From positions 7,087-71,086 of the forward strand of contig CAZGCA010000018.1 of NCBI GenBank assembly GCA_964524145.1: DNA of 64,000 nucleotides. Reading direction: 5' to 3'. Below the pieces are notes generated by a model. The model made no database searches. It was not told the DNA's origin and saw only the letters and a program-made list of their open reading frames with translations. The number at the start of each line of letters is the position of its first letter. Positions within the stretch are counted from its first letter, which is position 1. The DNA comes from an uncultured bacterium (GTDB lineage Bacteria > Hydrogenedentota > CAZGCA01). The position numbers were made by a program, and so were the translations under genes. Shown one piece after another: positions 1-64,000 of the stretch.

Positions 1-71
1 CTCCTCCTGTCATTCGTCGGACTTCACCCCGATTTGCATCGGTAACGTTTTCAGCGATGCGCCGGCTACCC

Positions 72-923
72 TTACTCCGGCGTGGGTGCCGGGTGCCATT
101 GCCCGGTGCCTATTCGCGCAACCAGTGACGTGACGGGGTACTTGCCCGGGTACCGCACAAACTCGACATGCCCGTCCATGTACAAGACGTTGCAGCCGCC
201 GGGCTGATGGTTGAAATCACCGTCGGTCTGCATTTGGTCCCACATAAGGGCGACGAGGCTTTCGGCTGTCGCTGATGCCGCAGGATTGTTGATGTCGGTG
301 ATGAGGAACCGTTCTATTCCTTCGCGCAACCGGTATATGGTGCCCGTACCCGCATTGCTGAATGCGGGATGAGCCATCCCTGGGTATACACTAATATCGA
401 GATCCACGTCCGTATTGTGGTCGACGAACTGTCGCTCGCTGCCCCGCAGGATATCTTCGGTCCCGATCGCAAACAGCGTGGCGTACCCTTCGTACTCCTG
501 GGTGGTGCACCAGCCCAGGTACCAGTAGGATTTGTGCCTGATAAGCCTTGGATCGATTCTCCCGTTGACGTCACACCACTCGCAGTCCCCTCGAGGCGGA
601 GGGAATACCGCGTCGCCGTGCTTGTCGGAGGGGCAGACGAAGATGCCGATCTCGCTCACATATTCAGGGAACAGCGCCGGTCCCTGAGGAACCAGGTTGA
701 TGTACCCGGGATGCGTGCTTGTCAACTGCGGGAACCTCCCGTTCCACTCACCCGCGTACATCTTTAGCGCGAGCCCCCACTGCTTGAGGTTACTGGCGCA
801 GCTTGCGCGTCGCGCGGCCTCACGCGCACGGGAAAGCGCAGGCAGCAGTATGGCGGCGAGAATGCCGATAATGGCGATCACCACAAGCAGTTCGATGAGC
901 GTAAACCCCTTTGACTTCTTCAT
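72..923 (-). CDS. DUF1559 / prepilin-type N-terminal cleavage-methylation domain protein with C-terminal H-X9-DG motif
   Basis: N-terminus [45 protein letters not shown]-terminal [17 protein letters not shown]. Confidence 0.93.
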
Positions 924-1023
924 GACGGCTTCCCTCCTTTACGTCTCGTGCCGCGAGCGATAGTGTGCACCCGGAACTGCCGTCTGGAACACCCGGCACC
1001 AGCGGAGTCCGTATCGGCGTCTG

Positions 1024-1725
1024 TTACCTAAACCCGGGGAGAACCCGGCGTGTTCGGGCGGCGTACTCGTCGTACTGCAGGCCGAATCTTGCCCGAAGTG
1101 CCCGCTCTTCCACATGTATTCTGTAGGCCACCGCGGGAATGCCTCCCGCGAGAGCCGCTCCAATCCCGATGATGCTCCCAAAACACAGCGAGAGTCCCGT
1201 CAGCTCGCTCAGCGCTCCCACATAGGCAGGATGGCGGAGAACCCCGTATATTCCCGTCGTTACCAATTTGTGAGAGGCCGATGTCTGAACAAACGGCTTA
1301 CAGGCTTCGCCGAGGGTCAGCCTGCCAAGTATCCGCAGCCCGCAGCCCACAACAAACAGAGGCACTCCCAAGAACTGAAGTCTGACGAGGTCGTTGGGAA
1401 AGGGGGTGATTCTCCACGACAACGCGTCAAGAACCGAGCAGATGCTGGCGGCAGTCCATGCCGATGCCACCAGCCAAAACGATCCTCTGTCCTCACGAAG
1501 AGTTCTTCTATGCGGCACACTTTTCACGACCAGCCACCCCGCCTCGAGTACCCACAAAACCAAACCGGCGAGACCCAAGGCGATGGGCAGCTTCGCGTTG
1601 TCGGGCACATTTGAGAACAGCCAGTCCGCCACCGGTTGGGGTTCCTTATTGTCCTCTATCGTCAGATAGGGGGCCCACCTTTGTGTCGGGTTTGACGGGC
1701 AGGTCTCGGCTACATCCAGACACAC
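1024..1725 (-). CDS. Isoprenylcysteine carboxyl methyltransferase (ICMT/PEMT) family membrane protein
   Basis: Hydrophobic helices, LVTTGIYGVLRHPAYVG and RIHVEERAL motifs. GTG at 1725 sits 6 nt after GAGGAG; the ORF track starts at TTG 1731. Confidence 0.85.
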   Translation of the reverse strand: MCLDVAETCPSNPTQRWAPYLTIEDNKEPQPVADWLFSNVPDNAKLPIALGLAGLVLWVLEAGWLVVKSVPHRRTLREDRGSFWLVASAWTAASICSVLDALSWRITPFPNDLVRLQFLGVPLFVVGCGLRILGRLTLGEACKPFVQTSASHKLVTTGIYGVLRHPAYVGALSELTGLSLCFGSIIGIGAALAGGIPAVAYRIHVEERALRARFGLQYDEYAARTRRVLPGFR

Positions 1726-1880
1726 GAACAACTCCTCTTTGCATCAATTTTACCGCACACGCGAGTCGAGACGCAACAGGGAAGAATGGTGCTGTAGGAT
1801 TTTCGATTGGTTGACAACAAGAGCCCGTGCTGTTGTACTATGAGGCGGGTCGGAGCTGTCCTGGAAATAGAGGAGACGAA

Positions 1881-3068
1881 ATGGCACGAATACCCAGCTA
1901 TTCGTTCAAAGACTGGACGTTGTCGCGTCACGATGTCTCTGGCGTCGTCTACCGGCCGGGAGTGAGGACACTTTTCGGGCGGCTCGGGGCCACGGCGCTT
2001 GCGGCGCTGGTCTTCGCGGGCGCGTATGTGGCATACAGCCGGGTTGGGCAGCCGCGTGTCCGTCGTCAGACCACCACGGTAGTCCAGGAAGAAGAGCTTC
2101 GTGAGATGCTTGCCGAAGGGGAGCGAGATCTGGCGGATATGGAGCAGCGCATCCGCGATACGCAGGGTGAAGCCGCCTGGCAGGAGTACCAGGCACGGAA
2201 GCTCGACCGGGAACAACAATATGCAGAGCGTGACGCGAAGGTCCAGGCGACTCGGGACCGAGAGGAGCAGATCTTCACGACGTTCGTGGAAGCGGGCACG
2301 TGGGTCTGTTTGGCAGTGATGGGTCTTTGCGTACTGGTCGGAGTGCTTGCCCCGCTCAGTTGCCTGTGGAACCGCGTCAGCATCGAACGCGACCCGTGGG
2401 GGAAACTTGTGGTCAGGAAGATGGGAGTGCTCCTGCCGTCAACGCGCGCATGGCCTATGGAAACGTTCGGCACTATCTCGGTGCTGGCCCAGGAGGTAGT
2501 GGTCCGCTCGAAAGCGCACCTCAGGAGAGTCGGCTGGCGGTGGCGGATAATGCTGACGGCGCGACCCGAGCCCCAGGCAGTCGGACCTTCCGGAAGCACA
2601 ATCACGAGTGGCGAACCTTTGATCGAGTTCGTCGTACACCAGCAGAAGGACCGTCCAAGCGAGGGGTTCATGCCGAAACGCGTCGGCGCGTTTCTGGCGA
2701 TCCTATGCAATCTCACCGGCCTTTCCTACTCGGGACCCGCGATCTCGGACTATGATTTCAGCCGTCGTCGCGTCGGGACGCCGGTTCGCACAGCCGTCTC
2801 GACCGGCGAGCCGATAGTCACGCGCCAAACGTTCCGGTCCGCGGACGAAGTGCCCCCGCATCTCCGGGCCCGGTTCGAGGAGATGCGCGCCGCCGCGCAG
2901 GAGCACGGTGCCCAGCCCGGCCGGCCCTTGCAGTCCGCAAGCCAGACCTTTGCATATCGCGACGAGCAGGGGCGCATGCACACCTACAGCTCGCTCGACG
3001 AAATGCCGCCGCAGATCCGAACCCGCTACGAGGAAATGCTCCGGCGCCACCGTCCGCCCTCACCGTAA
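1881..3068 (+). CDS. Hypothetical membrane protein with two TM segments, a coiled coil and a duplicated C-terminal motif
   Basis: AGGAGA RBS before ATG 1881; two hydrophobic stretches; TFRSADEVPPHLRARFEEM and TYSSLDEMPPQIRTRYEEM. Confidence 0.75.
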   Translation: MARIPSYSFKDWTLSRHDVSGVVYRPGVRTLFGRLGATALAALVFAGAYVAYSRVGQPRVRRQTTTVVQEEELREMLAEGERDLADMEQRIRDTQGEAAWQEYQARKLDREQQYAERDAKVQATRDREEQIFTTFVEAGTWVCLAVMGLCVLVGVLAPLSCLWNRVSIERDPWGKLVVRKMGVLLPSTRAWPMETFGTISVLAQEVVVRSKAHLRRVGWRWRIMLTARPEPQAVGPSGSTITSGEPLIEFVVHQQKDRPSEGFMPKRVGAFLAILCNLTGLSYSGPAISDYDFSRRRVGTPVRTAVSTGEPIVTRQTFRSADEVPPHLRARFEEMRAAAQEHGAQPGRPLQSASQTFAYRDEQGRMHTYSSLDEMPPQIRTRYEEMLRRHRPPSP

Positions 3069-3107
3069 GCTCCCCGGACCACCTGCCGAAATCCGGGAGA
3101 ATTGTGC

Positions 3108-3136
3108 TTGACAAGCATTGGAGTACTGTGTATAAT
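3108..3136 (+). promoter_or_regulatory. sigma70 promoter of tRNA-Met
   Basis: Perfect TTGACA-N17-TATAAT, 18 nt upstream of the tRNA. Confidence 0.85.
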
Positions 3137-3154
3137 CAAATGAAACTAGACTGA

Positions 3155-3231
<77 letters not shown>

Positions 3232-3238
3232 TATGTTT

Positions 3239-3278
3239 GGAACGGCTGGACTTAGAAAAACCTGAGTTCAGCCGTTCC
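3239..3278 (+). terminator. Stem-loop downstream of tRNA, probable terminator
   Basis: GGAACGGCTGGACT / AGTTCAGCCGTTCC inverted repeat (one G-U pair); weak T-tract. Confidence 0.55.
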
Positions 3279-3309
3279 CGTCTGTTTGGGTAGCGACCGA
3301 TGGGTAGCT

Positions 3310-3710
3310 ACTCTTTCGGGGGAGTTTCCAACGCATTACTTGTCAAGGTGTTGAGCAAACAAAGCCCTTCTTGACGAATTTTGGGGTCGGAACCCAACGA
3401 ACCCTGTAGCGGTCGCAATCGCCCAGTCTCATGCGATCGCCAAAAAAACCACGTTCGATGTTGCCGAACACGTACGGTATTACGGCGCAGTGAAACGCTC
3501 CGCGCACTCGCCCGGTCGGGCACGGAGGTACCCGCATGAAATAGTAGAAGTACGCCTTCGAGCCCACGTTCTCCATCCATCGAACCTGATTCCTTGCGTG
3601 CAGCAGAATGCCGCTGTTTGTCCCGAGGCGGTTCACGGCATAGCGCACGTCGCCATCGGTCTTTGCCGGGTACGCTGCGAAAATCCCGTCAGCCGCGTTC
3701 CCCATGCACA
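3310..3710 (-). pseudogene. C-terminal fragment of a type-B carboxylesterase
   Basis: KAYFYYFMRVPP...GAFHCAVIPYVFGN resembles the AYxYxFxxxP...GAxHxxEIxYVFG catalytic-His region; no N-terminal part; degenerate. Confidence 0.65.
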
Positions 3711-3768
3711 TCAGCTGGGGTGGATCACAATGTACCTGTCCGATCCCATTACGAGAATGAAAAAGATC

Positions 3769-3797
3769 TTGACACATCCAGACGGATAGTGTAGTAT
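3769..3797 (+). promoter_or_regulatory. sigma70 promoter upstream of the TetR fragment
   Basis: TTGACA-N17-TAGTAT. Confidence 0.6.
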
Positions 3798-3895
3798 GGT
3801 TACGATTCGTAGGCAGATTATGCGGCTGGTAGACGCTCAGAGCACATTTCAGGTTTTGGACATGTTGTGAGCGCCACGACATCAGGAAGATCGAA

Positions 3896-4104
3896 ATGCC
3901 ACGTGCGGGTTTGAACACCATCACACAGAGGGTGAGCAAGAAGCACCAGGAGGTTCTCGAACGGGAGAAACAGATACTCAGTGTCGCCAGAAAGCTGTTG
4001 GATGAGCTGGGCTATCTTGGTCTGACAATGGATCGAATAGCCGAGCAGGTGGGGTGGAGCAAGCCGACAGTTTACCAGCACTTTTCCTCGAAGGAGGAGG
4101 TGGC
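3896..4104 (+). pseudogene. TetR-family regulator, N-terminal HTH only
   Basis: ILSVARKLLDELGYLGLTMDRIAEQVGWSKPTVYQHFSSKEEV; ligand-binding domain missing, replaced by opposite-strand IS sequence. Confidence 0.85.
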
Positions 4105-4425
4105 CTGGTCGGTCCTCGACGCGCTACGCTCGTAGCTCTCGCAGATCCCCAGGTAGCCTCTTCGCTCCTCCACCATCGCTCTCTCAAACAACTCCCTGGC
4201 TAGTCTCATACGCTCCACCCTGCTCGATTCCACAACCAGCTCGTCACCGTTGTCCTTGACTTCCCTCCATAGCTCTGTTACTGTCAGCTCGGTCAGTGGT
4301 TTCACTACCATGGGTGTGTTCCTCCTTCCTGTTTGCTCGGTCCCTCATGGACCGATTTCCAAGGAAGAATACACCCTCCTCTTTTCTCTGACAATCCCTT
4401 CTTACACAGAACATGATACGCTACC
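4105..4425 (-). mobile_element. IS256-family left end and transposase N-terminal fragment
   Basis: RELFERAMVEERRGYLG..YERSASRTDQ is the IS256 N-terminal motif, cut before RNG; terminal sequence GGTAGCGTATCATGTTCTGTGTAAG (4425-4401) resembles IS256-type IRs. Confidence 0.75.
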
Positions 4426-4666
4426 TAGTCAATCAAGTGTGCATGACGGCCCGGATAGTAGTGGGTCGCCACGCGCATAGTTAATCTGCCCTTGCTGCGC
4501 TCCAGTACAGATCGGTCCAGCCGGTTCCTCGATCTAGCCCAGCAGCCCGCCTACGAGAGCTGCGACCCGTGCGTCAAACCCAATATCTAGGTACTTCCGT
4601 GTTCTGGCGCGAAGCTGGGATACTCTCGGGGGGGGGGCAGAACCAGACTCGTGTTATATTTGGTGT

Positions 4667-4708
4667 GGCGGGGGATGTCCCCACGATGAGGGCGTCCCCC
4701 GTCTTTCT
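4667..4708 (+). terminator. GC-rich hairpin plus T-tract just upstream of the AAA ATPase gene
   Basis: GGCGGGGGATGTCC-N9-GGGCGTCCCCCGTC followed by TTTCTT. Confidence 0.5.
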
Positions 4709-4745
4709 TACCACAAACAGACATGAAGCAAGGAGGATCAAGAAA

Positions 4746-5618
4746 ATGATACTTGAAAGACTTGGTATCTACGGATGGAAAGAACAGGACGAGAACGTTG
4801 TGATGGCGTCGCTGCTCACAGGGGATCCGTTGTTGCTCATCGGTAACCACGGGTGTGCCAAAACACACATCGCCAACAAAGTGGCAGAGGCGTTAGGGAA
4901 GAAGTTTCTGGTGTACGACGCCTCGAAGGCGATGTTCGAGGACGTGCTTGGCTATCCCAACGTCGAGAAACTCAAGCAAGGCGTGGTCGAGTACGTGCCC
5001 AGTCCCGTGACTGTGTGGGACAAAGAGCTGATCCTCATCGACGAGCTCAACCGCGCCATCCCGGAACTCCAGTCGAAATGGCTCGAGGTGATCCGCAGCA
5101 GGAAGATCATGGGATTCTCCACACAGGTCAAATGGGTATGGGCAGCAATGAACCCTATGAGCTATTCGGCAACACAAGCGTTGGACGATGCGCTCGTAGG
5201 CAGGTTCGCGCTGTTCATCTACGCGCCGGACGTGCTCGAGATGAACGAGGAAGACCGTATCCGCGTCACCACACACATCAACGGTGACGACGCGCCGGGC
5301 ATCGGCGAATGGGCACAGGGAGGAAATGGCAGAACCATATCGGGACAGGCCGTAGAGGCCACCGGGGCGAAGATGCGCGGAATGCTGTGCAAGGCCGCCG
5401 GTCATTTCAACGTGCTGCGTGCGGAGATGTCCACACTGTCAGAGTTCCTGGCAAAGTTCGCCGACCTGCTCATGCGCGAAACCAAAGGCGAGATCGCGCT
5501 GGACGGCCGCAGGCTGGGGTTCATCTACAGGAACATCCTCGCCAACCGCGCCGTCGAACTGGCCAAGGCAGAGGTGTTCGGATGCACGCCAGCGGGCGCG
5601 TTGTCCTCTTCCAGGTGA
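4746..5618 (+). pseudogene. MoxR-like AAA+ ATPase, C-terminally truncated
   Basis: AGGAGG RBS; Walker A GNHGCAKT, Walker B ILIDELNR, WAAMNP sensor, LDDALVGRF arginine finger; frame runs into unrelated sequence near 5585. Confidence 0.75.
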
Positions 5619-6040
5619 CGGACTCGGGGAAGCACGTACTGAGAAGACTCGGAAGGGATGTGCGAGACAGTATCCGTTCGGGAGGCATTGAGCATGAGTA
5701 CTGGAGGTACAAGACCGCCGAACATCTGGAGGCGGCAGGTTATGAGGTGCGTATGGAAGAGCCTGTGAACGGGTACGCGGACATCGTTGCAGTAAGAGAC
5801 GGCAGGCGAGTGGCCATCGAGGTCGAAACGGGGAAATCCAACTGGCGTGCCAATCTGGCAAAGAACGAGAGCCGGGAGTTCGGGCTGCTCGTGTTCGTAG
5901 CAACCAAAGAACAAGTACACAGGAGAATACAGGCCGGATTGAAGGATGAGGGCTCAAAACGCCCCGTCAGCGTCGTCCAGGCTCAGGAACTCGAGCATCT
6001 GCTGAAGAAAGGACTGTTTGACGAGAAGAAGGGCATCTGA
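5582..6040 (+). pseudogene. C-terminal fragment with a PD-(D/E)xK nuclease-like domain
   Basis: HEYWRYKTAEHLEAAGYEVRMEEPVNGYADIVAVRDGRRVAIEVETGK; begins abruptly inside the AAA gene end with no RBS. Confidence 0.6.
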
Positions 6041-6163
6041 CACAGAAGTACGGAGATTCCAGAGATACCGCCATTGCTTCTTCTCATTCTTGTAGATGAA
6101 GCTATAGTGAAGGTGTTTCAATTCAAGATAAGGAGAATCTCGGCATAACAGGCAGGGCCGTGT

Positions 6164-6556
6164 CTATCCCAAGATTCTCCTTATGAAAAGAAACAATAAC
6201 TCCCAATCTTCTGGTTTACTGATGCGTTTGCCCCGGTAATGGATGAGCTTCAACATCTCCAGGTCCTCCTTGCGGAGGTCCAGTTGCTTCCCTTTCTTCC
6301 GCGCCAGGTCCCTGAGGGACTTGGGAACCTGCTCCAAATCCGCTTCGGAGATGCCCACCGGAGCGCCCATGAGGTCCGCGACCGTCGTGCCCAGCGCCGA
6401 TGCAAGCTTGCGAAGTATCTCACCCGACGGGTTCTTGCGCCTGCCGTCCTCAATCTGCCAGATGTAGGGCTTCGAGACTCCCGACATCTCAGAGAGTTCC
6501 GCCACACTCATGTTGTTCTCTTCTCTGAGGCCTTTGAGTTTCTCTGCAAGCGTCAT
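6164..6556 (-). CDS. XRE/Cro-C1 family repressor
   Basis: MTLAEKLKGLREENNMSVAELSEMSGVSKPYIWQIEDGRRKNPSGEILRKLASALG is an HTH_3-type domain. Confidence 0.9.
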   Translation of the reverse strand: MTLAEKLKGLREENNMSVAELSEMSGVSKPYIWQIEDGRRKNPSGEILRKLASALGTTVADLMGAPVGISEADLEQVPKSLRDLARKKGKQLDLRKEDLEMLKLIHYRGKRISKPEDWELLFLFIRRILG

Positions 6557-6580
6557 CGTCTCACTCCCGTCACGACTACA

Positions 6581-6633
6581 ATGATATACCATAAGATATG
6601 CTATTGACAAGAAGTATGATGGTATGCTATATT
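6581..6633. promoter_or_regulatory. Overlapping divergent sigma70 promoters (XRE switch)
   Basis: Plus strand TTGACA(6604-6609)-N18-TG-extended TATATT(6628-6633); minus strand TTGTCA(6610-6605)-N18-TATCAT; TATGCTAT direct repeats at 6597 and 6623. Confidence 0.6.
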
Positions 6634-6675
6634 ATAGTAGACGGTATGCAGTCACATTCACAGAAAGGAGTGGTG

Positions 6676-6972
6676 ATGATGGAGTTTCTACAGGATACCT
6701 ACTACCGGAACCCGGGGCTATGCAACGTGGTGATCGGCCTACTCATATTCGGAGGGCTGGGAAGGATAGCCTTCTGGAGGAAGGAAGAGGGGATGAGTGT
6801 GGGCGGCCCGCTTGCAGTCGGGCTTGCGCTGTTGCTGACTATCGCGATCATTGTGTGGGGTGACGAGCGCAACCGGAGCATCCGGGAGTTCGGTCCTTGG
6901 GCGGTCGGGCTCATTATACTGGCGCTCATCGCGCTCGGAGTGCATGCGTTTCGCAAAGCCGGACACGAATAG
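6676..6972 (+). CDS. Small membrane protein with three predicted TM segments
   Basis: AAGGAG RBS; three hydrophobic segments; first gene divergent from the XRE repressor. Confidence 0.7.
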   Translation: MMEFLQDTYYRNPGLCNVVIGLLIFGGLGRIAFWRKEEGMSVGGPLAVGLALLLTIAIIVWGDERNRSIREFGPWAVGLIILALIALGVHAFRKAGHE

Positions 6973-7035
6973 TCGCTCCGCGCGAGTAGTGACAGAGGCG
7001 ATAGGTTTATAAAGCCAAACCCATTCTCGAGGTGT

Positions 7036-7248
7036 ATGACCGAAGAAGCACGACTCCGAAAATACTTGCGAGCGAGGAAAACGCTCCAACGAAAACTCAA
7101 CGACATAGACAGGAAACTCAACCACATCATCTTCCGACTGCGCGAGGAAGACCCGCGAATCAACGGTCCGGACAGTGGTCGCCTGGGTGATGAATGGGCG
7201 GATTCCTGCAATAGAGAAAGGCACGATGATACCGCACACGAGGACTGA
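7036..7248 (+). CDS. Small hypothetical coiled-coil protein
   Basis: GAGGTG RBS; RKYLRARKTLQRKLNDIDRKLNHIIFRL heptad pattern. Confidence 0.55.
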   Translation: MTEEARLRKYLRARKTLQRKLNDIDRKLNHIIFRLREEDPRINGPDSGRLGDEWADSCNRERHDDTAHED

Positions 7249-7298
7249 TACCGTCCACCATTTGGGCGGCCAGAAGTCCCTTATCGGTGGCGGTGTCT

Positions 7299-7590
7299 CC
7301 GTATGTGCGCGTGTCGCCAATTACATGAGACTCGCAACCTACTGTTGCCCCGGCGATTATGGCCTCACTGCAACACGGCAGCCGTTTCGTAAGTGCACGG
7401 TAAGTGCCAGAAGTAGCGGGAAATCGAGACATTTCTGGCGTATTATGCACTGGCAATTATCCGGGTTAGGATAGGCCTCGGGCACACACGATGGGGCGCT
7501 CTGGGTTAAGCTAGAACCTTCACGTTGTCGCTCTATGTTTCGATTCCGAGCGCCGCGTTGATCACGAGCTGCACGTCTATCGCGTGCGTT
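7299..7590. repeat. Intergenic repeat family copy 1, ending in an orphan dockerin C-terminus on the minus strand
   Basis: Colinear similarity to 24646-24935 and 16902-17040 (ccgtatgtg..ccaatta..cgcaaccta.tgtt..gcagccRtttcgYaagtgcac..taagtgcca); 7583-7533 encodes AIDVQLVINAALGIET*. Confidence 0.85.
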
Positions 7591-7637
7591 GAGTTTCAGC
7601 ACATTTGGGACAGATGGACTACTGGCAGGTGGTGAGA

Positions 7638-7680
7638 GTTGGTAAGTCCTTCTGGGCTACGCCCTCCAGGACTTACCAAC
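7638..7680. repeat. Perfect 13-bp inverted repeat
   Basis: GTTGGTAAGTCCT-N17-AGGACTTACCAAC, with an inner GGGC-TAC-GCCC hairpin. Confidence 0.9.
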
Positions 7681-7730
7681 CGGTTCGGCTTCATGGTAGA
7701 GTGGAGCATCGAAGAGATATGGAGGTGACC

Positions 7731-7820
7731 ATGAAGCAGGAAGCAGAAGCAAGTGGGGTGAGACAGAGCAGTACTATCGCCAGAGAGGTCGTGAAGCAGC
7801 TGCGCGTGTTTATGGCGTGA
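7731..7820 (+). pseudogene. Short ORF with strong RBS, possibly a transposase N-terminal remnant
   Basis: GGAGGT RBS; MKQEAEASGVRQSSTIAREVVKQLRVFMA* loosely resembles N-termini of some IS4-like transposases (memory-based, weak). Confidence 0.25.
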
Positions 7821-8055
7821 TCCCCTCTGTACATGACCGCCCTCTATTCGCTAGAGTTGATTATATTACAGACTATACTGACAGCAAGCCAGAATTGCCC
7901 AGAGAGGTCGGACCTCGATTTACAAATGTGCGTCGTACGGGTTATAATTGCGCTGCTTGGGAACGTTGCTCGCCATATGCGGGCATAGCAACGAGGTGGA
8001 GTTTTCAGCGAGGGTTTGCGCCATGGACCCACGTCGGACGTACAGTCTCACCAAC

Positions 8056-11000
8056 ATGAGAAGACTTGGGTTGCTGTTCTCGATTCTAATCCTTGCCGGG
8101 GCGAGTTTCGCGGAACCGAACAACGTCATATATGTGGACATCGACGCCTCGGGCGGCGCCAACGATGGGAGTTCGTGGGAGAATGCGTTTCTTGATATAC
8201 AAAGGGGAATCAACGCCGCCAGAACCGCTGGTGGGCTTGAGGTATGGGTCGCAGAAGGCACCTACAAGCAAGCCATCGTCATGATGAGCGGCGTGCATCT
8301 CTACGGCGGCTTCAGCGGGGGGGAAGCGTTGCGGTCGGAAAGAGATACGATTCAACATCGGACTATACTGGATGCCGAGACCAACGCCCATGCGTTCTCG
8401 GGCGTGAGAGATGCGCGCCTTGACGGTCTTGTGATTTCTCGCGTTGACCCCTACGATAAGACTTCGGCGGCCGAACAGGGAGGGGGGCTGGCGTGTGCGT
8501 TCAGTTCATTCGCCATAGTGGACTGCGAGTTCTCGAACCTTTCAGGTGGCGGCGCCGCCGCCATTGACATGACAGACAGTTCCTCATTGGTGGTGGTCGA
8601 CTGCAAGTTTCTCGATAACTACGGCTACAGTGGCGCCGTCACAGTGGCGGCGAACTGCTCTCTTACGGTTCGCGACAGCGTATTCTTCAAGAACACGGCA
8701 TACTACGGCTATGGCGAGGGAGGCGGCGCAATAAAGACATCCGGATCCTTGGATTTGCTGTGCTGTGTGTTCCTTGAAAACGACGGCGAAGCCGGAGGCG
8801 CGATTCATGTCAAGAACGGCACGGCGCTCATCAAGGGAAGCGAATTCTGGAGAAACCTGGCGCACTTCTCCACGGGCGCGGAAGGCGGCGCCGTGTTCGT
8901 TGACAGGGGGGATGCGACTGTCGCCGATAGTGTGTTTGTTGAGAACGAAGCCGGGGGATACTGGGACGGGGGGGGCGCGCTTGTGTGCCAGTACTCGAAC
9001 TCCTTCAATTACGGGAACGTGTCGCTCCACGGTTGCGCGTTCTTCGGGAACGGTTCGGGGGGAGGGCTGGCCGGGGCCGTTTACATTGGGTCCGCGGATA
9101 ATGTAGTAGAGAACTGTCTGTTCGCGAGCAACGAATCGGCTGCGTTGTATATATCGAAGGCCACGGAGATAGTGAATTGCACATTCGACGGCAACACGTT
9201 GGGGTCCCCGGGTGGTAGCGGCCTTTCGTTGAATGAGAGTCCTTCGACGGTGAGAAACTGCATTATCTGGGATAACGCGATGACAGGAGGTTCCGCAGCC
9301 AACATCAGTTACTGCGACATTGAGGGTGGATATCCCGGTATAGGGCACCAAGATGCCAACCCAAGTTTTGCAAGCGGCCCGGCAGGCACCGCTCAGACTA
9401 TTACATATGACTCGGATGCCTTCCTCACAGAGATTACGGATTCCCTTGCAAGCCTTACTCCTAGCGCCATGGCCGGAAAGGTTGTACGTGTCGGATCCCT
9501 CGACCAGCACTACTACGTCATCAAGAACAACACCACCACTTCGATTTCGGTCTGGGGTGATGCCACGGAAGGTGGTTCTGTTTCGGCACCCCAAGTCTAC
9601 GAGGTGCTTGACTTCCACCTCTCAGCCAGTTCCCCGTGCGTCGACACGGGAACAGACAGCGGGGCCCCGTCCCTCGACCTCGACGGCAATACGAGGCCGT
9701 GGGGCGCGGCAACCGATATCGGCGCCTACGAATACGCCTCGTCGCCACCGGCCAACGTCGCTCCCGACACCCCCTCGAACAACTCACCCCCGGACGGCGC
9801 TACAAACGCCTCGCTCACGCCGATCGTCTCATGCTCGGGTTTCTCGGATCCCGACGCGGGAGACACACATGTAGGCTCTCACTGGCAAATCCGAGAAACG
9901 ACAAATCCCGGCGACTATTCCGTCAATACATTCGATTCGGTGGAAACCCACGTCGACATAGAATCCATTAGGGTGCCCCCGGGACTTCTGAGCTACGCAA
10001 CGTCCTACGCCTGGCGTGTTCGCCATCGGGACAATCATGCAGCGTGGAGTCAATGGTCAAGCGAGACCCTGTTCACTGTGGCGGCCGAGAGCCAAGTGAC
10101 GGCGGTACCAGCGGTCCCGAGAAATGCCGAGCCGGCTGACGGCCGGACGGTATCTACTCTGACGCCGATTCTTCAGTCTTCGGCCTACAACGATCCCACG
10201 GCCGCCACGACGCATCTAGCATCGCAGTGGCAGGTCAGGGAAGTCACAAGTCCGCCTGATTACTCGGCGCCGGTTTATGATTCCGGCGTCTCCTTCGGCG
10301 ACCTCACGTCGCTGCTGATTCCGGGGGGATTGCTCCAGTACAACACGGCCTACGCTTGGCGTGTGCGTTACATGGCCAGCAACGGCAAGTGGGGACCGTG
10401 GTCTCGCGAAACGATTTTCGTCGTGGAGCCGGGGAGCGGACTGGCGGTCATCTTTGTGGACGCAGATGCCACGAATGGCGCCAACAACGGCAGCTCGTGG
10501 CAGAATGCTTATATTGACCTGACCTTGGCCGTTACCGCCGCCTCCGGTCCGGGCGCCGAAGTCTGGGTCGCCGAAGGTACCTACTTGGAATTCATAACCC
10601 TCACAGACGGCGTGCATTTGTATGGCGGCTTTGCTGGGGGTGAGACGCTGCGCTCGCAGAGAGATTGGGATTTGCATCCCACGATCATTGATGGTTCGAC
10701 GGCAAACGATGGCTCGCCGGCCCCGCATGTCGTGGTGTGTGGGGGCGCCAATGCGACGCTCGACGGCTTCACGATCACCGGGGCGGCGGGCGGTTCGCCG
10801 GCGGGCGGCGGCGTATACGGCTCGATCGCTTCCCTTCGCGTGTCCAACTGTTTGCTGACCGAAAACTCTGCAAGCACCGGCTCGGGCGTCTATTCGGCTG
10901 ACACTTCTTCAGTGGAAATCCTCAACTGTCGCTTCTTGCGTAATCTCGGAAGCTCTGCTGTCTATTCAGACACCAATAGTGTGCTCACCGTGTCGAATAG

Positions 11001-14000
11001 CGTTTTCTTTGAAAACACAGGCAGCGGCTCCGGCGGCGGTGTCTACGCGCACTCCACGGTTCGCATCGTGCAGTGTGTGTTCATGGGCAATGACGCGACC
11101 TATGGCGGAGCGGTGAATGTGTCCGGCGGAACAGGTCTTATCGCCCGCAGCGTCTTTGCGGACAATTTGACTCATTACTCGACTGGTTGCGGTGGAGGCT
11201 CGATAAGTTCGAGTGGGACTATCAATATCCAACAGTGCGTCTTTGTCGGGAACGAGACTGAGTACGGTTCTGGCGGCGCCATTTCCGTCTCTGGCAACCT
11301 GTCATTGTGCGATTCGGTTTTCGTTGCCAATCGCGCACCGGGAACGACGAGTTCTGGGTATGGCGGCGCAATCAGGATCACGTCTGACAACAATCGAATA
11401 TGGAACTGCATCTTCACTCAGAACTACGCCCGTACTTCGGGGGCCGTCATCTACTCCTCCTATGTAAATGATTTGATAGAAATCGCCAACTGCACTCTGG
11501 ATAGCAATTTCAACTCGGCCGGGTTCAGCGGCATCGACTGTGCGTACGACCCACATGCTAGCGCTAGTATCCGGAACTCGATCATTTGGGCCTCGGGAGT
11601 ATTAGAGTTCTCTGGCGGCGAAGTGACATATTGCGACGTAGAAGGAGGATACGACGGCGTTGGAAACATCGACTCGGAACCCAGCTTCGACAGCGGACGA
11701 GCGGGCACGGCTCAAACCCTCACCTACGACTCGGATAACCTCTTAACCACACTGTTCGATCCTTTTGCCGATCTTGTCCCTGGCGCGCTGGCTGGAGAAG
11801 TGGTACAAATTGGGGCCGTGAGCCCCGAGTTTTTCGTCGTCCAGGATAACGCAGCAACATCCCTAGTTGTCTGGGGGGACGCCGCACGAAGCGTTCCGAC
11901 AATCTACGTGGTTCTCGAGTATGGTCTGGCCTCCTCCTCGCCCTGCATCGACACAGGAACCGAGCAGGGAGCGCCCACCGTGGATTTTGACGGAAACGTC
12001 AGAACATTGGACGGAGGGGTCGACATCGGGGCTTACGAGTACGGCGCTGCCCCGCCTTCTCCCAATGCGCCGGCTACTCCGAGCAACGTGACGCCGTCGG
12101 AGGGTGAAACCGGGGTTCCCCGCTCGCCGACGCTCCAGGGAACGGCCTTCTCCGATCCCGACCCGGGCAACACACACCTCGCGTCCCATTGGCAAATCAG
12201 AGCGTCTAACAGACCTTCGGATTACTCGGTCCTCGCTTTCGATTCGGGCAAGACGACCACCTTCCTTGAGTCCATCGAGGTCCCACCGGGCAGATTGGTC
12301 TACAACTACTCCTATTATTGGAGGGTGCGCTACCTGGACCATTATGGAACGTGGAGCGAGTGGTCTGCGGAGTCTCAGTTCTTCACCCAGGGCGCTCCCG
12401 GCAATGTGCCGGATCAGCCGACGAACATTTCTCCATCGAACGGCGCGACGGACGTTTCGCTGACTCCGACGCTCACCTCCTCGGCGTTCAGCGATCGGGA
12501 TGCGGGCGACACGCACGAGGCGTCGCGGTGGCAGGTGCGTGAATCATTGAGCTCGTCGGATTATTCGACGACGGTGTTCGATTCGGGAACGGACGCGACG
12601 AACTTGACGTCACTGGCAATTTCGCCCTCGACGCTCGCCGGCAACACATCGTACTCCTGGCGCGTGCGGTATCAGGACTCGGCGGGCGCCTGGAGTGCAT
12701 GGAGCGTGGAGACCGCGTTCACTACGATTGAGCACGATTCCCCGGTGATTACAACCAACAACGGCCAAGATTTCACTACGAGTGAGCCGAATCTCACGCT
12801 CGAGGGCACGTGTGACGCGGCCACGAACGAGATTCGGGTGAACGACTCAACGTCTGGTGTGACGTATACCCCGGGCGCGACGACGTGGTCCTATACGTGC
12901 ATCTTGGTGGAAGGTGCAAACACATTCTCAGTAGTTGCGGTTGATGCCGTGAGCAGTATTTCGTCACCGGCCACCGTTACTATCACACTCGACACGGCGG
13001 CTCTGAATCCGCCGGTGATCACGACGAACGGTGGCAACGACTACGCGACTAATCAGTCGGCGCTGGCACTTGAGGGCACGTGTTCGTCTGACACGGCAGA
13101 GCTCCGTGTGAATGGTTCAACCTCGGGTGTGGACTATGCCCCGGGCGCGACGACATGGTCGTATTCGGTGACCTTGGCAGAGGGAGACAACCACTTCTCG
13201 GTTGTGGCGTATGATGCTGGAGAACACCCCTCAGTTGCAGATATGATCGCTGTGACGTTGGACAAAACGCTGCCGATCATTTCGCTCTTGGGTAATGATG
13301 AAGAGACGATAGGGGTAGGCGAAGAATATGTGGATGCAGGTGCGACAGGATGGGACAACTACGATGGTGACTTGACGGAGAGCATCGTCACGGTTAATCC
13401 AGTGAACACGTCGGAGGCCGGCGACTACATGGTCAGCTACAACGTGAGCGATTCGGCGGGCAACCAAGCGAAGGAGGTGACGCGCCCAGTTCATGTAATC
13501 GAATCGGGCATAACGCCACCGGAAATAGAGCTACAGCCCGACGCACCGACGACCCTCGATGACCTAGTATGCCTTGTGACTGTGCCAAGTACGACTCTTC
13601 CAGGCCGCATGACGTTGTACGAGTATACGTGGACGAACGGCACCGCTACTTTGGTCAGTGGCCCTAAACGAGCCCTGCTCGACGCGCTTGATGCGACACT
13701 GACCATGAAAGGCGACACCTGGACCTGCACGGTACGCTGTCTGGACGGTGTTGGAGAATCTGATCCTGTCGAGGCTCAAACCGTTATCGTTAATTCCCTA
13801 CCGGAACCGCCAGTACTCTCATTCCCGTCGCAAGAAAGTGATCGAAAGAACCTGTATTGCATTGTTGTGGAACCGAGCTATGATGCAGACGGGGACGAGT
13901 GTACTTACGCTTTCGAGTGGTGGTACATCGTGGCGGGAGAAACCACTGCTGTGGAGTTTCGCTCTGACTGGGTGAACTATGACGACGCGTTCACCAGTTG

Positions 14001-16752
14001 GATAGACCGGAGCTTCACTGAGGAGCGTGACAAATGGTATTGCATTGTCACTCCGAATGACGGTACGAGCGATGGAACATCGGCGACAACTGACGAATGC
14101 CAGATCACCGCAATTGGCGACACTCCATCCTCCATAAGCTGTTCGGTTGAACCAGCAAGCATACAACTCGGCCAATCTGTCACCATCTCGGGCATGATTG
14201 AGGCTGTGAACTTCTGGGGAACCTTCGTTTCGTTCAACAGCACTATGCCGTCCGGCGAAGAGCGAGGAAATCATCCTCAGGCGGTTCCGGTTCCGGGCAA
14301 CAGCAATGATTACAGCAAGGTATTCTATCCCCACGCGGCGTCTGAGGACGAGGCACCATGGGAGCTAACAGCATCTTGGATCGGGGACAATGTTTACGCT
14401 GGCGCTGAAAGTGACCCGGTCAGCTTTGAGGTCACAAAAGCCCCAACAAGCCTGTCTTTGGAGCTGTCTGCGTCATCTGTACCGATGAATTTCGCGAGGT
14501 TGACGGCAACGGCAAAGCTGACCGCGCCGTTACCGGACGAATTGTCCAGCTTGCTGACGGGGATAGAAGTGAATCTGTATGTCAAGCTGCCAGACGGTAG
14601 CGCGCCGAATGGTATGCCACTCGTCGCCAAGACCAACGCGCAAGGTGTTGCAACGTTTACACCATTGCACTTTACGGATGCGGGCGTTACGTTCAGTACT
14701 GCTGGGACGTGGAAATGTGTGGTCGAGTTTGAAGAGGACAGGAACTTCTTGCAGAGCACTTCGCTTGGGGAGTCAGGTTGGTTGACGGTCAAAGACCGGG
14801 CGGGCTACGCCGTCCTTGTGCTTGGTAGATTGGACGAAGACGGAGAAGGACTGCCAGAACATGCGAAGACACTGGATTTCGTGTACAGTGCATTCCGTGA
14901 ACGTGGATTTGCTGACGAGGACATCTACTACCTGCGCGGAGGACTTGAACAACCTTCCCCGTACATCGTTGTTGACGATACCGAGCCGACTGAGGAGGAT
15001 GTGCAACGGGCCATCGAGACATGGGCCGCCGATAAAATGAACGCGACATCCGCTCCGTTGTATGTCGTGTTGGTGGACCACGGCAAACGTGGGTCGTTTT
15101 TCGTTTACTCCGGCAGCTATGGCGAGTCCCGCGAGATTACCTCTGCGGAACTAGGGCGCAGTTTCGATAGGCTACAGGACAACCTGGACGGCGAGGCACA
15201 GGACGAGAAGATCGTGTTAGTCTATGGCGCTTGCCACTCAGGGAGTTTCATCCCGACGGTCTCCGGCGAGCACCGCGTGATCATCACCAGCACGACAGAG
15301 GACGAGGTGTCGCACCGCGGCGTAATCGACCCGGACGACCTGATACGGGACGGCGAGGTATTCGTCACAGAATTCTTCCGGAACGCACGGGAAGGCAAGA
15401 ATCTCAAAAGATCGTTCGAAATAGCCACTGCCCAGACGTGGGAGTATACAGCAACTGACACGAGCGCCGGCAGATCGAGCTGGGGCCAACATCCTCTGTT
15501 GGACGACAACGGCGATGGTCTAGGCACGGGTGAATGGCTTTCGACTCAGCCAGGGGAAGACGGTAGTCTTGCCCATGAGCTGGTACTTGGGTATGGGTTT
15601 AACGTGGGCGATTCCACTGGCTGGCTGACCGTAACGCCTACTGTCAGCCTTGGCCCTGATGACCCAGTTCCTCTCCTGGAAGCTAAAGTTACACAGAGTC
15701 CGGCCATAGGCCTCACGGCATGGATCGAGGTGAAAGCACCGTCCTATTGGGGTGCGTCGATCGTCGACGAGGACAATCCAGACTCGCAACATGTCGTAGA
15801 GATGGTGTCGTTGCCTTCGGACAATACTGATCCAGTGGATGGCATCTTCAGGTGGTCGGACTTTGGTGACACGTTCGATATGTCGGGCACGTACAAGGTC
15901 TTTTACTATGTCAAAGATGGCGCTACCGACGAAACCAGCACTTACATGCTAACGACAATCTATCGCCTCAAAGAGGAAACTAACCCTCCAGAGTCAGTGG
16001 CGCTTGTGTATCCAGATGACGGTGCGGAAGTGTATAGCACGACATTCTTTGCGTGGCAGGAAGCGCCCAATCCGGACGGTGACGCGTTCAGCTATCGGCT
16101 CGAGTTGGCGGAAGATCAGGATTTCACAGCCGGGTTGATCGTAAAAGAAGGTATCCTCGGGACGGTGGTACATCCTCGCGAGATCGACGATATCGTGGAT
16201 GGGCAGACCTACTACTGGCGGGTCGTATCTGTGGACGAGTACGGTGCAGCTTCTCAAGATGACTCCGTTCGCACGTTTTCGGTCAACAATGCCAACCCTG
16301 CGGTGCCGGGAGCAGTGATAGGCGTCATCACGGATGCCGACACAGGCGCTCCAATTGAGGGTGCAATCATCACGGTTACCCCCGGTCCAGCAACCTGCAC
16401 TTCCTCAAGTCAAGGAATCTATCTCGTCGTCGGCCTCGATGGGGGAAAGCAGTACACTGTCCGGGTCTTTATACCGGAATCCCAAATTGAGAGCGATGCA
16501 CAGGTGCAGATACCTGCTGGCGGTCTGGTAGAAGCCAATTTCCAGTTGGAAGTTGCGGCAGCGGCGGGCGACCCTGATGTGAATGGTGACAACGGCGTCA
16601 ACGCCGTCGACGTCCAGCTTGTGATAAACGAGGCGCTTGGCATCAATACCGGCTACAACTGCAACATTGACGGTGCCGGGAACGTGAACGCCGTTGACGT
16701 CCAGCTTGTGATCAACGCGGCCCTCGGCATCGATATCTCCGGATCGTTCTAG
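8056..16752 (+). CDS. Giant secreted multidomain protein: 2x right-handed beta-helix/choice-of-anchor-Q, 4x FnIII-like, Ig-like, DUF5011, peptidase C13 (clan CD), FnIII, CarboxypepD_reg, C-terminal dockerin
   Basis: Signal peptide MRRLGLLFSILILAGASFA; GGAI beta-helix repeats and SPCVDTG..DIGAYEY twice; LYVVLVDHG and VYGACHSGSF dyad; DVNGDNGVNAVDVQLVINEALG..NAVDVQLVINAALG. Confidence 0.88.
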   Translation: MRRLGLLFSILILAGASFAEPNNVIYVDIDASGGANDGSSWENAFLDIQRGINAARTAGGLEVWVAEGTYKQAIVMMSGVHLYGGFSGGEALRSERDTIQHRTILDAETNAHAFSGVRDARLDGLVISRVDPYDKTSAAEQGGGLACAFSSFAIVDCEFSNLSGGGAAAIDMTDSSSLVVVDCKFLDNYGYSGAVTVAANCSLTVRDSVFFKNTAYYGYGEGGGAIKTSGSLDLLCCVFLENDGEAGGAIHVKNGTALIKGSEFWRNLAHFSTGAEGGAVFVDRGDATVADSVFVENEAGGYWDGGGALVCQYSNSFNYGNVSLHGCAFFGNGSGGGLAGAVYIGSADNVVENCLFASNESAALYISKATEIVNCTFDGNTLGSPGGSGLSLNESPSTVRNCIIWDNAMTGGSAANISYCDIEGGYPGIGHQDANPSFASGPAGTAQTITYDSDAFLTEITDSLASLTPSAMAGKVVRVGSLDQHYYVIKNNTTTSISVWGDATEGGSVSAPQVYEVLDFHLSASSPCVDTGTDSGAPSLDLDGNTRPWGAATDIGAYEYASSPPANVAPDTPSNNSPPDGATNASLTPIVSCSGFSDPDAGDTHVGSHWQIRETTNPGDYSVNTFDSVETHVDIESIRVPPGLLSYATSYAWRVRHRDNHAAWSQWSSETLFTVAAESQVTAVPAVPRNAEPADGRTVSTLTPILQSSAYNDPTAATTHLASQWQVREVTSPPDYSAPVYDSGVSFGDLTSLLIPGGLLQYNTAYAWRVRYMASNGKWGPWSRETIFVVEPGSGLAVIFVDADATNGANNGSSWQNAYIDLTLAVTAASGPGAEVWVAEGTYLEFITLTDGVHLYGGFAGGETLRSQRDWDLHPTIIDGSTANDGSPAPHVVVCGGANATLDGFTITGAAGGSPAGGGVYGSIASLRVSNCLLTENSASTGSGVYSADTSSVEILNCRFLRNLGSSAVYSDTNSVLTVSNSVFFENTGSGSGGGVYAHSTVRIVQCVFMGNDATYGGAVNVSGGTGLIARSVFADNLTHYSTGCGGGSISSSGTINIQQCVFVGNETEYGSGGAISVSGNLSLCDSVFVANRAPGTTSSGYGGAIRITSDNNRIWNCIFTQNYARTSGAVIYSSYVNDLIEIANCTLDSNFNSAGFSGIDCAYDPHASASIRNSIIWASGVLEFSGGEVTYCDVEGGYDGVGNIDSEPSFDSGRAGTAQTLTYDSDNLLTTLFDPFADLVPGALAGEVVQIGAVSPEFFVVQDNAATSLVVWGDAARSVPTIYVVLEYGLASSSPCIDTGTEQGAPTVDFDGNVRTLDGGVDIGAYEYGAAPPSPNAPATPSNVTPSEGETGVPRSPTLQGTAFSDPDPGNTHLASHWQIRASNRPSDYSVLAFDSGKTTTFLESIEVPPGRLVYNYSYYWRVRYLDHYGTWSEWSAESQFFTQGAPGNVPDQPTNISPSNGATDVSLTPTLTSSAFSDRDAGDTHEASRWQVRESLSSSDYSTTVFDSGTDATNLTSLAISPSTLAGNTSYSWRVRYQDSAGAWSAWSVETAFTTIEHDSPVITTNNGQDFTTSEPNLTLEGTCDAATNEIRVNDSTSGVTYTPGATTWSYTCILVEGANTFSVVAVDAVSSISSPATVTITLDTAALNPPVITTNGGNDYATNQSALALEGTCSSDTAELRVNGSTSGVDYAPGATTWSYSVTLAEGDNHFSVVAYDAGEHPSVADMIAVTLDKTLPIISLLGNDEETIGVGEEYVDAGATGWDNYDGDLTESIVTVNPVNTSEAGDYMVSYNVSDSAGNQAKEVTRPVHVIESGITPPEIELQPDAPTTLDDLVCLVTVPSTTLPGRMTLYEYTWTNGTATLVSGPKRALLDALDATLTMKGDTWTCTVRCLDGVGESDPVEAQTVIVNSLPEPPVLSFPSQESDRKNLYCIVVEPSYDADGDECTYAFEWWYIVAGETTAVEFRSDWVNYDDAFTSWIDRSFTEERDKWYCIVTPNDGTSDGTSATTDECQITAIGDTPSSISCSVEPASIQLGQSVTISGMIEAVNFWGTFVSFNSTMPSGEERGNHPQAVPVPGNSNDYSKVFYPHAASEDEAPWELTASWIGDNVYAGAESDPVSFEVTKAPTSLSLELSASSVPMNFARLTATAKLTAPLPDELSSLLTGIEVNLYVKLPDGSAPNGMPLVAKTNAQGVATFTPLHFTDAGVTFSTAGTWKCVVEFEEDRNFLQSTSLGESGWLTVKDRAGYAVLVLGRLDEDGEGLPEHAKTLDFVYSAFRERGFADEDIYYLRGGLEQPSPYIVVDDTEPTEEDVQRAIETWAADKMNATSAPLYVVLVDHGKRGSFFVYSGSYGESREITSAELGRSFDRLQDNLDGEAQDEKIVLVYGACHSGSFIPTVSGEHRVIITSTTEDEVSHRGVIDPDDLIRDGEVFVTEFFRNAREGKNLKRSFEIATAQTWEYTATDTSAGRSSWGQHPLLDDNGDGLGTGEWLSTQPGEDGSLAHELVLGYGFNVGDSTGWLTVTPTVSLGPDDPVPLLEAKVTQSPAIGLTAWIEVKAPSYWGASIVDEDNPDSQHVVEMVSLPSDNTDPVDGIFRWSDFGDTFDMSGTYKVFYYVKDGATDETSTYMLTTIYRLKEETNPPESVALVYPDDGAEVYSTTFFAWQEAPNPDGDAFSYRLELAEDQDFTAGLIVKEGILGTVVHPREIDDIVDGQTYYWRVVSVDEYGAASQDDSVRTFSVNNANPAVPGAVIGVITDADTGAPIEGAIITVTPGPATCTSSSQGIYLVVGLDGGKQYTVRVFIPESQIESDAQVQIPAGGLVEANFQLEVAAAAGDPDVNGDNGVNAVDVQLVINEALGINTGYNCNIDGAGNVNAVDVQLVINAALGIDISGSF

Positions 16753-16901
16753 AAGACACTCACCTGCCGGGTACGGCAACTGTCTCCTGGAACCGGTTGT
16801 GCATGCTATTTACACTCCCTGCAGTGCAGCGCTTTGAAACATAATGGCGTCATCGGTGGCAATTTCATTTGAGCGACCACATTTACGAACAACCGCCTGT
16901 T

Positions 16902-17040
16902 CCGTATGTGGCATTGTTGCCTATTACTCTATCTTCGCACGCTACTGTCATACCGGCTACCAAGATTCTCTGGCACGGCTGCCGCCATTTCGTAAGTCCA
17001 CACTAAGTCCCAAAAGTAGGCGGAAATCGGGGGATTTTTG
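16902..17040. repeat. Intergenic repeat family copy 2 (partial)
   Basis: ccgtatgtggcattgttgcctatta...gccatttcgtaagtccacactaagtcccaaaagtaggcggaaatc aligns with copies 1 and 3. Confidence 0.75.
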
Positions 17041-17372
17041 AAAGGTCGTGGTGGGAGTTCTTCCCGCTGAGAAGACGTCTTCTTAACGATCGGCGGACTC
17101 GCATAATGGGGCATCTTGGGTCGAGTTGGAGCTATGGAACGGTCCAATTCGAGCCTGCTCGGGAATGTCTCCGAGAGGCTTTCCACAACGAATGAGAGAT
17201 GCTGTCTCTGGCCAAATGTGAAACATAGATACATGGCGTATACGGTGGCGTGGTCAAGGAGAGGCAGCATCCCCAGGACGGACGTGGTCGTTGATCAAGA
17301 CCAGTGCTCGTGTTATTATGCTTCCACTGGATAATGGACAACGTCAAACGTCGCCAAGGGAAGGACCAATTC

Positions 17373-20300
17373 ATGAAGCGCACAGTTCCTCTCATTGTAG
17401 TAACTTGTTGTCTAACCGTCGTGATCGTCTCTGCGGGCAGGTTTGCCGCACAGGTAACGGGCGACGTGAATGGGGACGGTTCTGTCAACGCACTTGACGT
17501 CCAGCTCACTATCAACGGGGCGTTGGGGATCGATATCGGCGGCCGTGACGCCGACATCAATGACGACGGGGCAGTGAACGCGCTTGACGTGCAGTTGTGC
17601 ATCAACGCGGCGCTGGGGATTACGAACGGTGGTTTACCTCCCGACCCGAAAGACGTGGCTCCCGACGTAGACCCGACAGTCCCGACGGATCTTGCCGATG
17701 CGACCGAATTCATCTACACGGGAGATGACCCCATCCAGACCGATGTGTCTCCGGGTGCTATCGAACCGACACGTGTCGTGGTAGTGCGCGGCAGGGTGGT
17801 GACGGTCGAAGGTAACCCTCTGCCTGGAGTACAGATTACTATCCTGAATCACCCGGAATACGGTCAGACGCTGACACGCGCGGACGGCATGTTTGACATG
17901 GCGGTGAACGGCGATGTGTTGGTCACGGTCAACTACTGGAAAGAAGATTATCTGAGTGCTCAACGTCAGGTGGACGTACCGGTGCAGGACTATGTATGGT
18001 TACCTGATGTGGTGCTTACGGTACTCGATCCCGAAGTTACCGTGATCGACTTCTCGGAGCCCGTGCAGGTAGCACGCGGCAGCGCGGTCGAGGACGAGGA
18101 CGGGTCTCGTCGGGCGACCCTGCTCGTCCCTCAAGGGGCAGGAGCGAAGATGAAGCTTGCGACGGGAAAGCGAAAAGAGCTCGACACAATGAGCGTGCGG
18201 GCGACTGAATACACCGTTGGAGAGAGCGGTCCTGCAGCTATGCCTGCATTTCTGCCGCCCGAGAGCGGTTACACGTACTGTGTGGAATACAGCGTGGATG
18301 AAGCGATTGATGCCGGCGCCGTCACGGTGGAGTTCGACGAAGCCGTCATCCACTATGTCGAGAATTTCCTCGATTTCCCGGTCGGAGGCAAAGTGCCGAC
18401 CGGCTATTACGACCGGGAGAAGGCAGTCTGGGTAGCGTCTCAGAACGGTCAAGTTGTTCAAATCGTGAGCATCACGGGCGAGATGGCCGACCTGGACATC
18501 GACGGCGACGGCGCGCCCGACAACGCTACAGACCTTGCCGATCTAGGTATCACCGATGAGGAACGACGACAGCTGGCATCGATCTACCAGCCCGGCCAGA
18601 GCGTGTGGCGTGTGCCGCTCACCCACTTCACCCCTTGGGACTGCAACTGGCCGTACGGACCTCCGGCTGATGCTAACGCGCCCGATCCGCTTCCCCCGGA
18701 CGATCAACCGGAAGAAGACGACTGTGAAGAATCGTCCGGCGGCGATGACGGCGGAGGTGGCGACGGCGGCGGACGCGGCGGGAGCCGAGGTTCGGGTTTC
18801 CGAGGTAGCAGCCAGGAACTGATCCACCGGATCCCGATTGTCGGTACTCCGTTTGCACTGCATTACCAGAGTAGCCGAGTTCCCGGCAACAGGAAAGCTT
18901 ATTCGACCGACATCCCGCTCAGCGGCGAGACTGTTCCCGGCAGCCTCAAGGGCATCGAGCTGGAAGTTGGCATTGCGGGACAGCGATTCACCGATAGCTT
19001 TGGTGCTGAAGCCGGGCAGAACAGTAGTTACGAGTGGGACGGTAAAGATGGCTACGGCCGTGATTTGAAAGGATCGGGGCCGGCCGACATTGGCATAGGC
19101 TACGTCTACGACGGGGTTTACATGGAGCCGGCAGAGTTCGAGGACTCTTTCGGTCGATTAGGTGAAGAGACCATCGTCGGCCGCGGGACACGAGACGAAA
19201 TCGTTCTATGGACCCACAGCCAGAGGATGCTCGGGATATTGACGGTACCGGGACCGGAAGCGCTTGGCGGATGGACCCTGAACGTCCACCACACCTATGA
19301 CACCGAGGCGCAGGTGCTGTACCGAGGGGATGGGAAAATACGAAAGGTCGAGGGGGAGGATGCCTCGGCCATAACCATTTTCGCCGGTGATCCCACGCAG
19401 GGATACTCTTCGGGCGAAGCCGGTGACGGCGGGCCGGCCACCGAGGCGCTTTTTAAGTTGGCCTACGCCGTAGAACTGGGACCGGACGGCAGCCTCTACA
19501 TTGCCGATCCGGGGTCGTTTGTCAACAGGATTCGCCGTGTGGGCCCGGACGGAATCATCACCACGGTAGCGGGTAAGGGCGGACGAGACGGCTTCAGCGG
19601 CGACGGGGGTCCCGCTACCGAGGCGGAATTCGCTCTCCCAAGGGCAATTGCCGTGGCGGACGACGGCAGCTTCTACATCGCGGACAGTGGGAATCAGAGG
19701 ATACGTCGTGTGGGACCGGATGGGATAGTCACCACCGTGGCGGGTACCGGCGAAATGGGATTCAGCGGCGACGGCGGCCCGGCAACCGAAGCGCAACTTA
19801 TGTATCCTACCGATGTTGAAATCGGGCCCGACGGCCTTCTGTATATCGCCGATCTTCTCCGCGTGCGTCGGGTGAGTTCCGACGGGATAATCACCACGGT
19901 GGTTGGTAACGGCACGGATGACTATGCAGGAGACGGTTCGCTTGCGACCGAAACGGGTATGTTGGGCTTCGGCATCGAGGTAGGACCCGACGGGAGCATA
20001 TGGATTGCCAATACTCCCGAACATTGTGTATCCCGTGTGAATCCCGACGGTATCATCAACAGAGTGGCGGGTGCAGGTGACGGACTCGACGGCTTCAGTG
20101 GCGACGGAGGCCCTGCAACTTCTGCCAAGCTGAAGAATCCGTGGGACATCTCGCTTGGGCCGGACGGCAGCCTGTATATCGCCGACGCCGACAATCAGCG
20201 TATCCGGCGCGTGAATCTGATGGGGATCATTAGGACGGTGGCGGGTAACGGCGAAGAGATATTCCTCCCGGACGATTTCTTGCGCGGTATGGGCGGCCCG

Positions 20301-23300
20301 GCGACCGAGGCACCCCTCTATTTTCCCATAGACGTTGTGGTGGGCCCGGACGGCACTTTTTACATCGCAGACTTCTCGGTCGTCCGCAGGGTGGCGCGCG
20401 CGCGTCAACAGGCCGTGATCAGCGAGGATGGTACCGAAGTGTACGAGTTCGACATCCATGGTCGTCATCTGCGGACTCTGAACGCGCTGACGTGCACACC
20501 CATTTACGCATTCGACTATGATGATGACGGTCTCTTGGCTCAGATCGAAGATAGAGATGGTCGTGTGACCACCGTCCAACGGGACGGAAACGGCGGTCCG
20601 ACAGCCATTGTGGCCCCTCTGGGGCAGCGTACCACGTTCACCCTGGATGCACAGGGCTGGCTTGCCACCGTCACCGATCCTGCTGGCCAAACTTACGAGA
20701 TCACGTACGACGGCACCGGCCTCATGACCGGGCTGACCGATCCCGCGGGCAATGAGTATGGCCATGAGTACGACGAGCAAGGTCTTCTCGTGGGTATCGA
20801 TGCGCCGGGTGGCGGCGGCAAGACGCTCGCGCGTACAGCAACGGAGAACGGCTACGAGGTGACGGTGACGACTGCCATAGGCCGTACGACCACATACGGA
20901 GTCGAGCATCTCCCGACCGGCGAGAAGCACATGGTGACCACCTTTGGCTGTTGCGGACAGGCCGAGGCGCTCATCGACGCGGACGGCAACATCGAGATAA
21001 CCTACGCCGATGGAACGGTGGTGACCGAGATGCTGGGGCCGGATCCGCGATGGGGCATGCAGGCCCCAATGGCGACTGAATGGACTATGACCACGCCGGA
21101 CGGCGTGCAGTATGTGCATAACGCCGAACGAACGGCCACGATGTCGGACTCTACCGGTCCGTTGTGCGGGGCGGGTTTGGTGGAGACGGTCGTTGTCAAC
21201 GGCCATGCTTACAGTCGTACGTATGACGCGGACCAGAGACTCAGGGCGACCGAATCGCCTCTCGGCCGGCGTCAGTTCACGTGGCTGGACGAACAGGGAC
21301 ACGTGGCAAAACTCCAGATCGGGGGCCTGGAACCGGTTGAATATGCCTACGACAGCAACGGGCGGCTTCAGACAGTAACAAATGCTCCCGGCCCCGATGC
21401 CCGGGTCTACCAGCTGAGCTACGATGCGAACGGATACCTTGAAAGTGTTACAGACCCGATGCAACGTACGGTCAGCTTCGGGTACGACTTCGCGGGTCGC
21501 GTGACTCGCCAGGTCAGCCCGGACGGCCGCGAGACACTGTACACCTACGACGAGAACGGGAATGTGACTTCGGTGACCCCGCCGGGCCGTCCATCGCACC
21601 AGTATGCGTACACGGCGACAGACCAGCAGGAGGACTACGTTCCTCCCGCCGTCGGTGCGGGCGCCACCCTGACCCATTATGACTACAACGTGGACGGTCA
21701 GATCGAGCTGGTCACGCGCCCGGACGGACAGACAGTCGACTTCGAATACAACGCGGCCGGACTCCTGGATCATATCGTCATGCCTCGTGGACAGGTCGAT
21801 TTCGCCTACGGGCCGGCCACGGGACAGGTCACCTCGGTCACGACACCGGAGGGAGACATCATATCGTTCGGCTGGGACGGCATTCTGCTCAAAGAAACAA
21901 GCTGGTCGGGAGACGTTGTGGGAAGTGTGGCCCGTACCTATAACAACGACTTGCGAGTTGCCGCTCTCAGCATAGATGATACGCACAGCATAGCGTTCGG
22001 CTATGATGACGACGGCCTGCTGGTCGGAGCAGGAGACATAACCCTGACACGCGACGCGCAGAACGGCTTTGTTGTAAGCACGACGCTCGACCAGATCGCC
22101 ACCATGCGAGGATACGACGGCTTCGGCCAGCTTACAGGCTATCGGGCCGAGTTCAGCGGCGCTCCGATATTCGAGACGGCCTACGTTCGGGACGCCATCA
22201 ACCGGATCACACAGAAGACCGAGACTATCGACGGTGTAACCACGGTTTACAGCTACGTTTATGATCAGGCTGGTCGGCTGACGGAGACCCTTCGGGACGG
22301 CGTGACCGCATCCATATACACGTACGACGATAACGGCAATCGCGCAACCCACACCGACGAGGATGCCGTGGTGACGACGGGTAGCTACGACAACCAGGAC
22401 CGCATGGTTCAGTACGGAAACACCACGTATACCTACACCGATAATGGCGAGCTGTTGACGAAGACCGAGACGGGCCAAGTCACGCACTACGACTACGACG
22501 TGATGGGTAACCTCCAAGCCGTCACCCTACCCGACGGGACACAGATTGACTACGTCATCGACGGACGTAATCGGAGGGTCGGCAAATCGGTTAACGGTTC
22601 ATTGGTTCAGGGCTTCCTTTATGTGGACAACCTCAACCCCGTAGCCGAGTTCGACGGCGCCAACAACGTCGTGAGCCTGTTCGTGTATGCCGGTCGTCCC
22701 AATGTGCCAGACTATATCGTCTCGAGAAAGGCGGATGGTGTTACGTGGGTCGCGTACCGGCTTGTCTGCGACCACCTGGGCAGTCCCCGGCTGGCTGTAG
22801 ATGCTGCAACCGGCCAGGTTGCGCAGCGTCTGGACTACGATGAATTCGGGAACGTCACTGACGACACCAATCCGGGGTTCCAACCATTTGGCTTTGCGGG
22901 AGGTCTCTACGACCGGCACACAGGACTTACCCGGTTTGGAGCCAGAGACTATGACGCCGCGACGGGACGGTGGACGGCAAAAGACCCGATCGGTTTCTCA
23001 GGAGGGGATACGAACCATTACGGCTACGTCTTGGGAGACCCGATTAACAGTATGGATAGCAGCGGCCGGCAAGCATCCGGGCCAGTCTGCAAAATCGAAG
23101 TTACGGTCGATCCCCCCGACCCGACAACAGAAGAAGGTTACGAGTACAAAGGAACGAGGGTTACCGTGGATGGAGAAGTGGTGTCGGGCAAGGATGTCCA
23201 TTTCCCGAGTGAAGGAGCCGCAAAAGTCCACTCGGTGACAATAATAGACAATCATCAGTTGGCGCACGACATCAAGATTACCCACATATACGGCAAGCCG

Positions 23301-23330
23301 GAGATCGTAATCGATTTCACAAGGAGATGA
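17373..23330 (+). CDS. Teneurin-like NHL/YD-repeat (Rhs) protein with N-terminal dockerin and short C-terminal payload
   Basis: Signal peptide; dockerin GDVNGDGSVNALDVQL..; carboxypeptidase-regulatory-like domain; FN-plug-like region; repeated GPDG..YIAD..RIRRV..GII.TVAG NHL blades; YD repeats; Rhs core PFGFAGGLYD..RFGARDYD...GRWTAKDPIG..YGYVLGDPINSMDSSG. Confidence 0.9.
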   Translation: MKRTVPLIVVTCCLTVVIVSAGRFAAQVTGDVNGDGSVNALDVQLTINGALGIDIGGRDADINDDGAVNALDVQLCINAALGITNGGLPPDPKDVAPDVDPTVPTDLADATEFIYTGDDPIQTDVSPGAIEPTRVVVVRGRVVTVEGNPLPGVQITILNHPEYGQTLTRADGMFDMAVNGDVLVTVNYWKEDYLSAQRQVDVPVQDYVWLPDVVLTVLDPEVTVIDFSEPVQVARGSAVEDEDGSRRATLLVPQGAGAKMKLATGKRKELDTMSVRATEYTVGESGPAAMPAFLPPESGYTYCVEYSVDEAIDAGAVTVEFDEAVIHYVENFLDFPVGGKVPTGYYDREKAVWVASQNGQVVQIVSITGEMADLDIDGDGAPDNATDLADLGITDEERRQLASIYQPGQSVWRVPLTHFTPWDCNWPYGPPADANAPDPLPPDDQPEEDDCEESSGGDDGGGGDGGGRGGSRGSGFRGSSQELIHRIPIVGTPFALHYQSSRVPGNRKAYSTDIPLSGETVPGSLKGIELEVGIAGQRFTDSFGAEAGQNSSYEWDGKDGYGRDLKGSGPADIGIGYVYDGVYMEPAEFEDSFGRLGEETIVGRGTRDEIVLWTHSQRMLGILTVPGPEALGGWTLNVHHTYDTEAQVLYRGDGKIRKVEGEDASAITIFAGDPTQGYSSGEAGDGGPATEALFKLAYAVELGPDGSLYIADPGSFVNRIRRVGPDGIITTVAGKGGRDGFSGDGGPATEAEFALPRAIAVADDGSFYIADSGNQRIRRVGPDGIVTTVAGTGEMGFSGDGGPATEAQLMYPTDVEIGPDGLLYIADLLRVRRVSSDGIITTVVGNGTDDYAGDGSLATETGMLGFGIEVGPDGSIWIANTPEHCVSRVNPDGIINRVAGAGDGLDGFSGDGGPATSAKLKNPWDISLGPDGSLYIADADNQRIRRVNLMGIIRTVAGNGEEIFLPDDFLRGMGGPATEAPLYFPIDVVVGPDGTFYIADFSVVRRVARARQQAVISEDGTEVYEFDIHGRHLRTLNALTCTPIYAFDYDDDGLLAQIEDRDGRVTTVQRDGNGGPTAIVAPLGQRTTFTLDAQGWLATVTDPAGQTYEITYDGTGLMTGLTDPAGNEYGHEYDEQGLLVGIDAPGGGGKTLARTATENGYEVTVTTAIGRTTTYGVEHLPTGEKHMVTTFGCCGQAEALIDADGNIEITYADGTVVTEMLGPDPRWGMQAPMATEWTMTTPDGVQYVHNAERTATMSDSTGPLCGAGLVETVVVNGHAYSRTYDADQRLRATESPLGRRQFTWLDEQGHVAKLQIGGLEPVEYAYDSNGRLQTVTNAPGPDARVYQLSYDANGYLESVTDPMQRTVSFGYDFAGRVTRQVSPDGRETLYTYDENGNVTSVTPPGRPSHQYAYTATDQQEDYVPPAVGAGATLTHYDYNVDGQIELVTRPDGQTVDFEYNAAGLLDHIVMPRGQVDFAYGPATGQVTSVTTPEGDIISFGWDGILLKETSWSGDVVGSVARTYNNDLRVAALSIDDTHSIAFGYDDDGLLVGAGDITLTRDAQNGFVVSTTLDQIATMRGYDGFGQLTGYRAEFSGAPIFETAYVRDAINRITQKTETIDGVTTVYSYVYDQAGRLTETLRDGVTASIYTYDDNGNRATHTDEDAVVTTGSYDNQDRMVQYGNTTYTYTDNGELLTKTETGQVTHYDYDVMGNLQAVTLPDGTQIDYVIDGRNRRVGKSVNGSLVQGFLYVDNLNPVAEFDGANNVVSLFVYAGRPNVPDYIVSRKADGVTWVAYRLVCDHLGSPRLAVDAATGQVAQRLDYDEFGNVTDDTNPGFQPFGFAGGLYDRHTGLTRFGARDYDAATGRWTAKDPIGFSGGDTNHYGYVLGDPINSMDSSGRQASGPVCKIEVTVDPPDPTTEEGYEYKGTRVTVDGEVVSGKDVHFPSEGAAKVHSVTIIDNHQLAHDIKITHIYGKPEIVIDFTRR

Positions 23331-23620
23331 AACCCGCCGCGGGGTCTATCGCGACCGTGGCCGGGGGACGGAGAGTCGTCCTTCCATAGCCAATTGGCCA
23401 TCGTCAGTCGTGCGGTCGGCTGACCTCGATCACAGTTGGCACAAGTGGGGTTCTGGGAAGAGGAGAGGCAGCGCTTCGGGGCCGGAACCTATCAGCTACT
23501 CCCCTTGAGGTGCCATCCTGCAACGGGATGGTCGGTACAGTGTTCATCGAGGAACGTGCCGCTTTCTTTTTCAATGGACGTGGGCCGCCTCAAAGAGGGT
23601 CCATCACAACAGAATCGGCG

Positions 23621-23649
23621 TTGACAGAATCGGCACGGGCGACTACAAT
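23621..23649 (+). promoter_or_regulatory. sigma70 promoter of the DUF1080 gene
   Basis: TTGACA-N17-TACAAT. Confidence 0.7.
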
Positions 23650-23726
23650 GCCAGGAGATGAGCCTGCGGCGGTCGCAGGCGGGTCTATGTGGGAAACCTC
23701 GGATAGCATCACAGGAGAAACGAAAC

Positions 23727-24416
23727 ATGAAGCGCATGCTCAGCCTCTTGATCGCTTTCGGCTTCGTGTCGTTGGGAAGTATGGCCGAGGGTTCGGAGAC
23801 GAAACCCGCCGCGGGCAGTGAGTCCAAGCCCACCGAGGCGCAGGACAGCGAGACCATTGCCCTGTTCAACGGGAAGAGTTTCGACGGCTGGCAAATGCAT
23901 CTAAAGGATTCGGATGTCGATCCGAAGGACGTATGGGAGATCCGGGACGGCGCGATATGGTGCAAAGGGGAGCCCTTCGGCTATATGCGCACGAAGAAAG
24001 AGTACAGCGATTTCAAACTCGTCGTTGAATGGCGATGGCCTGAGAAGCCCAGCAACAGCGGTGTCTTGCTGCGGATTAGTGGCGAAGACAAAGTCTGGCC
24101 ACTCTGCATGGAAGCGCAGCTTATGCACAGACGTGCCGGCGATTTCGTCGGAATGGGCTGCTCATTCAATGAGAACACGAGTCCCGAGGGCGAGTTGTTC
24201 CGCTACGCGCCGCGCCAACACCGCACCAACGAAAAGAAACCCGGCGCCTGGAACACGTACGAGATCACCTGCAAAGGCGATACCGTCGAGTTGACCGTCA
24301 ACGGCCAACACCAGAACAAGGCGACCGGTGTGAGCGTTCGCCGGGGGTACATCGGTCTCCAGAGCGAAGGCTCCCCTATCATGTTTAGGAACGTCAAGCT
24401 GACGCCTCTCCGCTGA
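23727..24416 (+). CDS. Secreted DUF1080 (3-keto-disaccharide hydrolase family) protein
   Basis: Signal peptide; LFNGKSFDGW, YSDFKLVVEWRW, NSGV, GAWNTYEI, GYIGLQSEG..FRNVKL. Confidence 0.92.
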   Translation: MKRMLSLLIAFGFVSLGSMAEGSETKPAAGSESKPTEAQDSETIALFNGKSFDGWQMHLKDSDVDPKDVWEIRDGAIWCKGEPFGYMRTKKEYSDFKLVVEWRWPEKPSNSGVLLRISGEDKVWPLCMEAQLMHRRAGDFVGMGCSFNENTSPEGELFRYAPRQHRTNEKKPGAWNTYEITCKGDTVELTVNGQHQNKATGVSVRRGYIGLQSEGSPIMFRNVKLTPLR

Positions 24417-24427
24417 ACTCGATACGG

Positions 24428-24556
24428 ATTCCCGCCGAAGGGTGCGCTGCAGGGAAGGTTCCCAATCTTGACGACCAACCCACCGAGTAGTACGAACTGC
24501 GCGGTTGGAATAAGGACGGGAAGCCGACGAAAGAGAAGCCTGAAGAACCCGCTCTC
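24428..24556 (+). pseudogene. C-terminal remnant of an aldehyde:ferredoxin oxidoreductase
   Basis: Hand translation IPAEGCAAGKVPNLDDQPTE*YELRGWNKDGKPTKEKPEEPAL matches the AOR tail EYYxLRGWDxxGxPTxEKL. Confidence 0.6.
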
Positions 24557-24645
24557 CATGACTCTGCAGCCAGGCTCTATTGAGCCGCGACATATGCACT
24601 TCGGTTTTCGGTGTCGTGAATGAGTAGTAACAGAAGACATACAAA

Positions 24646-24935
24646 CCATATGTGCGCATGTTGCCAATTAGGGGAGAGACGCAACCTATTGTTGAACCGA
24701 TGGTTCCAGAGCTACGGCAACGCAGCAGCCATTTCGCAAGTGCACAATAAGTGCCAAGATCACCCGGAATTCAGGGCGTTTTCGGCGGGTTATGCATTCA
24801 CAATTATCCGGATTAGGACAGGCCGCGGGCGCACGCGATGTGACGCTCTGGTTGAAGTCAGAACCTTAGTCCTCGTCGCTCTAGATCTCGATGCCAAGCG
24901 CGGCGTTTATGACGAGTTGGACATCGAGCGCGTTA
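24646..24935. repeat. Intergenic repeat family copy 3, ending in an orphan dockerin C-terminus on the minus strand
   Basis: Colinear with 7299-7590 over its full length; 24934-24881 encodes VNALDVQLVINAALGIEI*. Confidence 0.85.
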
Positions 24936-25189
24936 ACGAAGCGGTCCCACTACATCCGGAGCACGGCTTTTCTGAGATCGAACGGGTCGTTCCCGATCAT
25001 TGTCCAGTAGAAATGCGTGATGCAGCCGGACCCGTTGACCTCCAGCAGAACCGCAGTCTTGTGCGGGCCAATCGAACACCAGTCTCTGTTAGCGCCTGTC
25101 TTGTCCCAACTCGACACTCGCCGTGACCGCGCGTCCTTCACTACGAATAGGTTCCTAAACGGGCTGTTGTCTAGCGTTCCGAATCCCAT
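24881..25189 (-). pseudogene. DUF2961 (GH172-like) N-terminal fragment fused in frame to a dockerin half-repeat
   Basis: RSRRVSSWDKTGANRDW..GSGCITHFYWT..LRKAVLRM*WD (family motif VLRMYWD) continues in frame as RFVNALDVQLVINAALGIEI*. Confidence 0.75.
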
Positions 25190-25315
25190 TCTTTGAACTC
25201 CCGATGTCTCTCGGTTGCTTGCCTGCGAGCAGACTCATCTCCCCTTCCACGGGGCGGTCCAGTTATCGACCCTGGCGAAAACTTCATCAACCAGCGTTAA
25301 GCTGCTGTGCGTGCA

Positions 25316-25483
25316 TCACAGGTCCCTTCTGGGACAACCCCCGTTTGTGTCCGGGTCGGGCTTGCCCTTGTGTATTACCTGCAGATACTGCTCGCTCACC
25401 GGACCGCACTTCATCGAACGGATATTGCGCATTTTCGCCAGTACGGCACCCCTACGCATTTCCACGTCAGCTATTGTTTTCAT
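25316..25483 (-). pseudogene. DUF6788-like IS accessory gene remnant
   Basis: MKTIADVEMRRGAVLAKMRNIRSMKCGPVSEQYLQVIHKGK resembles small ORFs found next to ISKra4/ISAzo13-type transposases; truncated. Confidence 0.4.
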
Positions 25484-25603
25484 CACCGTATTCCTCTTAT
25501 CCTGCCACGCCGACTGTATGTGCCTGCATACAACATCATACCCACAAGAAAAGGCAGACCGGAAAGCCCTCCTTTTCTGACGCAGGCCCTCTTGACAAGA
25601 GCA

Positions 25604-25632
25604 TTGCTTTTTGTTGCCCAATATGCTAGACT
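25604..25632 (+). promoter_or_regulatory. sigma70 promoter of the six-gene operon
   Basis: TTGCTT-N17-TAGACT with TG extension; an additional TTGACA at 25592. Confidence 0.55.
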
Positions 25633-25680
25633 TATCTTAGCGGGGGCACTGGCGAGAGGGTCACCCCGTCCCTGCCATGC

Positions 25681-45831: not shown

Positions 45832-48800
45832 CTAGCTTACGATGCCCAACGCGGCATTGATGACAAGCTGGACGTCGATGGCGTTGATCTGGCCGTCGCC
45901 GTTGACGTCGCAGTCGAAACCGGTGGAATTGCCCAGGGCCTCGTTGATGTCCAGTTGCACGTCTATCGCGTTGACTGCTCCATCACCATTGACGTCGCTG
46001 GGGTCGGTCTCGATCGGTATCAGCGCGAAGTTCGCTTCCACCACGCTCCCTGCGGACACGTCGGCGTCTTCCTCGTCAGCCTCGTATCCTGCAGCGGAGA
46101 CTTCGACTGTGTGTGAGCCTTCCGGGACGTTGACAACCGCGTAATTGCCCCGAGGTGATGAGGTTCCTGTTCCCGGGCCGGGCGTCACCGTAAGGTCTGC
46201 GCCGCCAATAGGAATTCCTGTCTCCGCATCGGTTACCAGGCCTGTCATGGCGCCGGGCAGTGCAGGGTTGCGGAAATCGGTCGTGAACGTGCGAACGTCG
46301 TTGTTTTCAGGAGCGGCCCCGAACTCGTCCACGGGAATGACGCGCCAGTAGTAGGTTTCCCCATCGATGATGCCGTCCGCCTCGCTTACCACCGCCACGG
46401 TGCCTGTAAGTCCGCCTCTGACTATCAGCCCGGTTGTGAACTCGCGGTCTGTTGCAAGCTCGAGTCGATAGGTGACCGTGTGGCCGTCCGGGTCGGTCGT
46501 TTCCTCCCAGACAAAGAAGGTCGTGCTCGCTGCCGGCATGTCGTCGTCAGGGTAGACCAGCGTTACCGGCTCTGGCGGCTGGTTGTCGGAGGCCGCGCGG
46601 TAGACTGTTGTCACCATGTGCGTACTGGTATCGCCGGTAGTGCCGTCCTCGACGTAATAGAAGACCTTGTAAGTACCGGGAGCATCGAAGGTCGTGCCGA
46701 ACTCCGACCAGCGGAACTCACCGGTTTCCAGATCGGAGATATCCGGCTCGTAATCGAACCTTGGCATCTCGACAACCTCTTGAGAATCGGGGTTGGACGC
46801 GTCGATAACTGTGGAACCGGCGTAGCCCGGTGTCTTGACTTCCATCCACGCAAAATGACCCGTCGCAGGCCTCTGGTCGGCCAGCGCGAACAGCTCACCA
46901 AGAGGTTCTCCGTGTCCTGCCACGACCGTCTGCGTCGCGGTAAGCCACCCCACAGGATCTGCCGCATTTACACCGTACCCCAGCCTCAGCTCGTGCGCAT
47001 GTCCGCCATCCCATCTCGGGTTGTAGGACAACGACCCGGTCGTGCCCAGACCGTCGCCGTTGTCATCGAGCAGCGGGTGCTGCGGATAGTCGGAGAATCC
47101 CGCGTTGCTTCTCGTTGCGGTGTATTCACCGGTCTTCTCGCATGCCCGCTCGAACGATTCCTTGAGCGTCTTCCCTGTGCGGGCGTTGCGAAAGAGTTCC
47201 GTGACGAACACCTCGCCGTCGCGTATCCCGTCGTTCGGATCTGCAACCCCACGATGCGATACCTCGTCCGCGGAACAGCTCGTGATGATGGTGCGCTGGT
47301 CGCCCGACAACGCCGGAATGAAGCTGCCCGAATGGCACCCGCCGTAGATGAACACGATCGGGCCCGACCCGAGCGTGTCGAAGTACCCGGCAAGCTCCCC
47401 AGGCTCGATAGAGCGGGTCTCGTCGTAGGAACCGGAATAGACGTAGAAGGCGTTCTCGCTGCCGTGGTCAACGAAGACGACGTAGAGCGGCGCGGGAGAC
47501 CTGTTCATCTTAGCCAGCGCCCACTCTTCTATGGCATACCTTACATCGTCTTTGCTCGGCCTCGTGTCGGCAACGAAGATGTCCGGTGCAGGTTGTGCCA
47601 ACCCTTCGCGCAGGTAGTAGATGTCCTCGTGCGCGAACCCGCGCTGCCGCAACGAGCGATAGACGTAGTCCGTCGTCTTGGCGTGCTCGGCATGCCCTTC
47701 CCCCGCGTCGTCGAGCTTGCCGAGCGCGATAACGGCGTAGCCCGCGCGGTCTTTGATCGTCAGCCGTACCGACTCCGGCTTATCGTACCCGACCGAGGTG
47801 GTTGGTCTGAAGTTGTCGTCGCCTTCGAAGTCAGCCTGGAACTGCCATGTGCCCGGCTCATCGAAGATGATGCCCGCATCGGCGAACGCCTTGGGACTGA
47901 ACACGGCGACGCCGTCGGTGTTTGTCGTTGCCTCAACGGGTCCCGCGGCGGTATCGTCGGGCTTCTTCATCCATAGCCTCACCGTCTGCTCTGACAACAG
48001 GCCTGCAAGGACGTCCGGTAAGGGAGCGGTGAGCGATGCCGTCGCCTCGAGGTCGTTGTGGAAGAGAGGTGCCGACGATGCCGAGATCTCGACCAATAGC
48101 GTCGTAGGTGCCCTTGCCACCCCAAACGTCACCGGCTCGCTCGTTGCTGCTCTGTACGTGTCATCGCCCGGCCAGGAGGCTGTCACCTCCCAAGGGTCTC
48201 TCTCTTCCGACGCTTCTATAGGGTAGAACGTGCGGCTGTAACTGTTGACGAAGTGGGGAACGACCACTCCCTCGGGGAAATTCGGAAGCTCGATGCCCGA
48301 AGGCAGCCGACTGCTGAACCCGGCGAACGTCCCTGTCCCCTCCATCTCCGCGATGGTTCCTGATACCGTTATCAGCTTGCCAAGCTGCACTATCGGCGGC
48401 TCAACAACACAGGTGATGGTCGACGAAGCCTGGCCCATCGCAATTATGACGCACTCCTCTGAAACCGCCTCGGTTCCGTCAGCCTCGCCGTCGCTGGGAG
48501 TGACGGCGCAATACCACTCGTCGCCCAGATCCGTGAAATACGCATCGACCATCGTGTAGCGCTCATGATCGTCAGTAAACTCGAAGAGGCTGAAGCCTGT
48601 TTCGCCCGCTCGTTTCACATACCAGTCATACCTATAGGTGACAGCGTCGCCATCGTCGTCGGGACCGCGCCTCATAACGAGGCACGCAAGATCGGTCTCG
48701 GTGTTTTGGAATGTCCGGAAAGACAACCCGGGCGTTCGAGGCGGCGTGTTGACAATCGTGGTCGAGTCCGACGCCGGAGAGGAGTACGCGACGCCGTCCC

Positions 48801-50979
48801 AGCAGTGCACGGTACAGGTCCAGGTTTCGTGCCTGGTGGTGAGGGAGGCGTCGAGCCTGTCTCTCGCGTACCGTTTCGGGCCGTGCACAATAGTCTCGGC
48901 GCCGTTGGACCAGGAATACTCGTACCACGCGGCGTGTCCTCCGGTCACCACGCTTTCAGTCGTCACCTCACACACAAGATCGTCGGTCGTCACCGGGCTG
49001 TCGGCGGTCATGTCTGGGATAACGTCCACGACAGGCGTTGTTGGAACGCTGATCTCGGGGTTGTCTGGGTTTGTTCTATAGATGTATTCCTCCGCATTGG
49101 TCATGCCGTCGCCGTCTGGGTCCTCGTCGGCATCATCCACCAATGGGTCAAGTCCATTTGCCGTCTCCCACCCGTCAGGCATGCCATCGTCGTCGGTGTC
49201 TCTGTCGTTCGGGTCGGTCCCGAGATCGTCCTCCGCCGTATCCGAAAGTCCGTCCCCATCGGAGTCTCCGAAGACGTCAGCCATGAGCGTATACGACCCG
49301 ATGATGGACGAGTAACAGCTCACCTGGACAAAATATGTTCCGGCGTCCGTCACAGGAAGCTCGATGAAAAGGTGCTGATCGTATTCCTGGCTGAAACCGT
49401 CATTTGCGGTCGTTGTGGGGACCGATCCGTGCCGAATCATGAGCTGGCTGTGCCAGCTATCGAGCTTGTCCAGATACACGAGCAAATGTTCGCCGGCAGG
49501 CACGTCGAACCGATACCAATGAAGGTCGGTGTCATGTGCCAACGGCGCATCGACCTGCTCACCGAGAATCAGCGGTTGGGCCATCTGGTTGAGCGTACCT
49601 GCCAGAAGCGTGTACGCTCCTACGGTGCTCGAGTAGCAACGCACTTCGATGTAATACGTTCCCGCCTCCGTCACAGGAATCTCGACATAGTGATCCCGAA
49701 CTGATTCCTTACTCGAAGCGTCATTTGCGGACGTTGTCGGCACTAATCCGTGCCGAATCATGAGCTGGCTGAACCAATCCTGGGACCGGTCCAGGTGGAC
49801 GATCAGATGTTCCCCTGCGGATACGTCGAGGCGATACCAATGAAGGTCGCTGGCATCGAGCATCTCCGTTTCGACCGGCTCACCAAGAGTCAGCGGTTGT
49901 GCCATTTGGTCAAGCGTTCCCGCCAGAACTGTGTACGGTCCCAGAGTGCTCGAGTAACAGCTCACTTCGACGCAATACGTCCCGGCCTCCGTCACGGGAA
50001 TCTCAACATAGTGATCCCGAACGGATTCGTAACTCGAACCGTCATTTGCTGACGTTGTCGGCACTAATCCGTGCCGAATCATAAGCCTGCTGTACCAACT
50101 GCCGCCCGAGTCCAGGTACACGATCAGGTGCTCACCGGCGGGAACGTCGATCCGGTACCAGTGAAGTTCGCCGTTGTGTTGCATCTCGCCCGCGAGCGGC
50201 TCACCCAGAGTCAACGGCCGGGCCATTTGGTCGAGCGTGCCCGCCGTGAGTGTGTACGGTCCCGCAAGGCTCGCGCAACAGGCCACTTCGATGTAATACG
50301 ATCCCGCGTCCGTCACGGGAATCTCCACATAGTGATTTCGATAAGACGAGCTGCTTATGTTGTCATATGCGATACTTGTTGGAAGCGCTCCATGCCTGAT
50401 CTTAAGCTGGCTGCACCAGTCGTCGGGCCTGTCCACATAGACGATCAAGTGCTCCCCGGCAGGCACATCGACGCGGTACCAATGAATGTCGCTCAGATGC
50501 TCGATCTCGGTCTCGACCGGTTGTCCCAGAGTCAACGGCTGGGCCATCTGGTCGAGCGTGCCCGCTACAAGCGTGTACGATCCTATATCACTCAGGTAAC
50601 AGCTTACTTCGATGTAATAGACTCCCGCGTCCGTCACGGGAATCTCGACATAGTGATCCTTGTCATATGCTTGATTCCAACTGTCGTATTCCGAGGTTGT
50701 CGGAATCGCTCCGTAACGAACCTTGAGCCGGCTGTGCCAGCTATCGGGCTTGTCCAGGAACACGATCAGGTCTTGCCCGGCGGACGCCTCGACTTGATAC
50801 CAGTGAAGGTCGCTCGCGTTCTCCATCTCCGCGTCAACGGGAACGTTGAGAGCAAGAGGAGTTACCGTCTGTGCGAGACTGTATGGCACGACCAGCCAGG
50901 AGGTGAGAAGCGTCAGGAGAATCACGCATCGAGGCGATCTGTAGAACCCCACGTCCGAATTCAAAGCGTTAACGCTCAT
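45832..50979 (-). CDS. Secreted peptidase C13 (clan CD) protein: 5x PPC-like repeats, Ca-binding repeats, C13, FnIII, CarboxypepD_reg, C-terminal dockerin
   Basis: Signal peptide; LYVVFVDHG and IYGGCHSGSF; C-terminal part colinear with the 8056-16752 product; DVNGDGAVNAIDVQL..DVNGDGQINAIDVQLVINAALG. Confidence 0.88.
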   Translation of the reverse strand: MSVNALNSDVGFYRSPRCVILLTLLTSWLVVPYSLAQTVTPLALNVPVDAEMENASDLHWYQVEASAGQDLIVFLDKPDSWHSRLKVRYGAIPTTSEYDSWNQAYDKDHYVEIPVTDAGVYYIEVSCYLSDIGSYTLVAGTLDQMAQPLTLGQPVETEIEHLSDIHWYRVDVPAGEHLIVYVDRPDDWCSQLKIRHGALPTSIAYDNISSSSYRNHYVEIPVTDAGSYYIEVACCASLAGPYTLTAGTLDQMARPLTLGEPLAGEMQHNGELHWYRIDVPAGEHLIVYLDSGGSWYSRLMIRHGLVPTTSANDGSSYESVRDHYVEIPVTEAGTYCVEVSCYSSTLGPYTVLAGTLDQMAQPLTLGEPVETEMLDASDLHWYRLDVSAGEHLIVHLDRSQDWFSQLMIRHGLVPTTSANDASSKESVRDHYVEIPVTEAGTYYIEVRCYSSTVGAYTLLAGTLNQMAQPLILGEQVDAPLAHDTDLHWYRFDVPAGEHLLVYLDKLDSWHSQLMIRHGSVPTTTANDGFSQEYDQHLFIELPVTDAGTYFVQVSCYSSIIGSYTLMADVFGDSDGDGLSDTAEDDLGTDPNDRDTDDDGMPDGWETANGLDPLVDDADEDPDGDGMTNAEEYIYRTNPDNPEISVPTTPVVDVIPDMTADSPVTTDDLVCEVTTESVVTGGHAAWYEYSWSNGAETIVHGPKRYARDRLDASLTTRHETWTCTVHCWDGVAYSSPASDSTTIVNTPPRTPGLSFRTFQNTETDLACLVMRRGPDDDGDAVTYRYDWYVKRAGETGFSLFEFTDDHERYTMVDAYFTDLGDEWYCAVTPSDGEADGTEAVSEECVIIAMGQASSTITCVVEPPIVQLGKLITVSGTIAEMEGTGTFAGFSSRLPSGIELPNFPEGVVVPHFVNSYSRTFYPIEASEERDPWEVTASWPGDDTYRAATSEPVTFGVARAPTTLLVEISASSAPLFHNDLEATASLTAPLPDVLAGLLSEQTVRLWMKKPDDTAAGPVEATTNTDGVAVFSPKAFADAGIIFDEPGTWQFQADFEGDDNFRPTTSVGYDKPESVRLTIKDRAGYAVIALGKLDDAGEGHAEHAKTTDYVYRSLRQRGFAHEDIYYLREGLAQPAPDIFVADTRPSKDDVRYAIEEWALAKMNRSPAPLYVVFVDHGSENAFYVYSGSYDETRSIEPGELAGYFDTLGSGPIVFIYGGCHSGSFIPALSGDQRTIITSCSADEVSHRGVADPNDGIRDGEVFVTELFRNARTGKTLKESFERACEKTGEYTATRSNAGFSDYPQHPLLDDNGDGLGTTGSLSYNPRWDGGHAHELRLGYGVNAADPVGWLTATQTVVAGHGEPLGELFALADQRPATGHFAWMEVKTPGYAGSTVIDASNPDSQEVVEMPRFDYEPDISDLETGEFRWSEFGTTFDAPGTYKVFYYVEDGTTGDTSTHMVTTVYRAASDNQPPEPVTLVYPDDDMPAASTTFFVWEETTDPDGHTVTYRLELATDREFTTGLIVRGGLTGTVAVVSEADGIIDGETYYWRVIPVDEFGAAPENNDVRTFTTDFRNPALPGAMTGLVTDAETGIPIGGADLTVTPGPGTGTSSPRGNYAVVNVPEGSHTVEVSAAGYEADEEDADVSAGSVVEANFALIPIETDPSDVNGDGAVNAIDVQLDINEALGNSTGFDCDVNGDGQINAIDVQLVINAALGIVS
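49265..50868 (-). repeat. Five tandem ~107-aa (321-bp) PPC-like domains
   Basis: Unit PL.LG.PV..E.....LHWY..DV.AGEHL.V.LD....W.S.L.IRHG..PT....D....HYVEIPVT.AG.Y.EV.C......YT..AGTLDQMA. Confidence 0.9.
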
Positions 50980-51232
50980 TCCTCAAACCAAGACCAGTCG
51001 ATTCGGAAGCAGCTCGGACAACTCGAGCAAGCGACCGGAAGGAAGCCTCCGCATGCTTTCACTGAACCGGTCATCCTTTGCTCCAATGCCAAGAACGTGA
51101 CAACGTTCTCAAAGAAGTACAATGCGCAAGGATCGATGAATCAATCCGGAAGTACAATGTCTTCTTCGGCATTACCTCCAACCAACTTGAGCGGTCCACT
51201 GTGCAAGACAGTTGATCGTTTCGCGGCCTGGT

Positions 51233-51261
51233 TTGACAGGCTTCGATGTTTATGCTAGCAT
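51233..51261 (+). promoter_or_regulatory. sigma70 promoter for the oxidoreductase operon
   Basis: TTGACA-N17-TAGCAT with TG extension. Confidence 0.65.
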
Positions 51262-51307
51262 GCAGTCGTAAGTGAAACGGTGTTATGGTATTCGAAAGGG
51301 GGCAGAG

Positions 51308-52552
51308 ATGGCGAAAAACAACGGATCAACTCGGCGTGAGTTTCTGAAGAGGACAGGCGGCAAGGCGGCATCCCTTGGGCTCGCGGCAGGTTATGCGACC
51401 GTTCACGCCGCGAAACCCGTGACGGCGGCCTCGGCACGCCGGGTGATCGGTGCAAATGACCGGGTCCGTATCGGCGTGATAGGGACCGGCGGTCGCGGGG
51501 GCTGGTTCATCAAAGAAGCCAGGAAGCAGGGTGCGGATGTCGTGGCGGTCTGCGATGTGTGCACAATCCGGCTCAATCAAGGGAAACGTCTTGCAGGCGG
51601 GGAGCCGTTCGCCACGGACGAGTACCTCCGGCTGCTTGACCGGAACGACATTGACGGCGTAAACATATCGACGCCGGACCACTGGCACCACAACATGTTG
51701 CTCGACGCGGTGAAAGCGGGTAAGGACGTCTACATCGAGAAGCCGCTCTCGAAAACCATCGAAGAAGGCAAGAGTATGGTGAAAGCCGTTCGCGCGACCG
51801 ACTGCATCGTTCAGGTCGGCAACCACCGGCGCAGCGGGGACCACTGGCTCCGGGCGAAAGAGGTCATTGAGTCGGGCAAGCTCGGCAAGATAACGTGGGT
51901 CCGCGTCTTCGACACGCGCAACTGGAGCAAGAACGATCCGTTCGGTTCGACGGAAGACATTCGCGACAAGGTCGACTGGAAGAAGTTTATCGGTCCGGCG
52001 CCGTGGCACGAATTCGACGCCCACCGCTACTTTGCGTGGCGGTGGTACTGGGATTACGCAGGCGGGTTGATGACGGACATAGGCGCGCACCAGCTCGACG
52101 TCGTCCAGTGGCTGATGGGCAGGGACGGCCCGAAACGCGTTGCGGCAAACGGCGGCAACTACTTTTTCGATTACTGGGAAACGCCGGACGTGGTCCATTC
52201 GGTGTTGGATTACGACGATTTTTGCGCCGTTTTTTCTGTCGGGTTCCTGAACGACCAAGGCAGGGTAGGGGGTGAGTTCTACGGTACGGACGCTACGCTG
52301 GTGGTCGCCGACAAGTTCAGCGTTTACCCGCAAGGAGGCAGGAGACCGAGGGAAGCCCTCGAAGAATGGCCGAACAAGTACGAAGGCCCCGCGCACGTTG
52401 CAAACTTTCTCGACTGCATCCGCACTCGCAAGGAGCCCAACTCGCCTATTGAAACAGGCCATCGTGTTATCACTGCAGCACACCTGGGCAACATCTCTTA
52501 CAGGAGCGGCAAGCGGGTAGGCTGGGATGCTGCGGCCGAGAGGATGCTGTAG
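51308..52552 (+). CDS. Tat-exported Gfo/Idh/MocA family oxidoreductase
   Basis: TRREFLK Tat motif; IGVIGTGGRG; ISTPDHWH; KDVYIEKPLS; GGLMTDIGAHQLD. Confidence 0.95.
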   Translation: MAKNNGSTRREFLKRTGGKAASLGLAAGYATVHAAKPVTAASARRVIGANDRVRIGVIGTGGRGGWFIKEARKQGADVVAVCDVCTIRLNQGKRLAGGEPFATDEYLRLLDRNDIDGVNISTPDHWHHNMLLDAVKAGKDVYIEKPLSKTIEEGKSMVKAVRATDCIVQVGNHRRSGDHWLRAKEVIESGKLGKITWVRVFDTRNWSKNDPFGSTEDIRDKVDWKKFIGPAPWHEFDAHRYFAWRWYWDYAGGLMTDIGAHQLDVVQWLMGRDGPKRVAANGGNYFFDYWETPDVVHSVLDYDDFCAVFSVGFLNDQGRVGGEFYGTDATLVVADKFSVYPQGGRRPREALEEWPNKYEGPAHVANFLDCIRTRKEPNSPIETGHRVITAAHLGNISYRSGKRVGWDAAAERML

Positions 52553-52924
52553 GTGACGTCGTCCGGCCGGGCATCACACAAGACGTCCAACGACGCACAA
52601 GAGAGTAGTCGTGGAGCGGCCGAGGATATAGTTGCGCCGGGGCGGGCGTTGACTCAGGCTGCCGTCGTCGTGAAGAGCCTGCGGTGCAAGGGGTGCGGCC
52701 TGTGCGTTGAGGCGTGCGCGGCGGGCGGACTAGAGATGGGCTCCGAACAAAACCCCCGCGGATACGTCTATCCTGTTAGAGTTGTCGAGGCGGTGTGTAC
52801 CGGTTGCGGCAACTGTTACGAGGTGTGCCCTGACTGTGCAATAATCGTGTACAGGAAGGGATACGTGCCGGAAACCGCCGAAGAGGTCGAAGAGATTAGG
52901 ACCGGGCTGAGCGGCGAAGGCTGA
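52553..52924 (+). CDS. 2x[4Fe-4S] ferredoxin, delta subunit of 2-oxoacid:ferredoxin oxidoreductase
   Basis: CKGCGLCVEAC and CTGCGNCYEVCPD; start uncertain. Confidence 0.88.
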   Translation: MTSSGRASHKTSNDAQESSRGAAEDIVAPGRALTQAAVVVKSLRCKGCGLCVEACAAGGLEMGSEQNPRGYVYPVRVVEAVCTGCGNCYEVCPDCAIIVYRKGYVPETAEEVEEIRTGLSGEG

Positions 52925-52944
52925 GCTGGACGACAAGGACTGAG

Positions 52945-54069
52945 ATGGAGTACGCACCGCATCTTGAGCTTGAACTGACCGAGCACCGGTGCCTGCTGAA
53001 AGGGAACGAGGCAGCCGCGCTGGGCGCCATCCAGGCGGAGTGCAAGTACTTCGCCGGGTACCCCATAACGCCCGTTAACGAGGTAACGGAGTATCTCGCG
53101 GCACATTTCGAGAAAGTCGGCGGCAGGTTCCTGCAGGGGAGCAGTGAGCTCGAATCAATCAACGCGGCGATAGGCGCTGCCGCGACGGGTGTGCGGACAC
53201 TCGTGGCCTCCTCGGGACTCGGCACCTCCTTGAAGACGGAGGGTTTCACGTACGCAGTCGGCGAGGAAGTGCCGCTCGTCTATCTCTGCGTGATGCGAGG
53301 CGGGCCGGGCCTCGGCAACATATTCCCCGCGCAGGCGGATTACGGCCAGATAACCCGTGGTATGGGCAGCGGGGATTCGCGCGTCATATCGCTGCTGCCA
53401 CAGAGCCCGCAGGAGATGTACGAGTTCACCATGTTTGCGTTTGCGCTTGCAGACGCGTACCGCACGCCGGTGGTGGTTGTTGTGGACGCGTTGATCGGCC
53501 AGATGCAGGGGCTCATCAGCATCAAGCTGCCGCGGTTCGCCGAGTGCGACAAGTCGTGGGCGGTGACGGGCAGGCTCGGCAGCGGAAGCAAGATCATAAC
53601 CTCGTTCAACCTGACCGAGGGGCTTTCCGAGACGAACAAGGTTCTCATGGAGAAATGGTCGCGCATAATGGAACGCGAGCCGCGCTTCGATACCTACAAT
53701 ATGGACGGTGCGGAAGTCGTTCTCGTCGCGTTTGGCACGGCGGCGGCCCAGGCATGCAGTGCGGCAGACGTTCTTGCGGACCGCGGCGTGCGTGCGGGCC
53801 TGTTTGAACCGAAGACAGGGTGGCCGTTCCCTGCAAAAGGACTTCGGGAGACGGTGCGCTCGGCCGAGCCGCGCGCACTATGTGTTGTCGAGATGAGTAT
53901 TCTGGGACAGGTCGAGGAGGATGTCCGGCTCGCACTGAGCCTGGACGGTGGAGCCCCGCTTTCGCACGTTCCGGTTTTCGCGGTTCGCACGAGCGGCGGC
54001 GTGGTCCCGACGATAGACGAGATAGTCGCAGAAGTGAGCTCAGTGGTCGCAGGGTTGGATAAAGAATGA
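52945..54069 (+). CDS. vorB: 2-oxoacid:ferredoxin oxidoreductase alpha subunit (VorB type)
   Basis: LKGNEAAALGAI..FAGYPITP..SELESIN..ASSGLG..MRGGPGLGNI. Confidence 0.88.
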   Translation: MEYAPHLELELTEHRCLLKGNEAAALGAIQAECKYFAGYPITPVNEVTEYLAAHFEKVGGRFLQGSSELESINAAIGAAATGVRTLVASSGLGTSLKTEGFTYAVGEEVPLVYLCVMRGGPGLGNIFPAQADYGQITRGMGSGDSRVISLLPQSPQEMYEFTMFAFALADAYRTPVVVVVDALIGQMQGLISIKLPRFAECDKSWAVTGRLGSGSKIITSFNLTEGLSETNKVLMEKWSRIMEREPRFDTYNMDGAEVVLVAFGTAAAQACSAADVLADRGVRAGLFEPKTGWPFPAKGLRETVRSAEPRALCVVEMSILGQVEEDVRLALSLDGGAPLSHVPVFAVRTSGGVVPTIDEIVAEVSSVVAGLDKE

Positions 54070-55478
54070 TGGCAAAGAAGCTCAAGCTTGACCGGCCAAC
54101 CCTTCTGACGGACTACCAGACAATATACTGTAGCGGGTGTGGTCACGGCACCGTCGAACGGATAATCGCGGACTCGCTCGAAAGCCTCAATGTCGAGAAG
54201 GCCATAGGCGTTTCGTCGATAGGGTGCAGCGTCGTCTCGTACTTCAGCTATGCCGTTGATTTTGTTGGCGCGCCGCACGGTCGAGCGCCGGCGGCCATGA
54301 CCGGCATCAAGATGACGCACCCGGACGCGGTGGTGTTCGGGGTGCAGGGCGACGGGGACGCGATGTCGATAGGTCTTGCCGAGACGCTCTACGCGGCCAA
54401 CCGCGGCATCGGTATGACGGTCATCGTTTACAACAACGCGGTCTACGGGATGACCGGCGGGCAGTGCTCGCCGACGACTCCGCTGGGCGTCGAGACGACG
54501 ACGACACCGGACGGTCGAGACGCGTTCCGCACCGGGACGCCGATCCGCCTCGTCGAGTTGCTCGATCAGTTCGAGGCGCCGATGTTCCTGGCGCGTACTG
54601 CGGCGACCGACGCCAAACATATCAGGGAGACTGCTCGGGCGATACGCCGCGCGTTCGAGATACAGGTAGAGTACGGAGGGTACGGGTTGGTGGAGGTAAT
54701 CGGGACGTGCCCGGTAAGCTGGCACATGACGCCGTCGCAGGCGCGGCGGTACGTGAGCGAAGAGCTCGTGAAAGAGTTCCCGCTCGGCATTGTGCGCGAC
54801 CTGCCCGAGCAAGAGCCGGATACAAAGCCGAGGCACGCGGCGCCGCTCGAGTGGCCCGACCAACACGAGATGCTCCGGCGGCTCGGGCTCTCGGAGGCGA
54901 TAGAGTCGGGGCAGCGAATCGATCCGGACGTCCACTGCGAGATGATCTTCGCCGGTGCAGGCGGGCAGGGCATCCAGAAACTCGGCTCGATCGTCGCAGA
55001 AACAGCGGTGATATCGGGGTATGCGGACGTCGTCTCGATAAGCAGCTACGGGCCGGAAGCACGGGGCGGCAGAACAAACAACCGGGTCGTCATCACCGGC
55101 CGGAACCGTTCGGTGAAAGCACGCGTTTTTGACGAGGCGGATATCGCCGTCATAATGAACGCGCCGTCAATGGAGGCCTTCGGACCGAAAGTCAGGCCGG
55201 GAGGGTTGCTGCTTTATGACAGCTCGACGGTCGCCGAGAACTGTGCAGCCGACGGGGTAAGATCTGTCGGCGTTCCCGCCACGAGTAGTGCGGTCTCGGA
55301 ACTGAAAAGCGCCAAGTTCGCGAATTCCGTTATGCTCGGTGCGCTCGTTGCTTCCACGAACTTCGAGCTTCTCACGCGAGAAGCCGCGCTTAATGCTCTG
55401 CGACGCGTCTTCGGTAACAAGGCCGCCGCCAACGAGACCGCCATAGACCTTGGGATCAGACTGGTCGAGCAGGCCTGA
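54066..55478 (+). CDS. 2-oxoacid:ferredoxin oxidoreductase fused beta-gamma subunit
   Basis: YCSGCGHG; TPP motif QGDGDAMSIG..NNAVYGMTGGQ; gamma part AGAGGQGIQ..SYGPEARGG..NSVMLGAL. Confidence 0.92.
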   Translation: MMAKKLKLDRPTLLTDYQTIYCSGCGHGTVERIIADSLESLNVEKAIGVSSIGCSVVSYFSYAVDFVGAPHGRAPAAMTGIKMTHPDAVVFGVQGDGDAMSIGLAETLYAANRGIGMTVIVYNNAVYGMTGGQCSPTTPLGVETTTTPDGRDAFRTGTPIRLVELLDQFEAPMFLARTAATDAKHIRETARAIRRAFEIQVEYGGYGLVEVIGTCPVSWHMTPSQARRYVSEELVKEFPLGIVRDLPEQEPDTKPRHAAPLEWPDQHEMLRRLGLSEAIESGQRIDPDVHCEMIFAGAGGQGIQKLGSIVAETAVISGYADVVSISSYGPEARGGRTNNRVVITGRNRSVKARVFDEADIAVIMNAPSMEAFGPKVRPGGLLLYDSSTVAENCAADGVRSVGVPATSSAVSELKSAKFANSVMLGALVASTNFELLTREAALNALRRVFGNKAAANETAIDLGIRLVEQA

Positions 55479-55589
55479 ATCCTTGCTTGGCTGGCTATCT
55501 GCCCAAGTCCGAGGCAGGTGCGGTATAATGAAGCCGCTGCATAAACCGCTCTTCTATATACCAGTATGAGACCTTGCAGAAAGGACTGA

Positions 55590-64000: not shown

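Follow-up and report, generated by a model that had tools for sequence, protein, structure and literature searches.

R1, an intergenic repeat present in three copies in the window (the whole 64,000-nt stretch of DNA that was analysed), is a non-coding sequence on which selection acts through the primary sequence and not through base-pairing. The explanation that we favour, in which we place about even confidence, treats R1 as a selected, lineage-specific module of non-coding DNA at gene ends (a 3′ flank) that travels with the dockerin tail, its orphan copies having arisen through recombination in dockerin repeats.

Alignment, repeat finding, and a family profile recovered the three copies, all in one orientation, that had been described in a sequence-only reading of this DNA; by alignment and profile they extend over 7298–7585, 16902–17144, and 24646–24933 (Table 1). 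Copy 2 extends approximately 100 nt beyond the end given to it earlier, with lower similarity in this part. The 11-bp-spaced boxes described in the same reading lie at 7390–7407, 16993–17010, and 24737–24754 (those of copy 2 both read TAAGTCC, at 16993 and 17004), and the pattern YAAGTSC-N4-YAAGTSC matched nowhere else in the window (three matches, with 0.00 expected from 100 shuffles). The imperfect inverted repeat after the boxes was also present, with a sequence unlike between copies (GCCAGAA..TTCTGGC, CCAAAA..TTTTTG, and GCCAAGA..TTTTCGGC), and the copies do flank both large genes. Copies 1 and 3 each finish with ~55 nt that lie outside the non-coding repeat and are reverse-strand dockerin-repeat remnants ending with a stop, a feature absent from the earlier description. 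The giant gene between copies 1 and 2 has a C-terminal type I dockerin (16576–16740), and its true start is probably downstream of a promoter-like site at 7919–7948; in the Rhs/teneurin-like gene, the dockerin is N-terminal (nt 17463–17630).

Table 1. Features of the three R1 copies and the neighbouring genes, in window coordinates.
Feature	Position	Strand	Basis
R1 copy 1, non-coding core, profile positions 1–235, type-A left arm	7298..7532	+	Profile match E = 9.7e-89, alignments, stops in six frames
Copy 1 direct-repeat boxes TAAGTGC-ACGG-TAAGTGC (7+4+7, 11-bp period)	7390..7407	+	Most conserved block of the family
Orphan dockerin tail joined to copy 1, ending ...THAIDVQLVINAALGIET and stop (7533–7535)	7533..7589	-	Translation; dockerin complementarity
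Giant secreted protein gene, 2934 codons from TTG	7948..16752	+	Pfam Dockerin_1 match
R1 copy 2, profile positions 2–232, most diverged, without dockerin tail	16902..17144	+	Profile and alignment
Rhs/teneurin-like protein gene, 2008 codons	17304..23330	+	Pfam RHS_repeat, TEN_YD-shell, Dockerin_1; repeat family D2
Left-junction motif TAACAGAAGACATACAA, class I, consensus GGAAACACAAAG, before copy 3	24628..24644	+	Sequence motif
R1 copy 3, non-coding core, boxes 24737–24754	24646..24880	+	Profile match E = 3.4e-84
Orphan dockerin tail joined to copy 3, ending ...WDRFVNALDVQLVINAALGIEI and stop (24881–24883)	24881..24949	-	Repeat finding, translation

When the whole genome was searched with the profile (a metagenome-assembled genome of 5.7 Mb, 96.5% complete), further copies were found: R1 is a dispersed family of 28 copies at E < 1e-8, approximately 15 of them full length, with 70–88% identity, and it is linked to dockerin-tagged genes. 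The unit is approximately 235 nt long, with few indels and near-invariant sequence blocks, and pairwise similarity begins at −17 to +3 and finishes near +288. R1 was not detected in 40 relatives, in 135 genomes of the phylum, or by pattern scans of GTDB and JGI collections. Stop codons occur in all six frames, and a 29-codon ORF within R1 is open in 15 of the 28 copies and has no codon periodicity (entropies of 0.95/0.97/0.96). A protein-coding gene or small ORF was rejected because no frame is kept across the copies and variation is not concentrated at third positions.

An opposite-strand gene ends with its stop codon at the right end of R1: R1 starts 0–4 nt past this stop, its distal edge is sharp, and its place relative to the stop of the associated gene is constant. 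Opposite-strand ORFs terminate at profile positions 229–239 in four intact genes as well as in dockerin remnants. These genes are two giant dockerin genes (2980 and 3016 aa, on contigs C23 and C100), a GH2 gene (860 aa, C132), and a DUF1318 gene (244 aa, C70); a third intact giant dockerin gene (2246 aa, C23) reads through into R1 to position 144. In total, three intact giant dockerin genes, the GH2 and DUF1318 genes, and approximately 11 orphan dockerin tails end in association with R1, and most of the remaining full-length copies bear a reverse-strand remnant ending in ...DVQLVINAALGIEI and a stop. By a rough count for the genome, ~19 of ~44 C-terminal type I dockerin gene ends carry R1, where 19 profile matches cover the R1 core and the tail and 25 are dockerin-only matches with a stop at the equal relative position. 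In the window, copy 2 follows a plus-strand dockerin gene at a distance of 150 nt but is oriented the opposite way and has no gene to its right; therefore, the order of gene, stop, and R1 does not hold for every copy. No contig from the R1 locus was present in three metatranscriptomes, taken from the same samples or related ones, in which the organism may simply be too rare.

Most R1 copies, including copies 1 and 3 of the window, are orphans with a tail of 20–25 codons. Across 11 such tails, the entropy at the third, second, and first codon positions was 1.09, 0.43, and 0.47. Because the tails vary mainly at third codon positions, they are the remains of separate, once-functional genes and are not derived from the amplification of one orphan. 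The conserved blocks remain intact in the orphans, and this fits recent orphaning and a function independent of the gene equally well.

R1 was 74–79% identical between genes, versus 50–58% at the adjacent dockerin third positions and 28% at random, in comparisons that involve only paralogues of one genome, among which gene conversion limited to R1 could imitate selection. Between the C100 and C23 genes, the ~480 codons before the dockerin shared 12–33% amino acid identity and 15–46% third-position identity, which is around the random level (28%), and the dockerin itself shared 52–64% amino acid identity and 50–58% third-position identity. The divergence of R1 is thus below that of the neighbouring synonymous sites, indicating that R1 is a constrained and not a passive flank. 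A passively duplicated 3′ flank, which had been offered earlier as the fallback, comes closest to the anatomy of R1, but its passive nature is contradicted by this conservation. The conservation is arranged in blocks of 8–20 bases that hardly vary and whose spacing is fixed, among them the 7+4+7 direct repeat.

The left edge of R1 was the recombination junction in two recent events, in agreement with the earlier proposal that recombination occurs at the repeat. The first 108 nt of copy 2 are 100% identical to the copy on contig C26, and the left flanks of the two are unrelated; copy 3 and the copy on contig C4 have 576 nt of left flank (−592 to 0 at copy 3) in common at 98.8% identity, but on C4 this flank leads into another kind of R1 (type B). 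The arms are also mosaic among copies, with two types of left arm combined freely with the middle and right segments, and class I-type motifs occur ahead of position 1 in ~14 of 26 copies.

A discrete left terminus that served as a junction twice would also suit the view, put forward from the sequence alone, that R1 is a recombination/attachment site or a non-autonomous mobile element. In that scenario, R1 or the cassettes between its copies would be moved around the genome by a trans-acting recombinase or transposase that binds the TAAGTSC repeats. The family is lineage-restricted and forms same-orientation clusters on contigs C18, C23, C84, C104, and C70, amid other repeats, gene fragments, and tyrosine-recombinase fragments. 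Nevertheless, we consider this view unlikely. R1 lacks terminal inverted repeats, and within ±800–1100 nt the boxes have no inverted counterpart. Several truncated copies break at or near the boxes (C8 at 109, C104 at 99, C84 from 103), but the truncation points as a whole are dispersed (99, 109, 147–151, 164, 188, 209, 217), without complementary half-sites. The terminal hexamer of R1, GTTGTC, recurs in 3 of 26 left flanks, whereas in an unbiased test of flanking direct repeats a single copy out of 26 reached p < 0.01, so that the flanking repeat is not significant. One copy is interrupted at the TA of box 2 by an IS630-family element, the terminal repeat of which also contains two TAAGT boxes, but the likeness of R1 to this terminal repeat was not significant (p = 0.065). 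Recombinases are close to only two or three copies, and no integron integrase was found above the cut-off. The low identity between copies, together with a single near-identical pair, indicates no recent burst, and the divergence of the orphan tails as coding sequence argues against amplification of one mobile unit of R1 plus tail. The excision circles suggested earlier were likewise not found: four DNA metagenomes contained no skip or circle joints at R1, and their sole joint that goes back had a 35-nt side and lay within the dockerin repeat.

Specific mobile systems were also rejected. An integron attC/attI site does not fit, since there is no complementarity between the ends of R1 (TCCGTATG... 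vs ...CGTTGTC), the edges AAAG|TCCG and GTTGTC|GCT do not match GTTRRRY, and hairpin pairing was not above controls. The best match to TIGR02249 (IntI) scored 94 bits against a cut-off of 265, and only Xer-like genes or fragments were present; with the genome 96.5% complete, the absence of IntI is likely but not proven. The direct repeats expected of a phage/ICE attP-type site are present, but the truncations are scattered without complementary halves and there is no consistent nearby integrase. An IS630/Tc1-type MITE is contradicted by the missing terminal inverted repeats and the lack of a common flank duplication (TA), and an IS200/IS605-type element by the variable last 5 nt of the left flanks (CAAAG, CACAA, GTGTC, ATGCC, and others).

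The geometry of the boxes (7+4+7, 11-bp period) is identical to that of OmpR/PhoB-type sites, so that R1 might instead be a transcription-factor platform, at which a winged-helix response regulator of this type binds the repeat; R1 would then control a neighbouring gene as a regulatory module instead of marking a gene end. No block of the family is better conserved than the boxes, sequence and not pairing is conserved, and all three window copies lie 160–750 nt upstream of plus-strand genes or operons. Genome-wide, however, neither orientation nor distance to gene starts follows a rule: a start occurs within ~650 nt for 19 of 27 copies, versus the ~75% expected at any intergenic site in our tally. 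The operator was rejected because no sigma-70-like promoter was found near the boxes in any of the three window copies, let alone at a fixed distance from them, and the giant gene's own promoter-like site is 520 nt further on. Furthermore, what R1 consistently adjoins is the end of a gene and not its start, and a two-box site leaves 235 nt of constrained sequence unexplained. We therefore regard this account as quite improbable.

Finally, it is very unlikely that R1 is an RNA gene, either a structured small RNA, as the sequence-only reading had allowed, or a plus-strand transcript whose 3′ part, the "tail", would be antisense to conserved dockerin-coding sequence and thereby target many dockerin mRNAs. 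The tails are 79–85% complementary to genuine dockerin repeats across 43–49 nt (for copy 1, those at 16688–16733 and 17578–17620), but past coding is a simpler account of their periodicity. The consensus contains several short inverted repeats, and one-sided changes in the right half mostly retain plus-strand G-U pairs (helices 5 and 7), whereas the wobble asymmetry indicates opposite strands for the left and right halves. Rfam gave no match even at E = 10, folding stability did not exceed the background (z-scores: plus strand −0.71, minus strand −1.08), and covariation remained within the shuffle controls: paired cells made up 82.7% vs 81.3% in shuffles, double-change pairs numbered 7 vs 6.1 (196 of 500 shuffles reached 7), the covariation score was equalled by 26 of 500 shuffles, and the RNAalifold covariation term was −0.32 kcal/mol. 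A terminator-like hairpin is present at the end of copy 1 (7570–7588), but it does not recur in copies 2 and 3; no promoter precedes position 1, and scanning of the window copies detected neither a promoter nor an intrinsic terminator at a conserved position in R1.

We thus favour a cis-acting gene-end element over an attachment site, a transposon, or a free-standing RNA gene. R1 belongs mainly to a gene subfamily whose secreted products end in a type I dockerin, and the piece consisting of the last dockerin repeats, the stop, and R1 is common to genes whose bodies just upstream are otherwise unrelated. According to this explanation, orphans would arise when recombination that breaks within the dockerin repeat, the only sequence common to dozens of genes, removes the gene body and leaves the tail and R1 behind. 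The R1 copies themselves serve as dispersed homology, and recent exchanges finish exactly at the left edge. As for its role, R1 may act in cis on the gene that it terminates, as the 3′ untranslated end of the mRNA and/or as a protein-bound site at the gene end, and the direct repeats are a putative binding site of a sequence-specific protein. What speaks against this role is that a working 3′-UTR RNA would often covary, whereas R1 showed no covariation, and that R1 has no promoter or intrinsic terminator at a conserved position.

Among known systems, the pho box of OmpR/PhoB operators shares with R1 two 7-bp direct repeats separated by 4 bp with an 11-bp period, but R1 lacks a promoter at the required distance and an association with gene starts. 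MITEs of the IS630/Tc1-mariner type (Correia, RUP, Nezha) are of a comparable size class and copy number, but the ends of R1 have neither terminal inverted repeats nor a TA duplication. Lambda-type attP resembles R1 in length (~240 bp), in the helical phasing of its direct repeats, and in having several conserved blocks whose spacing is fixed; in contrast, R1 has no inverted core sites around an overlap, no attL/attR-like halves, and no adjacent integrase, and it is found at full length at 15 chromosomal places. In integron attC/cassette arrays (Vibrio VCRs), as for R1, the ORF of every unit is immediately followed by a repeat, the copies form same-orientation series, the junction falls at the repeat's distal edge, and a conserved short motif opens the next unit (in ~14 of 26 R1 copies). 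However, R1 shows no R″/L″-L′/R′ imperfect hairpin or GTTRRRY edge core, no IntI was found, the units here reach 9 kb, and R1 can be oriented either way with respect to intact neighbouring genes.

REP/BIME, ERIC, and pneumococcal BOX elements resemble R1 in occurring as tens of non-coding intergenic copies, often right after stop codons, and in being lineage-specific, modular or mosaic in build, and largely without an assigned function. These elements are palindromic and conserved as hairpins, whereas R1 shows neither conservation driven by structure nor stable folding, keeps a fixed spacing over its long sequence, and is bound to one type of gene end. In the Neisseria pilin loci, the Sma/Cla repeat lies behind pilE and the silent 5′-truncated pilS copies. 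R1 is about four times longer than this repeat, has no evident recombination-initiating element or variation system, and is also found behind non-dockerin genes (GH2, DUF1318); its orphan tails comprise only 20–25 codons of a constant domain and therefore cannot donate variation. What the two systems have in common is a conserved non-coding repeat just after the coding end of each locus of a surface-protein family, which is kept in promoterless partial copies of the 3′ end, at loci that recombine with one another.

Mutual alignment of the three window stretches that a sequence-only reading had taken for same-orientation copies of one repeat (here R1, positions counted on the family profile) bore out that view, and a repeat finder paired copy 1 with copy 3 over 222 nt at 74% identity (family D4). 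The two direct boxes reported in each copy (YAAGTSC-N4-YAAGTSC, a 7+4+7 layout with an 11-bp period) occur at no other site in 64 kb, where sequence shuffles gave 0.00 matches expected by chance, and the imperfect inverted repeat after the boxes was also found, its sequence unlike between copies. The original copy limits hold, except that copy 2 runs on further to the right, where the similarity is lower. Copies 1 and 3 are repeats in their core, but their final ~55 nt, previously counted in, represent a dockerin-repeat remnant outside the non-coding repeat, on the reverse strand and 79–85% complementary to real dockerin repeats of the adjacent genes. The window is a portion of contig C18. When the whole genome (5.74 Mb, 149 contigs, 58% G+C, 96.5% completeness, 3.5% contamination), whose source DNA occurs in marine-sediment and subsurface metagenomes, was searched by BLAST and with a profile of 11 copies, a family of about 28 members emerged (28 copies at E < 1e-8). 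About 15 of these are full length, with pairwise identities of 70–88%, and a few extra fragments keep the right end alone. R1 is confined to this lineage. BLAST found none in 40 related genomes (the nearest merely of the same class), a sequence profile found none in 135 genomes of the phylum (the lone match, E = 0.0096, is at chance level), and exact-pattern scans of the GTDB species set gave only three isolated matches, also at chance level. JGI metagenomes contained no R1 from another lineage; full-length matches were mostly from the same population (98–100% identity), one being a further R1 copy missing from the assembly, and the remainder were chance-level fragments. A literature search of limited extent found no description of such an element beside dockerin or giant genes.

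Pairwise R1 similarity sets in at positions −17 to +3 and ends near +288, and positions 1 to ~235 are non-coding, with stop codons in every frame of both strands in nearly all copies. A tempting 29-codon ORF (MCxCC...AIS and a stop, with GAGGA in front) was rejected as protein-coding: it is open in just about half of the copies (15/28), its TAA falls in box 1, and its variation is not periodic (entropy by codon position 0.95/0.97/0.96). The alignment contains very few indels, and near-invariant runs (CCGTATGTGCG; CCATTTCGTAAGTGCAC..TAAGTGCCAAAA; GGAAATCGGGG; ATTATCCGGATTAGGATAGGC; GATGAGGCGCTCTGG) are set at fixed distances with variable spacers between them; R1 contains a 26-nt box region and a ATTATCCGGATTAGGATAGG block. 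A motif of the form GGAAACACAAAG stands in front of R1 in ~14/26 copies.

Intergenic repeats of many distinct families occur in the genome, often next to one another. A second family, R2, directly right of copy 1, has 5–8 copies, others being on contigs C74 (two), C7, C110, and C101. Its long hairpin, GGTAAGTCC...GGACTTACC, has a stem with between-copy covariation (TCGTAAGCCC...GGGCTTACGA) and a 19-nt interior that is inverted in the C74 copy; past the hairpin come GGAGG, ATG, and a conserved MKQEAEA start, after which the copies diverge. On C101, an R2 piece adjoins a truncated tyrosine-recombinase gene. A third family, R3 (~130 nt), recurs on C59 (three times), C1, C74, C23, and C78, lying directly ahead of R1 on C74 and C23. 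Its nested hairpins (GGCGGCACG...CGTGCCGC, CATCC..GGATG, GTTC..GAAC) end in a GC stem and a T-run. R3 resembles a terminator module or a small structured RNA, and its comparison with Rfam at E ≤ 1 gave no match except a chance one. A further repeat, in the left flank of the C132 copy of R1, has some 80 BLAST matches genome-wide.

At the right end of R1, positions 236–238 read CTA, the reverse complement of a TAG stop, and four intact opposite-strand genes end at this point or a few bases from it (ORF ends at positions 229–239). Contig C23 carries three giant genes in tandem, with R1 between each pair. Of the remaining full-length copies, most (window copies 1 and 3 among them) are followed by a reverse-strand remnant that ends in a stop codon, as in ...IDVQLVINAALGIET or ...LDVQLVINAALGIEI; these orphan tails comprise a single dockerin repeat or at times two, and no gene precedes them. 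Roughly counted, 19 profile matches cover the R1 core and tail, and a further 25 dockerin-only matches stop at the same relative position without R1. Across 11 orphan tails, entropy was 1.09 bits at third codon positions, 0.43 at second, and 0.47 at first, indicating that the tails diverged as translated sequence. They are the remains of separate genes and did not arise by amplification of a single "R1 + tail" unit. The window copies flank two giant genes because the region is rich in dockerin/R1 gene ends, and we found no evidence for R1 copies as borders of a mobile cassette. The terminal dockerin of the first giant gene was confirmed by Pfam, and the next gene has an N-terminal dockerin; an exact-protein look-up for the gene adjoining copy 3 returned no record. 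Besides the dockerin giants, the only protein family recurring at R1 flanks is a LacI-family regulator (3 copies), which was rejected as a functional partner and is probably there by chance. The tail of copy 1 is paired as an inverted repeat with the final dockerin repeat of the giant gene, the two enclosing this entire 9.1-kb gene, and an inversion between them would set copy 1 in the usual place behind it. A strong promoter-like site overlaps the listed TTG start of the same gene; its true start is therefore probably a downstream ATG followed by the signal-peptide-like MRRLGLLFSILILAGASFA.

Coordinates of R1 and associated features in the window and on other contigs (C-numbers) of the same genome
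Feature	Location	Coordinates	Details
R1 copy 1	window	7298-7532 (+)	boxes 7390-7407
R1 copy 2	window	16902-17144 (+)	boxes 16993-17010; end approximate
R1 copy 3	window	24646-24880 (+)	boxes 24737-24754
Copy 1 tail / last dockerin repeat of giant gene	window	7540-7585 / 16688-16733	46-nt inverted repeat, 85% complementary
R2	window	7588-7753	
Sigma-70-like promoter	window	7919-7948	TTTACA, 18-nt spacer, TATAAT; 11/12 matches
Giant secreted protein gene	window	7948-16752 (+)	probable ATG start at ~8057
Rhs/teneurin-like gene	window	17304-23330 (+)	
R3	window	23494-23567	
Duplicated segment	window; C4	24054-24645; 28432-29007	~590 nt
Giant dockerin protein	C100	R1 right edge, opposite strand	3016 aa
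Giant dockerin protein	C23	R1 right edge, opposite strand	2980 aa
GH2-type glycosidase	C132	R1 right edge, opposite strand	860 aa
DUF1318 protein	C70	R1 right edge, opposite strand	244 aa
Third giant dockerin gene	C23	reads through into R1, to position 144	2246 aa
Further repeat	C132	~1210-1390	~175 nt
Three tyrosine-recombinase genes	C7	47335-50485	408, 316, 332 aa
IS630-family right end	C26; C135	64116-64398; 1-283	transposase C-terminus + terminal repeat
Group II intron maturase-RT	C41	50275-51615	RVT_1 + GIIM; contig end

When the intact genes on C100 and C23 were compared, the ~480 codons ahead of the dockerin showed 12–33% amino-acid identity and 15–46% third-position identity, scattered about the random level (28%). 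The dockerins shared 52–64% amino-acid and 50–58% third-position identity, and R1 shared 74–79%, its most variable arm still reaching 64–74%. The piece comprising dockerin, stop, and R1 is thus common to genes with unrelated adjoining parts, and R1 changes more slowly than neighbouring silent sites, in comparisons between paralogues of one genome where gene conversion confined to R1 is possible. Therefore, a passively duplicated flank, the fallback originally offered, does not describe R1 adequately. Bacterial non-coding DNA that is steadier than silent sites over 235 nt, at fixed spacing and without detectable RNA structure, is uncommon, and such constraint points to a nucleoprotein or mRNA-end function. 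The reading we prefer, and to which we give about an even chance, is that R1 is non-coding DNA kept by selection as a gene-end module, mainly for a subfamily of dockerin-tailed exoprotein genes and now and then for others, with a cis role at the gene end. This role is favoured because R1 begins 0–4 nt past the stop codon, is of fixed length, ends sharply on its far side, and shows primary-sequence conservation with constant spacing. The module would be the mRNA's 3′ untranslated end, a site bound by protein, or both, the 7+4+7 repeat being the putative binding site of a sequence-specific protein; it would be inherited and exchanged along with the dockerin tail, and may often remain after the gene body has been recombined away. 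R1 is tied to the gene ends of giant secreted proteins bearing the dockerin "plug" of a non-cellulosomal cohesin–dockerin system. Should it govern how the mRNAs of dockerin-tagged genes end, how these genes are expressed, or how they are exchanged, it would provide a handle on the assembly and diversification of surface complexes in uncultured sediment bacteria; if it has no such role, it counts as another intergenic repeat family restricted to one lineage.

Two recent recombination events ended at the left edge of R1. Copy 2 and the C26 copy are 100% identical over positions 1–108, and the sequence to their left is unrelated. Copy 3 and the C4 copy have a left flank of 576 nt in common (98.8% identity), which stops at position 1–3, and behind this near-identical flank lie R1 units of different types; the duplicated segment, comprising the 3′ part of a 3-keto-disaccharide hydrolase gene and intergenic DNA, ends with the first bases of an R1 at both sites. 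The left arm of R1 (positions 13–85) exists in two types, and type-B copies are most closely related to type-A copies over the middle and right segments, indicating that R1 copies exchange segments. The breaks of the orphan tails fall inside the dockerin repeat, the sole sequence common to dozens of genes, with 58 further matches elsewhere in the genome; from this we infer that ectopic recombination in dockerin repeats is the simplest source of the fragment "graveyards". The many orphaned "tail + R1" pieces mark dockerin repeats as recombination hot spots remodelling this secretome.

That R1 is itself a recombination site or mobile element, the attachment site or non-autonomous transposon suggested by the sequence-only reading, is unlikely. 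It has no terminal inverted repeats and no inverted box partner within ~1 kb, no constant sequence abuts its left end, where the last flanking bases vary, and its truncation points are scattered, with no complementary halves. A flanking direct repeat of R1's terminal GTTGTC was rejected as an att core, since it precedes position 1 in 3–5 copies and is significant in one alone by an unbiased test. Tyrosine recombinases lie within a few kb of just two copies (on C53 an integrase of phage type, on C7 a cluster of three recombinases), and an integron reading was rejected because no integron integrase (IntI) scored above the cut-off in the 96.5% complete genome. The excision circles that had been envisaged did not appear: contigs of four DNA metagenomes show neither skip nor circle joints at R1, and the sole "goes back" joint, with a 35-nt side inside a dockerin repeat, is what the tandem two-repeat dockerin of another gene would give. 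The three consecutive C7 genes, in the arrangement called 'recombinase in trio', are 4–5 kb from R2 and R1 copies. At least seven short fragments scattered across the genome (C44, C66, C95, C54, C101, C114, C7) match tyrosine recombinases of integron or Xer type over the C-terminal 50–75 residues alone. In the C26 copy, box 2 is interrupted at its TA by an IS630-family element whose terminal repeat TAAGTGCACCGATTCGTAAGTACGG resembles the boxes. The reading of R1 as an IS630 MITE was rejected: the likeness falls short of significance (p = 0.065), no inverted partner exists, and a TA is simply where the IS landed. Because the right end of this element lies at two contig ends, the element probably has several copies that the assembly collapsed. 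The left end of R1 is kept in most truncated copies, and the genome's sole reverse transcriptase is encoded by a group II intron; retroposition was rejected because left-truncated copies exist, R1 has no resemblance to the intron locus, and the divergence of the tails is that of coding DNA.

It is quite improbable that R1 serves as a transcription-factor platform for the neighbouring gene. No sigma-70 promoter-like or terminator-like site occurs at a conserved R1 position, and a candidate sigma-54 promoter at positions 70–85 was rejected, with good matches in two copies alone in an alignment judged by eye. We also strongly doubt that dockerin tail, stop, and R1 make up a portable gene-end cassette with its own machinery, in which a dedicated protein at the 7+4+7 boxes and other fixed blocks would graft or swap the end-piece among exoprotein genes; the end-piece would tag proteins for a cohesin–dockerin surface complex, and the orphans would be end-pieces already used or kept in reserve. 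A second variant would have the orphans transcribed, with their tails serving as antisense RNAs against the dockerin regulon as a whole; if true, either variant would be a previously undescribed way to build and regulate a bacterial secretome. An RNA gene is highly improbable: R1 matched no known RNA family, ribozymes included, in Rfam even at E = 10, RNAalifold on both strands gave a consensus of −10 kcal/mol with a covariation term of −0.32, single-sequence folding z-scores were −0.71 and −1.08, the two halves of R1 disagree in G-U versus A-C asymmetry and lend no support to RNA structure, and the covariation expected of a structured ncRNA did not appear in five hand-picked helices (82.7% of cells pair versus 81.3% in shuffles; 7 pairs with double changes versus 6.1). 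Three metatranscriptomes from the same or related samples yielded nothing from this locus, a result that carries no information.

Set against known systems, R1 does not show the hallmarks of attC/attI or attP sites, MITEs, or IS200/IS605-type elements, nor those of known RNA families and OmpR/PhoB-type promoters. In general kind, it is closest to the 3′-UTR intergenic repeats REP/BIME, ERIC, and BOX, and its closest known parallel in layout is provided by the Neisseria pilin loci, where a downstream repeat is conserved at both expressed and silent 5′-truncated loci.

Follow-up and report, generated by a model that had tools for sequence, protein, structure and literature searches.

The gene at positions 17373..23330 (plus strand) of the 64-kb stretch of DNA analyzed here, hereafter the window, encodes a member of the bacterial teneurin-like protein (TLP) family (Raoelijaona et al., 2026, PMC13018210) that carries a type I dockerin at its N-terminus. 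This dockerin-tagged TLP is a modest new variant of an already characterized system, and the tag is what makes it unusual. The TLP is probably exported through the Sec pathway, and its host is an uncultured marine-sediment bacterium, probably of the PVC superphylum. The best overall explanation, which we hold with reasonable though not strong confidence, is that the product is a Sec-exported TLP capsule that encloses a payload and is tethered through its dockerin.

Domain organization of the dockerin-tagged TLP

The open reading frame spans 17304-23330 (+), and translation from the ATG at 17373 (MKRTVPLIVV...) gives 1985 amino acids and a stop codon. From residue 95 onward the protein matches the TLP of Bacillus inaquosorum, BiTLP (PDB 9ifo, 9pt5; Nat Commun 2026, PMC13018210; E=0, 1441 bits), with residues 95-830 aligned to BiTLP 360-1083, and Pfam places on it Dockerin_1, TTR_TEN1-4, TEN_NHL and NHL, TEN_YD-shell and ten RHS_repeat stretches. 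The resulting order is signal peptide, type I dockerin, TTR, TIP-like region, FN-plug, NHL propeller, YD/Rhs shell and a C-terminal domain (CTD) of 86 residues. BiTLP has the same order from TTR to YD-shell, likewise preceded by a variable N-terminal module. A preliminary description of the window, made from its letters, had proposed a signal peptide and dockerin ahead of FN-plug/NHL/YD/Rhs, and the Pfam and BiTLP alignments bear out this map.

The Sec-type signal peptide (17373..17450, +; aa 1-26), as read from the sequence, consists of the n-region MKR, a hydrophobic core and a probable cleavage site after VSA21 or FAA26, a layout kept in P0001, P0028 and P0121. It is of the SPI type and lacks a lipobox, unlike the described Gram-negative TLPs, which are SPII lipoproteins; the probable PVC host also lies outside the six phyla reported for the family (PMC13018210). 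The dockerin (17451..17627, +; aa 27-85) is followed by a conserved linker, LPPDP..VAP.VD.TVPT..ATEFIYTG..PIQT (17628..17765, +), which leads into the superfold and within which, at about aa 88-95, homology to all TLPs begins. Next come the TTR domain (17766..18017, +; aa 132-215; Pfam TTR_TEN1-4, E 3.6e-25) and a TIP-like region (18018..18722, +; aa 216-450), which aligns to BiTLP between TTR and FN-plug, the TIP domain being defined as in PMC13018210. The FN-plug (18792..19292, +; approximately aa 474-640, with an approximate C-terminal boundary) has no Pfam match and was placed by BiTLP alignments and by matches to teneurin FN-plugs. An alignment to BiTLP 656-829 (E 1.3e-42) spans aa 391-580, including aa 391-450 of the TIP-like region, and the remainder of the FN-plug falls within the longer BiTLP alignment. 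The NHL beta-propeller (19410..20387, +; approximately aa 680-1005; Pfam TEN_NHL E 3.4e-40, NHL E 1.3e-22) and the YD/Rhs-repeat shell (20388..22931, +; approximately aa 1006-1853; Pfam TEN_YD-shell, RHS_repeat x10; NCBIfam YD_repeat_2x) complete the fold.

Metazoan teneurins (Ten2 6fb3, Ten3 6fay, Ten4 7bam) share the TTR/FN-plug/NHL/YD-shell superfold with the TLP (E 1e-82 to 1e-99), which lacks their transmembrane/EGF N-terminus and their ABD/Tox-GHH domains. The TLP has an intact protease motif and, by prediction, an enclosed C-terminus; teneurins have lost the motif, and their C-terminus exits the shell (PMC13018210). T6SS Rhs effectors and ABC-toxin BC subunits (RhsA 7q97, Tse5 8cp6, RhsP 8h8a, TccC) resemble the TLP in their YD-repeat shell, Rhs core aspartyl protease and encapsulated polymorphic C-terminal domain. 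Unlike them, the TLP has no PAAR, VgrG or TcA-binding element, is Sec-dependent for export, and is built on an FN-plug/NHL superfold rather than an N-terminal plug/PAAR.

The fusion of dockerin and TLP could in principle be an artefact, in which chimeric assembly or a misplaced start codon joined two separate ORFs. The chance of this is negligible: the frame is uninterrupted, identical or near-identical copies of the gene occur on independent contigs and in the runs of several independent marine-sediment sequencing studies, and the junction recurs in at least ten distinct clusters. Recurrence across independent assemblies refutes an assembly artefact. Among RNA runs, the gene was present in none.

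Predicted autoproteolytic sites and the C-terminal domain

Both autoproteolytic sites of BiTLP, its essential Arg and its FN-plug Cys have counterparts in the TLP. The predicted N-terminal site, G473|S474 (18789..18794, +), corresponds to BiTLP G723|S724 in a register set by Q481, L483, G491 and P493; across TLPs, 96/96 carry a Ser or Cys nucleophile at P1' and 86/96 carry Gly at P1. Directly upstream lies a lineage-specific, Gly/Asp-rich insertion of 19 residues (18732..18788, +; aa 454-472) that distinguishes this cleavage loop from that of BiTLP and is common only to P0001. It accompanies an FN-plug loop of 46 aa; the median for the family is 29 aa.

The Rhs-associated core with its aspartyl-protease motif occupies 22932..23069 (+; BiTLP alignment, NCBIfam Rhs_assc_core). 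Its residues R1858 (22944-22946, +), D1871 (22983-22985, +) and D1895 (23055-23057, +) and the cut site each have an aligned counterpart in BiTLP (R2103/D2116/D2140/L2144) and are invariant in six dockerin-TLPs. The second protease motif reads DSSG with Arg at P1, in place of the DPxG-L of BiTLP, which is within the variation of the family as judged from sequence (DSxG in 7/108, P1 Arg in 12/108). By homology the Rhs protease is intact, and a cut after R1899 is to be expected. The preliminary description had placed the junction at YGYVLGDPINSMDSSG (aa 1883-1898, nt 23019-23066), leaving a tail of 87 residues after G1898. Both are present, and homology to BiTLP moves the predicted cut one residue further, so that the CTD (23070..23327, +) comprises 86 aa, similar to the 93 aa of BiTLP.

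C451 in the FN-plug loop (18723..18725, +) aligns with BiTLP C719, the partner of the CTD in a disulfide, and C1906 (23088-23090, +) is the sole cysteine of the CTD; the two are positioned to form a bond of the BiTLP type (C719-C2216). The loop contains exactly one Cys in 87/91 TLPs, and an odd number is found in the CTD in 102/108 and in both loop and CTD in 75/81, while 20,000 simulations gave at most 73/108 CTDs with an odd count. That nearly all CTDs hold an odd number of cysteines suggests that a disulfide between N-fragment and CTD is family-wide.

The CTD, the predicted payload, is a beta-rich domain of 9.4 kDa (pI 5.4; structure model pLDDT 49). Only three relatives were found among 1.84 billion representatives, each at the C-terminus of a TLP/Rhs protein, and no toxin-family match was obtained. 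The intergenic region that follows (23331..23726) holds no credible immunity ORF, a point of difference from described TLPs such as BiTLP; it contains a near-consensus promoter (TTGACA-17-TACAAT, 23621-23649) serving the next gene, a DUF1080/3-keto-disaccharide hydrolase with its ATG at 23727. Immunity genes are likewise missing beside the probable paralogue P0028 and beside the single further full-length TLP whose CTD is related.

These features could indicate that the TLP is not a toxin at all but a surface adhesion or "social" protein, in which the CTD serves as a structural plug or signalling peptide and the dockerin integrates the protein into a surface array. The missing immunity genes agree with such a role, as do the small, beta-rich CTD, whose sole weak similarities are to Ig-like repeats, and the social behaviour that has been linked to TLPs (PMC13018210). 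We nevertheless regard it as unlikely. The protein retains the complete autoproteolytic machinery by which the payload would be released, and polar residues that do not vary across the CTD family (E, N, D, H, R) suggest an activity. Moreover, at 21/59 of the reference TLP loci no obvious coupled ORF is present either, which makes a missing immunity gene weak evidence, and those CTDs of TLPs that have been assayed were toxic, by differing mechanisms (PMC13018210). Because no immunity gene is adjacent, the payload, a rare small domain, is probably not harmful to its producer.

The dockerin and candidate partners

The two-repeat dockerin of the preliminary description (~17460-17620) stands well above the Pfam threshold of 22.9 bits (Dockerin_1, aa 30-78, nt 17460-17606; score 39.8 bits, E 5e-10) and is recovered by our own dockerin HMM (E 1e-22). 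Its two Ca-binding loops of 12 residues, DVNGDGSVNALD and DINDDGAVNALD, are both complete. It matches solved cellulosomal type I dockerins (C. thermocellum CelS 1daq/2mte, E ~2e-5; also Xyn10B, solved with cohesin, 1ohz/2ccl), with which it shares two 22-residue F-hand repeats joined by a short linker, full Ca ligands (D1, N3, D5, D12) and near symmetry, its repeats being identical at 18/23 positions. It differs from them in its non-cellulosomal context, in its N-terminal location straight after the signal peptide, and in having Ala-Leu rather than Ser-Thr at the usual cohesin-contact positions 10/11.

No dockerin was found on TLPs at 80 reference-genome loci, and dockerin-TLPs are otherwise a handful of polyphyletic metagenomic relatives. 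Across independent lineages the architecture is the same: at least four dockerin subtypes occupy a constant slot, after the signal peptide and before the LPPDP linker. This constancy and comparisons of dockerin sequences, including those with P0028 below, suggest that the dockerin of the TLP acts as a functional address. Its identity to the window's three other dockerins is 59-64%, against 35-44% to those of other TLPs. These three belong to the 35558-37351 protein (36392..36556, +; Pfam 48.9 bits; own HMM; 59% identical), to a 2934-aa surface protein encoded at 7948-16752 (C-terminal; 16576..16731, +; own HMM E 7e-10, Pfam slightly below cut-off at 22.6 bits; 64% identical) and to a 1715-aa PPC/peptidase-C13-like protein encoded at 45832-50979 (C-terminal; 45841..45999, minus strand; Pfam 44.9 bits; own HMM; 64% identical).

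The 35558-37351 protein consists of a signal peptide, a beta domain, TSP3 repeats, the dockerin and a beta-helix. The preliminary description named this protein as a cohesin and candidate partner, a claim that every sequence test failed to uphold: the beta domain (35672..36094, +) gave no Pfam match at E<=10, no PDB sequence match and no homologue, and hhalign against real cohesins gave a probability of 3%. Its identity as a cohesin is weakly suggested by a colinear BLASTP match to the Pfam-positive cohesin of P0189 (27% over 128 aa, E 0.059) and by a top Foldseek match to a non-cellulosomal cohesin, 2xdh (E 8.7e-3, TM 0.30/0.37), from a low-confidence model (pLDDT 44). Pfam detected no cohesin in any of the 26 proteins of the window to which it was applied, NCBIfam gave no cohesin family for four further proteins scanned with that library alone, and the six-frame translation of the window contained no match to the P0189 cohesin.

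A less likely reading is that the repeat at the N-terminus does not bind a cohesin and serves as a generic Ca-binding anchor or as a tag for sorting. It could bind an envelope glycan, an S-layer or an outer-membrane component, or be recognized as a tag in export or retention, and the TLP would still be tethered to the surface. The 64 kb contain four dockerin proteins and no detectable cohesin, two of the four dockerins lie at the extreme C-terminus of giant secreted proteins in the manner of sorting domains, and non-cellulosomal dockerins with no known partner are generally known to be widespread. Dockerin-like modules are reportedly common in genomes without a known cohesin partner (Peer et al., 2009). 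However, the module matches true cohesin-binding dockerins in both Ca loops and in its helix pattern, its near-perfect internal symmetry is typical of dual-mode cohesin binding, and the cohesin search covered only 64 kb of the genome. Furthermore, P0189 fuses a dockerin of the same flavour to a Pfam-positive cohesin, inside an operon of small cohesin proteins.

Proposed tethering of the capsule and the probable paralogue P0028

By homology, the FN-plug, NHL propeller and YD-shell form a closed capsule around the last 86 residues. In the tethered-capsule explanation that we favor, the N-fragment (dockerin, TTR and TIP; approximately aa 27-473) would, after both cuts, still be tied covalently to the payload, and the shell of some 1430 aa would become a detachable container. 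The dockerin would take the place of the SLH, cell-wall-binding or lipoprotein anchors of other TLPs, providing a Ca-dependent tether to a surface partner that is also used by the other giant surface proteins of the organism that carry a dockerin. Its position at the N-terminus, where two giant window proteins carry theirs C-terminally, would arise because the C-terminus of the TLP is buried in the shell. The partner would be of the cohesin type, with the N-domain of the 35558 protein as one possibility, within a "planctosome-like" non-cellulosomal assembly. The planctosome hypothesis, which is bioinformatic only, proposes that Planctomycetes form such assemblies of cohesins and dockerins (Andrei et al., ISME J 2019, PMC6461901). 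The window resembles it in its giant secreted proteins with dockerins, TSP3 repeats and peptidase-like domains, and in the adaptor-type 35558 protein (signal peptide, possible cohesin, TSP3 repeats, dockerin); that model concerns peptidases, without a YD-shell or toxin cargo, and the cohesin here is a candidate only. Counting against the favored explanation is the need for a Sec-exported 200-kDa protein to cross a diderm outer membrane.

The general architecture was already known from 9ifo/9pt5, and N-terminal modules of TLPs are interchangeable display modules, comprising BIG, SLH, FN3, CARDB, CW-binding, CarboxypepD, PKD, Ig-like, WD40, CADG and Dicty_CTDC (PMC13018210). The dockerin is missing from this list, in line with the earlier suggestion of a route not established for Rhs toxins: such a route is undescribed for TLP/Rhs proteins. 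Other polymorphic toxins that bear dockerin or cohesin modules have already been noted in a survey (PMC13483458). Surface recruitment through the N-terminus, as first proposed, fits these display modules, while its cohesin partner is unproven; "delivery" over-read evidence that points to tethering or display.

P0028 is probably a paralogue of the TLP. Its contigs come from the same sample as the window and have the same composition. Its dockerin is 95% identical to that of the TLP, whereas identity between the shells is no more than 48%, the background level of the family, and the CTDs are unrelated. Along the signal-peptide and dockerin cassette (aa 1-80), identity is 82-95% in 40-aa blocks, with third-codon-position identity of 0.76-0.87.

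The use of one cassette with two different payloads could also mean that the dockerin recognizes a target rather than the producer, much like the receptor-binding domain of a contact-dependent toxin, binding cohesin-like modules or other ligands on neighbours and handing over the disulfide-linked N-fragment with its payload. If the disulfide is family-wide, the dockerin fragment would indeed stay on the payload after release. We consider such a role very improbable: no precedent is known for a dockerin in the role of a receptor-binding domain, and the module is closest to the organism's own dockerins on proteins without toxin features, which argues for a common self partner.

Membership of the teneurin-like family and the dockerin tag

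A single open frame on the plus strand (17304-23330) encodes, from the ATG at 17373, a protein of 1985 aa with a Sec leader (MKRTVPLIVVTCCLTVVIVSAGRFAA), hereafter the query. Pfam places Dockerin_1 at aa 30-78 and TTR_TEN1-4 at aa 132-215 (E 3.6e-25), with a teneurin-type NHL, a TEN_YD-shell and ten RHS repeats; TEN_NHL and TEN_YD-shell both score above the Pfam cut-offs. From aa 95 onward the protein matches the cryo-EM entries 9ifo and 9pt5 of the Bacillus inaquosorum teneurin-like protein (BiTLP) at E=0. Residues 95-830 are colinear with BiTLP 360-1083, so that the match takes in TTR and the TIP region, both of which precede the FN-plug, and the FN-plug itself matches BiTLP 656-829 at E 1.3e-42. 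Bacterial teneurin-like proteins (TLPs) were characterised as a family in 2026 and share an invariant FN-plug/NHL/YD-shell superfold, a TIP domain and two autoproteolytic sites (PMC13018210). With FN-plug, NHL and YD-shell in that order, the query is by homology a clear member of this family. The domain map proposed in the preliminary description, including the dockerin, is borne out by the Pfam map and the PDB matches, and both the junction YGYVLGDPINSMDSSG and the C-terminal tail of some 87 aa lie where it had placed them.

The query also matches metazoan teneurins (E 1e-82 to 1e-99). The animal proteins carry an intracellular N-terminal domain, a TM helix, EGF repeats, and an ABD and Tox-GHH outside the shell, and they have lost the protease motif, whereas these teneurin-specific domains are all missing from the Pfam map of the query and its protease motif is intact. 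We therefore reject an identity as a metazoan-type teneurin. An assembly chimera or a wrong start codon was likewise considered; near-identical copies of the gene occur in runs from several marine-sediment studies and on independent contigs, and this recurrence across independent assemblies argues against both. No RNA run was found to hold the gene in a search of sequencing runs. An antisense ORF of 1103 aa (19206-22517, minus strand) lies wholly inside the TLP gene; the plus-strand homology is overwhelming, and we discount this frame as incidental to GC-rich DNA that encodes repeats, with no sign of being a gene.

The source is an uncultured bacterium of marine sediment, and the best reference-genome match to the query is 50% identical. 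Window genes for an H-X9-DG-CTERM/DUF1559 pseudopilin, DUF1080 and a sulfatase, together with the sulfatases and fucosidase that adjoin the gene of a probable paralogue (P0028), point to the PVC superphylum, and genes for 2-oxoacid:ferredoxin oxidoreductase suggest an anaerobe.

The dockerin scores 39.8 bits against a Pfam cut-off of 22.9 (PF00404). Both of its 12-residue Ca loops are complete (DVNGDGSVNALD and DINDDGAVNALD), and its two repeats are identical to each other at 18 of 23 positions. Taken alone, the module matches the CelS structures 1daq and 2mte (E ~2e-5), as well as the Xyn10B dockerin in the cohesin complexes 1ohz and 2ccl. In sequence it thus has the make-up of a type I dockerin, namely two F-hand Ca-binding loops in tandem and a helix after each, within about 60-70 aa. 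TLPs bear variable N-terminal "adhesion" modules that are thought to govern surface display, and those named so far are BIG, SLH, FN3, CARDB, cell-wall-binding, CarboxypepD, PKD, Ig-like, WD40, CADG and Dicty_CTDC (PMC13018210). A dockerin is an undescribed yet conceptually expected addition to this set. The novelty lies in the dockerin, which is not among the published modules, and not in the family or the principle of swappable N-terminal display, both of which are already published.

Such tags occur in few members of a large family, which comprises 2101 proteins at E<=1e-10 and no fewer than 560 loci across species-representative genomes of many phyla, with Planctomycetota, Verrucomicrobiota and Lentisphaerae among them. 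Dockerin_1 was found in five of the 120 best protein matches (P0001, P0028, P0036, P0052 and P0118); in each case the module immediately follows the signal peptide and precedes the conserved LPPDP...TEFIYTG entry to TTR. A search with the N-terminal region retrieved six further metagenomic fragments, five with Dockerin_1 and TTR_TEN (P0122-P0126) and one (P0121) with a dockerin and the conserved linker, at which point its sequence ends. An HMM built for this analysis detected no dockerin in the best 80 reference-genome TLP loci. The dockerin-bearing TLPs are not mutual nearest relatives by shell sequence alone, and at least four subtypes can be told apart among their dockerins, which argues that the fusion is rare and arose, or was swapped in, several times.

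Predicted self-cleavage sites, cysteines and payload

Residue-level alignment with BiTLP places R1858 opposite the essential R2103, and D1871 and, 24 residues later, D1895 opposite the catalytic D2116 and D2140. R1899, which corresponds to BiTLP L2144, would be the last shell residue, leaving a C-terminal domain (CTD) of 86 aa and 9.4 kDa (aa 1900-1985). The query thus keeps the Rhs aspartyl-protease motif, which delimits a predicted cleaved CTD. Its second protease motif reads DSSG-R rather than DPxG-L; among 108 relatives, DSxG occurs seven times and Arg at P1 12 times, and the variant of the query therefore falls within family variation. The Gly-Ser site of the FN-plug loop is also kept in conserved register, G473/S474 corresponding to G723/S724 of BiTLP, and so is the upstream loop Cys (C451, 18723-18725; C719 in BiTLP), so that self-cleavage is predicted at the N-terminal site as well. 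A 19-aa Gly/Asp-rich insertion (SSGGDDGGGGDGGGRGGSR; 18732-18788) lies between this Cys and G473|S474. At 46 aa, the cleavage loop is the longest among 91 TLPs (median 29), and the insertion is common only to the query and P0001, which are 93% identical.

The cysteines follow a pattern across the family. In a survey of the query plus the matches P0001-P0120, all 108 CTDs examined held at least one Cys, and in 102 of them the number was odd (1, 3, 5, 7 or 9); random Cys placement never gave more than 73 of 108 odd CTDs in 20,000 trials. The Cys frequency of the CTDs is five times that of the protein bodies. Exactly one Cys lies within 25 residues upstream of the N-terminal cut in 87 of 91 TLPs, and the count is odd in both CTD and FN-plug loop in 75 of 81. 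The CTD Cys of the query is C1906 (23088-23090). A disulfide between C719 and C2216 has been reported for BiTLP only, as a surprise (PMC13018210). The parity pattern suggests that an inter-fragment disulfide of this type could be a general TLP feature, and it turns an unexpected detail of one structure into a testable general rule on the identity of the released toxic unit.

TLPs enclose a polymorphic CTD of about 15 kDa inside the shell, usually with an immunity gene directly downstream ("almost all"; PMC13018210). The CTD of the query fits the size range of small polymorphic CTDs (up to about 15 kDa), and the CTDs of its relatives, whose median length is 119.5 aa, have unrelated sequences. 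Whole-protein Pfam and NCBIfam scans reported no family within aa 1900-1985. The domain belongs to a very rare family: an exhaustive phmmer search of 1.84 billion representatives recovered no more than three relatives, all of them TLP/Rhs C-termini. These are a fragment that is 70% identical (P0213), a full-length TLP that is 35% identical (P0218) and a fragment starting at an Rhs junction (P0223). The last of these was rejected as a standalone homologue because it starts with VDPSGL and is a gene fragment, and weak matches in large proteins were set aside as beta-strand noise from Ig-like Big_1/PKD repeats. Five sequences of the CTD family share an invariant E, N, D, T-H and terminal R; by the numbering of the CTD alignment, the invariant residues include E48, N61, D67 and H72. 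An AF2 model from an alignment of five sequences left the CTD not folded (pLDDT 49). Many TLP CTDs, among them those of P0036, P0039, P0052, P0089 and P0115, open with a transmembrane-like hydrophobic stretch after the junction (e.g., KIVPVIIGIIAVGAAAYLAY), which recalls the membrane-active CTD of BiTLP; the CTD of the query, in contrast, is without such a segment.

The 396-nt gap between the TLP gene and the ATG at 23727 contains no credible immunity ORF. The gene starting at this ATG encodes a secreted DUF1080/3-keto-disaccharide hydrolase protein with its own signal peptide and is preceded by a near-consensus sigma-70-type promoter-like site (TTGACA-17-TACAAT, 11/12; 23621-23649), which indicates that it would be transcribed independently of the TLP. 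In L084, the only syntenic relative, the downstream intergenic region is 100% identical and gives no comparative signal. No immunity ORF was found beside P0218, and the next gene downstream is convergent for both P0218 and P0028. By a crude baseline, a tightly coupled co-oriented ORF is present in 38 of 59 reference TLP loci and missing in 21; the missing immunity gene of the query is therefore notable, not exceptional, and a downstream immunity gene is an accessory trait of TLPs, not a defining one. An Rhs/YD polymorphic toxin system is recognised by a toxin together with its immunity protein, and at this locus we found neither a recognisable toxin domain nor an adjacent immunity gene. Either the payload is harmless to the producer or immunity is encoded elsewhere.

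The dockerin as a probable address tag and its candidate partner

Four dockerin proteins are encoded in 64 kb: the TLP, the protein at 35558-37351 (+) and two giant secreted proteins, which combine beta-helix, Ig-like or PPC domains with a peptidase C13/C14-like region. One giant is a beta-helix/Ig protein of 2934 aa (7948-16752, plus strand) and the other a PPC/peptidase-C13-like protein of 1715 aa (45832-50979, minus strand), and both end in CarboxypepD_reg followed by the dockerin. The N-terminal dockerin of the TLP may reflect a C-terminus locked in the shell; the two giants carry the tag at the C-terminal end.

Three observations favour a working address tag. The dockerin of the query is 59-64% identical to the three other window dockerins versus 35-44% to those of other TLP lineages, and by this measure it is part of the host's own dockerin pool. 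A closer likeness is found in P0028, whose dockerin is 95% identical. The P0028 shell is only 48% identical to that of the query, which does not exceed the background level of roughly 50% in the family, and the CTDs are unrelated. When 17373-17627 of the window is compared with 10001-10260 of the P0028 locus (L001), the signal-peptide and dockerin cassette (aa 1-80) shows 82-95% identity when scored in blocks of 40 aa, and third codon positions within it are identical at 0.76-0.87 versus about 0.3-0.5 over most of the remaining gene. This contrast points to a recent exchange of the cassette between the two genes, and not to purifying selection only. P0028 contigs and a query-type contig have one JGI sample in common. 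The P0028 flanks match the window in their GC content, and their tetranucleotide signatures correlate with it (r 0.95-0.97) as strongly as parts of the window do with each other. On these grounds, P0028 probably represents a paralogue, encoded by the same genome or a sister one, with the same address on another capsule and payload.

A cohesin partner of the TLP dockerin is unproven. No cohesin was matched by Pfam in 26 window proteins scanned, nor by NCBIfam in the four further proteins scanned with it only. The preliminary description had named the protein at 35558-37351 (+) as a cohesin. Its signal peptide is followed by a beta-rich domain of some 140 aa, then by four TSP3 repeats, a dockerin and, last, a NosD-like beta-helix, a layout like that of the "adaptor" of the proposed planctosome (PMC6461901). 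To the eye, its N-terminal domain follows the pattern of the cohesin that Pfam recognises in P0189. This small protein has a signal peptide, the cohesin and a dockerin 61% identical to that of the query. A colinear BLASTP alignment of the two domains reaches 27% identity over 128 aa (E 0.059). Cohesins fold as a nine-stranded beta-sandwich (jelly-roll); a single-sequence AF2 model of the N-terminal domain is all-beta at a pLDDT of 44, and the top Foldseek match of this model among 350,000 chains is the non-cellulosomal cohesin 2xdh (E 8.7e-3, TM 0.30/0.37). Against this reading, the domain matched no Pfam family at E<=10, a PDB sequence search was empty, a deep search of 5.8 billion proteins returned zero homologues, hhalign against cohesins gave a probability of 3%, and phmmer with the P0189 cohesin as query was negative. 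The naming as a cohesin (PF00963) therefore fails in the Pfam, PDB, homologue and hhalign tests. We regard the domain as possibly cohesin-like, a lead rather than a result.

The gene of P0189 lies in an operon (locus L085, 1924-6449; GCA_964520685.1, CAZFOG010000084.1) that also encodes two other cohesin proteins and one small dockerin protein. The two small cohesin proteins have C-terminal hydrophobic anchors with Arg-rich tails at the end, and the operon recurs in several runs. The operon seems to encode a compact cohesin-dockerin system of non-cellulosomal type.

A possible mode of display

By homology, the query has a closed capsule, two intact self-cleavage sites and a conserved Cys pair, and a mechanism can be proposed. 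Once exported by Sec, the protein would be tethered by its dockerin to a shared partner at the surface. Self-cleavage at G473|S474 and C-terminal to R1899 would produce a free shell of about 1430 aa, and a C451-C1906 bond would hold the dockerin-TTR-TIP fragment on the payload, a step that gains weight from the family-wide Cys parity.

More broadly, it could be imagined that in marine-sediment PVC anaerobes a planctosome-like surface scaffold of non-cellulosomal cohesin-dockerin type recruits toxin capsules via a mobile cassette of signal peptide and dockerin, and that after double autoproteolysis the disulfide-held payload stays on this scaffold while the YD shell is shed, although we consider this full picture rather unlikely. 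If it were true, such a scaffold would carry giant peptidase and beta-helix proteins as well as the capsules, the cassette would be swapped between very divergent TLP genes, and the outcome would be a surface-armed, redox-releasable toxin display undescribed for any Rhs/YD system. The earlier interpretation of a YD-shell protein brought to a surface scaffold by its dockerin is partly supported, and the "delivery" role assigned to it is unproven.

TLPs were structurally characterised only in 2026. The dockerin tag would be a third display mode beside the lipoprotein anchors of diderms and the SLH or cell-wall-binding modules of monoderms. It widens the family to PVC-type bacteria and connects polymorphic-toxin capsules with non-cellulosomal cohesin-dockerin systems, which are poorly understood. 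Since dockerin-cohesin pairs are tractable (Ca-dependent, of high affinity and made of separable modules), TLP surface display also gains a simple test handle. The points of note are the mobile address cassette on two divergent capsules, the non-cellulosomal link and the family-wide cysteine rule.

Two further features of the window may be recorded. Co-oriented genes for large secreted proteins with InlB B-repeat, BACON and PKD domains occupy 25681-35526 (+), between the TLP gene and the gene starting at 35558. On the minus strand, 40146-42374 encodes an RpoD homologue of 742 aa, in which region 1.1 begins only at about aa 169, so that the protein has a long N-terminal extension.
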